From a virus, in the IMG/VR virus record IMGVR_UViG_3300041956_000313, positions 1-64,000 of that record: DNA of 64,000 bases, one strand, 5' to 3'. The translations under genes were made by a program, and so were the position numbers. The notes under the pieces are model-generated. The model had not been told where the DNA came from and did not search any database. It saw nothing but the letters and a program-made list of their open reading frames with translations. Of this stretch, positions 1 through 64,000 are shown in pieces; within the stretch, counting starts at the first letter, position 1; every line of letters begins with the position of its first letter.

Positions 1-4
1 TGGC

Positions 5-709
5 ATGCCGCGGCGGGTGTATCACCGTGAGATGGTGCAGCCCGCCGCCGGTCAGATGCAGATACATCAAGCGGTGCGCGCTCAGATGCTCAAGAGCAAA
101 CTCTCGGGTGCGAGCATCTCGAAAGACACGAACTTTGCACGTCTGCGAATGATTGCGAGCGGCTTTGCTACGTACGACACGCAAGACAGTGAGAAAGTAG
201 AAATCAAGTTTGAGTCGGCGCCGAAGCTCGATGCGATGGTCAAGCGTCTCAAAGTAGACATAGCGATGGGACACAAGGTTATCATCGTTCACGAGTTCGT
301 CTACTCAGGCAAGATGCTCGTTGAACGACTTCGCAAAGAGAAGATCAGGCATGTATTCGTGCATCGAGGACTCAAGGTGTCTGAGCGCCGAGAGGCAAAA
401 AAGAAGTTTGCGGCGCCTCGCTGCAGCGTGATGATTATGAATTGGCGACTGGGCGGAGCTGCGCTCGACTTTCCGTTTGCTAACTGGATGTACTTCTATG
501 AGACGCCCGTTGGTACACGGTATCGCGAGCAGTGCGAGCTCCGCATCAGGAGAGGCAATTCGGTGCATGCCGAGTCGCATTACGTCGACTTCGTGACGCT
601 CGGAAGTGTAGAAGAGTCAGTCCTAGACTTCTTGAAGGAGGGCAAAGACTTGCGGCAGACGCTGCTGTCAAAGCAGACATCGAATAAACAACTGGGGCTA
701 TTCGAATGA
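5..709 (+). CDS. SNF2/SF2 helicase, C-terminal RecA-like domain (5'-truncated by window edge)
   Basis: SAPKLDAM..KVIIV, GGAALDFPFANWMYFYE, EQCELRIRRG and YVDFVTLGSVEESV match the SNF2 HELICc motifs IV-VI pattern. Confidence 0.8.
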   Translation: MPRRVYHREMVQPAAGQMQIHQAVRAQMLKSKLSGASISKDTNFARLRMIASGFATYDTQDSEKVEIKFESAPKLDAMVKRLKVDIAMGHKVIIVHEFVYSGKMLVERLRKEKIRHVFVHRGLKVSERREAKKKFAAPRCSVMIMNWRLGGAALDFPFANWMYFYETPVGTRYREQCELRIRRGNSVHAESHYVDFVTLGSVEESVLDFLKEGKDLRQTLLSKQTSNKQLGLFE

Positions 710-1224
710 GCAGAAAGTCAGTTGCAGTTAGTTGGGCGGAATGTGGTGAGGGTGTTGAGCGACTTGTGCACGGAGTGAACCATTCACATGCGTGCAATGC
801 GTTTACTGACGTCATAGGCATCTCAAAGGGCGGATTGCTTCTGATGGCAGCGGTGTGCAATTCGAAAGAATTCAAGTCCGTCAGAATGCACGTGTACGAA
901 GTTGCACATCATTCAGGACCGGGCCGCAGTGCTGAAGCGGTGGTGAGATCCGCTCCTAACGTCTTCAAGGGCGTCACATTTGCGATGCGTACCATGCGCA
1001 TTCTCGTTGTGGATGATGTGATTGACTCAGGCAAGACGATTAACGCAGTTCGTGATTCTGTCATGTTGTTTCGGCAGGACCTGACGCGACCGCCTGTGGT
1101 GCAGATAACTTATGCCTGTCTGTTTCTCAGTGCGCGTCATTCGGCACGCGCTGACATCATTGCGCACGAGATGAAGCCGGATGACTGCTGGGTCAAGATG
1201 CCGTATGAGGGCATAGATGGCTGA
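706..1224 (+). CDS. type I phosphoribosyltransferase (purine/xanthine PRTase-like)
   Basis: VIGISKGG loop, PRPP-binding motif ILVVDDVIDSGKT, C-terminal WVKMPYE. Confidence 0.85.
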   Translation: MSRKSVAVSWAECGEGVERLVHGVNHSHACNAFTDVIGISKGGLLLMAAVCNSKEFKSVRMHVYEVAHHSGPGRSAEAVVRSAPNVFKGVTFAMRTMRILVVDDVIDSGKTINAVRDSVMLFRQDLTRPPVVQITYACLFLSARHSARADIIAHEMKPDDCWVKMPYEGIDG

Positions 1225-2230
1225 TGTCCGCGATATCTTGAACCGGCTGCACATTCCATATGTCGAGCGCGGTCCCAACGTCAAGCGCGGCAACGTCAAC
1301 ATTCGTTGTCCGTGGTGCTCTGACGACCCATCGCATCACATGGGCATTGTGCCGGAGTCGGGCTGGTATGGCTGCTGGCGTGATCGTAGTCACCGGGGCA
1401 AGTTCTTTCCTCGGCTGCTAGCTGCTGCTGCAAGCATCAGCATTGAGTATGCAAAGTCGATTGCGTCAGAGTACTTTAGTGAGTGGGCTCAAGATGACGC
1501 GTTCTCGAACGCGGTCAAAGCGATGTCGGACGCTCCGACAGATGAGCGCGTGAAGGCAAAGCGCAAGCCGAACGACAAGACGCTGTCGCGTGAGCTGCGT
1601 AACTTGCAAATCATCTCGGACAAGGATCCGCTTTGTCGGAGGCACAGAAGATATCTGGAAGCTCGCGGCTTTCCAGAAGCGTCGTCCGTCGCCCGTAGAT
1701 ACAGCCTCATGTATGCAGTCGGAGGCGAATGGAAAGACCGCGTGGTAATTCCGTACTATGTTTCTGGTAAACTCGTCACGCTCACCGGGCGCAGCATCTA
1801 TGAGGCAACGGAACTGCGTTACAAAGCTTTGCCCGAGAATAGGTCTATTCTTACCACGAAGCAGTGCTTGTATAATCATGACGACGCCGTAAAGCGCGAC
1901 GGCGTGCTGTTCGTTGTAGAGGGCCCGTTTGACGTGATCAAGTTCGATTTCTTCATTCCATCCAAAGCACACTGCGGCGTTGTCGGAGTGTCGTCGGTGG
2001 CAATCGAAGATGATCAGCTAGAGCCGTTGCTGAATCTGTGCGAGCGATTCGACCGGGTAGTGGTGATGGCTGATCAATCCGAGCTGAAACAGTCAATGGA
2101 CATGCAAGCGCAGTTAGGCAGGAAGGCTGTCGTGTTTGATTGGGGGCTGGCAATGTCGAAGAAAGACCCCGGCAATTTCACCAAGCAGATTGTTCGTGAT
2201 GTCTGCCGGCATTATGGCGCGTGTAAGTGA
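1217..2230 (+). CDS. DNA primase (Zn-finger + TOPRIM)
   Basis: CPWC..H..YGCW Zn finger, YLEARG, RVVIP, GRSI, TOPRIM VVEGPFD, C-terminal KDPG. Confidence 0.85.
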   Translation: MADVRDILNRLHIPYVERGPNVKRGNVNIRCPWCSDDPSHHMGIVPESGWYGCWRDRSHRGKFFPRLLAAAASISIEYAKSIASEYFSEWAQDDAFSNAVKAMSDAPTDERVKAKRKPNDKTLSRELRNLQIISDKDPLCRRHRRYLEARGFPEASSVARRYSLMYAVGGEWKDRVVIPYYVSGKLVTLTGRSIYEATELRYKALPENRSILTTKQCLYNHDDAVKRDGVLFVVEGPFDVIKFDFFIPSKAHCGVVGVSSVAIEDDQLEPLLNLCERFDRVVVMADQSELKQSMDMQAQLGRKAVVFDWGLAMSKKDPGNFTKQIVRDVCRHYGACK

Positions 2231-2927
2231 CCGCTTCGTTTGGCGACGGCGGATGATTGAATACGGGAGGGCGTACGCAGTGTTGGCAGATGGGCATGTA
2301 TCTAGCAAAGCGGAAGCCGCGTACAAGCGGCATTTCCACAAGTGCCCTATCTTGTGGGAGGGTAGTCTCGACGGCATCAAAGAGCACAATTGGCAGATTC
2401 TTTACATCGGGTCAGAGAAAGACTTTGGTGTAAACATTCCGTCGATGCGTGAGAGCACTCCGAGACCGCAGAAGTACTTCGAGCAGCAACAAATCTGGCC
2501 GAGGGGGTGGGTAGAACGACGCAAGTTCGATTTGGTAGAAGCTATTCAGCGCGCGCGCTCGGGCATGCTGCCGCGCTACAGACACAAGAGGGCAAACAAT
2601 GGGCATCAAGTTGCGACGCCGGAGGCGTCCGCTCAAATCGCTGTGGCCGGGAGTGGCCGAGGGTCACGCGAGAAAGCAGGTTTACAAGCATCTGTGGCGG
2701 ATGCACGGGAGGGAGACGTACGACGATCTAATGCAGGAGGCTTTTCTGGTCTACGCCCGCGTCCACGCACGGTACGCGACGAAAGCAACAAACCCGGCGT
2801 GGTTGATGTCGCTCTATCGCGAAAGTCTGCATCATCACTTGATCGATCTGGCGCGCCGGAGCGTGGTTCGAGCACGCTCCGAGCTCGTGACCGACGAGGT
2901 CGATATCTCGACGACGGACACAAGTGA
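2214..2927 (+). CDS. hypothetical protein; 3' part overlaps the sigma-like gene out of frame
   Basis: ATG at 2214 overlaps the primase end; the first ~125 aa fill an otherwise empty gap. Confidence 0.4.
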   Translation: MARVSDRFVWRRRMIEYGRAYAVLADGHVSSKAEAAYKRHFHKCPILWEGSLDGIKEHNWQILYIGSEKDFGVNIPSMRESTPRPQKYFEQQQIWPRGWVERRKFDLVEAIQRARSGMLPRYRHKRANNGHQVATPEASAQIAVAGSGRGSREKAGLQASVADAREGDVRRSNAGGFSGLRPRPRTVRDESNKPGVVDVALSRKSASSLDRSGAPERGSSTLRARDRRGRYLDDGHK

Positions 2928-3162
2928 ACCGGTCGACGTTTATGATCATGCGTTGGAGGCAATCGAGCGAGCACCTGATGAAATTCGGTCCGTGCTGCTC
3001 GTATTGCTCAAGGCGCCTGATGAGCTTCTGGAGGAGATACATCGGTGTGCGTGTCGAAGTGTTGAGCGCGCGTCGCGGATCATGTGCGCGCTCACGGGGC
3101 AGCCGCAAAGTCAGGACGTGTGGGAAAAGGCACGTGAGTATTTGAGGAGTAGTCTGCAGTGA
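2599..3162 (+). CDS. RNA polymerase sigma-70/ECF-like factor (region 2)
   Basis: ETYDDLMQEAFLVY...WLMSLYR..HHLIDLARR resembles sigma region 2; EAIERAPDEIRSVL resembles the start of region 4. Confidence 0.6.
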   Translation: MGIKLRRRRRPLKSLWPGVAEGHARKQVYKHLWRMHGRETYDDLMQEAFLVYARVHARYATKATNPAWLMSLYRESLHHHLIDLARRSVVRARSELVTDEVDISTTDTSEPVDVYDHALEAIERAPDEIRSVLLVLLKAPDELLEEIHRCACRSVERASRIMCALTGQPQSQDVWEKAREYLRSSLQ

Positions 3163-3178
3163 ATCGAGAGCATGACAC

Positions 3179-3703
3179 GTGTCCAATCTGCAATTGCAAG
3201 AACTGTCGAGGGCACCGACCGTGATCACAGTACGCAAACACATCGTCACCGAGACCGCGCACCGTCTTCTTGACTACGTCGGCAAGTGTGCGCATGTGCA
3301 TGGGCACAGTTACAAGTGGGAAGTGGAGCTGGGAGGGCATGAGCAGGACATGCCTCACAACGGCATCTTGATCGACTTCAAAGAGCTGAAGGCACTGCTG
3401 CAGAAGTACGTGCACGACGTGTATGACCACGCGCTCGTGCTGCGTAAAGATGATCCGCTGATTCAGAGCGCCGTGGCGTATCAAGCACTGGTCACTGGCG
3501 TGAGTGCTGATACAGCTCGCGTGGTTATTCATTCATTCAACCCGACGGCCGAGAATCTCGCAACGTTCGTTGGGCAGAGGTTTGAACGTGCCCTTGTGGG
3601 CAGGGTCCCTTTCGTGCGACTCGTGTCGTTCACGGTATGGGAGACAGAAAACAGTTTCGCACGGTATGTCCCGGAGGCAGTCAGACCCGAAACGTATAGA
3701 TAA
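3179..3703 (+). CDS. queD: 6-carboxy-5,6,7,8-tetrahydropterin synthase
   Basis: ETAHRL..GKCAHVHGHSY (catalytic Cys + Zn-binding His), IDFKELK, YDHA, NPTAENLA, VWET. Confidence 0.92.
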   Translation: MSNLQLQELSRAPTVITVRKHIVTETAHRLLDYVGKCAHVHGHSYKWEVELGGHEQDMPHNGILIDFKELKALLQKYVHDVYDHALVLRKDDPLIQSAVAYQALVTGVSADTARVVIHSFNPTAENLATFVGQRFERALVGRVPFVRLVSFTVWETENSFARYVPEAVRPETYR

Positions 3704-3750
3704 GTCGATTTTCCACAAACCAGTTTTTCCTTTTCAATGACGGAGTGACA

Positions 3751-4779
3751 ATGGCAACAATTCATAAGACTGAGAAAGAGATCGTCAAGGCCCTCGGCAC
3801 CGGCTTCAAGAAGCAGGGCGCGAAGGAGCCGCGGGCGAAGTATCTCGTGCGGCTCGCTGAGGCGCTGTCGAATATCGATGAGGACGACTACAACAGTCTT
3901 TCCACTGAAGCGAAGGACTGGTACGACGCGTGCGTGGCCGCGGCCGAGAAGAAGAAGGAAGCACCGGACTTTGACGATGTGAAGCCCTCTGCCAAAGACA
4001 AGAGCGGCGCGGGCAAGAAGGCGAAGGGCAAGAAGGCCGACGAGGACGACGAGGACGACGACTCGGACTCGGATGATGAGGATGACGAAGACGATGCCGA
4101 CGACTCTGACGACGAAGACGACGACTCGGACTCGGACGATTCTGATGATGAAGACGATGCCGACGAGGACGACGACTCGGACTCGGATGATGAGGATGAC
4201 GAAGACGATGCCGACGACTCTGACGACGAAGACGACGACTCGGACGCCGATGATGAGGACTCTGACGACGAAGACGACGACGACGCCGATAGCGACGAGG
4301 ACGATGATGACGCTGAGTCTCCGGACGAGGACAAGGACGACGGGGACGGTGCCGACGTCGCGAGCGTGCTGAAACGACTGAAAGTCGGCGACAAGGTGAA
4401 GGTGAAGACTGACGAGGCCGTCATCAAGGGCAAGGTCGTCAAGGCGATGCCGCGCGCGGTCAACGTCAAGGGACTCAAGGACGGCACTGTCGTCAAGCTG
4501 AAACTGGAAGACATCGAAGCCATCGAAGTTCTCTCGCAGGCAGAGCCCGCGGACGGTGAGAAGAACGAGAAGGCCGGCAAGGAGCGACTGTCCGGCACCG
4601 GTGAGAAGATTCGCGCGTGGCTCGTGAAGAACTACGCTATCACGGACGGCAAGACGGCGATGAAGAAGGCCGAGAAAGAGCTCGGCAACTTCAACCCGAA
4701 TACGTTCAAGCTGATGTTCTCCGAGTGTCACAAGTGGATTGATGCGTACAAGGCGCATCAGAAGGCGAAGGCGAAGTAA
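3751..4779 (+). CDS. protein with ~100-aa Asp/Glu tract, SH3/KOW-like domain and basic C-terminal domain
   Basis: GGAG RBS, strongly biased codons, followed by an intrinsic terminator; LKVGDKVKVKT..IKGKVVK beta-barrel pattern. Confidence 0.8.
   Translation: MATIHKTEKEIVKALGTGFKKQGAKEPRAKYLVRLAEALSNIDEDDYNSLSTEAKDWYDACVAAAEKKKEAPDFDDVKPSAKDKSGAGKKAKGKKADEDDEDDDSDSDDEDDEDDADDSDDEDDDSDSDDSDDEDDADEDDDSDSDDEDDEDDADDSDDEDDDSDADDEDSDDEDDDDADSDEDDDDAESPDEDKDDGDGADVASVLKRLKVGDKVKVKTDEAVIKGKVVKAMPRAVNVKGLKDGTVVKLKLEDIEAIEVLSQAEPADGEKNEKAGKERLSGTGEKIRAWLVKNYAITDGKTAMKKAEKELGNFNPNTFKLMFSECHKWIDAYKAHQKAKAK
4047..4245 (+). repeat. exact 85-bp direct repeat (4047-4131 and 4161-4245, period 114 bp) within the acidic tract
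   Basis: direct comparison of both copies. Confidence 0.9.
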
Positions 4780-4809
4780 CGACGACGCTCACCCGCGGCC
4801 TGATGCCGT

Positions 4810-4849
4810 AACCCCGCACGACTAACCCTCGTGCGGGGTTTTCTTTTTT
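4810..4849 (+). terminator. intrinsic terminator
   Basis: AACCCCGCACGA-loop-TCGTGCGGGGTT followed by TTCTTTTTT. Confidence 0.85.
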
Positions 4850-4863
4850 CGGAGGAAAGAGAA

Positions 4864-5436
4864 ATGAAGTTAGACACAGACACGATGATAGGAATCATTC
4901 GCGACGTCATAGAGTGCATCGGGGACGACGCTGACAGGCCGGGGCTTGAAGAGACTCCGGCGCGTGTGATCAAGTCGTGGGAGGAGTTGTTCTCTGGATA
5001 CACGGTTGACGTGCCAGCAATCTTCAAGACGTTCGATGATCACGAGAAGTACACCGGCATCGTGCTTTGTCGTGACATCGAATTCGTGTCGTTCTGTGAA
5101 CATCACTTGCTGCCTTTCACCGGCAAGGCGCACGTTGCGTACATTCCTAGTGCTCTGAAGAACAAAGTGGTCGGACTGTCGAAGCTTGCGCGAGTCGTCG
5201 ACGCGTACGCACGTCGGCTGCAGATGCAGGAACGAATCGGGCAGCAGGTAATACGAGCACTTGATGATTATCTGAATCCACGCGGCGCTGCGTGCATCAT
5301 CGAGGCTAAGCACATGTGTATGTCGTGCCGCGGAGTCATGAAGCAGCATAGCTCGATGGTGACATCGTCGCTGTCCGGTGCTTTCCTTGAAGAAGCGTCT
5401 GCGCGCGCAGAGCTCATGTCACTTATCAAACTCTGA
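4864..5436 (+). CDS. folE: GTP cyclohydrolase I
   Basis: [57 protein letters not shown]. Confidence 0.96.
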
Positions 5437-5469
5437 AGACTTACCACGCCTGATCGGAGTGTTACAGGT

Positions 5470-6573
5470 ATGCTGCTGAGGGAACGTCTGCGATCGGCTG
5501 AACCAGAGCCCGAGATAAGTTTTAATGAGGCACTAGATTCCGGTGCCTTTACTTTGTTCACGAAGTATTTCGTGGAGCGGCCGGACAAGACTTACAAGAA
5601 CGGAGCTCGTGCTACACCGTCTTTGCGCAGTGATCCGAAGAAGGTGGAAGAGTTCTACCAGAGCCCACGGTTCATGAAATACATGCTCGAATATATGAAC
5701 TTCTTGCACGTGCACGGAGACATGTTTGACTTCTACGTCACCGTGGACGTTCTGAACAATGTGCGGCTGACGAAGCTAGCACTTGAGATGATGTTGGGAG
5801 AAGGTCTGCGGCCGATGCCGGTGTACCACTACGGTGAGCCGTTCTCAGTCTTCAAGGAATACGCCGACAAGCACGAGTATGTTGCGCTGGGTGGGAACTC
5901 GCCGGCTGATGCTCACTCGCTCGCAGCGTTCGCAAGTCCGGTGTTCAAGTATCTGTGTGGGCCGGCGATGAAGTTTGCACCGTCTGTGAAGATTCATGCG
6001 CTCGGCATGACGTCGGTGCCGTTCATGGCACACTTCCCGATCTACTCGTTTGACTCGACTTCGTGGGCGTATCAAGCGCGCACCGGGGCGATTCTTTTGC
6101 CTAGGCTAGATCATTTCGGCAAGCCGCGATGGCTAGACCGATGGTTTAACATTCCGATGACGGAACGCACTCGCAAAGCGCGCAATCATTGGCTGCACAC
6201 GTCGTCGACTGTGCGGCATCACGCGGAGGAATACTTCGAGTTGCACGGCTTCACGCGCTCGCAGCTTGCTGAGTCGTACACCGCGCGTGATCGATTCAAC
6301 ATGTTTTATTGGTTCAGCGTGCAGCGTGAGCTCAACGCGCATTATCGTGACCGCTGGGGGTACGACGGTGGGCGCGTATATCTCTCGGGCAATCCGACGA
6401 CGGGCGGTGACGAGCCTCATGTCTACTGTGAGACGATGATGAAGGCCGCGCGCCGCGCGAATATTCGAGACATCAACTATCTTGCTACGTTCTGGTACAA
6501 GAACGACTTGCGCGAGCTGATGGCAGTCAAGAACTGGTGGGACATCAAACTTGAAAAGAGGTCAAGACAATGA
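5470..6573 (+). CDS. dpdA: TGT-fold DNA 7-deazaguanine transglycosylase (DpdA-like)
   Basis: LDSGAFT, VDVL, PMPVYH, YVALGG, KIHALG and SFDSTSW motifs; directly follows folE and queD. Confidence 0.65.
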   Translation: MLLRERLRSAEPEPEISFNEALDSGAFTLFTKYFVERPDKTYKNGARATPSLRSDPKKVEEFYQSPRFMKYMLEYMNFLHVHGDMFDFYVTVDVLNNVRLTKLALEMMLGEGLRPMPVYHYGEPFSVFKEYADKHEYVALGGNSPADAHSLAAFASPVFKYLCGPAMKFAPSVKIHALGMTSVPFMAHFPIYSFDSTSWAYQARTGAILLPRLDHFGKPRWLDRWFNIPMTERTRKARNHWLHTSSTVRHHAEEYFELHGFTRSQLAESYTARDRFNMFYWFSVQRELNAHYRDRWGYDGGRVYLSGNPTTGGDEPHVYCETMMKAARRANIRDINYLATFWYKNDLRELMAVKNWWDIKLEKRSRQ

Positions 6574-7697
6574 AGATTGCGGCAACTGAGTTGCATGAGA
6601 CGCTGCGTGTAGCGATGCTGGGCACGGCGCAGAACGAAGCGATTGAGGCACTGACACATGTGTTCTTCACGGGCAGTGTCGTGTACGGATACGACGGCAG
6701 CGTGTATTGCGAGCACGTGCTGAAGTCGGACATCAAAGGCAGTGTGCGTGCGGAGACACTCTGGACTGTGGTCGATGCGCTAGCTGCACAGTCGAAGGGC
6801 GATGCTGATGTGATCGTCGAGGACAAAGAGCTGCGCGTCAGAATCGGACGCTCTTTCCTGCGCGCGCCGTTAAATCCGGCTGACACGTTCGAAGTGCCTG
6901 ACGTGAAGAAGACCGGGGTGGTCATCAAGGGCGCAGAGCAGGCACGTGACATGTGCACGGCGTTTCAACGTTGTGTGGCAGTCTCGGATGCGGTCGGGCA
7001 CTATGCGTATGCGCGTGGTGTAGTCGTGCATGTGTCCGGCTCGAACGTGCTCATGTATGGCACGGACTCGTCGAAACTCGCGCGATGTGTCGTGCAGTTG
7101 AAATCCGAGGACAAGCTCGGACTCGCGCCCATCATCGTGCCTTACCGTGCCGTGCAGATTATCCTGCAGCTCGGCGCGATCGTGGGTGGCGATGATCACT
7201 TCTCAATGCGGCTGAGGCTCAGTAAAGAGCAAGTCGTCTGTGAGGTGCTGCTGTCGGTAGACAAGGAGATTAGAGTAATCGCGCGCATGATCAGCCCGAC
7301 GATCTCACCAGACGAAGAGCTGCCGGACTTCGAAAGCACGATCAAGCAACACTTGCCGAAGCGTGAGGGTGTCGACCTCGACAAGGTGGCCGGAGACATT
7401 CACGACATTCTGTCCCGAGCTCGCAAGCTCATCGCGGCGGAGCTGCAGCGGTTTGTGAAAGTCACCGTGAAGGATGGCAAGACGACGTTCACGACGAACA
7501 CTGCACGCGGCGAGAAGTTGCGTGAGAGTGTTGATGCAGCTCTGCTCGTCGAGGGCACTGAGTGTTATGTCGACGTCGACGGCTTCCTGCAAGCACTTGA
7601 GCATGGGCACTCACTGCGGCTGACGTCTGAGCACGGTGCGACGTTCACGGGCAAGTCGTACACATATCTGATACCCACAGTGCCGAGATTGTCATGA
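6570..7697 (+). CDS. DNA polymerase sliding clamp, beta-subunit-like
   Basis: 375 aa, MKI..TEL start, YGTDSSKLA (cf. ATDGHRLA) and LPDFESTI (cf. FPDY..VI); clamp loader encoded nearby. Confidence 0.6.
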   Translation: MKIAATELHETLRVAMLGTAQNEAIEALTHVFFTGSVVYGYDGSVYCEHVLKSDIKGSVRAETLWTVVDALAAQSKGDADVIVEDKELRVRIGRSFLRAPLNPADTFEVPDVKKTGVVIKGAEQARDMCTAFQRCVAVSDAVGHYAYARGVVVHVSGSNVLMYGTDSSKLARCVVQLKSEDKLGLAPIIVPYRAVQIILQLGAIVGGDDHFSMRLRLSKEQVVCEVLLSVDKEIRVIARMISPTISPDEELPDFESTIKQHLPKREGVDLDKVAGDIHDILSRARKLIAAELQRFVKVTVKDGKTTFTTNTARGEKLRESVDAALLVEGTECYVDVDGFLQALEHGHSLRLTSEHGATFTGKSYTYLIPTVPRLS

Positions 7698-8230
7698 CTG
7701 ACAGTTCAAATCTGCGGAACCTCGAACGCTGGGACCTCACCGAAGGCAGCGAGTTGCGCACGAGCGCGACCATTCGAAACACTGGCGCATGGGTGCGCTT
7801 CGAGGACGTGGAGCGCTTACTAGGCGCTGCCGAGACGAAAGCGCCTCAACCGAAGTTCCGCGTCGGTCAGACGGTAAAGCTCGTCGGCGGGGAGTCGGAC
7901 CGTACCGTGCTCGCGGTGATCACTGAGCCGGTCTACACCGTCACGAGGGCCTCTGACCCAAGTGACTCCGTCTCGATTCGAGAGCATGAGTTAGAGGCTG
8001 CATCACAGTCGAAAACAACAGTGCCTACGGCACAGGCTGCACTACAGGTCGAGACGGAATCAGAGCGTGAGTGCGCGTTGCAGGACATCGCATATCGCAA
8101 CGGTGCACAGCAGGCGCTGGTAATCGCGCATCAGTCTCTGGAAGCAGCAGACAAGTGGTTTGCTGACCTCTGGCAGCGCACGCGCGAGGCAAGAGCTGCT
8201 TTGAAAACATCCGGTGACTCAGCGAGCTGA
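7694..8230 (+). CDS. hypothetical protein
   Basis: ATGA overlap with the upstream gene; PKFRVGQTVKL SH3-like segment. Confidence 0.55.
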   Translation: MTDSSNLRNLERWDLTEGSELRTSATIRNTGAWVRFEDVERLLGAAETKAPQPKFRVGQTVKLVGGESDRTVLAVITEPVYTVTRASDPSDSVSIREHELEAASQSKTTVPTAQAALQVETESERECALQDIAYRNGAQQALVIAHQSLEAADKWFADLWQRTREARAALKTSGDSAS

Positions 8231-8343
8231 AATAGTTCACCTGTTTCACTCGATCGGAGACTTGCAGAAGGAGATTGCACGTCTCCGACGTGAGTACAGT
8301 CGCATGCTCGATCGGCTGATGACTTTTAGACGAGGTAAACGCG

Positions 8344-10206
8344 ATGGGGTTTCTGTTCGGGTCAAACAACATTGCAGAAAAGAAGCGCGCACGAAAGCAA
8401 GCCGTGCCGGTCGAGTACCTCAATCGCAACCGGTGCTCAGTGTGCCCACGCAACTCCGATCGCATGCTCAAGCACCCGAAGATGAAACCGACCGGCAGCA
8501 AGAACCCTCTCATTTACGTGCTGGGCGAAGCTCCGGGCGAGACCGAAGATTTGAAAGGTAAACAGTTCATCGGTCCGTCAGGACAGTTACTGCGCGAGCA
8601 CCTCGCCGGCTCCGGACTTGATGAGTTTCCGATCCGCTGGAACAACACGATTCGCTGCCGCCCACCGAACAACCGGACACCTAAGCCGGATGAAATAGAA
8701 TGTTGCCGAAACTTTCAAATCGAGGACATAGAGGAGCACAGGCCTCGGATAGTGATCGTGTTCGGCAACATTCCTTTGCATTGGGCGGTTCCCGGTATTC
8801 ACGGCAGTGGCATTACCGCGTGGCGCGGTCGATTCGTGCCGGCAAAGATCGGCACGCACGAGTGTTGGGTATTTCCCATGGTGCATCCGTCAGCCGTACT
8901 GCGCTCAGGAGGCGATGATGACAACGGCAAAGAAGAGCGAGAGAAAGCAGCACAAGAGACTACCTTTCGAACTGATCTGGAGTCCCTGGCACGATTCATT
9001 CAAGCTGACCCTAAAGGACGAATTCGGCCGCGCATTGCTGACCCGAGTACTTACCGAACTGGAATCACAATCTGTGAACGTGGGGACGAAGCGGACGCTG
9101 CGCGCGTTGTTGAGTTTCTTGAAAGAGCAGCCCGAGACGACTACCCCGCCGTCGATATTGAAACGAAGAAAGTTCGTCCTTACTGGCCCGATTCTAAAAT
9201 ACTCACAGCGGCCGTCAGCATCCACAACGGCCAAGAAACGCTCGCGTTCCCGATAGACTGGTCAGGTGCGTGGAAGTCACGCAAGTTGCGTGACCGTGTG
9301 CATCAAGCTTTCGTTCGTTTCATGCACGCAAAGAAGCCGCGGCGGATTGCGCACAATGCGAAGTTCGAGCAAGAGTGGGTGGGCCACAAGATTGCACGAG
9401 CGTGCGTGACAAAGAGGTGGGCTTGCACTCAAGCGAATGCGTACATACTCGACTCGCGTCAAGGTATGCTGGATCTAGACACGCAAGTCAGGTTGTACTG
9501 CGGCTTTTGGCTGAAGCCGTTGTCCAGTATCGACACGAAGAAAGATCTAGAGACGACTTACAAGCTGGCCGACGTGCTCATGTACAACGGCCTCGATGCG
9601 AAGTGGGACGTGCCGGTGTACTGGAGTCAGCAGTCTGCACTGTCAAAACGCGAGCAGCATCTGGAGTTGGCACGTGAGCGAGTCGAGACAGCGACCACAC
9701 TCGTGCTCGCTCAGTTGAAAGGGCTGCTAGTAGATCGCAAGGCGCATGAGAAACTCGTGAAGGAGTTTCAAACGCGTCGTGCTGACATCGAACGCAGGGC
9801 AGCCGAGTTGCCGTCATTCCGCAAGTTTCACAAGATCGCAAAGCGTTGGCCGGACGTCGACAGTAAAGACGACATGCAGCTACTCTTCACGCGCATCAAT
9901 CCGTGTCCGGCACTGCAAGTGAAGAATGGCAAGGTATCGACGGCTGAGGATTTGCTCGCGGAGCTCAGCAAGAAGCGTTATCCGGAGGTGGCTGTCATTC
10001 TCGACACGCGCGAGGTCAACAAAGTCATTGGCACGTATCTTGAGCCGTTGCTTGAGAAGATAACGCCCGACGGCTGCATTCATACCAACTTCAATCCGTA
10101 TCAGACGGACACAGAGAGGCTTAGCAGCGATGACCCGAACATGCAGAACTGGCCGAAAAGGCAAAACAAGCACGTCCGCAAAGTCATTGTCCCCGGCGCT
10201 TCGTAG
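8344..10206 (+). CDS. polA: family A DNA polymerase, N-terminal part: family-4 UDG-like domain + 3'-5' exonuclease + thumb/palm start
   Basis: UDG: CSVC, GEAPG, NTIRCRPP, HPS; Exo I DIET, Exo II HNAKFE, Exo III YNGLD; IHTNFN..TDTERLSSDDPNMQNWP; stops at RKVIVPGAS before motif A. Confidence 0.9.
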   Translation: MGFLFGSNNIAEKKRARKQAVPVEYLNRNRCSVCPRNSDRMLKHPKMKPTGSKNPLIYVLGEAPGETEDLKGKQFIGPSGQLLREHLAGSGLDEFPIRWNNTIRCRPPNNRTPKPDEIECCRNFQIEDIEEHRPRIVIVFGNIPLHWAVPGIHGSGITAWRGRFVPAKIGTHECWVFPMVHPSAVLRSGGDDDNGKEEREKAAQETTFRTDLESLARFIQADPKGRIRPRIADPSTYRTGITICERGDEADAARVVEFLERAARDDYPAVDIETKKVRPYWPDSKILTAAVSIHNGQETLAFPIDWSGAWKSRKLRDRVHQAFVRFMHAKKPRRIAHNAKFEQEWVGHKIARACVTKRWACTQANAYILDSRQGMLDLDTQVRLYCGFWLKPLSSIDTKKDLETTYKLADVLMYNGLDAKWDVPVYWSQQSALSKREQHLELARERVETATTLVLAQLKGLLVDRKAHEKLVKEFQTRRADIERRAAELPSFRKFHKIAKRWPDVDSKDDMQLLFTRINPCPALQVKNGKVSTAEDLLAELSKKRYPEVAVILDTREVNKVIGTYLEPLLEKITPDGCIHTNFNPYQTDTERLSSDDPNMQNWPKRQNKHVRKVIVPGAS

Positions 10207-10356
10207 ATTTGTCAGAGTAGTGGCTGAGCAAATTGCAGAGGGCGTCATTGGGCACATAGATTCTATGTATCCGGCGATGTGGAAAGTCGTTCCGTCATCT
10301 GCGCGGCGTTCGATTCGAGGCGCGATCATAAACAGAATCATGGCGGAGTTTTGCTG

Positions 10357-10521
10357 ATGAAGCGCATATGTGAGGGCTGCAAACAAGAGGTCGACGACGA
10401 GCTTTGTCATTGCGGCATTTCGATTGATGCTCACACGTTCGGTGACGGGCATTCTCCTGTATCGATGGGCTGTGCGTGCGGCTACGAGGATGAGATTCCG
10501 GACGAGGAGAAAGAGAAATGA
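10357..10521 (+). CDS. small Cys-rich protein within the polymerase interruption
   Basis: GGAG RBS, TGATG coupling; CEGC..CHC..H..H..CAC. Confidence 0.55.
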   Translation: MKRICEGCKQEVDDELCHCGISIDAHTFGDGHSPVSMGCACGYEDEIPDEEKEK

Positions 10522-10685
10522 AGCGTGAGAGTGGCAAGAGTCGACAGCGCAGACTCAAGGCGTTGCGACATGATGCGCTTCACCGTGAATTTATCGACGC
10601 ATGCCTGCGCAGCGGCTTCTTACCTAAGAAAGAGGCCCGTGATCGGTGGCGGCAGCTCGGCAAACCGAGGACATTCAAACTATGA
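10518..10685 (+). CDS. small basic hypothetical protein (55 aa, absent from the ORF track)
   Basis: ATGA overlaps at both ends; MKRESGKSRQRRLKAL...RTFKL. Confidence 0.5.
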   Translation: MKRESGKSRQRRLKALRHDALHREFIDACLRSGFLPKKEARDRWRQLGKPRTFKL

Positions 10686-11095
10686 ACAGCGGAATTACAT
10701 TCTGCGTTACGTATGGCATACGTCTGTGGGAGACGGACCAGCTCGATCCGAAGACCGGCGCACCGGACGGCATCATCTGGTTTGCACCGGGCTATGAGTT
10801 CTTTACGTTGCACGAGCCTGACCTAGAAGTAGGCATAGGCACTGTTCTGATTCAACTGTCGATGACGCACGACTTTCGCGACGATCCGAAGTGCAGCGAA
10901 ATCTGGCGTGGCTATGTCGGCAGGCGCAAAGTTGAGCGGATGAAGCTGGGCTGGAACTTTGCCGAGATTCAGCTCGTGACACGCTGGGAAAATCTGCCGG
11001 TGCTGCCACAGACGAAAGCCGGCATTCGCAACCCACAGGGCACGTCGCGAAACATCACGATTCGCGGCATTCGTCATTCCGACAAGGGAAAGTAA
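10682..11095 (+). CDS. hypothetical protein
   Basis: ATGA-coupled; ends 2 nt before the second polymerase gene. Confidence 0.55.
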   Translation: MNSGITFCVTYGIRLWETDQLDPKTGAPDGIIWFAPGYEFFTLHEPDLEVGIGTVLIQLSMTHDFRDDPKCSEIWRGYVGRRKVERMKLGWNFAEIQLVTRWENLPVLPQTKAGIRNPQGTSRNITIRGIRHSDKGK

Positions 11096-11097
11096 GA

Positions 11098-11901
11098 GTG
11101 GGCGAAGTCGTAAAGCTTAGGCCGCGGCCGCGCAAGGTCAAACTCAATCCGTATGTGATGGTTGCGATTGACTACGCGGGCATTGAAGCACGTGTGGCCG
11201 CATGGGCATCGAATGACGAGAACTTGAGCAACTCGTACTGGACCGGGTACGACATTCACGCGGCGTGGGCGAAGTGGATTCTGAAGCGCGAGCCGGACAA
11301 CGTGAAGAAGTTTCCGAACGACTACGGGCATGATGTCAGCGTGCCTGAGTGCTTCAAGCAGTACCGCAACTGGGTCAAGAACAAGACGGTCTTTCCGCTC
11401 ACGTTCGGCTCGTCTGTCAACTCTGTGCAGCGTGATCAGAAGTTGAAAGATCATGTCGCGAGGGAGTTGGGGCGCTCGTTCTGGAATCAGTTCAGCGGTG
11501 TCAAAGAGTGGCACAATGACATGGGCAGGTTCTATGAGAAGCACGGGTACGTTGAAACACTCTTCGGCTTCAGACGCGGCGGAGCGCTCAGCTGGAATCA
11601 GATTATCAACATGCCTATTCAGGGCACTGCCGGCGAGCTCGTGCTGCGAGCGGGTAACCGTCTGCGCAAATTCGGCTACCAATACAGCCTCAACGTTCAC
11701 GACGATCTTACGTTCATCTTGCCTACTAGACATGCACATCGGCAGATTCCGGAAATCTGCGAAATCATGTGTGAAGTGAAGTGGAAGTGGATCAACACGC
11801 CGCTTGTCGTCGAAGTGTCAACCGGACCGAACTGGGCGGATCTTGTCGAGGTGAAGAAGTACAGCAGTGTCGACTTCGGTCACACGAGGAAGGCCGCATG
11901 A
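11098..11901 (+). CDS. polA: family A DNA polymerase, C-terminal part (motifs A, B, C)
   Basis: motif A AIDYAGIEAR, DIH, motif B RNWVKNKTVFPLTFG, GYVETLFGFRR, NMPIQGTA, motif C LNVHDDL. Confidence 0.92.
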   Translation: MGEVVKLRPRPRKVKLNPYVMVAIDYAGIEARVAAWASNDENLSNSYWTGYDIHAAWAKWILKREPDNVKKFPNDYGHDVSVPECFKQYRNWVKNKTVFPLTFGSSVNSVQRDQKLKDHVARELGRSFWNQFSGVKEWHNDMGRFYEKHGYVETLFGFRRGGALSWNQIINMPIQGTAGELVLRAGNRLRKFGYQYSLNVHDDLTFILPTRHAHRQIPEICEIMCEVKWKWINTPLVVEVSTGPNWADLVEVKKYSSVDFGHTRKAA

Positions 11902-11962
11902 AACCGTTTGCTCTGAAGGCGCACGCGCGCGATCTAGCGAAAGCATCTAAGAGGAAGAACCG

Positions 11963-12904
11963 ATGACAGACCTTGCACGAAAGTACCGCCCACAGCGGCT
12001 CACTGACTTGATTGGGCAGCAGGAGATGGTGAAGTCTCTGCGGTATCTGTTTCAGTCAGAGAAACTCATTCCGCACTCTTACCTGTTTGTCGGACCGTCC
12101 GGCACCGGCAAGACGACGACGGCTCGAATCGTCGCACGTCGCCTTCATATACCGCGTACCAACGTCGTTGAAGTCGACGGCGCTACATTTACCGGCATCG
12201 ACGCTGCGCGGAGCATAAAGGATCTAGTTGCGATGCCTGCGCTGGGAGCTGTGCGCAAGAAAATGTTGATCGTCGACGAGTGCCATCGGCTCTCGAAGCC
12301 GGCATGGGATTCGTGGCTCAAGATACTGGAAGAGCCGCCCGAGCATCTATACATAGCTCTGTGCACAACTGAGCCGTCGAAAGTGCCGACGACGGGCAAG
12401 ACGCGGTTCCACACATACCATCTCAAGCCGGTGAACGAGGAAGAGCTGTCAAAGCATCTCGACATCATCTCACGCAAGGAGCAGCTAAACGTCTCTGACG
12501 AGGTCATTGAGTACATCGCGGCACAGTCGAACGGCAGCCCGCGGCAAGCGCTGATGTACTTGTCGCAGTGTCGCGCGGTACAGAGTGTGAAGACCGCGAA
12601 GGTGATTGTGCGCAAGGCCGAGGCGGATGTCGAAGGCGCCGAGGTCGGCATTGCTCGTTTGCTGATTGCCGGCAATCGCGACTGGGCGAGCTACATGAAG
12701 GCAGTCAAGAGCTGCGAGCATGTTGAGCCGGAGTCTGTTCGCATCGTCACGGTGAACTACATTGCAGCCGTGCTGAGGAAGCAGACACAGAGCAAGCGAG
12801 TGGGTCAGTTAGCAGGCTGGCTCGATGCTTTCAGCACGCCCTACAACACATCGGACAGAGATGCACCGTTGTTGCTTTCTATTGCGCGGTGTTTGTTCGG
12901 CTGA
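11963..12904 (+). CDS. dnaX: clamp loader ATPase, DNA pol III gamma/tau-like
   Basis: LARKYRPQ..DLIGQ, GPSGTGKTT, IVDECHRLS, LKILEEPP. Confidence 0.92.
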   Translation: MTDLARKYRPQRLTDLIGQQEMVKSLRYLFQSEKLIPHSYLFVGPSGTGKTTTARIVARRLHIPRTNVVEVDGATFTGIDAARSIKDLVAMPALGAVRKKMLIVDECHRLSKPAWDSWLKILEEPPEHLYIALCTTEPSKVPTTGKTRFHTYHLKPVNEEELSKHLDIISRKEQLNVSDEVIEYIAAQSNGSPRQALMYLSQCRAVQSVKTAKVIVRKAEADVEGAEVGIARLLIAGNRDWASYMKAVKSCEHVEPESVRIVTVNYIAAVLRKQTQSKRVGQLAGWLDAFSTPYNTSDRDAPLLLSIARCLFG

Positions 12905-12949
12905 GCGAGCCGTATAGCTTTGCACGATCATTGCTAGGAGTCTGGAACA

Positions 12950-13405
12950 GTGAAAATCAAGAAGCGCACGCGTCAGGTTCAGGTTGATCAGGGTGCACAG
13001 GGCTGGTACGAGCAGATGAAAGAAGTGCTGCAGCCTGACGATGAGGTCGACAAAGCCGTGCGTGAGTTCGCGTTTCTTTATCACGAGGTGGCGGAGTCGA
13101 TTGCTAACGCGCGCAATCTGCGACGGGACTATAAGGACGAGTACGACGAAGTTCTCGGCCGGTCTCTCGTTGCGCATCTCGAAGAAAAGACCACCGTCGC
13201 ACTGGCGAAGGAAAAAGCGGAGCTCACGCCGGCAGTTCTCGAACTCAAGAAGAGGCTGCGTGCCGTTGATGCGGAGCTGGAACGACTTGAAGCACTCATG
13301 AAGTCGTTTGAGAAGAAGTCCTCTATGTTAAAGGCGGAGGTAGAGTTGATCGCAACATCCTATGCTCAGCGCGATCACATCAAACCGAAGACGAGAAGGT
13401 ACTAG
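12950..13405 (+). CDS. coiled-coil protein, possible UvsY-like recombination mediator
   Basis: helical 151 aa; LEALMKSFEKKSSML segment; position next to ssb/recA. Confidence 0.45.
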   Translation: MKIKKRTRQVQVDQGAQGWYEQMKEVLQPDDEVDKAVREFAFLYHEVAESIANARNLRRDYKDEYDEVLGRSLVAHLEEKTTVALAKEKAELTPAVLELKKRLRAVDAELERLEALMKSFEKKSSMLKAEVELIATSYAQRDHIKPKTRRY

Positions 13406-13407
13406 CA

Positions 13408-13569
13408 ATGTCTTCCGCACTGTGCACGATTGCGAGTATGGCTGGACGCATTGTCGTGCTAGCTGTGCTCGTTCCTGTTTCGCTGTATCTGTGCGTGCGT
13501 TTATCTGCTCTTGCATGGTTCAACGCACGCAAAGAATACGATCGTTGGAAAATCCGAGGAGAGAGGTGA
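13408..13569 (+). CDS. small single-pass membrane protein (53 aa, absent from the ORF track)
   Basis: MSSALCTIASMAGRIVVLAVLVPVSLYLCVRLSALAWFNARK...; fills the gap exactly. Confidence 0.5.
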   Translation: MSSALCTIASMAGRIVVLAVLVPVSLYLCVRLSALAWFNARKEYDRWKIRGER

Positions 13570-13572
13570 TTC

Positions 13573-14751
13573 ATGGCATTTAGAAAAGGCAAGAAAACGC
13601 CCTTCAAGTATCGGGGCACGAACTCGAAGTTTATGACGAAGCACATAGCTTCGGGCGGACGTGACTACGATTCGATGTTCAAGATTGATGTCACGACGTT
13701 CAAGCCGCGCGACGCTGAGAACAAGATTCGTGTCGTACCACCGACGTCCGACGAGATGGATTACTGGGCATTGCCGATTCACGTGCATTACGGAGTCGGC
13801 GCCGATAACGCTTCGTATCTCTGTCCGCGCAAGCATGGTGGCAAGAAGTGTCCTATATGCGAGGACTACGAACGCGCGCGCAAGGCCGGCAAGGACGAAG
13901 AGGCAAAAGAGCTTCGGCCGAATCAGCGCTTTCTCACGTATCTTGTCGACCGCAAGGACGAGGAGAAGGGTATTCAGGTCTGGTCGATGCCGGGCAAGCT
14001 CGATGGCGAGCTCAGCAAACAGACTGTCGATCCGGAGACGCGCGAGATTTTGCAGATAGACAACCCGACGGCTGGCTACGATATTTACTTCACGAAGGAA
14101 GGTCAGGGTCTCAAGACGCAATACACGGGCTGCAAGCTCGCGCGCAAGACGAGTGACCTCGATGACGAGTCAGTCCTCGAGTTTGCGCAGAAGCATCCGC
14201 TGCCGGAAATCTTGCAGGTGTACTCGTACGAGCACATCCTGAAAGAGTACGAAGGCAGTAGCGGTCGGTCCGACGATGACGATGATGCGGATGAGGAAGA
14301 CGACGAGCGACCGCGCAAGAAGAAGCACAGTGATGACGAGGACCTCGATGATGACGTACCGTTCGAGGGAGACGATGATGATGACGATGAAGATGACGGT
14401 GAAGAGGGTGATGAAGAGGACGGTGAATCCGAAGGTCATGCGAGACGCTCTGCTAAGTCTCGCGGCCGAACTCTCAAAAAGCGGTCCCGCCGTGATGACA
14501 GTGGTGACGACTCCGACGACTCTGACAATGAATCTGAGGATGGCGACGACGAAGATGAAGACTCCGCGACGCAGGACGCGGCTTTCTTGCGGAAAGCGAA
14601 TCTCAGCACGCTGAAGAGTCTTGCGAAAGAGCACAACGTGAAGTGGGCGACACTGCGCGCGCAGGCCGAAGAGGAAGAGTGGGACGACACGAAACTCAAG
14701 ATCAGACTGCGGCGGAAGATCGCGGCCGCACTCGACATCGATCTGGAGTAA
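13573..14751 (+). CDS. T4 gp32-like single-stranded DNA-binding protein with acidic linker and extra C-terminal domain
   Basis: NKIRVVPP, HVHY, YLCP..KKCPICE Zn site, GYDIYFTKEGQGLKTQY, long D/E tract. Confidence 0.8.
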   Translation: MAFRKGKKTPFKYRGTNSKFMTKHIASGGRDYDSMFKIDVTTFKPRDAENKIRVVPPTSDEMDYWALPIHVHYGVGADNASYLCPRKHGGKKCPICEDYERARKAGKDEEAKELRPNQRFLTYLVDRKDEEKGIQVWSMPGKLDGELSKQTVDPETREILQIDNPTAGYDIYFTKEGQGLKTQYTGCKLARKTSDLDDESVLEFAQKHPLPEILQVYSYEHILKEYEGSSGRSDDDDDADEEDDERPRKKKHSDDEDLDDDVPFEGDDDDDDEDDGEEGDEEDGESEGHARRSAKSRGRTLKKRSRRDDSGDDSDDSDNESEDGDDEDEDSATQDAAFLRKANLSTLKSLAKEHNVKWATLRAQAEEEEWDDTKLKIRLRRKIAAALDIDLE

Positions 14752-14757
14752 CTGAAT

Positions 14758-14799
14758 AGCAGACGGTAGACGTGCGAAGGCCGGTACCGTCTGTTTTTA
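14758..14799 (+). terminator. hairpin/terminator after ssb
   Basis: AGCAGACGGTA...TACCGTCTGTT followed by TTT. Confidence 0.6.
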
Positions 14800-14816
14800 T
14801 AGAGAGGGCAGAGACA

Positions 14817-15776
14817 ATGAAATTGGTCGCACGTCCGCGCAATGGGGTACAAGTCGCAGACTGGACAAGCTATTTGATCCGTCAGCGTGACATCACGTTT
14901 ACGCACACCGGGTGCACAGTGCTCGACTGTGCATTGGGTAGTGGGTGGGCAGGTGGGCGCATCATCAATGTTGTGGGTGACAAGTCGACGGGCAAGACAC
15001 TGCTTGCTATCGAAGCCACGGCGAACTTTGCGCGACGGCATCCGAAGGGACTCATCAAGTACAAAGAAGCAGAGTCCGCGTTCGACCACGAGTATGCAGC
15101 TATCATGGGACTGCCGCTTGACCGCGTGAAATTCGACGAGGAGTTTGACACGGTGGAAGAGCTCTTTGCGGATGTCTCTGCGTTTACTGCGCTGTGTGCA
15201 AAGAAGAAGCAGCCGGGTCTGTACGTGTGTGACTCGCTCGACGCGCTCACGGATAAAGCCGAAGCGAAGCGTGACATGGAAGAAGGCTCGTATGGTGCGA
15301 AGAAAGCAGCACTGCTTTCGCAGTTCTTCAGACGTTTGAAAACACGCATGAAGCTGGCTAACGTCACGCTGTTCATCATCAGCCAGACACGCGACAACAT
15401 CGGGGTCACGTTTGGTCGCAAGTGGACGCGCTCGGGTGGCAAGGCACTCGACTTCTACGCTTCGCAGATTGTCTACCTCGCTGAAGTCGAGAAGCTCAGG
15501 AAGACGATTCGTGGCATGACGCGCGTGATCGGCGTGAAGATCAAGGCGCACGTGCAGAAGAACAAGGTCGGTTTGCCGTTCCGTGAGGCAGTGTTCACGA
15601 TCAAATTCGGTTATGGCATCGATGACGTGGGTGCATCTGCTGAGTATCTCAAGCAAGCGAAGGTCCGCTACAGCGCTACTTTTGCTCCGTCGAAACTCTC
15701 TGATCTTGTGAGGAGCACATGGCACGACGTCGAAAAGTCTTTCCTTCCCAAAGCGCGGAAGTACGCCGACCTATAA
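14817..15776 (+). CDS. recA: RecA/UvsX recombinase
   Basis: TGCTVLDCALG.G..GRI, GDKSTGKT, CDSLDAL, ISQTRDNIG, SGGKALDFYAS, KNKVGLPFREA. Confidence 0.92.
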   Translation: MKLVARPRNGVQVADWTSYLIRQRDITFTHTGCTVLDCALGSGWAGGRIINVVGDKSTGKTLLAIEATANFARRHPKGLIKYKEAESAFDHEYAAIMGLPLDRVKFDEEFDTVEELFADVSAFTALCAKKKQPGLYVCDSLDALTDKAEAKRDMEEGSYGAKKAALLSQFFRRLKTRMKLANVTLFIISQTRDNIGVTFGRKWTRSGGKALDFYASQIVYLAEVEKLRKTIRGMTRVIGVKIKAHVQKNKVGLPFREAVFTIKFGYGIDDVGASAEYLKQAKVRYSATFAPSKLSDLVRSTWHDVEKSFLPKARKYADL

Positions 15777-16273
15777 GCATTCTCGCGATTGATCCGGGCG
15801 TTTCTGGAGCCGTTGTCTTCGTTGATCGTGAGGGCCGTATCAGGCAGAAGTTTCATCTGCCTACGATTACGGTGAAGGTGGGCAAGAAGAATCGCCGTAT
15901 GGTTGATTGCGGTGTGTTGTTCCGGCTACTCGACAGTATTCACAGTGCAATCGGTATCGACTTTGCAGTAGTCGAGAAGGTGAACTCGTATGGGCAGGGC
16001 AGAACGTCTGCGTTCACGTTTGGTCGCGCTGTCGGTTGTGTGGACGGTGTTTTGGGTAGCTTGGGCATCAGGGTCGAGGAAATCACACCGCAGACGTGGA
16101 AGGCTCATTGCTGTTTGTTCAGCGCTGACAAAGAGGCGAGTGTTGTGCTTGCGCGGCGGCATTTCGACGAGCTCAGTGACATCAAAGACACCGATACCGG
16201 CATCGCGGACGCGGCGTTGATGGCGCTATGTTTCGCTCAACAAAGAAGAACCTCCCGTACAGCGAACGCGTAA
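15719..16273 (+). CDS. RuvC-like Holliday junction resolvase
   Basis: ILAIDPGVSGA, VVEKV, SAFTFG, ITPQTWK, ADAALMA. Confidence 0.85.
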   Translation: MARRRKVFPSQSAEVRRPISILAIDPGVSGAVVFVDREGRIRQKFHLPTITVKVGKKNRRMVDCGVLFRLLDSIHSAIGIDFAVVEKVNSYGQGRTSAFTFGRAVGCVDGVLGSLGIRVEEITPQTWKAHCCLFSADKEASVVLARRHFDELSDIKDTDTGIADAALMALCFAQQRRTSRTANA

Positions 16274-16626
16274 AGCGGTACCCGTCTTACAACAAGCATC
16301 GACGAGGCTGGCGCAAGACTCCGCGCGGACAGTACTGGCAGCACAAGAGCAACGCGCAGAAGCGCCGCATACCGTGGGAGTTTACGTTCGAGTCGTGGTG
16401 GAAGCTGTGGCAGGACTCCGGTCATTGGGAGCAGCGTGGGCACAGCCCCGGACAGTACTGCATGGGACGCAACGGCGATGAAGGTCCGTATAGTCCTAGT
16501 AACTGCAAGATCATCACCGTTGACGACAATCTAGCGGCTGCTCGTGAGCGAGTGAGAGTCATTAGGAAGTACATCGGTAGATCCAAAGTAGTCACGTACG
16601 AAACAAACGGAGGCAAAACAAAATGA
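16228..16626 (+). CDS. HNH-like endonuclease
   Basis: KSNAQKRRIPWEFTFESW...YCMGRNGDEGPYSPSNCKIIT..DN. Confidence 0.65.
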   Translation: MFRSTKKNLPYSERVKRYPSYNKHRRGWRKTPRGQYWQHKSNAQKRRIPWEFTFESWWKLWQDSGHWEQRGHSPGQYCMGRNGDEGPYSPSNCKIITVDDNLAAARERVRVIRKYIGRSKVVTYETNGGKTK

Positions 16627-17708
16627 GTTTGATAGTCACGACCGATCCGCATTTTACTAGCAATCCTGATCACTGGTATCGCTGGAGCTTGTTCGATTTT
16701 TTGCGACTGCGGGCGCGCAAGATGATCAGAGAGGGAAGATCAGTAGACAAGCCTAACCTGATCATCTGCGGTGACATGACTGAAGCGAAGTCCGGGCACA
16801 GCGCCGAACTCGTCAACCGACTCACGCAGGAGATTGCTCGCGCGACCGACGACTTTGAGACCATATTTCTAATGAAGGGCAACCACGATTCGTTACCGGG
16901 CGGTGAATCGTTCTTCAAGTTCTTGCAATTCGTGCCCGATGTCAGGTGGGCAGATAATTTTTACTTTGCGGGTGAGGGTGAGACACGGTTTTTGCTCGTG
17001 CCGTTCGGATCGGATTACACGAAAGTACGCAAGAAGGTGCGCATGGAAAAGTGCAAGTTCGTTTTCATGCACGATACGGTGATGGGCGCGCGCGCCGCGA
17101 ATGAACATGCACTCGGAGGAGTAGTGCTGCCAAAGATGCTCGACATCTCCGGTGTGCGTGTCTACTCCGGTGACATTCACACGCGGCAGAAGTGCGGCCC
17201 GGTCGAGTACATCGGGACGCCCTACCCCGTCGACTTCGACGAGAGTCATGCGTGTCGTGTGCTCGAAATAAGTGACTCGGGCAAGGTGACTTCGGTGCCC
17301 ACGAACATCATTCGCAAGCACACTCTCACGGTGAAGAGCTCGCGTGACTTGCAGAAGCAGTTGCGAGGCACGACGTCGGGCGATCAGGTGAAGGTGCGCT
17401 GGGTCATGGCAGCATCCGACTTAGCGCGGTCTAGCGCGCTGTTCAAGATCATCACGAATCTCTGCACCGATGCCGGCGTAGTGTGCACGGGCGGAGTCGA
17501 GTTTATCTTTGACAAGGGGGCGGGCGCACACTCGATTCAATTTGAGTCGGGTGACACGGATGCACAGCGCACTGCGCATGACATCTTCACTGAATTCGTG
17601 AAGCTGAAGCGCTTGCGACGTCCGTTGATCAACTCCGGCCGCAAGATCATGCGAGGGCGTCTGCGGAACACGGGCGATCCGTACTCACCCAAGGGCGAGT
17701 GTTTCTAA
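16623..17708 (+). CDS. sbcD: SbcD/Mre11-like metallophosphoesterase nuclease
   Basis: TDPH, CGD, KGNHD, FMH, SGDIH, YIGTPY. Confidence 0.88.
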   Translation: MSLIVTTDPHFTSNPDHWYRWSLFDFLRLRARKMIREGRSVDKPNLIICGDMTEAKSGHSAELVNRLTQEIARATDDFETIFLMKGNHDSLPGGESFFKFLQFVPDVRWADNFYFAGEGETRFLLVPFGSDYTKVRKKVRMEKCKFVFMHDTVMGARAANEHALGGVVLPKMLDISGVRVYSGDIHTRQKCGPVEYIGTPYPVDFDESHACRVLEISDSGKVTSVPTNIIRKHTLTVKSSRDLQKQLRGTTSGDQVKVRWVMAASDLARSSALFKIITNLCTDAGVVCTGGVEFIFDKGAGAHSIQFESGDTDAQRTAHDIFTEFVKLKRLRRPLINSGRKIMRGRLRNTGDPYSPKGECF

Positions 17709-17921
17709 GTGCCGAGGCGCAAGCGGTTGGAGTTGACTGCTGTAGAGCGCGAGATTTTGCAGCATGTGGCAGATGGTAGTTCTGACAAAGTAATTTCCGT
17801 GAAGCTGCGCATGAGCAAGCCCCGAGTTTCGTATTACGTGCGTGCTTGCTGTACGAAACTAAAAGCACTTAGTCGTGTGCATGCCGTTGCTATTGCGATC
17901 AGGAAGGGCCTTCTGAAATGA
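17709..17921 (+). CDS. LuxR-family HTH protein
   Basis: LTAVEREILQHVADGSSDKVIS..L.MS..V..Y....KL..SRVHAVAIA. Confidence 0.85.
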   Translation: MPRRKRLELTAVEREILQHVADGSSDKVISVKLRMSKPRVSYYVRACCTKLKALSRVHAVAIAIRKGLLK

Positions 17922-19747
17922 AGATTACGTCCGTTCGTGCTCGCAACTTCCGGACGCTTGCCGACGTCCGGCTAGACCTAGACCGGCCGGCAGGTCTGTA
18001 CTTCATGACCGGCCGGAACCTAGACCGGCCGCGACTCGGGTCCAACGGTATCGGCAAATCCTCCCTGTTTAACGCGTTGTACTGGTCTCTGTACGGCGTT
18101 ACGACGGACGGCATGCGTGCGGAGGGGCTCTGCGGACCGGCCGGCTCAGCCTATTCTGCGATGGTTAAAATGCAGGTCGCAGAACGCACGGAGAAGGTTT
18201 ATAGGGGGTGGAATCCGAACCGGTTGCTCCGTGACGGCCGGCCGGTATCGGCCGTCTCCGACCTTGTGCGGCTGTCACCAGAGGAGTTTCAAGCGACTGT
18301 TCTGATGTGCCAGTCCGGTGAGATGCTCCTGGACTTCACACCAGCAAAGCGACTCGAACTGGTAGGCGCGTCGCTCAACCTAGACATCTGGTCTGAGCAC
18401 AGCAGAGCTGCGCAGCTCCGCGCCGCGAAACTGGCTGAGCAGCATGCACGCCTGGAAGAGTGGCGGGTCGGCAAAGAAGCCGTCATAACGGCACTGCGTG
18501 AGCTCGATGTGTCTAGCAAGCTGAAAGCTTGGGAGCGCGACCGAAAAAAGAATCTTCGGGCGATGAAGGCACGGCTGACTGATCAGAAGGCCGCACTCGC
18601 GACGCTCACCGCGGCCTTCAAGAAAGTCGTGAAGGAAAAAGAAGCTGTCGAGGAAAAAATCAAACGGCTAGCACCGACATCCGTGAGCGGACACGATGAC
18701 ACCGGAGACCGTGACAAGCAGCTTGCAGCGGTTACACGTGCGACAGTCGAGCTAGAGGCAATCAAGAAGCAACTAAAGCAGTTTTGTGTGTACGAGGATG
18801 GGCAGTGGCATGCGACTACTCATTGTGATGCATGTGGTTCTGACTTGACGCACAAGCAAGTTAAAAAACGAATCGAGATTCTGTTGGTGTTGTCTCGGGC
18901 GGCAATAGCAAAGAAGGATGAGGCGAGTCTCGTGCTAGAGACTGCTGACAAACGCCGTGAGCGCGACCGACGTGCAGAGGAACGCAAGGCAAACTTTCTA
19001 GCCGACCTTGAGCGCGAGAGGAAAGACGCTGGCGATCGTTCGTTAAATCTGATGTTCGAGATAAATCGAGTCACTACGCTGTGCAAAGACTTACGCTCGA
19101 ACATCGCGAAAGAGCGGCACGCAAAGAATCCGTACGCCGATCAGGAAGAGTCGCGACTGCGCAAGCTGCACATGGCACGAATACAGCTTGCGAACATCAA
19201 CGAAGAACGCGAATTTGCACATCGCCGGCACGATCGCGCCGAGTGGTGGGTACGTGGCTTCAAGGAAGTGCGTTACTACGTGCTGCAGGAAGCGCTTAAC
19301 GAGCTCACCGCGGTAACTCAGATGCACGCACAGCAGATGGGCATGAAGGGCTTCAACGTCGTATTCATCGCGGAGCGTGAGAACAAATCCGGCTCGACGT
19401 CGAATACATTCGACGTGCAGATTCACACGCCGTATCGCAAAGAGCCGATGCCGCTGAGGGCATTGTCAGGCGGTGAGCAGGCGCGACTCAGACTCGCGTC
19501 AGCATTCGCAGGCTCGGATTTGATACTGCGACGTCGCAACGTGCTGTGCAATCTCGAAGTGTACGACGAGCCGACACAGCATTTGTCACCGGAAGGCATT
19601 GAGGATGTGATCGGCATCTTGCGTAATCGAGCTCTCGTGTCCGGCCGGCAAATCTGGTTCGTTGATCATCACAGCATCAGCTCGGGCAGGTTCGATGACA
19701 TCGTATATCTAGAACTCAAAGACAACCAAACGAGGATCGTGACATGA
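17918..19747 (+). CDS. sbcC: SbcC/Rad50-like ATPase
   Basis: Walker A GSNGIGKS, coiled coils with CDAC Zn hook, LSGGE signature, VYDEP Walker B. Confidence 0.9.
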   Translation: MKITSVRARNFRTLADVRLDLDRPAGLYFMTGRNLDRPRLGSNGIGKSSLFNALYWSLYGVTTDGMRAEGLCGPAGSAYSAMVKMQVAERTEKVYRGWNPNRLLRDGRPVSAVSDLVRLSPEEFQATVLMCQSGEMLLDFTPAKRLELVGASLNLDIWSEHSRAAQLRAAKLAEQHARLEEWRVGKEAVITALRELDVSSKLKAWERDRKKNLRAMKARLTDQKAALATLTAAFKKVVKEKEAVEEKIKRLAPTSVSGHDDTGDRDKQLAAVTRATVELEAIKKQLKQFCVYEDGQWHATTHCDACGSDLTHKQVKKRIEILLVLSRAAIAKKDEASLVLETADKRRERDRRAEERKANFLADLERERKDAGDRSLNLMFEINRVTTLCKDLRSNIAKERHAKNPYADQEESRLRKLHMARIQLANINEEREFAHRRHDRAEWWVRGFKEVRYYVLQEALNELTAVTQMHAQQMGMKGFNVVFIAERENKSGSTSNTFDVQIHTPYRKEPMPLRALSGGEQARLRLASAFAGSDLILRRRNVLCNLEVYDEPTQHLSPEGIEDVIGILRNRALVSGRQIWFVDHHSISSGRFDDIVYLELKDNQTRIVT

Positions 19748-20472
19748 CGACGATTGCGTGGGACGGCAAGCTTCTCGCGGCGGATAGAATGTCGATTACC
19801 GGATATCTGAAACACCAATTGAACAAGCTTCACTATCTAGCGCGGCCGGGGCAGCAACTGCTGTTCGGCTCATCCGGTGATTACGATGCCGGACTAGCTG
19901 TGCTCAATTGGCTGAAGGAAGGCGGTGACTACACGACGGGCAAAGACTCGCCGTCACTTGAGCGCGAGGGCGCGTTCTCCGGCTTGTTGGTAGTTCTGTC
20001 GGCGGCGAGTTTGTCACCGCGGGTCTATCATCTGCATGAGAGATGCATCGGCGTGCCGATAGCGTCACTGCCGTTTTATGCGATCGGCTCCGGCCGCGAG
20101 TTCGCGATTGCGGCAATGAGGCTAGGACTGAATGCTCTGCAAGCGGTGCAAGTCGCTTCGGAGCTAGATCACGCGACGGGCAGTGGTCTTTCGTGGCGTG
20201 ATCTAGAAGGCAACTATGGCACTATGAGTGATGTGAGTGTCGAGTCCGGCCGTGTGTCACACATCACAGAGTCTGAGTTAGGCGCGCTCAAGGGTGCGTG
20301 GGAGAAAGAGTTAGAGGGCGGACATTTCGAGTGGGCTGAGTTTACCGCGTGGCTGCAGCGTGATCCGCAGTCGCACCGCTCGTTGCTAGCACTCTTGCAG
20401 CAGAACGCACCCGACCGCTTCGAGCGTTCGGAGTTGTGCGCTTGGCAGCAGAACAGCAGAACACATCCGTAG
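19744..20472 (+). CDS. Ntn-hydrolase, proteasome-beta/HslV-like protein
   Basis: MTTIAWDGKLLAADR (N-terminal Thr), YAIGSGREFAIAAM..G..A.QAV.VA.ELD. Confidence 0.75.
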   Translation: MTTIAWDGKLLAADRMSITGYLKHQLNKLHYLARPGQQLLFGSSGDYDAGLAVLNWLKEGGDYTTGKDSPSLEREGAFSGLLVVLSAASLSPRVYHLHERCIGVPIASLPFYAIGSGREFAIAAMRLGLNALQAVQVASELDHATGSGLSWRDLEGNYGTMSDVSVESGRVSHITESELGALKGAWEKELEGGHFEWAEFTAWLQRDPQSHRSLLALLQQNAPDRFERSELCAWQQNSRTHP

Positions 20473-20494
20473 TGAGTCTTTCACTGCTGAAACG

Positions 20495-20522
20495 AAAACG
20501 GGCCGCATCTGCGGCCCGTCTC
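20495..20522. terminator. hairpin terminator between convergent genes
   Basis: ACGGGCCGCA-TC-TGCGGCCCGT preceded by an A run (T tail on the minus strand). Confidence 0.75.
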
Positions 20523-20541
20523 GTGTCAGCTTCGAGTGCGG

Positions 20542-21105
20542 TTACTTCTTCAGCATCCGGGTCGGGAACTGATTGAACAGCTTGCCGTGGACGGAGACGT
20601 TCACGATCATCTGAGTCTTCCACCGCTGTGTCTCACCGGCTGCAGTGACGACCGTCAGCACGCTGTGCCCCCATACGTGTGAGCCGGCGAGTTCTGCCGC
20701 GGTCACATCACCGACTTTCGAGATGAGTTTCAGGACAAACGCGTCGTACTCGACTGCCGCTTCGTCGCGCGCGATCTTCACGAAGCGCTCGACGCTGTCA
20801 GTATCGACTTCTACGCAGTAGTCGGCGCTCCGGAAGTCGACGAACTTGCCGTCAACGAACTTGTTGTCATTGAGGCCGCGCGTGAGCGAGTCATACAGCC
20901 TGCGCTTGCCCTGCGCGACGGCGAAATCTTTGCGTCCCATGCGGATGCTGTTAGCGCGCGGCGCTACGGCGTTGATGCGGCCGTCGACGTCAGCAAGCGC
21001 TTTGGTGATGTCGGCAACGACTTCGCGCGCGTGCCTCTCAGCGCGAGCAACCGCATCTGACTTGAGGGGCATCACAGCAACGTAAACCGGGTGAGTCGTG
21101 TTCAT
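20542..21105 (-). CDS. hypothetical protein (probably early)
   Basis: GGAGA RBS, coding-like codon use, ends at the terminator. Confidence 0.75.
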   Translation of the reverse strand: MNTTHPVYVAVMPLKSDAVARAERHAREVVADITKALADVDGRINAVAPRANSIRMGRKDFAVAQGKRRLYDSLTRGLNDNKFVDGKFVDFRSADYCVEVDTDSVERFVKIARDEAAVEYDAFVLKLISKVGDVTAAELAGSHVWGHSVLTVVTAAGETQRWKTQMIVNVSVHGKLFNQFPTRMLKK

Positions 21106-21123
21106 CTTTGCTTTCTCCGTCTC

Positions 21124-21303
21124 TTACAGCTTGACGACTTTGTAGATAATCGGCATGAGGCCGGGGTGCTTCTGCGCACGACGTGACATGCCGACAGTGA
21201 TTTGATTCCACGCAGTGTCGCGTGCCTGATTTTCGTCGGTAGCGGTGACAACAACTTTCCGGTCCCGGTTGCGCATGTTGTAGGTGACTTCGAACTTGTT
21301 CAT
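21124..21303 (-). CDS. hypothetical protein (59 aa, absent from the ORF track)
   Basis: MNKFEVTYNMRNRDRKVVVTATDENQARD...; AGAGGGCA leader. Confidence 0.65.
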   Translation of the reverse strand: MNKFEVTYNMRNRDRKVVVTATDENQARDTAWNQITVGMSRRAQKHPGLMPIIYKVVKL

Positions 21304-21683
21304 TTGCCTGCCCTCTGCGTTAGTGATTCGATGTGTCTAGATTAGCTATTTGCGGGCGTAGAGACAAGTACCAAAACGAATATTTTCGGGTAAATCACAG
21401 TATATTTTCGCTGCCAACGCTGACTCGAATGAAGTGCGTTACAACCAATTCTGAGGCTGTCAGTACCGAGCTCGTGCCGACCCGTCACCGTATATATCTG
21501 GTAACAAACGTGGTAGCAGAGCCCCTCAGAATTGGTTATAGAAGCATGTATTTTTTACAATACAACCGCACACAAATAGTGCGAAAATATCCTGAAAAAT
21601 AGTGCGAAATTGGTTGTATCTGTGCCCGTAGAACAGTTACTATGTGCACGTCGGATCAATCAACTAGTGCAGAGGGCAAGACA
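21304..21683. promoter_or_regulatory. AT-rich divergent promoter region with inverted and direct repeats
   Basis: + strand TTGTAT-N18-TACTAT at 21614-21643 with a similar minus-strand element; 14-bp inverted repeat 21443-21456/21524-21537; 13-bp direct repeat 21574/21597. Confidence 0.75.
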
Positions 21684-22067
21684 ATGAACAAGCAGATTCG
21701 AGTGAAGATGGATGCGGATGCGGTTGAGATGCTGAAGAAAGGCGCGATCGGCATCGCGTCCGAGCTCGCCGCGCGCTACAACACGAGTTATGCGGATGCG
21801 GCTGACGCGGTCGCCGAAGCTGCGCGCGATTTGGGCATCACGATCATCGGCACTGACGTTGCTCGTGCACGTGCTGTCGACAACGCGAAGCAATCGAACG
21901 CGGACAAGATCGAGGGCGCACTCCGAGGCAATGCGCTGCTGTCAACGATCGGTGAACTCGCGGTCGCAACCGGTTTGTCAGAGTCGCAGGTCGGCCGTGC
22001 TCTGAAAGATGAACGCTTTGAGCGCATGCAGGACCGCGGCGGCTTGATCTGGTGGCGGCTGAAGTAA
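21684..22067 (+). CDS. HTH DNA-binding protein
   Basis: TIGELAVATGLSESQVGRAL. Confidence 0.7.
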   Translation: MNKQIRVKMDADAVEMLKKGAIGIASELAARYNTSYADAADAVAEAARDLGITIIGTDVARARAVDNAKQSNADKIEGALRGNALLSTIGELAVATGLSESQVGRALKDERFERMQDRGGLIWWRLK

Positions 22068-22086
22068 TCACAACGGAGTAACGAAC

Positions 22087-22431
22087 ATGACAACGAACAG
22101 AGACCGCGACAACGAACTGACTACGGTGCTCGGACTGATCGCCGGCTATGACAGCGGCACACTCGCACACGCGCAGTACTTCAACATCGAAGCCGCCCGT
22201 GCACGTGTGCGCGTTCTGCGCGCGTCGATCAAATACCGGCTTGTCGGTCTCGCCGAACTCCGCGACTTCTTCTCTGGACATTTGTCCGAGGCGCAGTTTG
22301 ATGAACTACTCGCGCACGAGGGTCAACTCGTGACGGTCGTCTCGGAAGAGACGGAGGGCTATTACAACGTCGTCACCGCGGCCGGCTACAAGATCAAGGG
22401 ACTCAGCGCATTTCATCTCGAATTGCTGTAA
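22087..22431 (+). CDS. hypothetical protein
   Basis: GGAG RBS; followed by a terminator. Confidence 0.7.
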   Translation: MTTNRDRDNELTTVLGLIAGYDSGTLAHAQYFNIEAARARVRVLRASIKYRLVGLAELRDFFSGHLSEAQFDELLAHEGQLVTVVSEETEGYYNVVTAAGYKIKGLSAFHLELL

Positions 22432-22462
22432 TACACGCGCACAGCGCGCTTCGAGTTGAGAG

Positions 22463-22493
22463 ACGGCCGGCTAATCACCGGCCGTTTTCTTTT
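22463..22493 (+). terminator. intrinsic terminator
   Basis: ACGGCCGG-CTAATCA-CCGGCCGT followed by TTTCTTTT. Confidence 0.85.
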
Positions 22494-22757
22494 GTGTGCG
22501 TATATCTGTGCATGTTCTACCAAATACTCAAATTGCGGTGTGACTCGCGTGTCACGAATCCAGTTGACGAGCACGACACTGTGCAGTGCTGTCATGAAGC
22601 GACGTTCAAGGGCAAAAGCTCTGAACCGGAATACGAAGCTATGCGTGCCGGCTGGCGTTGGGACTTGACGCGTCGATGTTGGTGTCCGAAGCATGCTCGT
22701 GCAGAGCTGCCGGAGACGTTCGTAAAACCGAAACTCAAGAGAAGGGAGAGAAGATGA
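22494..22757 (+). CDS. small Cys-rich hypothetical protein
   Basis: CDS..QCC..GW..WCPKH Zn-ribbon pattern; ATGA overlap with the next gene; start uncertain. Confidence 0.5.
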   Translation: MCVYLCMFYQILKLRCDSRVTNPVDEHDTVQCCHEATFKGKSSEPEYEAMRAGWRWDLTRRCWCPKHARAELPETFVKPKLKRRERR

Positions 22758-22966
22758 TTGCGCTAGCGATTTTGATGATCATGTTAGGCGCTGTGACGGT
22801 GCTGAGCACGGGCTACGGTTTGTTCGTCGCTATCGGGTGCTGGATAGAGTATCGCGGCGCGCCGGAATGGTGGGCAAGCGGGGACACGAAGATGTTCATC
22901 GTAGTCGTGTCAGCGTTCTTGATTGGGTGCGTGTTCATGTGGGCAGGAGCAGACTTGCTGTTGTGA
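22754..22966 (+). CDS. small membrane protein (2 TM)
   Basis: two hydrophobic segments; GGGAGA RBS. Confidence 0.6.
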   Translation: MIALAILMIMLGAVTVLSTGYGLFVAIGCWIEYRGAPEWWASGDTKMFIVVVSAFLIGCVFMWAGADLLL

Positions 22967-23277
22967 GTACACACGCGCAGAAGATGAAGAAACACCGGCT
23001 TGAGCGCGTCAAGCTCAAGGGTGAGATGGCCGTACGATTCCGCAAGCTGTATCGGCACAGAATCAGTGGGCTCATCGACATACACTTGCATGATGTTCGC
23101 GTCGAGCAGTTACCTACGTTGATCGAGAGCTTCGGGCAAGACGTGTATCTGCAAGGAATTCTCGATGGCATTCAGGTAGCGCAGAACAATCCGGATTTTG
23201 TGAAGGAGTTGATGAATGACACTCAAGAAGCGGCCACGCCGCGATCCGCAGAAGTCGACTGGGAAGGTTCAGGCTAG
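22963..23277 (+). CDS. hypothetical protein
   Basis: GTGA coupling with the upstream gene. Confidence 0.5.
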   Translation: MSTHAQKMKKHRLERVKLKGEMAVRFRKLYRHRISGLIDIHLHDVRVEQLPTLIESFGQDVYLQGILDGIQVAQNNPDFVKELMNDTQEAATPRSAEVDWEGSG

Positions 23278-24001
23278 TATTTGCGGAGAAATTTTCGAGG
23301 ACGGACCGAATAGAAAGCAGCAGAGGATGTGCATGCGTCTGAAAGGGCATTCAGGCAAGCACGATGACCTGCAGCCGACAGGAAAGCAACGGGGTGAAGA
23401 TTCAAAGCTTCAGGATAAACCGTTAGTGCGCACGTCGGAATGGCCCTACGCTGCGGCGTTGTGCAATGAGCTGCTGAATAACGGTCCGCCGCATTACACG
23501 TGTCAGCGCCCGAAAGGGCACAAGGGCGAGCACTCGAATTATTCCTGCGTCGACAAGAATCTCAAAGAGAGCCCGATTCCTTTCGACAAACTCACTGATA
23601 AGGAGCGCAAGAGTCTCGGTCATGCGCGACCAGAGTCGTCTGCCTCAGCGATAGAGAAGCAGTTCATGAAGATCGGAACTGAACTTGCGCAGCAAGTCAT
23701 GGGCAGCGTGAATTTGGTAGACGAGTTGACCGGCAAGTCAGCAAGTGAGCGTGTGGAAGAACTTCTCGCATCGTCACTGGTGCCGTCAGATGAGCACATG
23801 CCGAAGTTCGTCTTGGGATTTTTAAGAAAGGGCGACCACAAGTACAACGAGCTCGTTAAGCTAATCTGGACGCGCATTCAGAAGAAAGAGGAATTCACGC
23901 AGATAGCAGTGAGATTGCGGCAAGTCATGAGTCAGCAGTTCACTGAAGGCTGGCGTCAGGGCAAGAACGAGGAAGCAGCAGAGAAAACTCACGGCAGTTG
24001 A
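23216..24001 (+). CDS. hypothetical protein with two C-x-C-x-GH-x-G-x-H Zn-binding repeats
   Basis: CMRLKGHSGKH and CQRPKGHKGEH; AAGGAG RBS. Confidence 0.65.
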   Translation: MTLKKRPRRDPQKSTGKVQASICGEIFEDGPNRKQQRMCMRLKGHSGKHDDLQPTGKQRGEDSKLQDKPLVRTSEWPYAAALCNELLNNGPPHYTCQRPKGHKGEHSNYSCVDKNLKESPIPFDKLTDKERKSLGHARPESSASAIEKQFMKIGTELAQQVMGSVNLVDELTGKSASERVEELLASSLVPSDEHMPKFVLGFLRKGDHKYNELVKLIWTRIQKKEEFTQIAVRLRQVMSQQFTEGWRQGKNEEAAEKTHGS

Positions 24002-24071
24002 AGTCAGCAGTGCCACTGTAGTTTCATCTGAGCCCTCAAGAAACTTGGTATCGGGGCAAGAGAGCAGAAAG

Positions 24072-24722
24072 ATGAAACTTAGAGAAAGGCCGAGAAACAT
24101 CCCAAGGCAGCGCGGCAAGCGCGGCCCCGACAAACGTCCGCGCAAACTGCGTAGCGAGCATCGTTACGACAGAGACACGACCCAGTCGGAAGCTTTCAAG
24201 TTAGAGGACTATTTGCTGCCGCCGTGCTCCGTCATCAGGACTGACCGCACGAAGAGAACTGCATGGATCGGTGAGGGTCAGAAAACTGAAACTCGCTATG
24301 ACGCTACGCCGACGATTGCCGCGAGCCGACAGCATCTCACGCCCATCATGATCGACAAGATTTACGAGATAGTGCTGCAGACTCACTCACTCGAATGTGC
24401 AGCCGGCATTCTCTGCATACCGACGTTTACCGTGCAGCGATGGATGCAAGAAGGCAAGAAGGTAGCTGAAGACATTGCATCAGGAAAACCGCACAGACGA
24501 CAGCACGTCTTGCAGTACGAGCTCTATATCCGGATCACGCAAGCTAGATTCGTGAAGCTCGCCGAGAAGCGTGCCCGGATTCTCCGCAACAAGAATGACA
24601 GCAGTGCTTTCCGCACGTTCAAAGTTCTCGAAGCTCTGGACACGGAAAACTTCGGTTTCAACAGAGGCAAGAGCACGACTGCAGCCGATGCATTGCCGCT
24701 GGCTGATGAGGCGTATATGTAA
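24072..24722 (+). CDS. HTH protein, putative terminase small subunit
   Basis: LTPIMIDKIYEIV..SLECAAGILCI..TVQRWMQEG followed by helices ending LE.LD.E.FG, the usual TerS-like layout. Confidence 0.5.
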   Translation: MKLRERPRNIPRQRGKRGPDKRPRKLRSEHRYDRDTTQSEAFKLEDYLLPPCSVIRTDRTKRTAWIGEGQKTETRYDATPTIAASRQHLTPIMIDKIYEIVLQTHSLECAAGILCIPTFTVQRWMQEGKKVAEDIASGKPHRRQHVLQYELYIRITQARFVKLAEKRARILRNKNDSSAFRTFKVLEALDTENFGFNRGKSTTAADALPLADEAYM

Positions 24723-24741
24723 GCCGGAGGTAAAGCAAATC

Positions 24742-24942
24742 ATGAAAATCGTAGTACGGGAAGTGCCGAGCACAGCAGGCGCTTACTTGTTTCGTTACGA
24801 GAGTGAAGCCGTGCCGCGCAAAGGCGAGATAGTCGAGTTTCAAGAACTGCAGTATCGCGTGCATGAAGTTCTTTGGGTAGCGAAGTCTTCCACAGAAACT
24901 CAAGTACATGTGGAAGTGCTCGTCGAGCAGATGCATTGCTGA
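24742..24942 (+). CDS. small beta-rich protein, paralog 1
   Basis: YESEAVPRKGEIV..YRVHEVLW..HVEV. Confidence 0.6.
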   Translation: MKIVVREVPSTAGAYLFRYESEAVPRKGEIVEFQELQYRVHEVLWVAKSSTETQVHVEVLVEQMHC

Positions 24943-24956
24943 GTGCGAGAGCGTGC

Positions 24957-25157
24957 ATGAGCAACAATACCCACAGTGATTACGTAGATTGCGAAGCGTG
25001 TGAAGGTACAGGCCGCAGATACCGGCTCATGCCGACGTATCACACAGTGACGTCGCTTGTGGATGTGACGACACGTGAAGTGCGTGGTATAGATGAACTC
25101 GTCGATGTCGGTGAGTGCCTAGTCTGCGGAGGCAGCGGATTTCTTCCGAAAGAGTGA
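24957..25157 (+). CDS. DnaJ-type Zn-finger small protein
   Basis: CEACEGTG and CLVCGGSG. Confidence 0.6.
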   Translation: MSNNTHSDYVDCEACEGTGRRYRLMPTYHTVTSLVDVTTREVRGIDELVDVGECLVCGGSGFLPKE

Positions 25158-25163
25158 GGCAAA

Positions 25164-25355
25164 ATGAAAGTCAGAATCACGAGACCGTCGAGGCAGGGCG
25201 GCACAGATGTCGTGTGCTCATTCGAGAGTGACGTTCTGCCGCAAGTAGGCGACGAAGTAGCTTTCAAAGATGGCACGCGGTACGAGGTGAAGCGTGTCGT
25301 GTGGGTGATCAACAGCAAGAACGAAGCGCACGTCGAGGTGTTCACGTCATGGTGA
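25164..25355 (+). CDS. small beta-rich protein, paralog 2
   Basis: FESDVLPQVGDEV..YEVKRVVW..HVEV. Confidence 0.6.
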   Translation: MKVRITRPSRQGGTDVVCSFESDVLPQVGDEVAFKDGTRYEVKRVVWVINSKNEAHVEVFTSW

Positions 25356-25597
25356 TAGAAATCATTCAGTCGTGGCCGGCTGCTGCGAATGTGAAACTGT
25401 TGTTCACAGTAGAGACTGCCGAAGGCAATGTGCCGCGTGTCGGTGAGTTCGTCGAGAATCCGGACGAACCTGAGGCGCAGTTGAAAGTGACGCGTGTGCA
25501 TTGGATGCTGCGTACGCAGTTCCGCAGTGCCCGCCGTCAGTTCTATATCTGGCGCACGGTTGCTGTTTACGTCGTCGACGTATCAGGTGCAATGTGA
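25349..25597 (+). CDS. small beta-rich protein, paralog 3
   Basis: VETAEGNVPRVGEFV..LKVTRVHW..VAVYV. Confidence 0.55.
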   Translation: MVIEIIQSWPAAANVKLLFTVETAEGNVPRVGEFVENPDEPEAQLKVTRVHWMLRTQFRSARRQFYIWRTVAVYVVDVSGAM

Positions 25598-25977
25598 AGC
25601 GCGTGACGACACAGGAAGTGATTGAGCTGATCAAGACGGCACCGGAGAAGTTGCACTTTCGAATTGCAGGGCGTGCCGGCTGGTACCGACTGTGCGAGTG
25701 TGCCGTATGCCACGAGACATTCTGGAAGAGCGGCGGATTGCATGCGTCTGGCAAACTGCGTGACGTGCGCAGCGGCAGTGTCTACTGCAGTGAAGAGTGT
25801 CAGGTGATATTGCAGAGAGCAGAACAGAGCGCGGCAAGCGCGCTGGCAGAAGAACTACAAGGCAAAGCACGGTCATTCTTACTTCAAGAAGTTCAGCCGT
25901 TCCGGCCGCAAAGAGCTTCTCTTGCAGAAGCTGCAGGAGACTTACTCAGCAGCGCAACGAGTGAGAGCACGACATGA
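25594..25977 (+). CDS. Zn-finger hypothetical protein
   Basis: CAVC..F..YCSEEC; GTGA coupling. Confidence 0.5.
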   Translation: MKRVTTQEVIELIKTAPEKLHFRIAGRAGWYRLCECAVCHETFWKSGGLHASGKLRDVRSGSVYCSEECQVILQRAEQSAASALAEELQGKARSFLLQEVQPFRPQRASLAEAAGDLLSSATSESTT

Positions 25978-26064
25978 GCGTCAGTGACTTCGTGCTCGTG
26001 CTGATGCTGCTCGGAGTGACAGCACTGCTGACATGGGTTTTCGAATACTGTGAGGATGACGACG

Positions 26065-26448
26065 ATGACAGACACACCTGGTAAGACGACGCGTCGTGGT
26101 CTATTAGCGGCGTTGCTAGCACTGCCTGTGATAGCTCGGGCGGTGAAGATCGAGCCGTCTGCGTGGGACACAGACGCCTATTCAGGTGAGTACTGGTTGC
26201 AGGCTCGCACGCAGCTTGCACCAGACGCCTGGACGAACTTCAACGGACCGTGCTGGGCGATAGAGCCTGACGGTGCGTATATGTGCTTCGACGGTGAGAG
26301 ACTGAAACTCGAACCGGTCGAATACACACGACACACGGAGCTCGCGCTCGAATGGGAAGCACCGCATACCGTGCGGTACTACAAAGACCGCGAGCTGTTG
26401 CATACACATCATGTGAGGAAATATGGAACGACACGGCTGGATGAGTGA
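26065..26448 (+). CDS. protein with twin-arginine-like signal peptide
   Basis: TTRRGLLAALLALPVIARA. Confidence 0.55.
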   Translation: MTDTPGKTTRRGLLAALLALPVIARAVKIEPSAWDTDAYSGEYWLQARTQLAPDAWTNFNGPCWAIEPDGAYMCFDGERLKLEPVEYTRHTELALEWEAPHTVRYYKDRELLHTHHVRKYGTTRLDE

Positions 26449-26600
26449 CGAGGAAAGAAAGCGGCCCAAGCAGCAAGCTGCGGCACTCTCGCAGGCACTG
26501 CACGAGTTCGAGAAAGATCAGGTACTCGGAGACATTGAATGGCCGCCGCGTGTCATCGAGGAAAGGAGCTGCCGTTACCTAGCCGGCGCGGTGCGCCCGG

Positions 26601-27014
26601 ATGATTAAGTTGCCCATGCATCTAGCGCGTGAGCCAGAAGTGCCGTACGAAGGCAAACTCAGTGCGCCGCTGAGCCGTGCACAAGAGGTGCGCACAGTAC
26701 GCTACTTGCACGAGTTTTGGCGTAAAGAGTACGTGTGGGACTTTCCTTCTATTGAGGACAAGCGAGTGAAAGAGAACGCGAAGCAGTGTGGCAGATGCAT
26801 GTTCTACGAAATCAAGATCGGCGGAGCGACGTGCACGAATGCAACCGTGAACGCGAAGTGGCCGCCGTTTCTTGCCGAGGGTGAGTTCATTACCTGCATC
26901 ACCGAACGCGGTGACATCGCCCGGCCGTGCGGCACGCAGGGCAAGTTGTTCGTGGCAGCGGATGCCGAGACGATGAAGAGCCGCACCAGCAATTACTTCA
27001 GGCCGCCTCGATGA
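26601..27014 (+). CDS. Cys-containing hypothetical protein
   Basis: CGRCMFY..C..CITER..CG..GKLF. Confidence 0.6.
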   Translation: MIKLPMHLAREPEVPYEGKLSAPLSRAQEVRTVRYLHEFWRKEYVWDFPSIEDKRVKENAKQCGRCMFYEIKIGGATCTNATVNAKWPPFLAEGEFITCITERGDIARPCGTQGKLFVAADAETMKSRTSNYFRPPR

Positions 27015-27643
27015 GATGTGCAGACGGCTGCACGTTCGTAGGACATCACTGCTTCAGCCGTCTTTATCCTGACATCGTGCTGAAGCCGGACTTTTGCATC
27101 AACTGCGGTGAGCCGCGCGCGAGGAAGAACATGAAGACTGCATTGATCGAGTGCGAGACGAAAGAGGAACTCATCGACGCGTGGCTGCGCCGCTGGGTCG
27201 ACATGTCCGGCTACTGCCCGAAGAATCAATGCTGCGGCATTGTCGATGTGGGTGGATCGGTGCACGACATGACGTGCATCACGTGTGGGCAGCCGGTGAT
27301 GCGCGACGAGAACAACCACACGCAACTCGCAGCCTGTCCCGAGTGCAAGCTCGGGCACGTCGACGGTGTGCTGATGCATGCACCGACCTGCAAGCGCATA
27401 GGCTTGCTGGTAGGCATTCACTGCAACGACACGTCAGTCACTCGCCGCGTCGACATTCAGACTTACATCTGGATAGAGTCCGATGGCAAGCATGAGTGGC
27501 GCAGGGCGGTACTAGAGCGCGTGCCGCTGGGCGGCATTGTCTGTCATCCGGAGCTCGGTGAGGACGAGGTGCTCTGTCGCAGAGACGACGGTACCCGCTG
27601 CATCGTGCCGGCGCACAAGCTCGAAAAGGTCGCACAGCAGTGA
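27011..27643 (+). CDS. Cys-rich hypothetical protein
   Basis: several CxxC pairs; ATGA coupling. Confidence 0.55.
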   Translation: MRCADGCTFVGHHCFSRLYPDIVLKPDFCINCGEPRARKNMKTALIECETKEELIDAWLRRWVDMSGYCPKNQCCGIVDVGGSVHDMTCITCGQPVMRDENNHTQLAACPECKLGHVDGVLMHAPTCKRIGLLVGIHCNDTSVTRRVDIQTYIWIESDGKHEWRRAVLERVPLGGIVCHPELGEDEVLCRRDDGTRCIVPAHKLEKVAQQ

Positions 27644-28047
27644 GCGAGTCGTACACCTGCAGCAACTGCAACGGCTTCTTTACCAAAACGCGCTCGGATG
27701 CAGAAGCGCGCGCCGAGCAGCACGAGAAGTTTCCGCAGGCACGTGATGAAGACTGTGAACTCGTCTGCGACGCCTGTTTCAAGATCATCGCGTGTGAAGA
27801 TGACAAGCTGCACGTCACGTTCATCGACGGCAAGCCGCACATGTGGATGCTCGTCGACGGCAGGCCGACCTGGCGCGAGTGCTATATCTTTGAGGTTAGC
27901 TTGCCGTGGGGCACGATACTCGTCCGCCCACCTGAGCCGATACTTGCGGAGAATGAGCAGCTCGTCTATCTCGACGGCAAGCAGATGCCCATCATCGTGT
28001 CATCCGTACAGATGCAGCGCACGGTTCCTAAACTCACTAAAACCTGA
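27640..28047 (+). CDS. Zn-finger hypothetical protein
   Basis: YTCSNC..VCDACF. Confidence 0.6.
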   Translation: MSESYTCSNCNGFFTKTRSDAEARAEQHEKFPQARDEDCELVCDACFKIIACEDDKLHVTFIDGKPHMWMLVDGRPTWRECYIFEVSLPWGTILVRPPEPILAENEQLVYLDGKQMPIIVSSVQMQRTVPKLTKT

Positions 28048-28057
28048 GGAGTGGTTC

Positions 28058-29188
28058 ATGGCTCGATTCTTAGACTGGATACTAGGCAGTTGGAAACGCT
28101 TTGCGGTGCTGATGTTGATATTGGTGTCTATTGCTGTCACGTCTGCAGTGTTCGCAGCGAATCTCACGGGCACATACTCGGCCTCGAACACACCGAAGTC
28201 GAATGAAGGGCCGGCGCAAGCATTCGACGGCAACACGAACACGAAGTGGCTGGGCGGTGTCACCGCGAGCACGTGGCTGCAGGTGCAGCTCGCGAGTCCG
28301 GCCGCGGTCTCGGCCTACAGCATCACGAGTGCCAACGATGCGCCGGAGCGTGATCCGAAGAACGTCGTGCTCGAAGGCTCGAATGACGGCACGGTCTGGC
28401 AAGCTATCAACACGCGCACGTTTGCCTTCACTGCACGCTTTCAGAAGATGACACAGACGTTCACGCAACCTAGCCAGAGCTACACGCGCTATCGCTTGCG
28501 CATCGTCGCGAACAACGGCAGCCGCGAGGTAATTGCCTCCGGCACTACCGGACTCGTGCAGTTGTCCGAGTTCGAGCTCGTGAAGGCAGAGACACCGACG
28601 ATACCGACGCCGAACCCGCCGACTGATCCGGTGTATTCCGGCAGCCGACAGGTAAACTGGACGCCGCCGATGCAGAACACGGACGGCACGCCGGCAGTCG
28701 TCTCGGGCTTCAAGGTGTACTACGGTGAAGGCTCACCGGACAACATCAACCGTGTCGTCACTGTGCCCAATCCGGCTGCGACGTCGACGGTGATCGGTGA
28801 CTTGACGAACGGTACGTGGTACTTTCGCGTGACGGTCTACACGACCGTCACAGTGAACGGTGCAACGGTCACCTCCGAGAGCATGCCCTCTCAAGTCGTG
28901 AGTGGTGTAGTCACCGGTTCCGTCGTCGTCAATCCGACTCCGCCCACCGGACCGAAAGTGGTAGCGGTCGTCGACGGGCTCAACATGTCACCGGTGTACG
29001 GCATCAGCTCTGCGGGCGCACGGCAGGAAACGGTACTCGGCTTCGTACCAATTGGTAAGCTCTGCACCGGCAGTCCGGTCTTCACGTACCGCGGCCGCTC
29101 GTACTACCGCTACAACGTCACGGCAGACGTCGTGCCGTGGCAGAGTACGGTCACACAGAACTCTGCGGTGGCTTGCGCTGCTGAGTGA
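28058..29188 (+). CDS. secreted protein: signal peptide + F5/8-type C (discoidin/CBM32-like) domain + FN3 domain
   Basis: GAGGAG RBS; signal ..AVTSAVFA; EGPAQAFDGNTNTKW, YSITSANDAPERDPK..LEGSNDG, QLSE; FN3 WTPP.QNTDG..GFKVYYG..LTNGTWYFRV. Confidence 0.85.
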   Translation: MARFLDWILGSWKRFAVLMLILVSIAVTSAVFAANLTGTYSASNTPKSNEGPAQAFDGNTNTKWLGGVTASTWLQVQLASPAAVSAYSITSANDAPERDPKNVVLEGSNDGTVWQAINTRTFAFTARFQKMTQTFTQPSQSYTRYRLRIVANNGSREVIASGTTGLVQLSEFELVKAETPTIPTPNPPTDPVYSGSRQVNWTPPMQNTDGTPAVVSGFKVYYGEGSPDNINRVVTVPNPAATSTVIGDLTNGTWYFRVTVYTTVTVNGATVTSESMPSQVVSGVVTGSVVVNPTPPTGPKVVAVVDGLNMSPVYGISSAGARQETVLGFVPIGKLCTGSPVFTYRGRSYYRYNVTADVVPWQSTVTQNSAVACAAE

Positions 29189-29194
29189 CGGATT

Positions 29195-29352
29195 CCGGAC
29201 TTCGTGTCTGCTCGTGTCTCCCACCTTCGGCATTCTTTGAGTGCCGTTGTTCTTGCAGACACGGAGTCCGGTGCTGAAGGTCCCGGCCCCGCTCGTCGGG
29301 TCTGACGCTAGTTTCTAGGACTGAAGCTAGAGTCGAAGCGAGCGGGGCTGGG
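29195..29352 (+). ncRNA. candidate structured RNA (two long stems with inner hairpins)
   Basis: 17-bp stem 29195-29211/29255-29271 and 14-bp stem 29282-29295/29339-29352; the only non-WC pairs are G-U. Confidence 0.55.
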
Positions 29353-29473
29353 TTTGATTCTCGTACGACCGCACACCAGAGTCTGTGAGCGACGATCGTA
29401 CTCCCACCCCATGCGAGCCCCGTCCGTATATCTGATCGGACGAACCAACACAGCAGATAACGAGGTAATTGAT

Positions 29474-29755
29474 ATGCCGAAACCGGTCGAGTTCAAGGAG
29501 CCGTCGTTCAGAGAACGTCTCATCCAGAAGAAAGAGCGTGGTTATCGGCAATACAACGCGCGCTATGCCCGCGGCTACAAGAAGGCACGGCAGCAGCGTG
29601 TGCGCCGGCATGATCGGCCGCAGGGCGGACCGTACAAAGTACGACTGGTGACGCGCAAAGAGGCTGCGCTCTTTCGCTCACTGTCGTACATCGACGTGCC
29701 GCTGACCGACTCGAAGCGCTCTTTCCTCGACATCTTCCGGAGCTCGCCACGATGA
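29474..29755 (+). CDS. basic hypothetical protein
   Basis: GAGGT RBS. Confidence 0.55.
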   Translation: MPKPVEFKEPSFRERLIQKKERGYRQYNARYARGYKKARQQRVRRHDRPQGGPYKVRLVTRKEAALFRSLSYIDVPLTDSKRSFLDIFRSSPR

Positions 29756-29988
29756 GTAAGCAGCCGATGCGCGTGATGATCGGGCCGGGGCAGACTCTCG
29801 AAGTCAGCCTCTGTGACGAGTCTGGCGAGGAAATCGACGGCACGATTGAGGTGAAGTTCGGTGCGCAAGCACTCACCGTCGAGACGACCCGGCCGGACTC
29901 GTTCGGCCGCAAGGGAATCTTGTATGAGGAAAAGTTTGGAAAGGTCGGCAAGAACATGCGGCCGCTGATCAAGAGTAAGAGGAGCTGA
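29752..29988 (+). CDS. hypothetical protein
   Basis: ATGA coupling. Confidence 0.6.
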   Translation: MSKQPMRVMIGPGQTLEVSLCDESGEEIDGTIEVKFGAQALTVETTRPDSFGRKGILYEEKFGKVGKNMRPLIKSKRS

Positions 29989-29990
29989 CA

Positions 29991-30422
29991 ATGCCGATGA
30001 AGATCGGTTTCACAGGCACACGAGTCGGCATGACGCCGAAGCAGGAGAAGGAAATAGCACACCTGCTGCGAGCTCAGTCAGAGCTGCACCACGGTGACTG
30101 CAGCGGTGCCGACTATCAGGCGCATCTCATTGCTCTGCGCTTGAACGTGCCGAAGATCGTCATCCACCCGCCGACTGATGACAAGCTGCGTGCTCACTGC
30201 GAGCGCTACAAAGTCGAGAACACTTCGGTAGTGGTGAAACCGGCCGCGGATTTTCTCGTGCGCGATAAGGACATCGTGCTGGCATGTGAGATGCTCATCG
30301 CTGCACCGTCGACGTTCAAAGAGAAGCGTCGTTCAGGCACGTGGACGACACTGCGCTATGCACGTGAGGCCGGCTGTCCGTGGGTGCTCGTATATCCGGA
30401 CGGACGCACGGCACATTCATAG
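29991..30422 (+). CDS. SLOG-superfamily (DprA/YspA-like) protein
   Basis: KIGFTGTR, HHGDCSGAD, RDKDIV, RSGTWTTLRYA. Confidence 0.75.
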   Translation: MPMKIGFTGTRVGMTPKQEKEIAHLLRAQSELHHGDCSGADYQAHLIALRLNVPKIVIHPPTDDKLRAHCERYKVENTSVVVKPAADFLVRDKDIVLACEMLIAAPSTFKEKRRSGTWTTLRYAREAGCPWVLVYPDGRTAHS

Positions 30423-30430
30423 GAGGAGAG

Positions 30431-31477
30431 ATGACGACGATGCCCAGCGGATTCGCCGCACATCAGTGTGATTCGAAGGGACCGTGGCAGACGAAGCGTT
30501 ACTGGATAGACGGCAGCTTCGCTTTCACGAATCATGCTACTTGTTCGGTGTGCGGCGCGCCCATGCCGAACCTCACGACCTACTTGACAGGAAAAACAAT
30601 GCCCACGATACAGAACGACCCCGACAACTCGAAGTATCCGCACATCGCTTCGAACGGTGACCCAGTCATCGACATCTTGATGGACTTGATAGTCAAGCTG
30701 CGCATGCGTTCTGATGAGCAGATGCGTGACAAGATCGAGCTGAAGAACGCGCTGACCGACCTGAACACGGCTCTGGAAGATGCCAAGAAGCTGCTCACAC
30801 AGCGTGACGAAGCGCGGCAGACTGCCACGATGTGGGAGAAGTCCGCAACTCAGTACTACAACACCTATGTCGAATACCAGAATCGTCTCAAGGCGATCGG
30901 TGAAGCGATCGGTGAAGAGGCCTATACGTGTGATGACGGCACACGTGTGCCTATCAGTGAAGGACCGTTGCTCGGCAAAGTCACCGAGCTTGCTGTCAAG
31001 CGCATCAAGGCACTGCACATGTTCACGTCGAATCGTGATCCGCTCGACTTTGCGTTTGATGTCATCAGGCGCGAACTCGAAACGGATGAGAAGAAGCGCG
31101 CGATGCTACTGGCTCAGTTGCGACAGTGGTTCATGCCGCTGGCTAGCAAGTACATTGGTGCCTGTGCACGTTGGGCCAGTGCGTGTGAGGGCCGCGTCTC
31201 GGAGTCCGCTGTCGACAGCGGTGGGCATGTAATGTGGCCGCTGACGGCGGAAGCTGAGCACATCCGTGACAAGGGCGTTGCGGAGCTGCTGACTATTCTG
31301 TTCAATTTTCAGAGTGATGCTGTGTCATCTCAGTCGAGCTGTGACAGCCAGAGCACACCACCTGCTCATCGACCTGAGTGGACTGACTGGCTCAGAGACG
31401 CAATCGTGCGTGATGTGTCTGAGCGCGTCAGGCGAGCTCTAGATCGCGACTCGGCAGCCAAGACGCCGAAGCGGTAA
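30431..31477 (+). CDS. hypothetical coiled-coil protein
   Basis: AGGAGG RBS; possible internal start at 30599. Confidence 0.6.
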   Translation: MTTMPSGFAAHQCDSKGPWQTKRYWIDGSFAFTNHATCSVCGAPMPNLTTYLTGKTMPTIQNDPDNSKYPHIASNGDPVIDILMDLIVKLRMRSDEQMRDKIELKNALTDLNTALEDAKKLLTQRDEARQTATMWEKSATQYYNTYVEYQNRLKAIGEAIGEEAYTCDDGTRVPISEGPLLGKVTELAVKRIKALHMFTSNRDPLDFAFDVIRRELETDEKKRAMLLAQLRQWFMPLASKYIGACARWASACEGRVSESAVDSGGHVMWPLTAEAEHIRDKGVAELLTILFNFQSDAVSSQSSCDSQSTPPAHRPEWTDWLRDAIVRDVSERVRRALDRDSAAKTPKR

Positions 31478-31725
31478 TGACTAAATCCGAGCGAGAGCAA
31501 CTCAAGAAGGAGCGAGCTCTCGCTCGGATGATCTTTGGTCACAAGAACGTAGGGAAGCGGCAAACCGAAAGCATCAACGCTCGTTGTGAAGCACCGCGTG
31601 ACATTGAGGTGTTGCGTACAGTTGTTGACATGAACGGCGGCAACGCTTTTCTCGCGGCTGCATTCGGACAAATCAACGGTGAGGAATACTTGCTCATAAC
31701 CAGTGCAGCAGACACAGAGGAGTGA
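31477..31725 (+). CDS. hypothetical protein
   Basis: TAATG coupling. Confidence 0.55.
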   Translation: MTKSEREQLKKERALARMIFGHKNVGKRQTESINARCEAPRDIEVLRTVVDMNGGNAFLAAAFGQINGEEYLLITSAADTEE

Positions 31726-31861
31726 CGATTGCAGACGAGGAGCAGGGGTACGTGGTGCGCTATGTCGATGAGTCTGCTGTCGTCAAGGGACAACGGCTTA
31801 AGTGCTGGCCGACCGAAATTTTGCGCGGCAAAGTCGAAATCATCGACCCGGAGAAGAAGTC

Positions 31862-32128
31862 ATGAAAACAATTCCTGTTTTGGTGCTTGCGAGCATCGTT
31901 GACCCGAACGTCACAGACCCCGAGCATGAGCTGACTGTGCCGGTAGTGCATCTCGTGCGCGGTGCGCGTACCGGCAAGGCCGCACGGGTCACGCACACGA
32001 TTGCCATCTGCGGCCGCAAGAAGAGTGCTAACCGCATCTGGAAGGCAGAAGCAGAGTACACCCGAGACACGTACGATGACGTGACGTGTGACCGCTGCAA
32101 AGAGCGCGGCCCACGCGTGCGGCTCTGA
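31862..32128 (+). CDS. hypothetical protein
   Basis: H..AICG..VTCDRC Zn-binding pattern. Confidence 0.55.
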   Translation: MKTIPVLVLASIVDPNVTDPEHELTVPVVHLVRGARTGKAARVTHTIAICGRKKSANRIWKAEAEYTRDTYDDVTCDRCKERGPRVRL

Positions 32129-32328
32129 TGAACAAGGCACTGCTCGGAGCGATGCGCAAAGGCGCACGCGCTGCGACCCTCAATCAGCCGCGTGAAGCTC
32201 CGTACGGGGACATCCGTCAGTATGACGGCAAGCTCACGTGGTCACGAGCTTTCATCGTAGCGTGGCTAAACGGCTATGACGAAATCATGAAGCAGCGTGC
32301 AGCCAAGAAGCGGAGGGCAAAGAAGTGA
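32128..32328 (+). CDS. ribosome modulation factor (Rmf/CrpP)-like small protein
   Basis: AMRKGARAA..PREAPY...AWLNGY parallels RMF RGYQAG..CPY..WLGGW. Confidence 0.5.
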   Translation: MNKALLGAMRKGARAATLNQPREAPYGDIRQYDGKLTWSRAFIVAWLNGYDEIMKQRAAKKRRAKK

Positions 32329-32666
32329 ACGAGAAATTAGCGAAAATCGGCCGGCTGGCACTCCGTGTCGAGAACGAACGCTGGGTAGCGTACTACGCGC
32401 TCGAAGGCACGATGAAGGGCGCCGTCTGGCTAGGCGCGATCAAACTTAGCGCAGTCAGTGAGGGCATCAAGGGCGGCAAAGAGCGAGGTCTAGCGTTCCG
32501 TACGCTCATGCAAGAGCTCGTGGCCGATATTCTCGAAGAGCAGCTAGGTGTGCGGCCGTCGTGGCCCGACCAACCTAAGCCCGCCCCGGAGCACGAACGT
32601 GGCGCAGCGGGCGCCACAGAAGGTATTACGCGTCATGCCGGCATCACCGGATTAGACGAGCACTGA
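32325..32666 (+). CDS. hypothetical protein
   Basis: GGAGG RBS, GTGA coupling. Confidence 0.65.
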   Translation: MNEKLAKIGRLALRVENERWVAYYALEGTMKGAVWLGAIKLSAVSEGIKGGKERGLAFRTLMQELVADILEEQLGVRPSWPDQPKPAPEHERGAAGATEGITRHAGITGLDEH

Positions 32667-32708
32667 CGCACTCGCATATCATCCTTTTTGATTCACAGGA
32701 GACTGACG

Positions 32709-32933
32709 ATGCCAACACCCGAAGAAGTTCAAGCCGAGATTCAAGCTGCGCGCACGACGTTCATCGACAACGTGCTCGCGGCCGTAGGTGCGACCGTGCC
32801 TGCAGAGTCGGTGTCTGCTCTGCGTTCGTTCGTGAACGGGCTGATAACAGAAGGCACGGATCACGACGCGGCAGTGATCCGCACGCGCGAGTTCCTGAGT
32901 AGCCCTGCCATGCGACCTGACTCACCGTACTGA
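32709..32933 (+). CDS. hypothetical protein
   Basis: ACAGGAG RBS. Confidence 0.6.
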   Translation: MPTPEEVQAEIQAARTTFIDNVLAAVGATVPAESVSALRSFVNGLITEGTDHDAAVIRTREFLSSPAMRPDSPY

Positions 32934-32939
32934 GTTCCG

Positions 32940-33153
32940 CTCCGCTGCCTCAACTGTGTTACTCGGACTGCGTGCACGTGTCACGAGTATCCGACCGAGG
33001 CAGCGGAGTCGGAGCAATCCGAGTTCTGTTCTCGTCACTGGTGTCAAGTGGGCATCAACGTGATGGTCAACGCTTCCGATTTTCCCACTTTCCCGGAGCG
33101 GTGCGCCGAACTGGCAGACGGAGGGCTTCAGCGTTGCCGGTGACGAGGGCAGA
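32940..33153 (+). ncRNA. candidate structured RNA / 5' leader
   Basis: perfect 12-bp stem 32940-32951/32997-33008 and 18-bp stem 33025-33042/33136-33153 with four G-U pairs. Confidence 0.55.
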
Positions 33154-33187
33154 CGATTTCGCTTGTTTCAACTGAGGAGGAGTCGAG

Positions 33188-33868
33188 ATGAAAAAGTTTC
33201 TGTTGAGTGACGCCTTTCTGGCACGAGCAGTGATTTTCGTTTTGCTGCTGATGGCCGTGATTCTGTTCGTGCCCGAGAGTGAAGCACAGACGCCGACACC
33301 GACGACACTGAGCATGTGCCCGACGGCTACGGTGGGCACGCCGAAGAGTGCATGCAGCTCACCGAAGTGCATGACGCCGAAGACAAATGACGACATCGTG
33401 CTTACGACTATTGGCGGACTGCAGCGCTGGCAGAAGTGGTCGACGATTCCGCCGACGGGTGAAGTGCGCATCTGCTCGACGACGTCGACGGCGCAGACAT
33501 GGACGACGCGTGACAAGGTGAACATCACACCTCCGCCCGGTGACATTCCGTCTGTAGGCGCAAGTCCGACGTCATTTGCGTGGACGCAGCCGACGACAGG
33601 TGACGTGCTCGGATACAAGCTCTATATGGGCACGAAATCAGGTAGTTACTCCGCTCCGGTAGACCTGGGCAAAGTGCAGCGTTATGAGCCAACCGGACTG
33701 ACACCGGGGCCGTGGTTCTTTGCTGTCACTGCGTATAATGCAGAGAAGACGGAGGGACCGTTGTCGGCCGAGCTCAGCATCGTCATCGACCCTCCGAAGC
33801 AACCGGAGCCCGAGAGGGCGATTTACTGCACTTCATCCGGCCGCACGGCGACCTGTGAGGTGCGCTAG
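33188..33868 (+). CDS. secreted protein with FN3 domain
   Basis: signal peptide ending ESEA-Q; FAWTQP..GYKLYMG..SGSY..GLTPGPWFFAVTAYN..EG.LS.E. Confidence 0.8.
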   Translation: MKKFLLSDAFLARAVIFVLLLMAVILFVPESEAQTPTPTTLSMCPTATVGTPKSACSSPKCMTPKTNDDIVLTTIGGLQRWQKWSTIPPTGEVRICSTTSTAQTWTTRDKVNITPPPGDIPSVGASPTSFAWTQPTTGDVLGYKLYMGTKSGSYSAPVDLGKVQRYEPTGLTPGPWFFAVTAYNAEKTEGPLSAELSIVIDPPKQPEPERAIYCTSSGRTATCEVR

Positions 33869-33877
33869 GAGCGTGTC

Positions 33878-34321
33878 ATGCGTCAGCTCATTGACGCGGA
33901 GTGGACGACGGTCCGAGCGGCCGTCGTCTTTCTCGCGTTCTGCGGAGGTGTAGCGGTTTACAAGACTGAGTTTGTCGATTCTCTGAACATCAGCCGGTGC
34001 AAGGATGCGGGCTTCGATCACTTCGACCCTGACACACGGACGTGCTACATCATTACCTACGACTATGTTTGGGACGTTGCGACGATGTACACCGTCGGGC
34101 ACACGGACCTGCGCGCCGATCGTGTGCGCAAGCGACTCAAAGAGCTGCGCTATGAGCCGCGCGTCTCACCGGCGATGTATGAACGCCTCAGGCGTATAGC
34201 TGATCGAGATGAGCGCAGCAGACTGATGGCAGACTACATAGCAGCAAGGAGAGAACGTGAAATCAGTAATTCTCTTAGCGATGGCACTCGCGCTGACGGC
34301 GTGCAAGACGGCGGATCATGA
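33878..34321 (+). CDS. hypothetical protein with N-terminal TM segment
   Basis: AGGAG RBS; AAVVFLAFCGGVAVY. Confidence 0.55.
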   Translation: MRQLIDAEWTTVRAAVVFLAFCGGVAVYKTEFVDSLNISRCKDAGFDHFDPDTRTCYIITYDYVWDVATMYTVGHTDLRADRVRKRLKELRYEPRVSPAMYERLRRIADRDERSRLMADYIAARREREISNSLSDGTRADGVQDGGS

Positions 34322-34409
34322 CAAGCGGGCACGCTATCCGGTGTATTACCTCTGCAAAGATGACAACGGCGTGCAGCCGTGTGACACGGTCAAGCCGGTA
34401 CCGCAATGA
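34257..34409 (+). CDS. small lipoprotein (50 aa, absent from the ORF track)
   Basis: AAGGAG RBS; MKSVILLAMALALTAC lipobox; ATGA-coupled to the next gene. Confidence 0.65.
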   Translation: MKSVILLAMALALTACKTADHDKRARYPVYYLCKDDNGVQPCDTVKPVPQ

Positions 34410-34897
34410 GACGTGAGTGCGCAGAGACCAGAGACGGTCGTTACCGCTGGGTGCTCGAAATCATCTGGCGGAACGATCTTCCAAAGGTCGTGTTCGTCAT
34501 GCTGAATCCGTCGACAGCGAACCGGCACAAAGACGATGCGACGTCGCGCAAGTGCACCACGCTTGCCGATCGTTGGGGCTATGGTGGTGCCGTGCTCGTG
34601 AATCTGTTCGGCCGGCGCGCTACTTCACCGCGACTCATGAAGGCGTACGGTCCGGCGGCATGTGGTGACATGAACGACGTGTGGCTAGACATCGTTTGGG
34701 AGCGGCATCCGAACGACATCATTGTGGCATGGGGCAATCACGGCACGTTCAGAGACCGTGACCGCAAAGTGCTCAAGATGATGCGTGATCGCGGGCTCAC
34801 GGCTCGCTGCCTCGGCATCAACAAGAACGGCACGCCGATGCACCCTCTGCTCGTCGAGCACGCGCGCAAGCCGCAAGTCTATCAGTGGCCCGTATAG
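34406..34897 (+). CDS. DUF1643-family protein
   Basis: FVMLNPSTA..DDAT, VNLF..RATSP, IVAWG, G.P.HPL. Confidence 0.85.
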   Translation: MRRECAETRDGRYRWVLEIIWRNDLPKVVFVMLNPSTANRHKDDATSRKCTTLADRWGYGGAVLVNLFGRRATSPRLMKAYGPAACGDMNDVWLDIVWERHPNDIIVAWGNHGTFRDRDRKVLKMMRDRGLTARCLGINKNGTPMHPLLVEHARKPQVYQWPV

Positions 34898-34916
34898 CTC
34901 TACACGGAGGTAAACG

Positions 34917-35342
34917 ATGAACATGAATAGAACTATAGAAATCGTGCGCACTCGCGGCCGTCGCTTGATGCTGCAGAACTCGGAGCGTTTCGGGTACGTG
35001 ACGAGAGAAGATATTTTGCGGTTCGCACAGGAAGGCAGATACGTTCGTGTGACGGATCGTGCCACAGGCGCTGACATCACGAACAATGTGCTGCTGCAGG
35101 CGATGTCATTGTCCGTGCTGGCCGACGAGTTCGACACGAAGCTTCTGCACGAGATCATTCGCAAGAGCCCAAAAGCTCTTGCGTTGGTGGCTGGCACAGC
35201 AGGCAAGCATGTGCGGCCGGTTGAAGAGAGGCAAATACAAGCGATAGGAGATTGCACTAATGCTGATACTGACACGCAGGACGGGCGAGACGGTGATGAT
35301 AGGCAACGAGGTCACCTTGACAGTGCTGGGAGTCAAGGGTAA
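34917..35342 (+). CDS. PhaR-like (PHA synthesis repressor) DNA-binding domain protein
   Basis: RRL..YVTREDI...[21 protein letters not shown] matches the PhaR pattern NRRLY..YITL.D....G..F.V.D..TGED.T..LLQ. Confidence 0.7.
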
Positions 35343-35493
35343 TCAGGTGCGCATCGGCATCAATGCGCCGAAGTCGGTGCCCGTGCATCGTGAGGAGATT
35401 TACGAGCGCATTCAGCGCGAGCTGGCGGGCGATGTGAACGGCAACAGACAGGAGGAACCGTGCCAGGTCAAACGACCTGAGTTTACTCGCTAG
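35260..35493 (+). CDS. csrA: carbon storage regulator CsrA/RsmA
   Basis: [43 protein letters not shown]. Confidence 0.97.
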
Positions 35494-35563
35494 AGGTCAA
35501 TCGAGTCTGAAACACGGACGGCCGAGACAGCATAGTCTTCTCGGCCGTCTTGCTGACAGGAGA

Positions 35564-35875
35564 GTGAAAATGGCTGTGAAGGTCGTCAACTACGGGACGT
35601 TGATGCAGAAGGTCGCTAGCGGTGACGTCTTCGTCGAAGGCTTGCACGAGGGCGATGGTACGACGGGCCGAGTTCGTTATGACGAGCTCCGCATTCGGTG
35701 TGGCAAGCTGGACGAGTTCTTGCCGCTCGTGGCTGAGTGCTGTCTTTGCGGTGAGGTGCTCGTGGTCATTGAAATAGAACGAGACCGCGGCTTTGCTTGG
35801 GCATCGATCAAACACCCTGGAATGTTGCAGTTCAAGCTGACAGGACCGGGCATCGAGGAGGTGCGGCATGTCTGA
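35564..35875 (+). CDS. hypothetical protein
   Basis: ACAGGAG RBS. Confidence 0.55.
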   Translation: MKMAVKVVNYGTLMQKVASGDVFVEGLHEGDGTTGRVRYDELRIRCGKLDEFLPLVAECCLCGEVLVVIEIERDRGFAWASIKHPGMLQFKLTGPGIEEVRHV

Positions 35876-36197
35876 GCAGAATGTGCAGATGGAATCAGGA
35901 CCGGGCGTTGATGTCGAGAGTGACGAAGTGCAGCCCGATTTCTCGAAAGTGAAGTTCTTTGAGGCAACGTACGACGCCCACTTGCCTCCGTACATCGTGC
36001 GTGTGTGGCGCTCGGCACCGTCGTATGACGAGGCAGTAAAAACGGACTTCTCTGACGTCAACGCAATCCTTGAGCAGTGCGTCTTCGGGCATGCGGTGCT
36101 GCTCGCGGAGCTCACGAAGCTGCCCAACGTCACGGCCGTGCAGGTAGTCAGTGACGGCAATAATCTCGGAGTAGTTGCGTACACGGAGTGGCCGTGA
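35868..36197 (+). CDS. hypothetical protein
   Basis: GAGGAGG RBS. Confidence 0.6.
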   Translation: MSEQNVQMESGPGVDVESDEVQPDFSKVKFFEATYDAHLPPYIVRVWRSAPSYDEAVKTDFSDVNAILEQCVFGHAVLLAELTKLPNVTAVQVVSDGNNLGVVAYTEWP

Positions 36198-36376
36198 GCT
36201 CTTTGAAGTTGTTGAAGAGCGGCGCACCGGCTTTGAAAGCCGGTGACATCATCACGATCGCCGGACTAAGTGCTCCGCGCCCACCGTGGTATCGTCCCAT
36301 CAAGTTGTACTGCTGGTGGCGTAATCCGGTCAGGCCGCTGCAAAAGTTTGTTGTGCGTGAAGCGAGGAACGAATGA
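36194..36376 (+). CDS. small protein resembling a fragment of a P22-type coat insertion domain
   Basis: LKAGDIITIAG...LQKFVV; compare LKEGDIITFS..TYVV in this phage's capsid protein. Confidence 0.4.
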   Translation: MSSLKLLKSGAPALKAGDIITIAGLSAPRPPWYRPIKLYCWWRNPVRPLQKFVVREARNE

Positions 36377-36858
36377 ATCCGATAGAAATACCCGGCGCTA
36401 ACTCGTCTCTCACGAAACCCAAGAACTGGGACGAGGCACGTGACGGTGAGTGCGAGACGCTCAAAGTTCTTACCGGCGTCGATGAGGCAGGACGGCAAAT
36501 ACTAGCAAGCGCGTGGCGGCCGACGAAGGACGAGTTAGAGGCGCTGAGTCACGGGCATGCCGTTATGCTGACGATTTACGGCCGGTCGCATCCGCCGGTG
36601 TGGATCGGTGTGACGCCCACTGCTGTCGACGTGCCCGTTGAAAACCTGAAGATCGAGGAGATGCAGAAACAGTACTTTCATGACACTGCGAAGCGCGAGA
36701 TTGAAATTGTGGTGGCGTCACTAGGACTTAGTTGGGAGGTCAAGACTCCGGCTGATGTCGTGAAGCTCATGATTCTGTCGTGGTTGCGCGGTCGTGTGTG
36801 GCAGGAGACGTATAGTGAGCCGCCCACAGCAGAAGCACGCAACGCGGGAGCAACATGA
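36373..36858 (+). CDS. conserved-looking phage hypothetical protein
   Basis: MNPIEIPGAN..LTKPKNWD...SAWRPT..EL..L..G..HPPV. Confidence 0.65.
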   Translation: MNPIEIPGANSSLTKPKNWDEARDGECETLKVLTGVDEAGRQILASAWRPTKDELEALSHGHAVMLTIYGRSHPPVWIGVTPTAVDVPVENLKIEEMQKQYFHDTAKREIEIVVASLGLSWEVKTPADVVKLMILSWLRGRVWQETYSEPPTAEARNAGAT

Positions 36859-37018
36859 ATCTGGTGCCGATGTTGATGCCACGGCCGGTCACGGTGACGC
36901 CGCGACGGATTGAGCGCATCGTGTACGACGACGAACCGTTTACTTACGATGTGTGCGCCGTGTGCGGCTGTGGCTGGCCGGATCTAGATCCGAATCACAA
37001 AGATCCTTGTGAGGACAA

Positions 37019-37828
37019 ATGATTCACTATCACGGTGCCGACATCACGCCACAGGAAGTCGGTAGAGCAGCACTCAAAGGCAAGCACGTGCTGTTCAGTT
37101 TTCTGAGCCCGCGTGACATCAAGCACGTCACTGGACTCTGTCAGTCTTACGTGTTCGATTGCGGCGCCTACAACGCGTTCACGTCGGGCAAGCCGATCAC
37201 GGAGTGGGAGCCGTACTACGATTGGGTCGATGAGTGGCGGCATCATCCGGGCTTCGACTGGGCGGTGATTCCTGATGTCATTGACGGTGACGAGCGCGCG
37301 AACCGCAGGCTGTTAGACGAATGGTGCAAGCGGTTCGACGACGTGAATCGTGCTCCCTGGGCGAAGGCATACTCAATGGGTGTGCCGGTGTGGCATCCGC
37401 ACGAGTCGATGCACTATCTGCGGACGCTCGCAGCGAATTTCCGTACGGTTGCAATCGGTGGCAGCCGGCGCTTCCCACTCGGACGCAAAGCGTGGTGGCA
37501 CCGGATCGATGAAGCGTTTCGCACGCTGAGCCTCGAGGACGGCACGATGACGTGTCGTGTGCATGGCATGCGGATGCTCAACCCGAAATACGTGAGCCGC
37601 TTGCCGATGTCGTCGGCTGACTCGTCGAGTGCCGCTCGCAATGGCAACAACCGCGCACACGGGCGCGGCAGCTTTCATGCACCGACACTCACACGTGTGC
37701 GACAAATCATCGATCGACTAGAGGCGTATAACTCACCGGCACGCTATGTGCCTCAAGTAATCACGCACAACCATCTTTTCAGTGACGCCTATGTCTTACC
37801 CAAACTGCAAAAACGGCCGCGCAAGTAA
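37019..37828 (+). CDS. second TGT-fold transglycosylase-like protein (MIHYHG type)
   Basis: FDCGAY, IPDVIDG, VPVWH, VAIGGS, RVHGMR and SADSSS follow the same motif order as 5470-6573. Confidence 0.65.
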   Translation: MIHYHGADITPQEVGRAALKGKHVLFSFLSPRDIKHVTGLCQSYVFDCGAYNAFTSGKPITEWEPYYDWVDEWRHHPGFDWAVIPDVIDGDERANRRLLDEWCKRFDDVNRAPWAKAYSMGVPVWHPHESMHYLRTLAANFRTVAIGGSRRFPLGRKAWWHRIDEAFRTLSLEDGTMTCRVHGMRMLNPKYVSRLPMSSADSSSAARNGNNRAHGRGSFHAPTLTRVRQIIDRLEAYNSPARYVPQVITHNHLFSDAYVLPKLQKRPRK

Positions 37829-38061
37829 GTGTGGCATGCGTGACCCCGTCGGAGTCTTCGACGTGCAACGTGACGTGCTTCGAGCACTGAGCGGTGAGGA
37901 GATGGGCAGTGCTTTGCGCAAGGCATTGCACACACTTGCTACGGCGTATGCAAAGCGACTCAGCAAGGGTGACAGCTTTGTCGAAGGTTTCAAACATGGT
38001 CATTTGTTCGTCACGTTGCGCACGACGAGCAAATTTTACCCACGCAACAACAGGAGATTGT

Positions 38062-39339
38062 ATGTCCTCCCGCGACTCAACCCCCGTGCTCGCTAAGAAA
38101 GCTTGTCCGTTCTGTTCGTTAGGAACGTCAGCGCTCATCATTCAGAGCTCGAAAGAAATGCTGCCTGTGCCAGATGCTTGCGTTGTTGAGATGTGGGCAG
38201 TTATTTGCAGTGTGCACAAGGGAGGATGCGGCGCTTCAGGTGGGTACTATCTCAGTCCGAATGAAGCTGTGACGAAGTGGAACACACGTGTCGTCAAGTC
38301 GTGCGTGATGGTAGAGGCAGAGGCTGCTGCAATGGATGCGGCTGATGTGCAGCTCACGTCGCATGAGGCGGAGGTGACCCATGTCATAGTTGAGGGCAAG
38401 TTGTTTGTCCCTGCGCCGTTTCACGATGTGCCCACGCCTATGCTTTTGCAGTGTCCGGAGTGCAAGCAGCAACACATTGACGTGCCTGACGACTCGTGCA
38501 AGAACTGCGGCAATACATATCGAACGGCGTCACATCATGTGACAGTAGAGAATAGCGGTGCGTGTTGCGCTCATCCGGAGAAATGGGACAATCCGCCGCA
38601 CAAGACACACCGCTGCAAGTTCTGCGGTCACAAGTGGCGGCCATTTCCGTTTCCGTCTTTCGGCGTCACCGAGGAAGAAATCCGGAAGTTCTGGTCGCAG
38701 CTCAGTGACAAGGACTGGGACGAAGCTCTGTCGATGGCAAACGAGATGGTCAACTCGCCGGAGGCAAAGACCGCGGCGATAGTCGAGCTCGTGCAGTCGT
38801 CGGGTTTCAAGAAGATCGGCTTGCAGATGAATCTGTGGGCACGCTTCTTGCGCGAGCCCGCTGATCAAGTCGATCACATACGCCTTGCCTTCATCGACAC
38901 GAACGGCGCGCAATTCGGTGACAGCATTCCGTGGGACCAGTTCCTCAGCAGTGTCATGCAGCTCTGCGGAGTCGAGGCAGCACGAGCAGATTTGCTGATT
39001 ACTGCTTTCAAGAATGATTACCCGATCACGATCGAGATGGACCCAGGCGACAAGTACAAACTCGAAGCCGTGCCCCTCGCGGACATCGATGCAGAAGCAC
39101 GCGACCCTGTGCACGAGGAGAATGGCAAATGGTATTTTTGGGAAGAGACGTGGGCAGACAGGCAGGGACCGTTCGATACTGAGCTTCAAGCGCGCAACGC
39201 GTGTGAGCAGTATGCGCAAGCACTCGTGGGAGATGCGACACGAGGATGGCTAGAGACTTTGCAGAAGATCACGCGTGATGGATCACGCAGTGCTGGGCAG
39301 ATAGTTCCGATACGCAAGCCCTCTACACCGCAAGATTGA
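38062..39339 (+). CDS. multidomain protein with N-terminal Lar (restriction alleviation)-like Zn finger
   Basis: ACPFC..WAVIC..GCGASG..EAVTKWNTR; further CPEC, CKNC, CKFC. Confidence 0.6.
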   Translation: MSSRDSTPVLAKKACPFCSLGTSALIIQSSKEMLPVPDACVVEMWAVICSVHKGGCGASGGYYLSPNEAVTKWNTRVVKSCVMVEAEAAAMDAADVQLTSHEAEVTHVIVEGKLFVPAPFHDVPTPMLLQCPECKQQHIDVPDDSCKNCGNTYRTASHHVTVENSGACCAHPEKWDNPPHKTHRCKFCGHKWRPFPFPSFGVTEEEIRKFWSQLSDKDWDEALSMANEMVNSPEAKTAAIVELVQSSGFKKIGLQMNLWARFLREPADQVDHIRLAFIDTNGAQFGDSIPWDQFLSSVMQLCGVEAARADLLITAFKNDYPITIEMDPGDKYKLEAVPLADIDAEARDPVHEENGKWYFWEETWADRQGPFDTELQARNACEQYAQALVGDATRGWLETLQKITRDGSRSAGQIVPIRKPSTPQD

Positions 39340-39344
39340 TCGTG

Positions 39345-39622
39345 ATACGGCCGAGGGTAACGTATGCACCTCGGCCGTTCTCTGTGTCACACGGACGGTG
39401 ACACCACCCACACTGAGATAGCCGATTACCAGCGCTCATATTCGCTGGCATGCGCGCTCTGTGTTCTGCTTGCCCGTAGAACAGTCAATAGAACAGTGAT
39501 ATCAAGCACATGCGTCCCGCGCGCCGTGGTAGGTGCACAACATGTGCACGTGTATAATTCTGGTTGCGAACGTCTGCATGTCGCGGACGTTTCTACGGGC
39601 AAACGAAAGAGGGCAAATAGCA
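39345..39622 (+). promoter_or_regulatory. intergenic control region: hairpins, TGCCCGTAGAA boxes, TATAAT
   Basis: two hairpins 39346-39404; box at 39471 (+) and 39591 (-); TATAAT at 39553. Confidence 0.6.
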
Positions 39623-39955
39623 ATGGCTAACAAACGAGCAAAGCGTCTCGCACGATTGACGCCGGCACAGAAGGAGGCACTCGCGAAGGGCAGGCCGCTC
39701 CGCCACGTGAAGCGTCCGGTAGACATCACGACGGTCGGCAAGCAGGTGGGCACTACTTGCCTGCTCCACGGCACGATGATGGGTGTGAAGCAGTGCCCCG
39801 TGTGCAAGTTGCAGAAAGCAGCACCTGAAATGTTTGCTGCACTCGTGGCTGTGCGTGATTGGGCGCAGTACGGTACGCACGGCAAGATGCTGCCTGCTGG
39901 ACTGCGAGACGAAGTTCTTGCGGCGATCAAATCTGCGGAGGCCGAGAAACTATGA
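39623..39955 (+). CDS. hypothetical protein
   Basis: AGAGGGCA leader; C..HG..CPVC. Confidence 0.65.
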   Translation: MANKRAKRLARLTPAQKEALAKGRPLRHVKRPVDITTVGKQVGTTCLLHGTMMGVKQCPVCKLQKAAPEMFAALVAVRDWAQYGTHGKMLPAGLRDEVLAAIKSAEAEKL

Positions 39956-40593
39956 AAACTGAAGACGTGTTGACGATTCTGGCCGCGTTGGGCCATGCGG
40001 AGGAGCACATACTCAACTGGCGTGAGCAGCTTCCCAAAGCAACGGTTGTCGGCAACGACTGGCCTCGCTTGGAGAGAGACTTCAACGCTGCAACGAAACT
40101 TCTGCGCGCCGAGATGATTGCCAATCAACGTCGGGAGGGCAGTCGAAGCATTCGAACTCTCTACAAGAAGATAGACAGGAAGACGGAAAAGAAATTTCTC
40201 AAACTGCCCTTTGATCCGAATCCTTATCGTAGCGCGCAAGCGGCTGACGCTATTTACGTGAAGCTGTGCAAGAAGTACGGCGTCAAGCCGTGGAAGAAGG
40301 GCGAGCCCATGCCGATGCCGGATGATGAGAATGAGATTCCTCTCGGCAATCTCACCGACGTCTTGCTGGGCAGGGACTGCCGGTACGCTTCGGCAATACT
40401 GGGAGAGAAGCGCACGGCTCGCGCTGTGAAGCGTGCTGTGTCTGCCGCGAAGCGTCCCAAGAAGAAATCCGCTGCCGCACTCGTACGCGAGAAGAAGATG
40501 CAGATGCGACGCGACGACAATGCTTTGTCGGATGCGGAGTTTCTGAAGAAGTACGGCCATGAACGCGCCACGCCCGGTCGCACGAGGTACTGA
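39952..40593 (+). CDS. basic hypothetical protein
   Basis: GGAGG RBS, ATGA coupling. Confidence 0.6.
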   Translation: MKTEDVLTILAALGHAEEHILNWREQLPKATVVGNDWPRLERDFNAATKLLRAEMIANQRREGSRSIRTLYKKIDRKTEKKFLKLPFDPNPYRSAQAADAIYVKLCKKYGVKPWKKGEPMPMPDDENEIPLGNLTDVLLGRDCRYASAILGEKRTARAVKRAVSAAKRPKKKSAAALVREKKMQMRRDDNALSDAEFLKKYGHERATPGRTRY

Positions 40594-40594
40594 C

Positions 40595-41671
40595 ATGAAC
40601 GAACAAGGTGAGGGCATCGTCGACGAGCTCATCCGGTACTTGGATACGAACAAGCGCATTTATGTACTGTTCGGTCCCAATGGGAATTCATCCTTCAGAG
40701 AGATGACAGTCGAGCCGCGCGTGGTGCCACAGCTCATTGCGTCGGTGAAGTTCCGGCTGCCGACGAACGGGCGTTTTTATCGAGGCGACGAGTTCTACGC
40801 GCCGAATGATCGAAACAAGTTTCGCATGGATGCAACGGCCACTGAGCTAGACATGCTGCATTACCCTCCTTACACACGGTTCGTGCTTGAGTACGACGTG
40901 CGGGGTGATTACTACCCGCATTGGGAGACTGAGGGTGCAACACCGGAAAAAGTCGTCATCATGTGTGAGCATCTCAAGTCACCCGATGCCGAAGTCAACA
41001 AGACTCTTTCAGGCATCGGCTTCAAGACATTCGAGTACCGTTCGGCTGATGTGTATGTCGATGAGCGAGTCATTCCGAAGGGCTGGGCGACGAACGGCGT
41101 TGCTGCAATCACTGACGACTACGACAATCGTGTGACTTCCCCGCACGACAAGAACGTTTATGCGCTTCCGCTCGGCTTCACGAGTCCGAACAAATGGGAA
41201 CCGCGTGAGGCTGAGCTGAATGCACTCAGCACGATGTGGATGGAAATCGGAGCACTCTTGCAGTTCTGTGTGGCCGTGCATGCAAAGAAAGGCGTCACGC
41301 GCTCCGAGGTGAAGTCGAAGCCGCGGCGTGCGATGACGATCAAGGGCCGCCGTCTCGGCTACACGTATCACGTGCTCGACATCGATCACGAATACGTCGA
41401 GCCAGCTCCGCTCGAAGGCGAGTACATTCCGAAGGGTCATCACGCGTCACCGCGCTTCCACATGCGCCGTGCGCACCTGCGCAGGCTGCCGGATCACACG
41501 CTCGAAAATCCGCATGTGACGTTTGTCCGGCAGTGTGCGGTGGGTAACTTGACGCGTGGTGTCGTGGAGAAAGACTATCGTGTCAAAGAGTTTGAGCCTC
41601 CGCAGATGTGCACGGTTGAAGAGATTCAGGAGATTCATCGAATTGGGCACGAGAAGTTCAAGGAGAAGTGA
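40595..41671 (+). CDS. phage hypothetical protein with C-terminal SPRxHxRRxHxR motif
   Basis: HASPRFHMRRAHLRRL..FVRQC.VG..GVVEKDY. Confidence 0.7.
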   Translation: MNEQGEGIVDELIRYLDTNKRIYVLFGPNGNSSFREMTVEPRVVPQLIASVKFRLPTNGRFYRGDEFYAPNDRNKFRMDATATELDMLHYPPYTRFVLEYDVRGDYYPHWETEGATPEKVVIMCEHLKSPDAEVNKTLSGIGFKTFEYRSADVYVDERVIPKGWATNGVAAITDDYDNRVTSPHDKNVYALPLGFTSPNKWEPREAELNALSTMWMEIGALLQFCVAVHAKKGVTRSEVKSKPRRAMTIKGRRLGYTYHVLDIDHEYVEPAPLEGEYIPKGHHASPRFHMRRAHLRRLPDHTLENPHVTFVRQCAVGNLTRGVVEKDYRVKEFEPPQMCTVEEIQEIHRIGHEKFKEK

Positions 41672-42002
41672 TGTCAAGGTCAGCAGGAGTCGGGCAGCCG
41701 ATTCGGTTTCTTTGTACGAAGTGCCGCAGTCACAGAGCCTGGACGCTACGTCACGGCGGCAGGACGGGAGTCAGAGGCAGCCGCTGGCACATCACCGGCT
41801 GGCGCAGAGAGTCACGAGCTCCGCGCGGCAATGCAGGCGGTCGCAGTGATCCGAGTTACGTATATCAATATCGGTGTGCAACTTGCGGACATGTCGGCTG
41901 GTCGCGGCACATAGAAGTCTCACGGGCATGGCATCACTGGCATGTGAACGTCGCGCACTCAGGCCGTGCCGGTGAGGCGCAGCAGTGCATTATGGAGGGA
42001 CT

Positions 42003-42242
42003 ATGGGTTCTTCACGTAGCAATGAGTGGTGGGAAGAGCGAAACGAGCGGCAGGCAGCGCTCATTGAAGAGCTGTCAGCAAAGCAGCTTTACGAACAGAC
42101 ATCGAGCGCGAAAGACGGCAAGGTAATAGCGATACGCAAAGCGTTCGAGCAGCATCGAGGTTTGTCAGATAAGCAACGTGCAGTGCTCGCCGGATGGCTT
42201 GCCGAACGGGAGATGGAAGATGCGGAGGACGAAGAGAGCTGA
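42003..42242 (+). CDS. hypothetical protein
   Basis: GGAGG RBS; GLSDKQ motif. Confidence 0.55.
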   Translation: MGSSRSNEWWEERNERQAALIEELSAKQLYEQTSSAKDGKVIAIRKAFEQHRGLSDKQRAVLAGWLAEREMEDAEDEES

Positions 42243-42416
42243 TCATTTGGGACGGAACAAAGTGCTGTGGGTTTCGGCGCCCAAGCTACGTCCGCATATT
42301 CGTTTTTCGCATGGCAGGTGGCGAGTCTATAACTGGAACTGGCCGGTCATGGATTCACTCGGCTACGTGAAGAAGGCACAAGAATTCTGTGAACGATTGA
42401 ACGAGGAGAAGGTAGA

Positions 42417-42845
42417 ATGATGAAGCGTGAAGAGTTCAAAGGTCTCGAAGTGTTTGACGCACCCTTTGCGGTCGGCAGTGAGAACCTGATTCACATCACA
42501 GTACCGGAGTTCACATGCTTGTGCCCGAAGACTGGGCAACCGGACTTCGGCAAGATCGAACTGCATTACCTGCCCCGCCGGCATTGTGTCGAGCTGAAAT
42601 CACTGAAGCTCTACATGTGGACGTTCCGTGATAAAGGCGCGTTTCACGAAGCGGTGACGAACGAAATAGCCGACACGATCGGCGTTGCCATCAGCCCTCT
42701 GTGGATGCAGCTAACCGCGCGCTTCTTCGTGCGCGGTGGTATCTACACGACTGTCACGGCGGTGCGCGGCGACTCCGAGTTCAGGGAGAGGCATTTCAAG
42801 ATACTGCCAGACACGTCTCGCGACGGCTCGGAAAACTACGTATGA
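42417..42845 (+). CDS. queF: preQ0 reductase (type I QueF)
   Basis: [15 protein letters not shown] (catalytic Cys/Asp), QueF motif [16 protein letters not shown]. Confidence 0.93.
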
Positions 42846-43426
42846 AGATCGCCGCCGCTGAACTTCGCATGCAGTACGTGCTGCCCAGCAAACTGCTTGC
42901 GAAGTATGCACTGATGAGGCTGGTGGAGGTGGTGGTGATGCCGGCCGCGTATGGCCTGCCCTGGTGGCAGGCCGAGCAGCACATCATCCTCACATTCATT
43001 CCGAGTGAAGCGAAGCCTCTGCCTGCAGATTCACAGTACGATCAGCGCGAGGACCTGGGCAAGACGTGTAGCTCGTGTGGGCAGTGCTGCACGCGTCTGC
43101 CTGATCATCAGATTGCCATTTACATGACGCGCATGGAACGTGCACGGGCAGAGATGGCAGGCTTTCCGATTTGGGAAGGAGTCTCCGGAGTCATCCGGAT
43201 TGATGATTGCAAGTTTGACGTGCTGCGTACGAAGGAGAACGGAGACTGCCATTTCCTCGGTTCGCAGGGATGCACACTCGGGGACCACAAACCACTTTGG
43301 TGCAAACTGTACTACTGCGAGAAGCACTATGGTGGGCACTATCCATTCGAGACCGTTGTACCACCTCCGGTGCTCCCTTCTGCGAAGCGATCGGAACCGC
43401 AGACGGACGAGACTGGGTCCAGTTGA
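42842..43426 (+). CDS. YkgJ/FliB-like CxxCxxCC cysteine-cluster protein
   Basis: CSSCGQCC...[19 protein letters not shown]. Confidence 0.75.
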
Positions 43427-43460
43427 ACGCGCGGCACTGAGCGCGTTATAAGAGGTCTCT

Positions 43461-43667
43461 ATGCCCGAACCGAAAAACCAGAAACAAGAGCTACTGGACG
43501 CGTTCAATTCTCTTGTGAGTGCAGCGCCTATCGAGTTCTATGCTGATGCAGAGTTTGACGCATGGAACGTAAACATCGCGAGAGTTCGTCAACTGATTGA
43601 AGCCTTGCCTGATCCCAATTGCGACTGCGGTGCGAAGTCTGGTGAACCGCATCAGGTTACGATATGA
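43461..43667 (+). CDS. hypothetical protein
   Basis: GAGGT RBS. Confidence 0.5.
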   Translation: MPEPKNQKQELLDAFNSLVSAAPIEFYADAEFDAWNVNIARVRQLIEALPDPNCDCGAKSGEPHQVTI

Positions 43668-43861
43668 ACAGCCCCGTCATAACAGTTGAGAAGATCACGG
43701 GCGACACGGTAGTCCTTCGTGTTGATCCGTGGTTTGTTCCGGCCACTCGGGAATTGAAAGTGGGTGACAGTCTCAGACTCGACATGCTAGACGCTCCGAC
43801 CCAAAGGAATGTTTCTCTCGCGCGCACGCGTGAAGAGTACAAGCCTGACGCAGCTTGGTGA
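43664..43861 (+). CDS. hypothetical protein
   Basis: ATGA coupling. Confidence 0.5.
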   Translation: MNSPVITVEKITGDTVVLRVDPWFVPATRELKVGDSLRLDMLDAPTQRNVSLARTREEYKPDAAW

Positions 43862-44020
43862 TTGACATTTGCGGCGTGCCTGTGACTGCAGCGCGCCGCA
43901 TGTCCCTGCACTGAACATCTCTGTTCAGTCGCTTAACTTCCACTTGTCATTTCTGATCAGCGCGCTATAAGCGCCCTCGATGTTGGCTTGGGGTTTGCCG
44001 ACGTTTGGGGGTTGAAATTA

Positions 44021-44599
44021 ATGGCAGCACTGAATGGAGCCGCGACTACGCTCGCGATGCTCCGGTTTATCGCGAATCATTCCGGGCAGTACACGCGTGA
44101 CGAGATAGTCAAACACTATCAGCCGCAGATACGCCGCAAGAAAGCGCAGCACACGGTCATGAATCTGCTGACCACGCAGCTCGTTGCGCGTGGTGCAGCC
44201 GACCGTCTCATGCCCACGGCAAAAGGACGGCTGCAGCTTCAACCAAAGAAACGTGATGCACTCACGTCGTTCTCAGTCAAATCAGTAGAGCGCAGAGACA
44301 ACTGGCTAGCCGGTGATCTTGAGGGCAGCGTCTTTACACAGCCAGTGACGACACGTGTGCCGACGTTGCGCGAGCGGCCGCGCAAAGCGCCCATTGATCC
44401 GCTGCGCACGGCTCGAAGACTCTACTTCGAAGCTGACTTGGTCTATGCGCCGCGGCTCAAAGAATACCTCTGCAAAGTTCGCACGCGTTCGTCCGAGTTC
44501 GCACACGGTGAGCGCGTGCTGATGTTTGATTTGCAGCATGCAAAGAATCTTCATGCGTGGCTGGGCCGCGCAATACCTGTCATGGAGTCACGCAAATGA
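44021..44599 (+). CDS. winged-helix-like hypothetical protein
   Basis: MLRFIANHSGQYTRDEIVKH..TVMNL..LV..LMPTAKGR. Confidence 0.5.
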   Translation: MAALNGAATTLAMLRFIANHSGQYTRDEIVKHYQPQIRRKKAQHTVMNLLTTQLVARGAADRLMPTAKGRLQLQPKKRDALTSFSVKSVERRDNWLAGDLEGSVFTQPVTTRVPTLRERPRKAPIDPLRTARRLYFEADLVYAPRLKEYLCKVRTRSSEFAHGERVLMFDLQHAKNLHAWLGRAIPVMESRK

Positions 44600-44853
44600 C
44601 CGATCAACTACCTGTGCCTTCAACGGTTGAAGTGCCTGCAAGCGAGCTGGCAAAGTCACTCGCACAGCTATCTGTGTCAGTGCTGCAGAAAGGTCGTTGT
44701 CAGATGTGCTGGCAGCGTGAAGGGACTCCGCCTGATTGCACGCCCGGTCGGAGGTTCGTCGTCAACTTTGGTGTGCACGGTGGGCTGATTCTCTGTGAGG
44801 AAGCACTCACGAAGCTCGTGCAGTTATCGGACAAGCATCTGGAGGGTCAATGA
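44596..44853 (+). CDS. hypothetical protein
   Basis: GGAG RBS, ATGA coupling. Confidence 0.5.
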   Translation: MTDQLPVPSTVEVPASELAKSLAQLSVSVLQKGRCQMCWQREGTPPDCTPGRRFVVNFGVHGGLILCEEALTKLVQLSDKHLEGQ

Positions 44854-45509
44854 AAAGGCCGCTGACTGCAGTTGAAACGGGTTCGGGGCTGTCGCTTGAT
44901 CTGGCCCAGCCCTCTGTGTCGCAAATCTCCGTCATCGACATCGTCCACTCACTCGCGATGACACCACGCTTGCTGGGCGCGGTAAACAACCGTTACTCGA
45001 TCGCGCAGCACGTACTGCACATGTTCGACCTGTTGACTGCGCGTGGCGTGTCGGCGGATCGATTGTGCTTGCGATACTTCGTCACCCAAAGCCACGTGCC
45101 TTACATCGGTGACATACCAAGTCAGGTACTCAAGCTGCATGCGATGACGTCAGTGCTTGCAGACCTGATAAGAAAACTTCACTACGCAGTACGCAAGCAC
45201 ATTGAGGAGCGTTACAGCGTGCCCACGCACATGTTCGCGCGCCCGAATGAGGACGAATCACGGGCAGTTGCATCGATGTCTCGTGTGCTGCGTGCTTACG
45301 AATCGTTTCACTTGCTTCAGGGAGGTGGGTGGAGCATGCAGCTGGAGCCGCAAGAGCTCGTCACCGTGGCAGGAGTGCTGTGGGAAAAGTCAAAGTACCG
45401 ACTCGACTTTGATCGTCCACCACAGTGGATGGATGAGCGCACAGCACATGCAAAGCTCTTGAATCGTGTCAACGAGCTGATAACCACACCCAAGAGTGCC
45501 GCGGCATGA
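44850..45509 (+). CDS. YfbR/HD-domain 5'-nucleotidase-like protein with degenerate active site
   Basis: IDIVHSLA..R..G..YSIAQH..YIGDIPS present, but LHD..E is replaced by VTQSHV. Confidence 0.65.
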   Translation: MKRPLTAVETGSGLSLDLAQPSVSQISVIDIVHSLAMTPRLLGAVNNRYSIAQHVLHMFDLLTARGVSADRLCLRYFVTQSHVPYIGDIPSQVLKLHAMTSVLADLIRKLHYAVRKHIEERYSVPTHMFARPNEDESRAVASMSRVLRAYESFHLLQGGGWSMQLEPQELVTVAGVLWEKSKYRLDFDRPPQWMDERTAHAKLLNRVNELITTPKSAAA

Positions 45510-45877
45510 AGAACAGAAAGAAGCTGCTAATCGTGCTGACGAAGCGCATCCTGTTTATTTTTGGGCTGCAGGTCTTGGGCGTTGTCAGTGCTGTCGGACT
45601 CTGGATCTTTGTCATGCTCATGTGGTTTGCAGGGTTCTTCGTGCTGCCGGTGGCGTTGATGCGCTCGACGTCAGACAAGGGCGAGATAGTACTGCCGACG
45701 TGGGCAAGGCATTGGGACGACACTGCGGACCTCGAGATCAGAGGCCGACCCGCGGCGCAGTTTGTGTGGCAGTACGACTTGGGGTGGCACATGGCGACGT
45801 TCTTGTGGCTGCAGTTCTACAATCCACTCGCTAACATGCGAGTTATGTATCGCCGCAAGGTCGGACTGCCGCAATGA
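45506..45877 (+). CDS. membrane protein
   Basis: long hydrophobic N-terminal region; coupled to terL. Confidence 0.55.
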   Translation: MKNRKKLLIVLTKRILFIFGLQVLGVVSAVGLWIFVMLMWFAGFFVLPVALMRSTSDKGEIVLPTWARHWDDTADLEIRGRPAAQFVWQYDLGWHMATFLWLQFYNPLANMRVMYRRKVGLPQ

Positions 45878-47268
45878 GCGCGATAGTCATGCCTTTACGA
45901 CGCCGGCCGCGTGTGCCGGTGCCGATGCTGGATCACAAGCAAGAGTTCTGGCGCAAAGAAGATCCGATACTCAATGACAAGGGCGAGGTCATCAAGGGTG
46001 GGTTTTGGGAGCCGCAACGCAACTGGTGGAGTCTGCCGAACTTCATAAAGTCGTTCGTCGCAGGCTATGGCAGCGGCAAGACGTTCATAGGTGCAAAGCG
46101 TGACATCGCCCAGTGTTTGCTGAATGCGCCTGCGCCACAGTTAGTCGTCAGCCCGTCCTACAAGATCGCAAAGCGCACAATCATTCCCGTGATTCGTGCT
46201 TTGTGTCAGGGCAAAGCGGTGCGTGACCCGACGTTCACGTGGAGTGAGCATCGCACTGACTTTGAATTCACTATCAAGCACGGTCCGCGAATCGGCACGA
46301 TCTGGATTGCATCCGGAGACGAGCCGGACAGCTTGAAGGGTCCGACAGTCGGCAGCGCTCACATCGACGAGCCCTTTGTGCAGGAGAAAGAAGTACTCGA
46401 CCAGTGCATAGCACGTGTGCGCGATCCGCGCGCAAAGCGCAAAGAGATTACTCTGACGGGCACGCCTGAGCAGCTCAACTGGGGGTATGACATCTGCGCA
46501 GGAGACGAGAAGGAGGACTATGACGTCGGTGTCGTGCACGCATCGACTCACTCGAACCGTGCTCTGGCTGATGATTACGCGAAGCGCATGGAGAGTGCTT
46601 ACACGGATCGTGCCACGCAGGCGTTCGTTGACGGACTGTTCGTCAATCTGTCCAAGGGCGTGGTGTACTACGGCTTTACAAATCTTAACGTAGTTCAGAT
46701 TCCTGACCCGGGCGGTGAGCTCTGTGTGGGCATGGACTTCAACGTCAACCCGATGGCGTGTTGTGTGTTTTGGGTTTACGGCAATCACATGCATGTCATT
46801 GCAGAGCACGAGTTCGACAACGCTGATACACCGTATGTCTGCCAAGTTCTGCACGAGAAGTACAGGTTTCTAGCCGGTCCGCGTCAGGGCGAGTGTCGCA
46901 TAAAGAATGTGTACCCCGATCCGGCTGGCAATCAGCGGCACACGAGCTCGCCCGGTGGAAAGACGGACTTCCACTACATTCAGGAAGCAGGCTTCATCGT
47001 GCAAGCACGACGTTCGCACCCTGCCGTGCGCGATCGTGAGAACGCAGTAAATGGCAAGCTCGGACCGATGATGGGAGAGCCCACACTGACGTTCGAGCCT
47101 TCGTGCAAACGTCTCGTCAAATACTGTCGAATCTACACGCACGAGAACAAAAACAAACCGCATGCAAAGGCAATGAGTCACCTGCTTGATAGTCTCGGGT
47201 ACCCTGTTGAATACTTGTTTCCAGTTGTTCGGCCGATTGTTGAAGTCCGAAACTTTCAAGGCGCGTGA
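45874..47268 (+). CDS. terL: terminase large subunit
   Basis: AGYGSGKT Walker A, HIDEP Walker B, TGTPE, GMDFNVNPM, YPDPAG, HLLDSLGY nuclease motifs. Confidence 0.93.
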   Translation: MSAIVMPLRRRPRVPVPMLDHKQEFWRKEDPILNDKGEVIKGGFWEPQRNWWSLPNFIKSFVAGYGSGKTFIGAKRDIAQCLLNAPAPQLVVSPSYKIAKRTIIPVIRALCQGKAVRDPTFTWSEHRTDFEFTIKHGPRIGTIWIASGDEPDSLKGPTVGSAHIDEPFVQEKEVLDQCIARVRDPRAKRKEITLTGTPEQLNWGYDICAGDEKEDYDVGVVHASTHSNRALADDYAKRMESAYTDRATQAFVDGLFVNLSKGVVYYGFTNLNVVQIPDPGGELCVGMDFNVNPMACCVFWVYGNHMHVIAEHEFDNADTPYVCQVLHEKYRFLAGPRQGECRIKNVYPDPAGNQRHTSSPGGKTDFHYIQEAGFIVQARRSHPAVRDRENAVNGKLGPMMGEPTLTFEPSCKRLVKYCRIYTHENKNKPHAKAMSHLLDSLGYPVEYLFPVVRPIVEVRNFQGA

Positions 47269-47278
47269 GGGGAAAAGC

Positions 47279-48736
47279 ATGGCGGTCAAAAGAAACCCGG
47301 CTGTACAGCACCCGACCTACCAGAAGTATTTGCCGAGATGGAAACTCGTGCGTGACTGCGCACAGAATTTGGTGAAGGCAAAGGGCAATGAGTATTTGCC
47401 GTCGCTGAGCGGTCAGACTGGGAGTGAGTACGACTCATATCGTCGACGAGCGTTCTGGCTTGGCGCGACCCAGCGCACTCTTGACGGCTTTACGGGCATG
47501 GCTTTCAGAAAGCCTCCGATCATTTCGACTGCAGGCGAGACGAAGAAAGAGCTAGAAATAGAAAAGGACAGCTTTCTTGCTCGCATCACTCCGAAGCGCA
47601 AGCCGTTTGTGTCTCTCGCGCGCATGACAGTGCGTGAGTTGTTGCAGACGGCCCGAGTTGCATTGCTGCTCGATTTGCCTGATGACGCGGATTCGTCAAT
47701 TGATCCGTGGGTGGCGGTGTATCAGGCAGAGAGTCTCATCTCGTGGGAATACGGCTCAGATGACAAGGGTGAGCCGGTGCTCATTCAAGCTGTGCTAGAG
47801 GAAATCGTCGAAGAACGCAAAGCTCCACCGGACGATGACGAGATAATTCTCGTCACGCAGTGGAAAGTTCTGATGCTGGAGGACAATGAGTACAAGGTAC
47901 AGGTGTGGCGCAAGGGCGAAGGGCCGCGTGCCAATCCGTACGTCGTGCACAAGGAGACGATTACACCGCAAATACGCGGCAAGCGTTTCACTCGTATTCC
48001 TCTAGTCATTCTCGACATGATGGACGACAACGGTGACTTGACTCCGCCCTTTGAGCCGATTGCCGAGGCAAATGTCAGCCACTTCTTGTCGTCCGCTGAC
48101 CTTGAACATGGCCGGCATTACACGGCGTTGCCTACTCCGTACGTGTGTGGCATTCAGCAGAGTGACAAAGAACTGAAAATCGGTTCGATGTCAGCATGGA
48201 TGATCAGTGACGCACAGGCGAAGGTGGGCATGCTCGAATTCACCGGGCAAGGTCTCGGCTCGCTAGAGAAGGCGCTCGAAGCGAAAGAGAATCTCATGGC
48301 TGTGCTTGGAGCACGCTTGCTCGAAGCGCAGAAGAAGGGCGTCGAGGCTGCTGACACGCACCAGATGCGCGGCTCGGGTGAGCAGTCGGTGCTTGCATCG
48401 GTCGTGCTGCTTGCTCAGCAAGGATTGAATGAAGTGCTCACGATCGCACAACCTTACGTCGCAGGCATGCAATCTGCAGTTGCCGAGTTAAATCTCGACT
48501 TTGCTGCACTCACTCTGACGTCGGCGGAGCTAGACTCACTCGTGAAAGCGTTGCAGAGCGGAGCAATCAGCGAGGAAACGTTCTTCTACAACATGCAGCA
48601 GGCAGAGATGTATCCGCCTGACAGAACGTTTGAAGATGAACAAGCCGCACGTCAGCAAGACTCCGACAAGGGTCTTGAGAATGAGATAAAGCGCATCAAG
48701 GCGATGCCGGAAACAGACCTCGGGAATGCGGCGTAA
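47279..48736 (+). CDS. portal protein (DUF4055-like)
   Basis: follows terL; HP.Y...W..VRD, YLP, Y..Y..RA, SADLEHG.H.TALP. Confidence 0.88.
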   Translation: MAVKRNPAVQHPTYQKYLPRWKLVRDCAQNLVKAKGNEYLPSLSGQTGSEYDSYRRRAFWLGATQRTLDGFTGMAFRKPPIISTAGETKKELEIEKDSFLARITPKRKPFVSLARMTVRELLQTARVALLLDLPDDADSSIDPWVAVYQAESLISWEYGSDDKGEPVLIQAVLEEIVEERKAPPDDDEIILVTQWKVLMLEDNEYKVQVWRKGEGPRANPYVVHKETITPQIRGKRFTRIPLVILDMMDDNGDLTPPFEPIAEANVSHFLSSADLEHGRHYTALPTPYVCGIQQSDKELKIGSMSAWMISDAQAKVGMLEFTGQGLGSLEKALEAKENLMAVLGARLLEAQKKGVEAADTHQMRGSGEQSVLASVVLLAQQGLNEVLTIAQPYVAGMQSAVAELNLDFAALTLTSAELDSLVKALQSGAISEETFFYNMQQAEMYPPDRTFEDEQAARQQDSDKGLENEIKRIKAMPETDLGNAA

Positions 48737-49834
48737 GTGGCGAACCTGTCCGATCAGTTTGCGGCGGAGCTCATCGGCAATACGGTCGATGTGCTCCGTT
48801 TTGCTGAGGGAGCCCGAGCGCGGTTGGTCGGGCGTCTCTTCATGCTGCGTGACGAGCTGATTGAAAAACTGATGGCGTTAGACGGAACTGACGCCTTCTC
48901 GTTTCGCGAGAAGAAAGCAAAGCTGACTGCCACGTTACTCCGCACCGAGGCGACGATTCGCACGGCCTACAGAGACCTGCGTGATGCTCATCTGCGTGAA
49001 ATGACGTCGCTTGCTCAACTGCAAAACGAATTCGTGCCGCGCATGTTCAATGACACACTCGGAGTGTCCGTGGTCGAGTCCGTGTTTACTGTCGAGCAGT
49101 TGAAAGCAGTCGCGCGTAACTCACTCGTGCAAGGCTCGCCGTCCGGTGAGTGGTGGGGCAGACAAGCGACTGCGTTACGTCAGAAGTTTGAAGATCAGAT
49201 GCGCATGGGCTATCTGCAGAACGAGACCGTGGGTGACTTGGTGCGCAGAGTGCGTGGCGCGTCTACAGGCAAACGTATTACGTCGGTGGTTGATGGCAAG
49301 CGGCACACGTTCACGGAGTTCAAGGGCGGCATAATGGACGTGAGCACGCGCAACGCTGAGGCGTTGGTGCGCACGTCGATACAGACACTGTCGAATGATG
49401 TGATATTTGAGACGTATGAAGGCAATGACGATCTCATCAAGGGATTGCAAGCACTCGCGACGCTCGACTTTAGAACGACTGAGTTCTGTCAGGAGCACGA
49501 TCATCAAGCATGGTACATTGACGGTTACCGCCCGATACCGCCTAACGCACTTCCGTGGCCGGGTCGGCCGCCGTATCATTGGAACTGCCGTACGGTGCTC
49601 GTGCCGCTGACGTACTCATGGGAGGAACTCGTGAAGCGTGCGAAGGGCAGTGCGTCTGCGCGCCGGCTAGCACGCAAGGTCGACAAAAGCATTGAGCCGG
49701 GCACCCGAGCGTCTATGGACGGAGCAGTCTCGAAAGAATTCGACTATGACACGTGGTATGACACGCAGTCATCGGCACGACAGATTCAAATTTCTAGCGT
49801 CCTCAAAACGAGGAATAAAACCGGAGGTAGATGA
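48737..49834 (+). CDS. minor head morphogenesis protein (SPP1 gp7/Mu gpF-like)
   Basis: AEALVRT, ATLD.RTT.FC..HD, PPYHWNCRT. Confidence 0.85.
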   Translation: MANLSDQFAAELIGNTVDVLRFAEGARARLVGRLFMLRDELIEKLMALDGTDAFSFREKKAKLTATLLRTEATIRTAYRDLRDAHLREMTSLAQLQNEFVPRMFNDTLGVSVVESVFTVEQLKAVARNSLVQGSPSGEWWGRQATALRQKFEDQMRMGYLQNETVGDLVRRVRGASTGKRITSVVDGKRHTFTEFKGGIMDVSTRNAEALVRTSIQTLSNDVIFETYEGNDDLIKGLQALATLDFRTTEFCQEHDHQAWYIDGYRPIPPNALPWPGRPPYHWNCRTVLVPLTYSWEELVKRAKGSASARRLARKVDKSIEPGTRASMDGAVSKEFDYDTWYDTQSSARQIQISSVLKTRNKTGGR

Positions 49835-50628
49835 CAATGGCTCTGAAATTCAGATACGAGAAGCAGGAAGATGTGCCGAAGGAGCACGAGACTCTTTACA
49901 AGGAAGTGAACGGTGCGTGGATTCTCGAAGTCGAGGGCGTCGTGCCGCTCGAACGTGCGAACGAACTCAGCTCGAAGGTGAACGAGTTTCGCAAGACGAA
50001 TGGCGAGCTCACGGCGAAGCTCGCAGCGTTCGATGGCAAGAAAGTGCTGACGGAGGAGGAGCACAAAGAGCTGATCGAAGCGAAGGAGAAGCTGGAGAAG
50101 GGTCACAAGCCGGAAGAGCTTGAGGCGCTCGTCGAGAAGCGCACTGCGAACATGCGCAAGGCGCACGCGTCTGAGCTTGCCTCTGCTCGTGCCATTGCCG
50201 AAGAGGCGACGACGAAGCACAAGAAGACCTTCCGCGAACTCGAAACTACGCGCGTGCAGGCCACGCTTGCTCAAGTGGTCAGCGAAGTCGGCACACCGGC
50301 GAAGGGGGCTCTGCAAGACATCAACTCGCGTGCTGCGGGGGTGTTTCGTCTGAACGATGACGGCAACATCGTCGCCATGAAGGACGATGGTGAGGAGGTC
50401 ATGGGCACGGATGGCAAACCGCTCACGATGAAAGAGTTTGTCACGAATCTGACGAAAGAGGCGCCGTATCTGTTCGAGCGCTCGAATGGCTCGGGCAGCA
50501 AGGGCCCCGGTGATCGCAGCAGCCGGTCGTCGACGCGCACGATTTCACGTGGGGACTCTGCTGGGTTCGGGCAGAATCTGGAGGCAATTGCGAAAGGAGA
50601 AGTGTCCGTCGACATGGAAGCAGACTGA
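49831..50628 (+). CDS. capsid scaffolding protein
   Basis: coiled coil, APYLF..S.GSG; lies before the capsid gene. Confidence 0.75.
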   Translation: MTMALKFRYEKQEDVPKEHETLYKEVNGAWILEVEGVVPLERANELSSKVNEFRKTNGELTAKLAAFDGKKVLTEEEHKELIEAKEKLEKGHKPEELEALVEKRTANMRKAHASELASARAIAEEATTKHKKTFRELETTRVQATLAQVVSEVGTPAKGALQDINSRAAGVFRLNDDGNIVAMKDDGEEVMGTDGKPLTMKEFVTNLTKEAPYLFERSNGSGSKGPGDRSSRSSTRTISRGDSAGFGQNLEAIAKGEVSVDMEAD

Positions 50629-50631
50629 CAC

Positions 50632-50814
50632 TTGCACCCGGTTCCATTGTGACTAGAATCCGTTTCTGGTAAAGCGAACCTTCAGGGCGAATCCCTCCGC
50701 AGAGTGTGAGGGGTTGATAGCTGAGAAACTCTCGACAAGGCACCGGCAGAGTCGGTGCCCATCGGGGAAGGTGCAGCAGCAATCAATTCATCAACTCTGT
50801 GAGGGGATTCGTTC
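50632..50814 (+). promoter_or_regulatory. putative promoter and structured leader of the major capsid gene
   Basis: TTGCAC-N16-TAGAAT; 50688-50705 pairs with 50794-50811 covering the RBS. Confidence 0.6.
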
Positions 50815-51975
50815 ATGGCCAATAATCTTGCCGTGGCAGTGCCGAAGATTCTGGCACGTGGTCTGATGGCGCTACGCTCCGAAACTGTCATGCCCGCGCT
50901 CGTGAACCGGGACTATGGCAATGAGGCCGCACAGCGAGGCACCGTCATCACCATTCCGATTCCGTCTGCGGTTGCAGTCCGCGACGTCGTTCCAGGTGTT
51001 ACGCCGGTGGCTGCACCGGATCAGGGTCCGACGCAGGCACTCGTGCCGCTCGATCAGTGGAAAGAAGCTCCGTTCTATCTGAATGACAAGGAGCTTCAAG
51101 AGATCAACGCGAGCGCGACGTTCATTCCGATGGAAACATCGGAGGCGATCAAGTCGCTGGCGGAAGTGATCAATGCCTTCATTCTTTCGAAGTACAAGGG
51201 TGTCTACGGGTACGCCGGCACTGCTGGCACGACTCCGTTCAACGCGACGCCTGCCAACCTCGACATCAGCTCGGCCACGGCTCTGCGCAAGGTTCTCAAC
51301 AACCAGCGCGCGCCGAAGCGTCCGCGCTATGCCGTGCTGGACCCGGACGCCGAAGCCAACGCACTGAATCAGCGTGCGTTCCAGGACTACAGCTGGGGCA
51401 ACACGACTGACGTGATTCGCGATGGTGAGATGCGTGAGACGCGCATGGGCTTCGGCTGGTTCATGGATCAGCAGGTCCCGACGCACACGGCCGGTACGCT
51501 GACGGGCACGATCAACGTCGCGGCGAACGCGGCCGCGGGCGTGTCGTCCGTCACCGCTGCAACGGACGGTGCCGAAGCGATCGCGCTGAAGGAAGGCGAC
51601 ATCATCACTTTCAGCAATCACACGCAGACGTATGTGGTGACTGCTGATGTGACGGCGGGCGCCTCGGTTGCGTCGACGGCGATTCCGATTGCGCCGGTGC
51701 TGCAGGTGGCGGTGACGACTGCCGCGACGATTGCAGTGAAGGCGACGCACGTCGTGAATCTCGGCTTCCACCGCGATGCTTTCGCGTTCGCGTCGCGTCC
51801 TCTGCAGGACGTCAACGGTCTCGGCAACCTCATCCTGAGCGCGGCCGACCCCATAACTGGTCTGTCACTGCGGCTCGAAATCTCGCGCCAGCACAAGCAG
51901 ACTGCGTGGTCGTTCGACATTCTCTACGGTGCCGCACTCGTGCGTCGCGAGCTCGCAGCACGCCTCGCTGGCTAA
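50815..51975 (+). CDS. major capsid protein (P22 coat-like, with insertion domain)
   Basis: LVNRDY..G..ITIP, NLGFHRDAFAFASRPL, FDILYG...R.ELA.R; very biased codons. Confidence 0.9.
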   Translation: MANNLAVAVPKILARGLMALRSETVMPALVNRDYGNEAAQRGTVITIPIPSAVAVRDVVPGVTPVAAPDQGPTQALVPLDQWKEAPFYLNDKELQEINASATFIPMETSEAIKSLAEVINAFILSKYKGVYGYAGTAGTTPFNATPANLDISSATALRKVLNNQRAPKRPRYAVLDPDAEANALNQRAFQDYSWGNTTDVIRDGEMRETRMGFGWFMDQQVPTHTAGTLTGTINVAANAAAGVSSVTAATDGAEAIALKEGDIITFSNHTQTYVVTADVTAGASVASTAIPIAPVLQVAVTTAATIAVKATHVVNLGFHRDAFAFASRPLQDVNGLGNLILSAADPITGLSLRLEISRQHKQTAWSFDILYGAALVRRELAARLAG

Positions 51976-52066
51976 GGCCGCAAGTCCCTCGCAAACCCCC
52001 GCATTGGGTCGGCACGGATGCTGACCCTGTGCACTTCTGAAAGAAAAGTTTCTTGGAGGTAGTTTC

Positions 52067-52690
52067 ATGAGTGTCCAGACGCTAGTAGAACAACACAAGG
52101 CCATTCGCAAGTCAGGCGTGCCGCTTCACGATCAGTTCGCAGCGCTCAGCCAGAACGAGCGAATGGCATTCGCGCAAGCGCTCGGCCAGACGCTTAACAT
52201 TCCCGTCGGCCGAGAAGCAGAAGCGCAGCCCGAGAACGCGCAGACGCTGCATATCTTGCAGTACATGACGCGACAGCCTCCGCCGCTGAAGAACCTCGCA
52301 CTGCTGGGCGTGCATCGTACGCAGTGCGTGTGGGTGAAGAAGGCGAGCGGCAAGATCGTGGAAGTTCCGGTCGATGCTTTCGACCCGGCCGTGCACGAGC
52401 TGTCGAAGAAGCAGCCGATTGAGGCACGTGCCTATATCGGCAAGGTCAAGAAGAAGATCAAGGAGTATGAGGAACACAAGGCCGCGAACGAAGTGGACGA
52501 CGGTGACGAGGAGTTCGACGACGAGGTGGATGAGGGTGATTCCGAGATTCTCGACCGGGACGAGCCGGCCGACTCGGACATCTCGGATGAAGATGATGAG
52601 GACGCAGGTGGCGAGACTCCGCCGCACTCCGTCACGCGCAAGCCGAAGACTTCGAAGAAGTCAAAGTTGAAGGCGCGCGGCCGCAGGTAA
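52067..52690 (+). CDS. hypothetical virion-associated protein with acidic tract and basic tail
   Basis: GGAGG RBS; FDPAVHEL motif; follows the capsid gene. Confidence 0.7.
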   Translation: MSVQTLVEQHKAIRKSGVPLHDQFAALSQNERMAFAQALGQTLNIPVGREAEAQPENAQTLHILQYMTRQPPPLKNLALLGVHRTQCVWVKKASGKIVEVPVDAFDPAVHELSKKQPIEARAYIGKVKKKIKEYEEHKAANEVDDGDEEFDDEVDEGDSEILDRDEPADSDISDEDDEDAGGETPPHSVTRKPKTSKKSKLKARGRR

Positions 52691-52701
52691 GGCAATCAGT
52701 C

Positions 52702-53226
52702 ATGGCACTCGTTCTCGTATCTACTCCGGGCGCGGCTAACGCGAACTCGTACACGTCTCTCGCAGAGGCAGAGGTGTATTTCGAGTCTCGTCCGTTCTCG
52801 GGCAAGTGGACGAGTGCCTCGACTGCTCAGAAAGAGGCCGCGTTGGTGTGGGCCACGCGGCTTCTTGATCGATCGATTACGTGGCAAGGGTCTCCGTACA
52901 CGCTGACACAGTCACTGCGATGGCCGCGTGTCGGTGCCGTCACGCTCGATGGCAACCTGTACAACTCCGACGTCATTCCACCGGAGTTGAAAGAAGCCAC
53001 CGCGGAACTCGCGCTCTGGCTGCTGACGAAGGATCGTACGGCGGAGACCGGCCGCGAGGGAATCAAGAAGTTTGCAGTCGGCACACTTGAGGTGGAGTTC
53101 GATTCGACGACGAATGCCTCTGTGATTCCTGACTCTGCCTTTCAGCTCATTGCACATCTAGGCAGTCTCGGGACAGTGGCTCAGAGTGCTGTCGGCATTC
53201 AGACTGTCAAGCTGCTACGGACGTGA
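52702..53226 (+). CDS. head-tail adaptor
   Basis: ANSYTSLAEA..YF, QSLRWPR, IPPELKEATAELA, VGTLEVEF. Confidence 0.8.
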   Translation: MALVLVSTPGAANANSYTSLAEAEVYFESRPFSGKWTSASTAQKEAALVWATRLLDRSITWQGSPYTLTQSLRWPRVGAVTLDGNLYNSDVIPPELKEATAELALWLLTKDRTAETGREGIKKFAVGTLEVEFDSTTNASVIPDSAFQLIAHLGSLGTVAQSAVGIQTVKLLRT

Positions 53227-53229
53227 GCC

Positions 53230-53631
53230 ATGAGCTTTCGCGAACTTGCCGCGCAGTTAGCCAGCACCGCGTTCACGGTTGCGGATGACATTCCTGAGTC
53301 GTGCTTGTACAAGCACGGTGGCTCATCTCGTCCCTACGATACGAAGTCAGGAAAAGTTCTGCAGTCATCGACTGCCGCAGAAAGCACTGTCAGCTTTATC
53401 TTCGGACCTGCGCAAGGTTTCGGCACGCCTGACGGTGACACGACTCAGTCAGACCACACAGGCGACTTGAGTGCGGTTGCTCAGGCTGCCGAATTCAATC
53501 AGACGCCGGCCGAGGGTGACGAGCTCGTGCGTGGCGTCGACGAGTATCGAGTCATTGCACTGAAGCCGGATGAGGCCGGTGCGACCTACACGTTCTTGAT
53601 TGCGCGCATCGGTGGCGGAATCGAGCCATGA
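53230..53631 (+). CDS. head closure / head-tail joining protein
   Basis: position; YD..SG, P.EGD..YRV..PD. Confidence 0.65.
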   Translation: MSFRELAAQLASTAFTVADDIPESCLYKHGGSSRPYDTKSGKVLQSSTAAESTVSFIFGPAQGFGTPDGDTTQSDHTGDLSAVAQAAEFNQTPAEGDELVRGVDEYRVIALKPDEAGATYTFLIARIGGGIEP

Positions 53632-54059
53632 TATCTCTCGACACAAGAGACTTCGAGGCCGACCTTCTTGCCTTTGCTCGCAAGGTAGAGCTCGGGCCGG
53701 GCATCGTCACTCGTAAACTCGTGCTCGACATCTTCGGAGACTTGCTGGCATCGACTCCGGTTGATACGGGCAGGGCACGCAGTAACTGGAAAGTGTCGGT
53801 GGGCGCACCTGACTTCACTCAACTTGAGTCTCTCGGAGATGGCCCCGGAGCGGAGTCTATTCAGTTTCTGTCAGCGCAGGCTCGCTTGTATCGGTATCGA
53901 GCTAACCGCCCTGTCTACATCACGAACGGATTGCCCTACATAGAGAGGCTTAACGAGGGCTGGTCGCAGCAAGCACCGGCAGGATTTGTTGAGGCCGCGA
54001 TCTTGCGCAACGTGCGGCCGATCATCGCCGCCAGTGATTTTCTCAGTGGTGGTGTATGA
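53628..54059 (+). CDS. HK97 gp10-like tail completion/neck protein
   Basis: TPVDTGRARSNW, YI.RLNEG.SQQAPAGFV. Confidence 0.85.
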   Translation: MISLDTRDFEADLLAFARKVELGPGIVTRKLVLDIFGDLLASTPVDTGRARSNWKVSVGAPDFTQLESLGDGPGAESIQFLSAQARLYRYRANRPVYITNGLPYIERLNEGWSQQAPAGFVEAAILRNVRPIIAASDFLSGGV

Positions 54060-54517
54060 ATGAGGCTGAGGTACTGCACGCGATTGAAGATCGAATGCGA
54101 ACTCGATGGCCGTTAGTGTGGGACCGACAACCGCCTATCACGATCATCTTCGAAGACACTCAGACGCGTGTGCCGCTGCCGCCGTTCGTGCGGCTGTATG
54201 TCGATGCTATCGGAGACAAGGACGAGGCCTACGCAGGCAGCCGAATCGATTATTCGAAGCTGGGGATTATCACTGCGCAGATTTTCACGAAGAAGGGAGA
54301 GGGCACGACTCTCGGCCGTGAGATTGGCGCAGCGATTGAAACGATCTTTGCTGGGAAGAGCTTTGGCTCAGATGTCGCTAAGCCGATGTCGGGCATCATC
54401 TGCCGCGAGTGCACGGTGACTGTCATCCGGGGTCGTGACCGGGCGAATGCTGAGTTGTCGCAAGTCAATGCACGCGTGCCTTACGAATATCACCAATCGG
54501 TAGAAACCGGAGACTAA
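54056..54517 (+). CDS. tail terminator
   Basis: position; GII..QIF...G.G, QVN..VPY. Confidence 0.7.
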   Translation: MNEAEVLHAIEDRMRTRWPLVWDRQPPITIIFEDTQTRVPLPPFVRLYVDAIGDKDEAYAGSRIDYSKLGIITAQIFTKKGEGTTLGREIGAAIETIFAGKSFGSDVAKPMSGIICRECTVTVIRGRDRANAELSQVNARVPYEYHQSVETGD

Positions 54518-54519
54518 AC

Positions 54520-55695
54520 ATGGCAGACAGTTCACGCGTCCAGCTGGCTTACGTCAAAGAGTCGACACTGGGCGTCACACCGGCAAGTGCATTGAAGGCT
54601 TTGCGATACACGCGTGAGACACTGGGCCGTCGTTTCGAGTCGGTTCAGTCTGACGAGGTTCGTGAAGATCGTCAGGTGGTAGACATCACACGTGTTGGTG
54701 CGAACGCTCAGGGCGGTATCGAGATTGAAATCTCGCACACTACCTACAATGAGTTCCTCGAGGCTGCGCTCGGGAATCTGATGAGCGCCCCGGTGGAAGT
54801 GATTGCAACTGACATCGCTGCGAACGGTGGCGGTACACAGACACTCACGCGTCCTGCTAGCATGCCGATTTATCAGGTCGGACAGTTCGTGTGGGTGTCG
54901 GGTTTCTCGAACGCTGCGAATAACGGCTACTTTGAAGTCGAGACGTCGAGTGGCACGACTCTCAAGCTGAAGAACGGTCGCGTTGCGCTCGTCAACGAGT
55001 CTGCCGGCCAGAGCGTGAAGATTTCGGCGTCATCAATCGTCAATGGCTCGACGCCGATGTCATTCACGATCGAGAAGAAGTTTGCTGACCTCAACGGTGG
55101 GTCCGGCATATTCTACCCGTTTACGGGCATGCGCCTGAACACGTTCGAGATGCGCATTGCTTCGCGCGCTAAGGTCACAGGCAGCATGGACTTCTTCGGT
55201 GGCGGCGGCCGGCTGCTGACTGCGACAGTCGGCACAGGCGCCTACACTGCTGCCACGACTACTTCGACGCTGAACGCATCAAACAACGTCGGACAAGTAC
55301 TTGAGAATGGTTCGTCACTAGGCGCCGGAGCCTTCGTGAAACAGATGACTATTCGCATTGCCAACAACCTGCGTCCGCAAGATGCGGTAGGTAGTGTGAA
55401 TCCGATCGGCATCGGTTACGGCAGTCTCGTCATCACAGGAACGATGCAGATTTATTTCGTCAGTGAAGCGCTGTTCAACCGGTTCCTCGATGACATCGAT
55501 TCGAGCTTTGCTCTGGTCATCGGCTCGGGCGGCACTGAGAACGACGCCTATGCGATCACGATGCCCAAGATAGAGTTCACGAACGGTGACGTGCTGGGAA
55601 CGGGCAACAACGACGACGTTCTCTGTAACATGGAGTATCAGGCGAAGTTGTCACCCACGCACGGCTACTCGATGAGGATCGACAGTTTTTCGTGA
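54520..55695 (+). CDS. major tail tube protein
   Basis: QLAYVKEST.GVTP, SDEVR.DR, SFTIEK.F.D, ITGT..YF. Confidence 0.88.
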   Translation: MADSSRVQLAYVKESTLGVTPASALKALRYTRETLGRRFESVQSDEVREDRQVVDITRVGANAQGGIEIEISHTTYNEFLEAALGNLMSAPVEVIATDIAANGGGTQTLTRPASMPIYQVGQFVWVSGFSNAANNGYFEVETSSGTTLKLKNGRVALVNESAGQSVKISASSIVNGSTPMSFTIEKKFADLNGGSGIFYPFTGMRLNTFEMRIASRAKVTGSMDFFGGGGRLLTATVGTGAYTAATTTSTLNASNNVGQVLENGSSLGAGAFVKQMTIRIANNLRPQDAVGSVNPIGIGYGSLVITGTMQIYFVSEALFNRFLDDIDSSFALVIGSGGTENDAYAITMPKIEFTNGDVLGTGNNDDVLCNMEYQAKLSPTHGYSMRIDSFS

Positions 55696-55790
55696 GGCTG
55701 TGTTGGCGTAAACCGACTGTGCCTTTTCGTGTTGCAGTTTTCACGGACAGCGTGGAGTGCCTCCTCACGACTGACGGGTACAGTCTTTTC

Positions 55791-55823
55791 AAGGGCAGTC
55801 TGCAATCGGACTGCCCTTCTTTT
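55791..55823 (+). terminator. intrinsic terminator after the tail tube gene
   Basis: AAGGGCAGTCTG-CAAT-CGGACTGCCCTT followed by CTTTT. Confidence 0.8.
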
Positions 55824-55840
55824 CAAACAGGAGAAGTCAG

Positions 55841-56095
55841 ATGACGACACGAGTGAAGGTGTCTGCGGATCACGTCGACTCACGCGTTGCAGTTCGTGTG
55901 CGTTCCGTGAGTCGCAATCACAGTCAGGTGTACAGTGAGCAAGTCATTCGCACGGACGAGCCCGATGTGACTTTCGAAGTGCACAGCGGTGCCGTCCTCA
56001 TCGTCGATGAGGTGCCGATTGAGTCGGTGCCCGTGAAGACGAAGGAACAGACTGCGGAGGATGCAAAGCGCGCGCGCAAGAATCTCGGCGTCTGA
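55841..56095 (+). CDS. hypothetical protein
   Basis: ACAGGAG RBS. Confidence 0.6.
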   Translation: MTTRVKVSADHVDSRVAVRVRSVSRNHSQVYSEQVIRTDEPDVTFEVHSGAVLIVDEVPIESVPVKTKEQTAEDAKRARKNLGV

Positions 56096-56118
56096 GGTTT
56101 CTACAACACAAAAAGTGA

Positions 56119-56568
56119 GTGAGGCATGACATGGAACTGATGAATTACGCGATTGACACGAAGAAACAGGTGGAGGGCTCGTGGGTGATGCTCAGCCCCG
56201 GCACGGAGTTTCTTCTCGGCCGCATGAACTCCGAGCACTGGTTCATGACCCTCGACAGAATCCGTGACCCACACATCAAGCAACTGCCGCGCGGCGTCGC
56301 GTTGCCTGAGGAGAAGGGTGCGGAGCTGTTCAACGAGGCACTCGTCGAGTGCATTCTGTTGGGCTGGCGCGGCAAGTTCACGCTCAATGGCAAAGAGATG
56401 CCTGAGTACTCAAAAGAGCTTGCGCTGAGGATTCTCAACACGAAAGAACTCGCACCCTTCCGAGCAATGATCGTCGAGCAATCAGCGATGCTGAACAATT
56501 TCGCGCTCGATGATTTCGAGTACCTGGAGGGAAACTTGTTGAGCTCATCCGGTTCGACGCCTCAATAA
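56119..56568 (+). CDS. tail assembly chaperone (gpG-like)
   Basis: position; EG.W, ILLGW.G, YS.E.A; slippery site near the 3' end. Confidence 0.8.
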   Translation: MRHDMELMNYAIDTKKQVEGSWVMLSPGTEFLLGRMNSEHWFMTLDRIRDPHIKQLPRGVALPEEKGAELFNEALVECILLGWRGKFTLNGKEMPEYSKELALRILNTKELAPFRAMIVEQSAMLNNFALDDFEYLEGNLLSSSGSTPQ

Positions 56569-56891
56569 CGGATGAGCTCAGAGACATTTACCTAGCTGAT
56601 GAAGAAGAGTCACCGGGCTCGTCACCGCTGTCAAACAGACCACGTAAAGAGGCCGATGTCGAAGATTTGTGTGCGCAGTTTTACGACCTGATGAATCTGA
56701 GGTCGGGAGACTCGTGGATAACACTGCACGACATCAAGGCTTATATGGAGCTGTACTCAGCTAGACACCCCGAAGACTTTCCCCGCCTGATGTTGAGCGC
56801 GCAACGCGCTCATGTGAGAGCCAAAGCTGCCGCGAAGCAGAAGCTGCAAGCAGCACAGGAACGTGCCAACGCTCTGAAACGAGAGCGTTAG
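56529..56891 (+). CDS. gpT-like extension reached by -1 frameshift at G GGA AAC
   Basis: XXXYYYZ heptamer 56529-56535 in the correct phase; -1 frame open to 56891. Confidence 0.8.
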   Translation, partial: GKLVELIRFDASITDELRDIYLADEEESPGSSPLSNRPRKEADVEDLCAQFYDLMNLRSGDSWITLHDIKAYMELYSARHPEDFPRLMLSAQRAHVRAKAAAKQKLQAAQERANALKRER

Positions 56892-57005
56892 TTGCGTAAA
56901 GCCGCGTGCCATGGATGGTGCGCGGCGATCTTGATGCTAGTGCGGCATGCACACGGCTCACCTCACGATCGCCGCTCATAGCCCGTTACCTTTTGAGGTG
57001 TAGTG

Positions 57006-59171
57006 ATGTCTGCACAGTCCGGTATTGCAATCAACGTTGACCCGCGTCCGGCTCAGTCTGGTGCGGCGCAAGTCAACCGCGCCATATTGTCGATTCGAGA
57101 CAATGTGGTTGGTCTGCGGCAAGACATCGACCGTCAATCGCGGCAGATGCGAGAAGACTTTCAGCAGATGGCCACGACTGTTAATCAGTCAGCCAATCAG
57201 ACCACGGCTGCTCTGCAGAGAAACACGGCCGGTATCAATTCGGTGATGGGCAGCTGGCGGCAACTTCGCAGCGTCATACCTATTGCAATCATCGCCGGAC
57301 TCACGCGCGAGCTCATCCAGCAAGCAGATGCTTACACGAAAGTTCAGTCACAGTTGCGACTGGTAGTAGAAGACCAGAGGCAGCTTGCTGCAGTCTCAGA
57401 TTCGGTTTACAGGATTGCGCAGGACACACGCAGTGCGTTAGGTCCGACTGCGGAACTATATGCGCGTCTGTCACGCTCGACACGTGATCTAGGACTAGAA
57501 CAGCAGCGTGTTGCAAACCTGACGACAACGATCAACCAAGCCATTCAAGTCGGTGGCTCGACGGCGAATGAGGCAGCCTTCGGCGTCATTCAGTTTGGTC
57601 AGGCACTCGCGTCAGGTGCACTGCGCGGTGACGAACTTCGGTCGGTGATGGAACAGATGCCTCGCCTGTCGCGCGCGATTGCCGAAGGCATGGGTGTAAG
57701 TATCGGTGAGCTGCGCAGGCTGGGTGAGGCCGGTGAGCTCACGACTGGCAGACTGATTGCTGCCCTTGAAGATGCAGCACCGAAGATCGCGGCTGAATAT
57801 TCAAAGATGACGCCGACGATTGGCTCTGCCTTTACGGTGCTCGGCAATTCGGTGACGCGGTTCATAGGCGAGCTGAATCGTGCAACCGGAGCAGGCGGGC
57901 GATTCAGTGAGATGCTCACGGGCGCTGCCAGTGGCGTCGACAAGATGACTGAAGGCATCAAGGGCGTGAATGTCGAGATGGTTCGGTACAACGCCAACCT
58001 TGAGAAATCGAAAGAGTTTTGGTCGTCGGGAGGAATCACCGGACTCATACCTGGAGCCTTCAAAGTAGGGCAGAGTATAGGTGACTCTATTTCGGGTGCG
58101 CTTCAGGGCCCCGGCCCACCGTTAGGCGGCCCGCTTGCTGATCCTGTGAGCGCAGCTCTGCGCGGCCGCGGAGCTTCATTGCTGCAGCCGATAGACACAC
58201 GTGCGATTGGGCAGACTGCGCGCATTCCGTCAATGAACTTGCTGACGGCCGAAGACCTGCGACGTCTGCGTGAGAGGCAGGAAGAGGAAGACTTCGAGAA
58301 CTTCATCAGCAATGTCGGGCGCAATTCAGCGGCGCAACGTCGTGCCGGCATCGGTACGAACGTCGGTCGGACAATCAACCCTGACGACACCACTCGAATT
58401 CGTTCAAGCACGGGTGGTGCGAAAGAGATTTTTGACGAAAGCATCGTCAAGAGAGTTGACGAGACGGTGCGCAGCACCGAGGAGAACATCCGGAACATTG
58501 AGCACACCACCGAGACGTCTGCGGAGTCTATGCGCAATCACTATGCGCAGTTCTTCGATTACGCGAAGTTTGCATTTGACGAGCTCGACAATAGCAGCAG
58601 CACGTTCATGACGAGCTTCTCGGAAGGCTTCGCGCAAATGGTTGCGTCCGGCAAGTTTGATTTCCGCAGTCTGGCGCAGGCAATCATCGCAGACCTCATC
58701 CGGATTCAAGTGCGTGCCATTGTCGTGCGCACTATCTTGTCTTTCTTCGGCGGCAGTTCTGGTGCAACGAGTGCAACGAGTCTGAGTGGGTCGTCCGGAG
58801 TCGGTGCGTTGAATGGCTCGACCGTTGGGTATGCTGCGCGCGGCTCCAGCTCATTGCGTGAAAACACGATCGTAGGTGAAGAGGGCATGGAATTGCTGCA
58901 GTCAAGGAACAATGCCGGCGCGCGCATCATGAACAACCGGGACACACAGCGTCTTTTGCGTGACATGAATGGCCGTCGTGTCGACGTCGAGTCAGGCAGC
59001 AGCGGAAGCGGTGGTGGCAACACCTACATTTCAATTGAGCAGACTAATCAAATCAGCACTGTGGGTGTCACTTCCGATGAGCTCGATGCGAAGTTGGGTT
59101 ACACGACACAGCAAGCTGTGAAGGCCGCTGTCGCTAAGGTCCAGGTGCTGAACTTGAACGGTCGTCTGTAA
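57006..59171 (+). CDS. tape measure protein
   Basis: AD.YT...L, AELYARL, IQFGQALASG.LRGDELRSVMEQMP. Confidence 0.93.
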   Translation: MSAQSGIAINVDPRPAQSGAAQVNRAILSIRDNVVGLRQDIDRQSRQMREDFQQMATTVNQSANQTTAALQRNTAGINSVMGSWRQLRSVIPIAIIAGLTRELIQQADAYTKVQSQLRLVVEDQRQLAAVSDSVYRIAQDTRSALGPTAELYARLSRSTRDLGLEQQRVANLTTTINQAIQVGGSTANEAAFGVIQFGQALASGALRGDELRSVMEQMPRLSRAIAEGMGVSIGELRRLGEAGELTTGRLIAALEDAAPKIAAEYSKMTPTIGSAFTVLGNSVTRFIGELNRATGAGGRFSEMLTGAASGVDKMTEGIKGVNVEMVRYNANLEKSKEFWSSGGITGLIPGAFKVGQSIGDSISGALQGPGPPLGGPLADPVSAALRGRGASLLQPIDTRAIGQTARIPSMNLLTAEDLRRLRERQEEEDFENFISNVGRNSAAQRRAGIGTNVGRTINPDDTTRIRSSTGGAKEIFDESIVKRVDETVRSTEENIRNIEHTTETSAESMRNHYAQFFDYAKFAFDELDNSSSTFMTSFSEGFAQMVASGKFDFRSLAQAIIADLIRIQVRAIVVRTILSFFGGSSGATSATSLSGSSGVGALNGSTVGYAARGSSSLRENTIVGEEGMELLQSRNNAGARIMNNRDTQRLLRDMNGRRVDVESGSSGSGGGNTYISIEQTNQISTVGVTSDELDAKLGYTTQQAVKAAVAKVQVLNLNGRL

Positions 59172-59181
59172 GGGGTAGAGC

Positions 59182-60177
59182 ATGAGTGTTTTTCATTGGC
59201 CTGCGTCCGTTCTTCCCAAAACTACTGATTGGTGGTACGACTCGCCCAGCAGGCCGGCCATATCGCCGTTCGATGGCGACTTGACGATTGTGGGAAGGCC
59301 GACTGACAGATGGATGTGTGAGGCGACGTTTGACCCGATCTTTGACGACAGACGGCAAGACCTGATTGCGTTCGGTTTGCGTCTTCGACATCAGTACAAC
59401 CAGTTTACGCTGCCGCCTCACTTCTATCGTCGCATGGGCTCTTTTGCTCCGGCCAACGTCGCACCGAATGGTGGGCTGTTCGCGCAGATAGGTCCGTGGA
59501 CAGGAGCGTCTGCGAATGCGTTCATTGACAGTCGCACACTGTGCGTCCGAAACACCGGAGCGGCCGCAGGACAAGCGCGCTCTGGCGCGATCACAGTAAC
59601 GGCCGACCTGTCCTACGCACTGCGGATTGAATGCATGCGGGGCAAGGCCTCGACGTTTCGTGTGATGGTAGGCACCGCTGCCGGTGGCTCGACGCTGCTC
59701 GACTCCGGATCGATAGGCGAGGGCGTCTACACAGGAAGGTTTACGTCGACGTCGACGACAACCATTCACGTCACTCTCGTGTGTAACACATCAACGACCA
59801 GTGACTTCGTTTTCTTCGATCAGCTCGTGATTGAGAGATGCGGCCGCATAGCCACGCCGCTGTACACGACACCGCGTGACAACGTCGTCATTTCTGACTT
59901 GCCTGCAACGCAATTCGGTTTGCTGCAGAAGGCGGACATGATCGAAGTGAACGGCGAGCTCAAAGGCTTGCTACACGGACTCAACACTCTAGGTGATGGC
60001 ACCGGGTACGTGACTTTCAATCCTCCTACCAGAGTCGCTATTCCGGAGAACTCGCCGGTGGTCATCGGGTCGCCTCGAGGCCGCTTCTTCATGCGTGAGG
60101 ATCCTATGAGATTCAAAACGCAAGGCTTTTTCTCGTCTTCGTTTTCCGTGTCTCTGATTGAGGACATATCGACATGA
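59182..60177 (+). CDS. distal tail (Dit)-like protein with carbohydrate-binding-like insertion
   Basis: after TMP; SPF.G......RW N-terminus; central beta-rich insert starting NVAPNG. Confidence 0.65.
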   Translation: MSVFHWPASVLPKTTDWWYDSPSRPAISPFDGDLTIVGRPTDRWMCEATFDPIFDDRRQDLIAFGLRLRHQYNQFTLPPHFYRRMGSFAPANVAPNGGLFAQIGPWTGASANAFIDSRTLCVRNTGAAAGQARSGAITVTADLSYALRIECMRGKASTFRVMVGTAAGGSTLLDSGSIGEGVYTGRFTSTSTTTIHVTLVCNTSTTSDFVFFDQLVIERCGRIATPLYTTPRDNVVISDLPATQFGLLQKADMIEVNGELKGLLHGLNTLGDGTGYVTFNPPTRVAIPENSPVVIGSPRGRFFMREDPMRFKTQGFFSSSFSVSLIEDIST

Positions 60178-60797
60178 GGACAATGGCATCAGGGCAGTTA
60201 ACTGCTCTAGAAAAGAAAGTAGTTCCGCAACTGTTCTTCATGCGGATCGACTTGCTCGACAACCCCATCTATGTGCACAACGGTGCTACCAAAATCACGT
60301 TTGACAGCAAGACGTGGATTGGCATCTATGACTTTGCGATGATGGACGTGATTGAGGAGCAGTTAGAGAATCGCCCCTCTGACATTCGAGTGGGAATCAG
60401 AAAGATTCCCAAGTTGCTGATTGACCCGGTGATCATCAAGAAGAATCACGGGCGTCCTGCATTTCTATACCACTCAGTAGCCGACTTTCTAGGTCAACCG
60501 GTTGACACACCGACTGAGGTGTGGCGAGGCACAGTCGACTACCCGAATCTGATCATCGAGGACGATGGAGTGCAGTACTTCATCGTTCTGAAGAACGTCG
60601 CTAATAACTGGAATCGCGCGAAAACCAGAAGAATCACGGATGCTGAGCAGCAGCGTCGTTTTCCCGGAGACACAGCCTACAAACGGCTGCCAGGACTCGA
60701 AGACAAGAAAATCTTGTGGGGTCCGGACCCGAACAAAGAGACAGCAGTGCCTCCTCCGCGCGACAACACACCGCGTTATCGCAATCGCGTGAACTGA
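60174..60797 (+). CDS. minor tail/baseplate protein
   Basis: RRITDAEQQRRFPGD...L.DK.I.WG. Confidence 0.75.
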   Translation: MRTMASGQLTALEKKVVPQLFFMRIDLLDNPIYVHNGATKITFDSKTWIGIYDFAMMDVIEEQLENRPSDIRVGIRKIPKLLIDPVIIKKNHGRPAFLYHSVADFLGQPVDTPTEVWRGTVDYPNLIIEDDGVQYFIVLKNVANNWNRAKTRRITDAEQQRRFPGDTAYKRLPGLEDKKILWGPDPNKETAVPPPRDNTPRYRNRVN

Positions 60798-60807
60798 GGA
60801 AAGACAG

Positions 60808-61227
60808 ATGGAAAGGGTGAGACTCACTGAGCGCGCCATGATTATTACGTCGGCGCTCAACTACATGCGCGATCGTCCCTTCAAGTACGGTGAGTTTGAC
60901 TGTCACATTTTCGCGGCTGACATCGTCAGGATGTACACATTCGTCGATTATGCTGAGTCGTTCCGTGGCAAGTATCACGATGAGAAGTCTGCTTACAAAA
61001 TAGTCACGCAAAACGGTGGACCGGCCGAGTTCGTCAGCAAGGTACTGGGCAAAGAGTCGCGTGCATCGTTCATGGCGCATGTCGGTGACGTCGTGGCGTA
61101 TCGGGTCGAAGATCGCAAGATAATGATTGGTGTTTGTGTTGGTGCACGAGCAGTGTTTCTGAATCAGCGGGGCGGCTTCGAGTTCCGTGAACTGGGTGAG
61201 TGCTTGTGCTCATGGGAGATTGAATAA
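60808..61227 (+). CDS. NlpC/P60-like tail assembly protein
   Basis: PFKYGEFDC.IFAAD, GDVV, GVCVG. Confidence 0.75.
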   Translation: MERVRLTERAMIITSALNYMRDRPFKYGEFDCHIFAADIVRMYTFVDYAESFRGKYHDEKSAYKIVTQNGGPAEFVSKVLGKESRASFMAHVGDVVAYRVEDRKIMIGVCVGARAVFLNQRGGFEFRELGECLCSWEIE

Positions 61228-61228
61228 C

Positions 61229-64000
61229 ATGCCTGCTGCAATTGCCTACGTCGCTCAAGCCATAGCGACGTATTTCACGGCAAACTCGTTGGTCGTCGCG
61301 GTCATTCAGGTTGCGATTTACGCAGCACTTGCCGTGGGCGTGTCAAAGGTACTGTCGGAGAAACCGAAGTTCGGAGACGGCTTCAACTCGGAAGCCGGAC
61401 AAATGGTTGTGTCACGCGGCTCAGTGAACACCGACAGTATTGCTTATGGCCAGACCCGCAAGGGTGGAACGTTGATGTTCCTTGACGTTTCAGGTGAAGA
61501 GAACGCGCATTTGTGGCAGGCGGTTCATGTCATAGGGCATGAGGTTGATTCTGTACAAGCGTTCTATCTAGACGATATAGAGATTCCGGTTGCATCGATC
61601 ACGCCAGGAGGCGGCGTGGTCACTGCCGGTAAGTATGAGGACCGGGTGTATATTTGGTGGCATCTAGGCACCGACACACAGATGGCCGACGCGGCACTGA
61701 TGGCGAACTTTCCTGATGACTGGACTGCGAGTGACCGAGCGAGAGGAAACTTTTACTTTGTCATTGCGATGACTCGTGATGGAAGCAACGCGGACGACCC
61801 CAAAGTATTTCCGACTGGTGCACCGTCTGCTGTGACAGTAGTGTTCAAGGGCTCAAAGGTCTACGATCCTCGTCTCGACAGCACGGTGGGTGGCTCGGGT
61901 TCGCACAGGCAGGCAATTAAGTCAACGTGGCAGTGGTCGGACAATGTGCCGTTGTGCACGCGGGATTACATCTGTCGCGGCAACAGCGTTAATCCGTTCG
62001 AGTCTGGTTACGCTGAAGAGTATTTAACCATCAACTTGTCGGAGCTCGCCGCTGCTGCGAACAGAGCAGATGCGACCATAGAATTTCCTGGAGATGTCTT
62101 TCTCAAGCAGTACACGTGCAATGGGTTGTTATCAACTGCTGATACGCTTTCGGCGAACCTAGAAATACTCGAAGAGGCGATGTCGGGCAAAGCATTCTAT
62201 GCACAGGGTCAGTGGCATATTTTTGCGGGCGGTTACGATGTGCCTACTGTGATCATCCGGGGCCGTGACTTTGCAGGGCAAGTGTCGTTCATGCCCGAGG
62301 CACCGCACGACAAGCGATACAACGAGGTGCGCGCGATCTATCAGAACGCCGTGCAGTTGTGGCGTGATATCGAGTGTCTAGCGAGACAGAATCTCGACTA
62401 TCAAGAGGACGATGGCGAGTATTTGCCGTTGACGATCAAGTCCAAACTGACGACTCACGAATACACGGCTCAATATCTGAGCTTCATACGTCTGCAGAAA
62501 ACGCGAAACATGCAGGCGTTCTCTGCTGACATGAAGCCGCGTCTGCTTCAGATTCGACCGTGGGACACGGTCATGCTTGATGTGCCGGAGCTGCTTTGGG
62601 ACATGGATGTGTTTCGTGTGCAGAATTTCAAGATCAGCAGTGAGACAGGACTGCCTGAAGTTCTCTTCAAAGAAGAGCGGAGTGAGCTTTGGGAATGGGA
62701 TCCGGAAAACGCTACTGAGCGTGAATTTCCTGACGCAACCACTCCGCCGTTAGAACTGCCACCGGCCCCGACTAACCTGTCTGTTGCGTCACAGCCAGAC
62801 AATATTCACTTGAAGTGGACGAACCCTGCACTGTCGTCATTCGAGTACATTGAGGTATGGCGCTCGACCGCTGCGCAGAACTTTTCGAACGCAACGAAGA
62901 TCGCACGCGGTGTGTTCGATTCCTACAATGATGCACAGACGGCCGCGGCCGGACAGTTTCGATACTGGGTCGTTGCAAGAAACAGGTATGGTGGTTCGTC
63001 AGCACGCGAGCCGAATGACAACTCTGGCAAGCTAGGGCAAGCGACGTCCATCGTTCCTACGATGACACTCGTGCCAAGAGGGCAGTGTGTTGCCACGTCT
63101 TCGAGCATCGAAAAGGTCGGTGGCAGCTCCGCGTGGGACTCCGACTGCTACTCACTTGAGACGTTCAGCAACGGCGTTATCTTGACTTGGAAGGCTGCGC
63201 AGACAAACAAAAACATCATCATGGGTCTGAACTCGGACCCGACGACAAATCAGAGTTACACGTCGATTGACTACGCAATGCAGATGCGTGCTGATGGACT
63301 TGTTGACATATACGAGTCCGGAGTATTGGTGGGCTCGGCAGGCTCGTACACAACGAATTCGCAGTTCGCAATAATCTTCGACCAGACGACTTTGCGTTAC
63401 ATGATAGATGGTGTCATCAAACGTGCTGTCTTCTTGATCGGTCCGCGTACGTTGTTCCTTGACAGCTCGTTCAACGATCCAGGCGGCAAAGTTCTCAGTG
63501 TGAACATGGCGCCGACGTCACCGACTCCGGTAGCGGCGTTTCAGCTTATCGCGCGCGGCAATTGTCAGTATCAGAACGGCATGATTCAGAAGGTGGGCGG
63601 GAGCGGAGCATGGAATTCTGATTGCTACTCGCCGCAGTTGTTCAATGCGTGCTCGCTCAAGTTCCGGTTCCCACAGCATCCGAGCATAGCCAACTGTCTC
63701 ATCGGGCTCAACTCGGATCCCACCACGGATCAGAATTACACGTCACTAGACTATGCATTCGAGCTCTATACAGCAGACGGCACGAATTACAGCTATTACA
63801 TCTATGAAAGTGGTGTCAACGTAGTGGGGTCGACTGCGGCCTCTGCAAACGACAGATACGAAGTCAGATACGACGGGCAGTGGGTGAGGTACTACCGGAA
63901 CAACACGGTTGTGCGTCAAGTGTTTGACCCCGGCCGTCAGTTTGCTATGGACTCGTCGTTTTTCGAGCCGGGCACGACGGTCGTCGATGTTGAGTTTGGC
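61229..64000 (+). CDS. tail tip / host-specificity protein (runs off the window; absent from the ORF track)
   Basis: IAYG.TR.GG, KG.KVYDPR.D...G.GSHR...TW.WSDN, YTCNG, FN3-like segment, two C-terminal repeated domains. Confidence 0.88.
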   Translation, partial: MPAAIAYVAQAIATYFTANSLVVAVIQVAIYAALAVGVSKVLSEKPKFGDGFNSEAGQMVVSRGSVNTDSIAYGQTRKGGTLMFLDVSGEENAHLWQAVHVIGHEVDSVQAFYLDDIEIPVASITPGGGVVTAGKYEDRVYIWWHLGTDTQMADAALMANFPDDWTASDRARGNFYFVIAMTRDGSNADDPKVFPTGAPSAVTVVFKGSKVYDPRLDSTVGGSGSHRQAIKSTWQWSDNVPLCTRDYICRGNSVNPFESGYAEEYLTINLSELAAAANRADATIEFPGDVFLKQYTCNGLLSTADTLSANLEILEEAMSGKAFYAQGQWHIFAGGYDVPTVIIRGRDFAGQVSFMPEAPHDKRYNEVRAIYQNAVQLWRDIECLARQNLDYQEDDGEYLPLTIKSKLTTHEYTAQYLSFIRLQKTRNMQAFSADMKPRLLQIRPWDTVMLDVPELLWDMDVFRVQNFKISSETGLPEVLFKEERSELWEWDPENATEREFPDATTPPLELPPAPTNLSVASQPDNIHLKWTNPALSSFEYIEVWRSTAAQNFSNATKIARGVFDSYNDAQTAAAGQFRYWVVARNRYGGSSAREPNDNSGKLGQATSIVPTMTLVPRGQCVATSSSIEKVGGSSAWDSDCYSLETFSNGVILTWKAAQTNKNIIMGLNSDPTTNQSYTSIDYAMQMRADGLVDIYESGVLVGSAGSYTTNSQFAIIFDQTTLRYMIDGVIKRAVFLIGPRTLFLDSSFNDPGGKVLSVNMAPTSPTPVAAFQLIARGNCQYQNGMIQKVGGSGAWNSDCYSPQLFNACSLKFRFPQHPSIANCLIGLNSDPTTDQNYTSLDYAFELYTADGTNYSYYIYESGVNVVGSTAASANDRYEVRYDGQWVRYYRNNTVVRQVFDPGRQFAMDSSFFEPGTTVVDVEFG
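63068..64000 (+). repeat. tandem ~159-aa domain duplication in the tail-tip protein
   Basis: KVGGS.AW.SDCYS, GLNSDPTT.Q.YTS.DYA, IYESGV, DSSF.(D/E)PG occur twice, 477 nt apart. Confidence 0.85.

Follow-up and report, generated by a model that had tools for sequence, protein, structure and literature searches.

Why should a recombinase, a polymerase fragment, two transglycosylases and a terminase of one uncultured phage carry nearly the same short basic peptide? The first-pass annotation of the window, i.e., the whole 64,000-nucleotide stretch of DNA that was analysed (positions 1 to 64,000 of IMG/VR record IMGVR_UViG_3300041956_000313), had listed this tag, written loosely as [KT][LI]..R.R, on about a dozen proteins and had proposed that it recruits them to one hub. 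We analysed the entire source record, a 92.7-kb phage sequence of 56% GC, using 144-148 gene calls. Every instance on the earlier list was found where it had been placed (Table 1). However, two of these instances, KLEKRSR and KLKRRER, are weak, since they coincide with the purine-rich ribosome-binding site of the next gene, where they use the rare codons AGA and AGG. The ORF that ends in KLKRRER is also under the gene-calling threshold.

The tag is a selected peptide motif

In the called proteins, [KT][LI]..R.R occurs 14 times, versus 2.3 times expected from within-protein shuffles, none of 2000 of which reach this count. Within the terminal 20 amino acids there are 10 copies where shuffles predict 0.56, and within the terminal 15 there are 9 (0.26 expected; 0 of 3000 shuffles reach this number). 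The terminal enrichment therefore exceeds the Arg-rich background, from which the first-pass annotation had allowed that it might prove indistinguishable. The narrower core L..RPR is present in 9 copies in the whole record, as compared to 0.55 in shuffled proteins, with 8 in the terminal 20 amino acids (0.13 expected) and 7 in the terminal 15 (0.06 expected); no shuffle equals these terminal counts. Outside the gene calls, i.e., in other frames and regions, the core occurs 15 times per about 157,000 codons, versus 9 times per 28,200 coding codons.

It might seem that protein ends rich in basic residues would suffice to generate such a motif. When residues were permuted only inside each terminal 20-amino-acid window, however, L..RPR was still found 7 times versus 0.21 expected (0 of 5000 shuffles). 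Basic termini alone are therefore insufficient to explain the motif, and a pure effect of composition is ruled out. We also enumerated, without a preset motif, 123,423 gapped patterns of 3-4 residues in terminal windows, applying a Bonferroni correction. The pattern KL..R.R ranked first (8 proteins, 0.25 expected, P 3e-10) and L..RPR second (7 proteins, 0.16 expected, P 5e-10), and both survive the correction. Arg is strictly preferred over Lys in this genome, given that RPR occurs 18 times versus 6.7 expected, while RPK and KPR together match their expectation (11 versus 10.7).

In the nine L..RPR copies, Leu is encoded by five different codons and every Arg position by four. The GC-rich 9-mer CGGCCGCGC has 14 occurrences in the genome, only 3 of which are inside tags. 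Conservation is therefore at the level of the peptide, and a DNA-level repeat, a promoter or a restriction-like site is excluded as the origin of the tag.

We conclude that the tag is a genuine short linear motif, maintained by selection on the peptide. Its canonical form is (Met or Pro)-[K/T]-L-R-E-R-P-R-[K/R/N], and its copies occupy flexible linkers or protein ends. This much of the original interpretation stands, along with the observation that the carriers are DNA-acting proteins; the single hub that would read the tag is a conjecture.

Table 1. Copies of the tag and candidate partner proteins in the window (positions are those of the window)
Feature	Coordinates	Strand	Context
KLRRRRR, variant	2608..2628	+	residues 4-10 of weakly sigma-like protein (2599-3162)
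Acidic protein, candidate hub of first-pass annotation	3751..4779	+	net charge -65; roughly 105-aa Asp/Glu/Ser tract
LLRERLR, near-canonical variant	5473..5493	+	residues 2-8 of DpdA1 (5470-6573)
KLEKRSR, weak C-terminal variant	6547..6567	+	DpdA1; Arg codons are the clamp gene's ribosome-binding site
Phage beta-clamp-like processivity factor, considered as hub	6570..7697	+	phrog_947
KLRPRPR	11113..11133	+	residues 6-12 of C-terminal fragment of split family A DNA polymerase (PolA; 11098-11901)
KIKKRTR, variant	12953..12973	+	residues 2-8 of protein 12950-13405
gp32-like SSB, candidate partner	13573..14751	+	roughly 90-aa acidic linker; protein net charge -34
TLKKRSR, variant	14470..14490	+	basic island within acidic linker of gp32-like SSB
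KLVARPR	14820..14840	+	residues 2-8 of RecA/UvsX-like recombinase (14817-15776)
KLKRRER, weak variant	22731..22751	+	end of ORF 22494-22757, overlapping ribosome-binding site of gene 22754
TLKKRPR	23219..23239	+	residues 2-8 of protein 23216-24001, with two Cys/His-rich repeats
KLRERPR, canonical	24075..24095	+	residues 2-8 of TerS-like HTH protein (24072-24722)
KLQKRPR, then K and stop, C-terminal	37802..37822	+	DpdA2 (37019-37828), 8 aa past NHLF motif
RLNPRAR	38073..38093	+	end of small ORF 37863-38096
TLRERPR, canonical, internal linker	44363..44383	+	residues 115-121 of basic protein 44021-44599
PLRRRPR	45892..45912	+	residues 7-13 of large terminase TerL (45874-47268)
KLKARGR, C-terminal variant	52664..52684	+	protein 52067-52690, gene following major capsid gene

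Proteins that carry the tag

N-terminal copies typically occupy residues 2-8, and C-terminal copies lie 0-2 residues from the end. Two more canonical copies are encoded beyond the 64-kb window, at 83384-83404 (a C-terminus) and 85582-85602. The tag had been described as lying outside conserved cores, and family matches agree for the PolA C-terminal fragment, RecA, the two DpdA paralogues and TerL. The Pfam DNA_pol_A match begins at residue 19 of the polymerase fragment, after the tag, and the Pfam RecA match begins at residue 23 of the recombinase, whose residues 1-7 are modelled as disordered (pLDDT below 50). In DpdA1, the phrog_887 match covers residues 72-292, beyond the N-terminal LLRERLR; in DpdA2 it stops at residue 240 of 269, so the C-terminal tag is outside. 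Relatives of TerL align only from residue 24-25 onward, and their N-termini consist of a different peptide ending in [DEK]-[RK]-P.

Most carriers had been thought to act on DNA, and in fact every carrier with a recognisable function does. Some assignments are less firm than others. The TerS-like protein was identified by an atlas lead (0.90) and by weak BLAST matches to TerS genes that adjoin TerL in relatives; its ATG start is supported by a ribosome-binding site, and it has a second RPRK at residues 22-25. The "sigma-like" label is based on a Sigma70_r2 match below the Pfam cut-off. Pfam and PHROG searches assigned no family to the proteins encoded at 23216-24001 and 44021-44599. In the linker of the gp32-like SSB, a second basic island, RPRKKK, is upstream of TLKKRSR.

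Conservation in orthologues and in the wider phage group

The tag is kept in orthologues of RecA and DpdA2; its absence there is what the first-pass annotation had held would count against a function. The RecA orthologue at 81% identity begins with MKLRERPRN, which is also how the TerS-like protein of the present genome begins. A C-terminal LRERPR is found in DpdA2 orthologues with 64, 56 and 48% identity, and the preceding 7-8 linker residues vary. Orthologues of the split PolA C-terminal fragment at 77 and 76% identity begin with MKLIERRRK and MLKSRKK, and more distant ones lack the tag; on this protein, the tag is kept only loosely. Leu is the best-kept position, as it persists in RecA orthologues whose RPR has decayed, and Glu is frequent within the motif.

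Among the N-termini of 120 RecA-family sequences, R[PV][RK][LIV] is found in 26 (1.4 in shuffles) and L..R.[RK] in 24 (4.4 in shuffles). Many RecA-family tails have no net positive charge, e.g., R-V-K-L followed by three Glu. Basic N-tails of variable sequence are present on RecA and TerS-like proteins throughout the wider phage group. The tails of these two proteins resemble each other more when they come from the same genome than when they come from different ones (the observed sum is reached in 15 of 720 permutations). Genome GC accounts for part of this likeness, as the tails are rich in Lys at 37% GC and in Arg and Pro at 70% GC. RPR is not enriched in five relatives with 45-57% TerL identity, so in its strict form the motif has been seen in this narrow lineage only. 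Metagenome and viral scans with RecA or its 81% orthologue gave no usable genome of the nearest relatives, and when the 64% DpdA2 orthologue was the query, all phages reached were unrelated and none matched this RecA. The motif appears to have descended from the basic N-tails of RecA and TerS-like proteins, which this lineage sharpened and copied onto more proteins.

A different pattern, KRV[QR][LIV]R, occurs at 6 terminal sites of one relative (G001), versus 0.4 expected. As 2 of the 6 sites belong to conserved regions within the folds of TerL and a tail protein, an equivalent tag in this relative is only a hint.

Proposed docking on a common partner

The motif is far more frequent than chance allows and related phages retain it, so it resembles a docking handle common to its carriers. 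Our best reading, which we offer tentatively, is that one protein partner recognises it on all of them as a docking motif. The RecA-like recombinase, the PolA C-terminal fragment, TerL, the TerS-like protein, the two DpdA transglycosylases and several uncharacterised basic proteins would be anchored by the invariant, hydrophobic Leu, with the Arg-Pro-Arg pair gripping an acidic surface on this partner. The carriers would thereby be concentrated where phage DNA undergoes replication, recombination, modification and packaging. We infer both the docking and the identity of the docking partner. The tag's conserved Leu and frequent Glu suit a protein pocket better than a generic polyanion binder. 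As is usual for short linear docking motifs, the tag lies in disordered regions outside folded domains, to judge from family matches and the pLDDT of RecA, and it is kept while its flanks vary in DpdA2 and RecA and, in part, in the PolA C-terminal fragment. Points against docking are the loose conservation in this last protein and the fact that direct DNA binding explains the DNA-acting carriers equally well.

Phage T4 offers a precedent in favour of docking, as its gp32 is well established as recruiting UvsX, UvsY, gp59 and Dda via its C-terminal region (PMC11551737). That the polarity is reversed there is a further point against. In T4 gp32, with its C-terminal A domain, and in bacterial SSBs, with their C-terminal tips, an acidic-tailed SSB gathers recombinase, helicases and polymerase on phage DNA (PMC11551737), and the SSB of our phage likewise has a long acidic linker. 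However, the shared peptide in the known systems is on the SSB, with a folded pocket on each client, whereas here the shared peptide is on the clients. The tags also differ from the LAST motif of T4 gp32, (Lys/Arg)3(Ser/Thr)2; the nearest sequences are KKRSR in the SSB linker and KKRTR in protein 12950, and the canonical tags have Pro at the place of Ser/Thr.

We regard the gp32-like SSB, which also has a DDDVPF element, as the first candidate partner and the lineage-specific acidic protein 3751 as the second. The latter has a small beta-barrel and a helical C-terminus in addition to its acidic tract, and only two homologues among 1.84 billion representative proteins. It has no homologue in five related phages, whose RecA and TerS-like proteins carry basic tails. 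Therefore, it is not the ancestral reader, and we exclude it as an ancestral hub, but it could be a reader specific to this lineage.

Sliding clamps and SSBs organise DNA metabolism through docking peptides that are shared among proteins. If docking is correct, a different, basic, lineage-specific label would point to an undescribed organising principle of a phage DNA factory, linking recombinase, polymerase, DNA-hypermodifying enzymes and terminase, and the nine-residue peptide would be usable as bait. The tag could also give a practical rule for spotting functionally linked uncharacterised proteins in uncultured phages. No description of the motif was found in the literature searched.

Alternative functions

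The main alternative is that the tag is a nucleic-acid anchor that inserts Arg-Pro-Arg into the DNA minor groove and simply makes each carrier bind DNA more tightly, without involving a protein hub. This is a genuine possibility, albeit not one we consider likely. It is consistent with the recognisable functions of the carriers, and uncharacterised carriers also resemble DNA binders, as 24072 is HTH-like and the proteins 44021 and 85123 have strongly positive net charge. A strict preference for Arg, as observed here, is typical of readers of narrow minor grooves. The variable basic tails of RecA and TerS across the phage group also fit an anchor, and DNA is a receptor present at all times. However, neither a best-kept Leu nor an internal Glu is expected in a groove-binding arm, many RecA-family tails are not net positive, and generic DNA binding requires neither the uniformity of the motif within a lineage nor its difference between lineages. 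The tag resembles AT-hooks (R-G-R-P), SPKK motifs and the N-terminal R-P-R arms of homeodomains and Hin recombinase, all of which insert into the minor groove, in being a short Arg/Pro sequence, with Arg preferred, on flexible ends of DNA-binding proteins. Unlike them, it mostly does not adjoin a helix-turn-helix, and its Leu and Glu are foreign to these motifs. None of the 9 core copies has the Gly-Arg-Pro of the AT-hook, the core being Arg-Pro-Arg. Even if the tag is only a DNA-binding arm, it would be a new short DNA-anchoring motif with a defined consensus.

A more ambitious form of docking, which we consider rather unlikely, is an address label with one dedicated reader. This could be a protein, or else a phage-made condensate or compartment formed around the acidic SSB or the 3751 protein. 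The enzymes of recombination, replication, packaging and 7-deazaguanine DNA modification would then be assembled in one factory. As label and reader would co-evolve, every phage lineage would have a version of its own, and the joint change of RecA and TerS tails would be a trace of this process. The first-pass annotation had called the tag a localisation or NLS-like signal, which is a resemblance in sequence only. Several copies contain [KR]-R-P-R-[KR] (23216, DpdA2, 85123, the second site of 24072 and the SSB linker) and match the classical monopartite NLS consensus K-[K/R]-x-[K/R], which other copies fit less well. As proposed here, import into the chimallivirus phage nucleus (PMC11087766) would involve one label common to replication proteins. 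However, chimalliviruses are nucleus-forming jumbo phages, whereas this genome is 93 kb, with no known importin, shell or importer.

It is also conceivable, but improbable, that the tag is a handle for an AAA+ unfoldase, protease or chaperone of host or phage that sets the joint lifetime or folding of a group of proteins. Candidate readers are ClpX, DnaK and HslU with the phage's HslV-like peptidase. ClpX recognises a basic C-terminal class of signals, and DnaK binds Leu-Pro-Arg-Pro of proline-rich antimicrobial peptides; the tag may resemble such basic degrons and DnaK-binding peptides, it is exposed at the very ends of proteins, and the phage itself encodes the HslV-family peptidase. Yet beyond its basic character the tag matches no defined degron class, relatives with tails on RecA and TerS lack a homologue of the HslV-like gene, and nothing points to joint turnover of recombinase, polymerase and terminase.

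We give little credence to a two-part sliding-clamp tail with the tag as its second half, in which a hydrophobic motif would occupy the clamp pocket and the basic tag would contact the clamp surface or threaded DNA. The phage has its own clamp and clamp loader, and there are suggestive arrangements: NHLF is 8 amino acids ahead of the DpdA2 tag, the neighbouring small ORF repeats this tail (HGHLF ... YVLP-R-L..R.R) in different codons, the PolA N-terminal fragment begins with MGFLFG with KKRARK six residues on, and Q..[LIVM]F-type motifs close 13 of 120 DpdA2 homologues at the corresponding position. However, most carriers (RecA, TerL, the TerS-like protein, 23216 and 44021) have no hydrophobic clamp motif near the tag, and canonical-looking clamp motifs occur separately from tags in the same genome, e.g., KQLGLFE at the end of helicase gene 35-709. 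Known clamp-binding peptides (bacterial QL[SD]LF, the PIP box of PCNA clients and the C-terminal T4 gp43/gp33/gp55 tails that bind gp45) are, like the tag, one short peptide outside the folds of many unrelated DNA enzymes, on a linker or free end, from where it would gather them at one platform. They differ in that their reader is known and that they are hydrophobic; the bacterial ones are pentapeptides or hexapeptides that combine a Gln with two or three hydrophobic residues (QL[SD]LF, QLxLxL), whereas L-R-E-R-P-R is basic, lacks Gln and has a single Leu.

Least probable, and disfavoured, is the absence of any common function, with tags being by-products of basic ends, Lys-Leu after the start codon, in-frame purine-rich ribosome-binding sites and occasional within-genome copying of terminal segments: the motif was defined post hoc, and the nearby copy of the DpdA2 tail implies that tails can be duplicated, but the ribosome-binding-site origin holds only for the weak C-terminal variants at 6547 and 22731, the motif withstands both the window-matched shuffles and the correction for all enumerated patterns, codons have diverged while the peptide is constant, and orthologues at 48-81% identity keep the tag while its flanks change.

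Enrichment of the terminal tag

The first-pass annotation had drawn attention to a short basic peptide, matching [KT][LI]..R.R, at the ends or in the linkers of unrelated proteins of this phage. This recurrence is real: the tag is enriched relative to both within-protein and window-only shuffles, and it tops an unbiased enumeration of patterns. Within-protein shuffles predict 2.3 in-frame matches to the regular expression and 0.56 in the terminal 20 residues; the observed numbers are 14 and 10. Its core, L..RPR, is found nine times in the called proteins (0.55 expected from shuffles); eight of these copies are terminal (0.13 expected) and seven lie within the terminal 15 residues (0.06 expected). 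A window-only shuffle, which preserves local Arg richness, gives 0.21 for L..RPR, compared with the 7 observed. When 123,423 gapped patterns were enumerated in terminal windows, KL..R.R ranked first (P about 3e-10) and L..RPR second (P about 5e-10). The motif is also denser in the coding frames of this GC-rich genome than in frames and regions outside the gene calls. No description of it was found in the searchable literature.

Copies at an N-terminus directly follow the Met, and the others are preceded by Pro-x (see the table). DpdA1, one of two DpdA-type transglycosylases, begins with the near-canonical L-R-E-R-L-R, and weaker variants, in which Pro is replaced by S, T, G or R, are present in a sigma-like protein, protein 12950, the SSB linker and protein 52067 (numbered proteins are named by gene start). 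Two C-terminal variants are treated as doubtful because they arise where the next gene's purine-rich ribosome-binding site is read in frame, with rare AGA and AGG codons. One carrier, protein 23216, also contains a pair of similar Cys-x13/14-Cys-x5-His-x3-His repeats that may form a new zinc-binding module.

Core copies of the tag and other features, in coordinates of the record
Feature	Coordinates	Site	Location
Core copy, PolA C-fragment		N-terminus	in window
Core copy, RecA		N-terminus	in window
Core copy, protein 23216	23216-24001 (gene)	N-terminus	in window
Core copy, TerS-like protein 24072		N-terminus	in window
Core copy, DpdA2	37019-37828 (gene)	C-terminus	in window
Core copy, protein 44021		internal linker	in window
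Core copy, TerL		N-terminus	in window
Core copy	83384-83404	C-terminus	beyond window
Core copy	85582-85602		beyond window
DpdA1 gene	5470-6573
Doubtful variants	6547, 22731	C-terminus
Clamp-like motif, PolA N-fragment	8344-8361	N-terminus
SSB gene	13573-14751
Protein 3751 gene	3751-4779	between QueD and FolE
HslV-family peptidase gene	19744-20472	replication module
Small ORF	37863-38096	directly after DpdA2
First gene	35-709
Last gene	91823-92725
Three MANQF proteins	66617-70165	tail region

Genome context

The window covers the first 64 kb of the IMG/VR record, which is 92,726 bp long, is rated complete by CheckV and has a GC content of 56%, with almost all genes on the + strand. Gene calling over the whole record, using a self-trained codon model with ribosome-binding-site scoring, yielded 144-148 genes. 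Both the first and the last gene match one and the same helicase (515 aa) from related phages; the helicase gene therefore runs across the ends of the record, which is circularly permuted. Neither a nucleotide-level match to the record nor a close cultured phage was found; the best TerL match is to Vibrio siphophages, at 45% identity. The left part of the record holds a replication and recombination module with the preQ0 genes QueD and FolE, the two transglycosylases, a beta-clamp-like factor and clamp loader, a family A polymerase (PolA) split into two genes, a gp32-like SSB, a RecA/UvsX-like recombinase, SbcCD and an HslV-like peptidase. The last of these has no homologue in five related phages.

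Selection and conservation

Across the nine core copies, Leu is encoded by CTT, TTG, CTC, CTG or TTA, and each Arg position uses four different codons. Moreover, of the 14 genomic occurrences of the 9-mer CGGCCGCGC, just 3 fall within tags. Selection thus acts on the protein. The tags also lie outside the folded domains: family matches begin at residue 19 in PolA and residue 23 in RecA, cover residues 72-292 of DpdA1 and stop at residue 240 of 269 in DpdA2, and the TerL match to relatives begins at residue 24-25, after the tag. In an AlphaFold2 model of RecA (93 homologues, mean pLDDT 88.7), residues 1-7 have pLDDT below 50.

Orthologues establish L-R-E-R-P-R as the canonical motif, Leu being its most stable position. 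The nearest RecA homologue (81% identity) begins MKLRERPRN, and homologues at 66-67% identity retain Leu3 and both Arg, or a near variant. In DpdA2 orthologues (64, 56 and 48% identity), L-R-E-R-P-R is followed by one to four final residues, and the linker upstream of it is different in each. In the PolA C-fragment the tag is labile, judging by split orthologues that begin MKLIERRRK (77%) or MLKSRKK (76%); more distant split C-fragments lack it. The 76% orthologue is encoded on one 23.6-kb contig together with the 81% RecA.

Five more distant phages (TerL 45-57% identity, same replication module) show no RPR enrichment; all five have basic N-tails on RecA and TerS-like proteins. Among the 120 RecA homologues that match best, 26 N-termini contain R[PV][RK][LIV] (shuffles give 1.4) and 24 contain L..R.[RK] (shuffles give 4.4); as the sequences are related, neither number is a tally of independent cases. 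The tails of RecA and of the TerS-like protein are closer to each other inside one genome than across genomes (15/720 permutations), to which GC content must contribute in part. Given the N-tails shared by relatives, the strict tag looks like an older RecA/TerS tail that was sharpened and expanded.

Two of the related phages have recurrent basic terminal peptides of their own: KRV[QR][LIV]R in G001 (L087-L090; 6 terminal, 0.4 expected), counted as no more than a hint, and R[PV][RK]L[KT] in G005 (L103-L107; 4, 0.6 expected), whose carriers include RecA and a TerS-like protein. Many TerL N-termini of relatives (L005-L016, L035) share FFE-x5-V-[DEK]-[RK]-P about 11 residues upstream of a conserved FWR, which may be a separate docking peptide, e.g., for TerS.

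Possible functions of the tag

The tag had been proposed to be a phage-wide docking or localisation signal directed to one hub. The docking part of this has partial support: the motif has a function and is under selection, whereas the single hub and localisation remain putative. Our tentative preference is that the tag docks to a common protein partner, with SSB as the first candidate and protein 3751 as the second. SSB has a gp32-like core and an acidic linker of ~90 residues, which contains two tag-like basic islands and a DDDVPF element that nearly matches DDDIPF, the tip of bacterial SSB. After the linker comes an extra C-terminal helical domain of ~65 residues, absent from the SSBs of relatives. 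In T4, recruiting UvsX, UvsY, gp59 and Dda is a textbook role of gp32 (PMC11551737). However, the T4 peptide sits on gp32 itself, whereas here the tag is on the would-be clients. Protein 3751 is highly acidic (net charge -65); its ~105-residue Asp/Glu/Ser tract precedes a small beta-barrel with five strands, of the SH3/Sm/Tudor kind, and then three helices. Just two of 1.84 billion representative proteins are homologous to it, and the five relatives have no homologue; this absence rules it out as the ancestral reader, but it could be a lineage-specific one.

A strong rival, if itself somewhat unlikely, is that the tag anchors its carriers directly to DNA. Every carrier acts on DNA and the motif strictly prefers Arg over Lys. 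However, Leu is conserved and Glu frequent, the uniformity of the motif is lineage-specific, and many RecA-family tails have no net positive charge. A handle for an unfoldase or chaperone is improbable.

We consider it very improbable that the tag is half of a two-part clamp tail, even though a clamp-like motif is followed by a tag-like basic stretch in DpdA2 (NHLF), the small ORF next to it and the PolA N-fragment. MGFLFG, with which this N-fragment starts, is probably a clamp-binding motif at the N-terminus; in relatives, full-length PolA begins MLQSLFG, MGFFY or MNIGFF. The helicase ends in the canonical-looking clamp motif KQLGLFE, apart from any tag, and Q..[LIVM]F-type ends (e.g., QLDLF) are present in 13 of 120 DpdA2-family proteins (P0137, P0138, P0174 and others), which are distant homologues. 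Because clamp motifs are separate from the tag and recur in DpdA2 homologues, the clamp pocket is probably served by hydrophobic motifs. These ends also suggest that tethering to the sliding clamp is common among DNA 7-deazaguanine transglycosylases; we found no paper in the literature that states this. Least probable of all is that the tags share no common function.

The small ORF ends in HGHLF, a spacer and YVLP-R-L-N-P-R-A-R. This tail copies that of DpdA2 in peptide, with different codons, and the ORF could either compete with DpdA2 as a stand-alone tail or stem from an old partial duplication. The enumeration of terminal patterns also surfaced NQF, in 4 proteins (0.21 expected), and MANQF is the start of three adjacent tail-region proteins of the same genome.

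Follow-up and report, generated by a model that had tools for sequence, protein, structure and literature searches.

In the late operon of an uncultured, csrA-carrying phage, we found two strong intergenic hairpins, one after the major capsid gene (hairpin 1) and one before the tape measure gene (hairpin 2), both of which present the 8-mer CANGGANG of the CsrA/RsmE consensus at their apex. It is this location, at the tips of two strong hairpins between genes, that is unusual, and not the number of motif copies. Two points are well supported, namely that both hairpins are stem-loops of the sense-strand RNA that mark cistron boundaries in the late operon, and that stem-loops in such a boundary position are common in phages. 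That these ordinary boundary stem-loops may also serve as CsrA docking sites is suggested by their sequence, and we put this reading just short of an even chance. The wider proposal, to which we give somewhat less than an even chance, is that a lytic csrA phage would have placed optimal CsrA sites on two of its own late-operon hairpins, with phage or host CsrA tuning late structural output or being timed by it. We infer both CsrA binding in vivo at hairpins 1 and 2 and every downstream effect discussed here; the finding provides a lead that can be tested and does not demonstrate a circuit.

The phage genome comprises 92.7 kb; the window (64,000 nucleotides) covers positions 1 to 64,000 of the virus record, and the coordinates of the features are given in Table 1. 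The original prediction that the phage encodes csrA was confirmed by the PF02599 match. Residues 1-55 of the phage protein share about 84% identity with E. coli CsrA and the RNA-binding regions are intact (residues 2-7, LILTRR; residues 42-47, VHREEI), and judged by its sequence phage CsrA is near-canonical. The RBS of a phaR-like ORF, which precedes and overlaps csrA, contains an exact CANGGANG (CACGGAGG at 34903), and this motif hints at a possible autoregulation of csrA. A GGA at 35516, 20 nt past the csrA stop codon, is base-paired in a stem and was rejected as an atypical CsrA site.

Table 1. Coordinates of the hairpins, of their flanking genes and of the features used for comparison
Feature	Position	Strand	Basis or remark
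csrA, 77 aa	35260..35493	+	PF02599, 89.6 bits
Hairpin 3	39384..39404	+	7-bp stem, heptaloop ACGGACG
Pre-capsid intergenic hairpin (comparison)	50739..50759	+	AGA triloop, without GGA
Major head protein gene, directly upstream of hairpin 1	50815..51975	+	phrog_283, E 7.5e-75
Hairpin 1	52001..52032 (core 52006-52027)	+	Fold, sense vs antisense energies
GGAGG Shine-Dalgarno and ATG (52067) of the 207-aa gene 3' of hairpin 1	52055..52069	+	Sequence, fold
Hairpin after tail-tube-like gene (comparison)	55791..55818	+	Loop CAAT, CUUUUC tail
Tail assembly chaperone G with frameshift extension T, directly upstream of hairpin 2	56131..56891	+	PHROGs
Hairpin 2	56901..56926	+	Fold, sense vs antisense energies
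Tape measure protein gene, downstream of hairpin 2	57006..59171	+	phrog_3519, E 2.2e-90

Structure and context of the hairpins

Hairpin 1 starts 26-30 nt past the stop codon of the major capsid gene (51973-75). Its core (GGGTCGGCA-CGGA-TGCTGACCC) folds into a 9-bp stem, which includes one G.U pair and is prolonged by a 4-bp lower extension, and its folding energy (dG -22.0, z -6.1 vs shuffled sequences) compares with -16.0 for the antisense strand. The CGGA tetraloop (52015-18) is closed by an A-U and then by a C-G pair, so that the apex reads CACGGAUG and CACGGATG is found at 52013. Hairpin 2 (GCCGCGTGCCA-TGGA-TGGTGCGCGGC) is located 10 nt behind the stop codon of the G/GT gene (56889-91), and 80 nt separate its end from the ATG of the tape measure gene (57006). 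In the upstream gene, chaperone G is encoded at 56131-56568 and a -1 frameshift extends it by T, the frame of which is open over 56514-56891; the slippery heptamer GGGAAAC is located at 56529-56535. The stem of hairpin 2 has 11 bp, among them a tandem G.U pair (dG -20.9, z -3.7; antisense -15.2), and carries a UGGA tetraloop (56912-15), which is closed by C-G and A-U pairs; the apex is CAUGGAUG and CATGGATG is found at 56910. In the minimum-energy and in the centroid folds of both hairpins, the GGA is unpaired in the tetraloop and the apex conforms to CANGGANG. The two elements are constructed alike, with a lower stem, a G.U wobble, a 3-bp apical helix and a tetraloop, and apart from the apex CA-YGGA-UG their stems are unrelated. 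The G.U pairs give the sense folds an advantage of about 6 kcal/mol over the antisense folds, and according to these models the hairpins are structures specific to the sense transcript.

Neither hairpin was called as intrinsic terminator; their tails (UGUGCACUUC and GAUCUUGAUG) lack a U-tract, which rules them out as canonical Rho-independent terminators. Terminators with a U-tract are present elsewhere in this phage (55791, 4810, 22460, 76625), and the sequence of the 55791..55818 element identifies it as a canonical intrinsic terminator. The loops of the other late boundary hairpins (50739, 55791, 65408) are AGA, CAAT, and AGA, none with a GGA. The hairpins at 50739 and 65408 share another apex, GC-AGA-G, each after CCGCAGAGTG, and hammerhead-like processing elements also occur in the genome.

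These data are partly in line with the original prediction, which had described three similar hairpins, the loops of which resemble known CsrA/RsmE sites. Hairpins 1 and 2 were recovered at exactly the predicted coordinates as strong structures with a GGA apex that matches the CANGGANG core, and PHROGs assignments corroborated their gene context (after capsid, before tape measure). Hairpin 3 did not hold up. It is weak (dG -9.6, z -0.7) and has a competing fold, its GGA-in-loop conformation is not robust, and a far stronger hairpin (39347-39379) adjoins it; it is probably not a discrete element.

The apical module, a 3-bp helix (G/C)CA..UG(C/G) closing a YGGA loop, matches the optimal CsrA/RsmE site exactly, and in the reading that we favor the phage's own CsrA, that of the host, or both would dock at the two apexes. 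A second GGA (52055-57), which is part of the Shine-Dalgarno sequence of the 207-aa gene, is located 39 nt 3' of the loop GGA of hairpin 1, and in the predicted fold this Shine-Dalgarno sequence pairs with an upstream ACUUCU. CsrA dimers bridge two sites 10-63 nt apart (PMC10746276) and, as far as the sequence indicates, the spacing of the two GGA motifs fits this range. One face of a CsrA dimer may occupy the loop of hairpin 1 and the other one the Shine-Dalgarno GGA, and with this bridging the 207-aa gene behind the capsid gene would be translated less. For hairpin 2, no second GGA was found between the hairpin and the start codon of the tape measure gene, the Shine-Dalgarno sequence of which (GAGGTG) lacks GGA, and the sole candidate partner is an AGGAA (56856-60) within the upstream coding sequence. 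Here, CsrA might alter read-through or segment stability before the tape measure gene, the product of which is needed in few copies. The small number of sites (only two), the absence of a second GGA close to the RBS of the tape measure gene, and the fact that the hypothesis was formed after the data had been seen count against docking. Moreover, with their long, GC-rich stems of 9-11 bp that closely follow a stop codon, the hairpins resemble terminators or stabilisers and not translational operators. In phages, boundary stem-loops of this kind lower downstream expression or shield a highly expressed upstream mRNA segment from 3' decay.

Chance expectation and comparison with related phages

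Bare CANGGANG motifs occur 49 times on the plus strand and nine times on the minus strand. About 41 of the 49 plus-strand copies are intragenic and represent the codon pairs Lys-Asp, Thr-Asp or Met-Asp/Glu, and the strand excess was rejected as evidence since it is a codon-usage effect. For the apexes, an independence null gave a probability of 2e-6 to 4e-5 for at least two such structures. When csrA-less relatives (662 kb) were used as empirical reference, any CANGGANG apex was present in one of 853 hairpin instances. Among some 1,200 strong hairpins of csrA-less relatives and other csrA-positive phages, CA-NGGA-UG was not observed and an equivalent hexaloop was seen once. With the 18 intergenic hairpins as the basis, the resulting empirical probability of two apexes was about 2e-4, and with all 60 strong ones it was about 2e-3. 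NGGA tetraloops alone would occur twice by chance with a probability of 0.007-0.07, and the A-U closing pair, which allows an ANGGAN hexaloop, was found in only 10% of the hairpins. Two exact apexes among 18-60 strong hairpins are unlikely to be a chance event.

Enrichment of GGA in intergenic hairpin loops, which had been proposed as a test, was marginal or null (p 0.03-0.3, depending on the cut-off). Short hairpins showed no enrichment (34% of the GGA were located in loops vs 26-33% for other trinucleotides) and the GGA density per kb was 15.1 in intergenic vs 15.2 in coding sequence. Throughout the genome, no intergenic region exceeded 2.8 GGA/100 nt and the densest 200-nt windows were coding. 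Rfam searches of the whole genome gave no family at gathering score, and Csr/Rsm sRNAs were not matched either when 50600-57100 was scanned permissively.

In 21 of 27 distinct lineages of capsid relatives, a hairpin of dG -16 or stronger is located within 60 nt past the capsid stop codon, and the background rate of such strong hairpins is about 0.1 per 170 nt. Their loops are diverse (TCGC, AATT, CAGCA, TCCG, TTCG, CTCG, ACT, and others); the nearest relative (L055, 68% capsid identity) also has such a hairpin, with a 14-bp stem and the loop CTAACC. Almost all capsid relatives lack csrA, and a CsrA search in ten long relative records gave no match for nine of them and for the tenth a score of 25 bits, which is under the 27-bit cut-off. 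Since the equivalent post-capsid hairpins carry unrelated loops, existence and position of the hairpins are independent of CsrA. Comparison with relatives, which had been suggested as a further check, did not favor the prediction: the positional homologues carry unrelated loops, a difference that at capsid amino-acid identities of 68% or less says nothing on recent selection. The outcome was similar for six other csrA-positive phages (phi297, F116, PSTCR8lys, VvAW1, Vibrio 431E46.1 and D65), with consensus-apex hairpins in none of 87 intergenic hairpins. Close relatives, in which apex conservation could be compared with stem covariation, were found neither among GenBank phages nor in IMG/VR, where the capsid and the tape measure protein were used as queries, nor by an exact search for the hairpin sequences, and the best metagenome match was a 1.6-kb contig with 68% amino-acid identity. 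Upstream of the tape measure gene, a strong hairpin was detected in only two of seven tape measure relatives, which are too few and too distant to be used. One of these two (L114) has the loop CAGGACA on a csrA-less fragment.

Alternative explanations

Hairpins 1 and 2 may be plain intercistronic stem-loops, partial terminators or 3' exonuclease barriers that would set the capsid-to-downstream and the chaperone-to-tape-measure expression ratios, with coincidental GGA apexes and no role for CsrA. We regard this explanation as a real possibility, if one below an even chance. It is consistent with the strong post-capsid hairpins and varied loops of the 21 lineages and of L055, with the nine long relative records without CsrA match, with the post-capsid terminators documented for T7 and LUZ100 (PMC10134795), and with the location of both hairpins close behind upstream stop codons. 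General enrichment tests that were all null or marginal and the lack of consensus apexes in the six other csrA-positive phages point in the same direction. However, the empirical chance of two exact 8/8 apexes that also have the rare A-U closure is about 2e-4 to 2e-3, and csrA occurs in roughly 1% of phages (PMC7366521, Sobrero and Valverde 2020), to which this phage belongs. Moreover, both hairpins lack a U-tract although the phage has U-tract terminators elsewhere.

Alternatively, the two sites on an abundant late transcript might titrate phage or host CsrA late in infection and ease CsrA control while the transcript itself remains unregulated. The location on what is presumably the most abundant late mRNA segment, the capsid 3' end, would suit such a sponge or timer, and hairpin 2 lacks an RBS partner, as a decoy would. 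In the known sponges CsrB, RsmZ, and RsmY, GGA hairpins are numerous and clustered, whereas only two sites 4.9 kb apart are present here. In addition, the genome has no GGA cluster and no Rfam sRNA match, and a phage that both adds and sponges CsrA requires an extra timing assumption, and we consider titration highly improbable. The least probable of the explanations weighed here is that the shared apex is read by another factor (an RNase, a phage antiterminator or another RNA-binding protein) and resembles a CsrA site by accident. The specific architecture shared by hairpins 1 and 2 is compatible with this idea, the second late pair (50739, 65408) with its common GC-AGA-G suggests that apex classes may exist, and hammerhead-like processing elements are present; however, there is no known candidate factor and an arbitrary motif would rarely coincide with the 8-nt CsrA consensus.

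If docking of CsrA at the boundary stem-loops is true, the hairpins would give a phage-borne CsrA its first RNA target on the genome of the phage that encodes it. As short exact-consensus candidates, both are approachable with synthetic RNA and recombinant protein. A positive binding result would mean that phage CsrA acts on phage mRNAs, beyond host physiology, and a negative one would leave one more case of the known post-capsid stem-loop.

Comparison with known systems

SELEX experiments on E. coli CsrA yielded the consensus RUACARGGAUGU. PMC6849547 and PMC5864733 cite (A/U)CANGGANG(U/A) as the optimal RsmE/CsrA site, and the core of the hcnA RBS hairpin (UUCACGGAUGAA; Schubert et al. 2007, as cited in the same two papers) is identical to CACGGAUG of hairpin 1. 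Hairpins 1 and 2 share with this site the 8-mer CANGGANG, the unpaired apical GGA and the flanks that form a closing helix, and the A-U pair beside the loop can open to give an ANGGAN loop. In contrast, hairpin 1 has G..C and hairpin 2 has C..G as outer flanks instead of (A/U)..(U/A), so that pairing but not base identity is retained at the outer consensus positions. Long GC-rich stems (9-13 and 11 bp) are another difference, and the candidate sites are located just 3' of a stop codon and not over an RBS.

The leaders of glgC and pgaA, which are controlled by CsrA, combine a distal GGA hairpin with a GGA overlapping the Shine-Dalgarno sequence. The CsrA-controlled yqjD leader likewise has a distal GGA hairpin and a Shine-Dalgarno GGA (PMC10746276). 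Hairpin 1 and the GGAGG 39 nt downstream fit this two-site bridging geometry; however, they are part of a polycistronic late phage mRNA and not of a 5' leader, and hairpin 2 has no second site.

Phages such as PTXU04 likewise carry a near-canonical csrA, and csrA genes are also borne by plasmids, but without reported RNA targets on a phage genome (PMC7366521, PMC11879866), and in the literature searched we found no RNA targets of phage-borne CsrA on phage genomes. In the 2025 functional screen, before which, as that study states, csrA's function in the phage life cycle was untested, small plaques were the only phenotype of the PTXU04 gp28 csrA knock-down (PMC11879866).

T7 (T-phi) and LUZ100 have a strong terminator directly after the capsid gene (PMC10134795). 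Hairpin 1 similarly follows the capsid stop codon, a position kept in 21 of the 27 relative lineages, and the implied role, setting the capsid-to-downstream expression ratio, would be the same. Unlike these terminators, the hairpins described here lack a U-tract and hold the consensus of a regulator in their loop.

Hairpins at late gene boundaries

The original prediction described three CsrA-type hairpins in this csrA-encoding phage, and all three sequences were found exactly at the positions predicted. When both strands were folded, the sense RNA of hairpins 1 (after the major capsid gene) and 2 (before the tape measure gene) turned out to be about 6 kcal/mol more stable than the antisense RNA because of G.U pairs directly beneath the 3-bp apical helix; both are therefore RNA elements of the late transcript. 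In each of them a YGGA tetraloop leaves the GGA unpaired, and the loop is closed by an A-U and then a C-G pair (CACGGAUG, CAUGGAUG). Hairpin 2 starts 10 nt past the stop codon of the tail-chaperone G/GT product, which arises by programmed -1 frameshifting at a canonical G GGA AAC heptamer close to the end of G, and it ends 80 nt ahead of the tape measure ATG at 57006. Neither hairpin has a U-tract or was called in terminator prediction, and canonical U-tract terminators are present elsewhere in the genome, for instance after the tail-tube-like gene. The other late boundary hairpins of the phage carry the loops AGA, CAAT and AGA. It is well supported that hairpins 1 and 2 are sense-strand boundary stem-loops and that they follow genes of abundant products (capsid, chaperone) and precede genes needed less. 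Hairpin 3, which had been considered a similar element, was discounted as a discrete CsrA-type element, since its z-score is weak, a competing fold exists and a far stronger hairpin adjoins it.

Coordinates of the features (positions in the window unless marked otherwise)
Feature	Position	Strand	Remarks
GTTTTCTTTT-tailed terminators	4810-4850, 22460-22500; genome 76625-76665
Gene, convergent	19744-20472	+
GC-rich hairpin	20498-20519		perfect 9-bp stem, -19.1 kcal/mol
Gene, convergent	20542-21105	-	one of just two confident minus-strand genes
PhaR-like ORF	34917-35342		by eye, an N-terminal motif of PHB/PHA regulator type
csrA	35260-35493	+	PF02599, 89.6 bits; phrog_9500
Neighbour of hairpin 3	39347-39379
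Hairpin 3	39384-39404		z -0.7
CCGCAGAGTG layouts	50699-50759; genome 65375-65432		late intergenic
Major head gene	50815-51975	+	stop codon 26-30 nt upstream of hairpin 1
Hairpin 1	core 52006-52027, extended 52001-52032	+	-22.0 kcal/mol, z -6.1
U-tract terminator	55791-55818		after tail-tube-like gene
Tail-chaperone G	56131-56568
G/GT, open -1 frame	56514-56891
G/GT slippery site	56529-56535		GGGAAAC
Hairpin 2	56901-56926	+	-20.9 kcal/mol, z -3.7
Hammerhead-like elements	L141:1802-6810 (genome 79.8-84.8 kb, beyond the window)

Other RNA elements were also observed. At two late intergenic sites CCGCAGAGTG precedes a strong hairpin with the apex GC-AGA-G by about 45 nt, and this layout may be that of a late promoter or of a processing motif. 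Genome-wide there are 59 copies of GCAGAG, 10 of them within 8.5 kb of intergenic DNA. The GC-rich hairpin between two convergent genes is probably a bidirectional terminator. Beyond the window (L141, a part of the same genome), an intergenic element with the hammerhead core CUGAUGAG...GGACGAAAC is repeated, and the hairpins with 7-bp stems and 4-nt loops found there are part of it. Its six Rfam hammerhead matches (E 9e-5 to 0.18) do not reach the gathering score, the best having 35.2 bits where 48.5 are required.

The phage csrA gene and chance expectation

The viral record, whose first 64 kb make up the window, comprises 92,726 bp, is rated 100% complete in IMG/VR and holds nearly all genes on the plus strand. 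That it encodes csrA was confirmed. Residues 1-55 of the product share about 84% identity with E. coli CsrA, and the segments 2-7 (LILTRR) and 40-47 (VPVHREEI), which are reported to be important for RNA binding (PMC5864733), are essentially intact with S41P as the single change. Phage-borne csrA is already known: 90 phage records in GenBank carry it, according to a survey about 1.2% of phages have it (PMC7366521), and its role in the phage life cycle was termed previously untested in 2025 (PMC11879866). A PhaR-like ORF overlaps the csrA start by 83 nt, and its ribosome-binding site (CACGGAGG at 34903) contains an exact CANGGANG, the CsrA/RsmE core consensus motif, over the Shine-Dalgarno sequence. 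This would fit autoregulation, but the motif also simply contains GGAGG. A second motif, CACGGACG, 20 nt past the csrA stop codon, was rejected, its GGA being paired in a 12-bp stem.

The bare CANGGANG count (49 on the plus and 9 on the minus strand) is uninformative; about 41 of the 49 plus-strand copies fall in frame on Lys-Asp, Thr-Asp or Met-Asp/Glu codon pairs. GGA density is 15.1 per kb in intergenic and 15.2 per kb in coding DNA, and among short hairpins GGA lies in the loop in 34% of cases vs 26-33% for other trinucleotides, i.e., it is not more loop-prone. The predicted enrichment of GGA in intergenic hairpin loops was only marginal (p between 0.03 and 0.3 at different energy cut-offs) and stems entirely from hairpins 1 and 2.

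For the complete apex we considered hairpins with stems of 7 bp or more and dG <= -12, of which the genome contains 60 (18 intergenic). Eleven csrA-less relatives (662 kb, both strands) contain 853 such hairpins with six NGGA tetraloops, none of which has the CA..UG closure, and one C-AUGGAC-G hexaloop. A smaller sample (479 kb, overlapping these records) yielded 280 hairpins, one of them with an NGGA tetraloop; GGA came 50th among the 64 loop trinucleotides. The A-U type of closing pair occurs in only 10% of hairpins. An independence model (1.6e-4 per hairpin) gives a probability of 2e-6 to 4e-5 for two or more such apexes, the empirical rate of about 1/853 gives roughly 2e-4 (18 hairpins) or 2e-3 (60 hairpins), and NGGA tetraloops alone give 0.007-0.07. 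That the full consensus apex occurs on two strong hairpins is a rare coincidence. The hypothesis is post hoc, but the consensus is external to the data, and we read the apex match as a real, though not overwhelming, signal.

Relatives and other csrA-carrying phages

The phage is isolated in sequence space. Similar DNA in GenBank phages is limited to a 200-nt capsid stretch, an exact-sequence search with hairpin 1 gave no match, and the best capsid relatives share 56% identity in IMG/VR and 68% in metagenomes (L055, a 1.6-kb contig). Of 27 distinct capsid-relative lineages, 21 have a hairpin of <= -16 kcal/mol no more than 60 nt from the capsid stop codon. The loops are unrelated (TCGC, AATT, CAGCA, TCCG, GTAAAA, TTCG, CTCG, ACTT, ATCC, TCAC, ACT and others); L055 has a 14-bp stem with the loop CTAACC, and one lineage only (L005) has a GGA-containing loop, CGAAGGA. 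Nine of ten long relative records lack csrA, and the tenth has a sub-threshold 25-bit match; the L005 record has no csrA. Since csrA-less relatives carry it with unrelated loops, a stem-loop behind the capsid gene is characteristic of the whole lineage and independent of CsrA.

The tail GTTTTCTTTT is common to three canonical terminators of the phage, two of which have similar loops (CTAACCC, CTAATCA); the loop of the post-capsid hairpin in L055, the nearest relative, is CTAACC.

Tape measure relatives are few and distant and hence uninformative for hairpin 2. One of them (L114, 35% identity, a csrA-less 19.6-kb fragment) has a hairpin at about 2890-2925 (-22.5 kcal/mol, loop CAGGACA), 45 nt upstream of the tape measure ORF start. 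In six other csrA-carrying phages (phi297, F116, PSTCR8lys, VvAW1 and two Vibrio phages), the 87 intergenic hairpins include five with GGA in the loop and one with an NGGA tetraloop; the consensus apex occurs in none of the 87. The Vibrio phages, 431E46.1 (L128:411-432) and D65 (L134:1591-1612; record 21591-21612), are related and share an intergenic hairpin, GCCGGGGC-GAGGAU-GCCCCGGU, with GGA in the hexaloop.

Possible CsrA docking and its alternatives

We tentatively favour hairpins 1 and 2 as candidate CsrA-docking boundary hairpins, a reading to which we assign slightly less than an even chance. CsrA would dock on the apex of both; bound RNA reportedly shows an ANGGAN loop above a 3-bp stem, and the weak A-U closing pair together with the wobble under the apical helix would suit the opening of such a loop. 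At hairpin 1, a two-site clamp on the loop and the Shine-Dalgarno GGAGG of the next gene might repress that gene; this is plausible because the GGAGG lies 39 nt downstream, inside the bridging range of 10-63 nt for two-site binding by CsrA (PMC10746276). Hairpin 2 has no Shine-Dalgarno GGA partner, and any CsrA effect there would concern read-through or stability, or a decoy role.

There is a considerable chance, if below even, that both hairpins are ordinary and their apexes coincidental. By position they belong to a familiar class of post-capsid stem-loops, and the hairpin position in the relatives is consistent with T7 and LUZ100, for which a strong terminator directly behind the capsid gene is documented (PMC10134795), but the two hairpins are not canonical intrinsic terminators. 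That they act as a sponge or timer is improbable: a GGA density scan of the genome revealed no intergenic region resembling CsrB/RsmZ, no region of the genome gave an Rfam match at or above a family's gathering score, and Csr/Rsm sRNAs were absent from the matches of a permissive Rfam scan of the late region. Recognition of the apex by another factor is similarly improbable.

The CsrA link is a well-defined, cheaply testable lead suggested by the sequence and not a demonstrated circuit. In the literature searched, no phage-borne CsrA is reported to have targets on the late mRNA of its own phage. The optimal CsrA/RsmE site, as PMC6849547 and PMC5864733 quote it from Schubert 2007, is (A/U)CANGGANG(U/A). 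Hairpins 1 and 2 differ from it in the outer flank identities, but their apexes share its core sequence and structural features, and if CsrA does use them, a known mechanism would operate in a new setting, on the late mRNA of the phage that encodes it.
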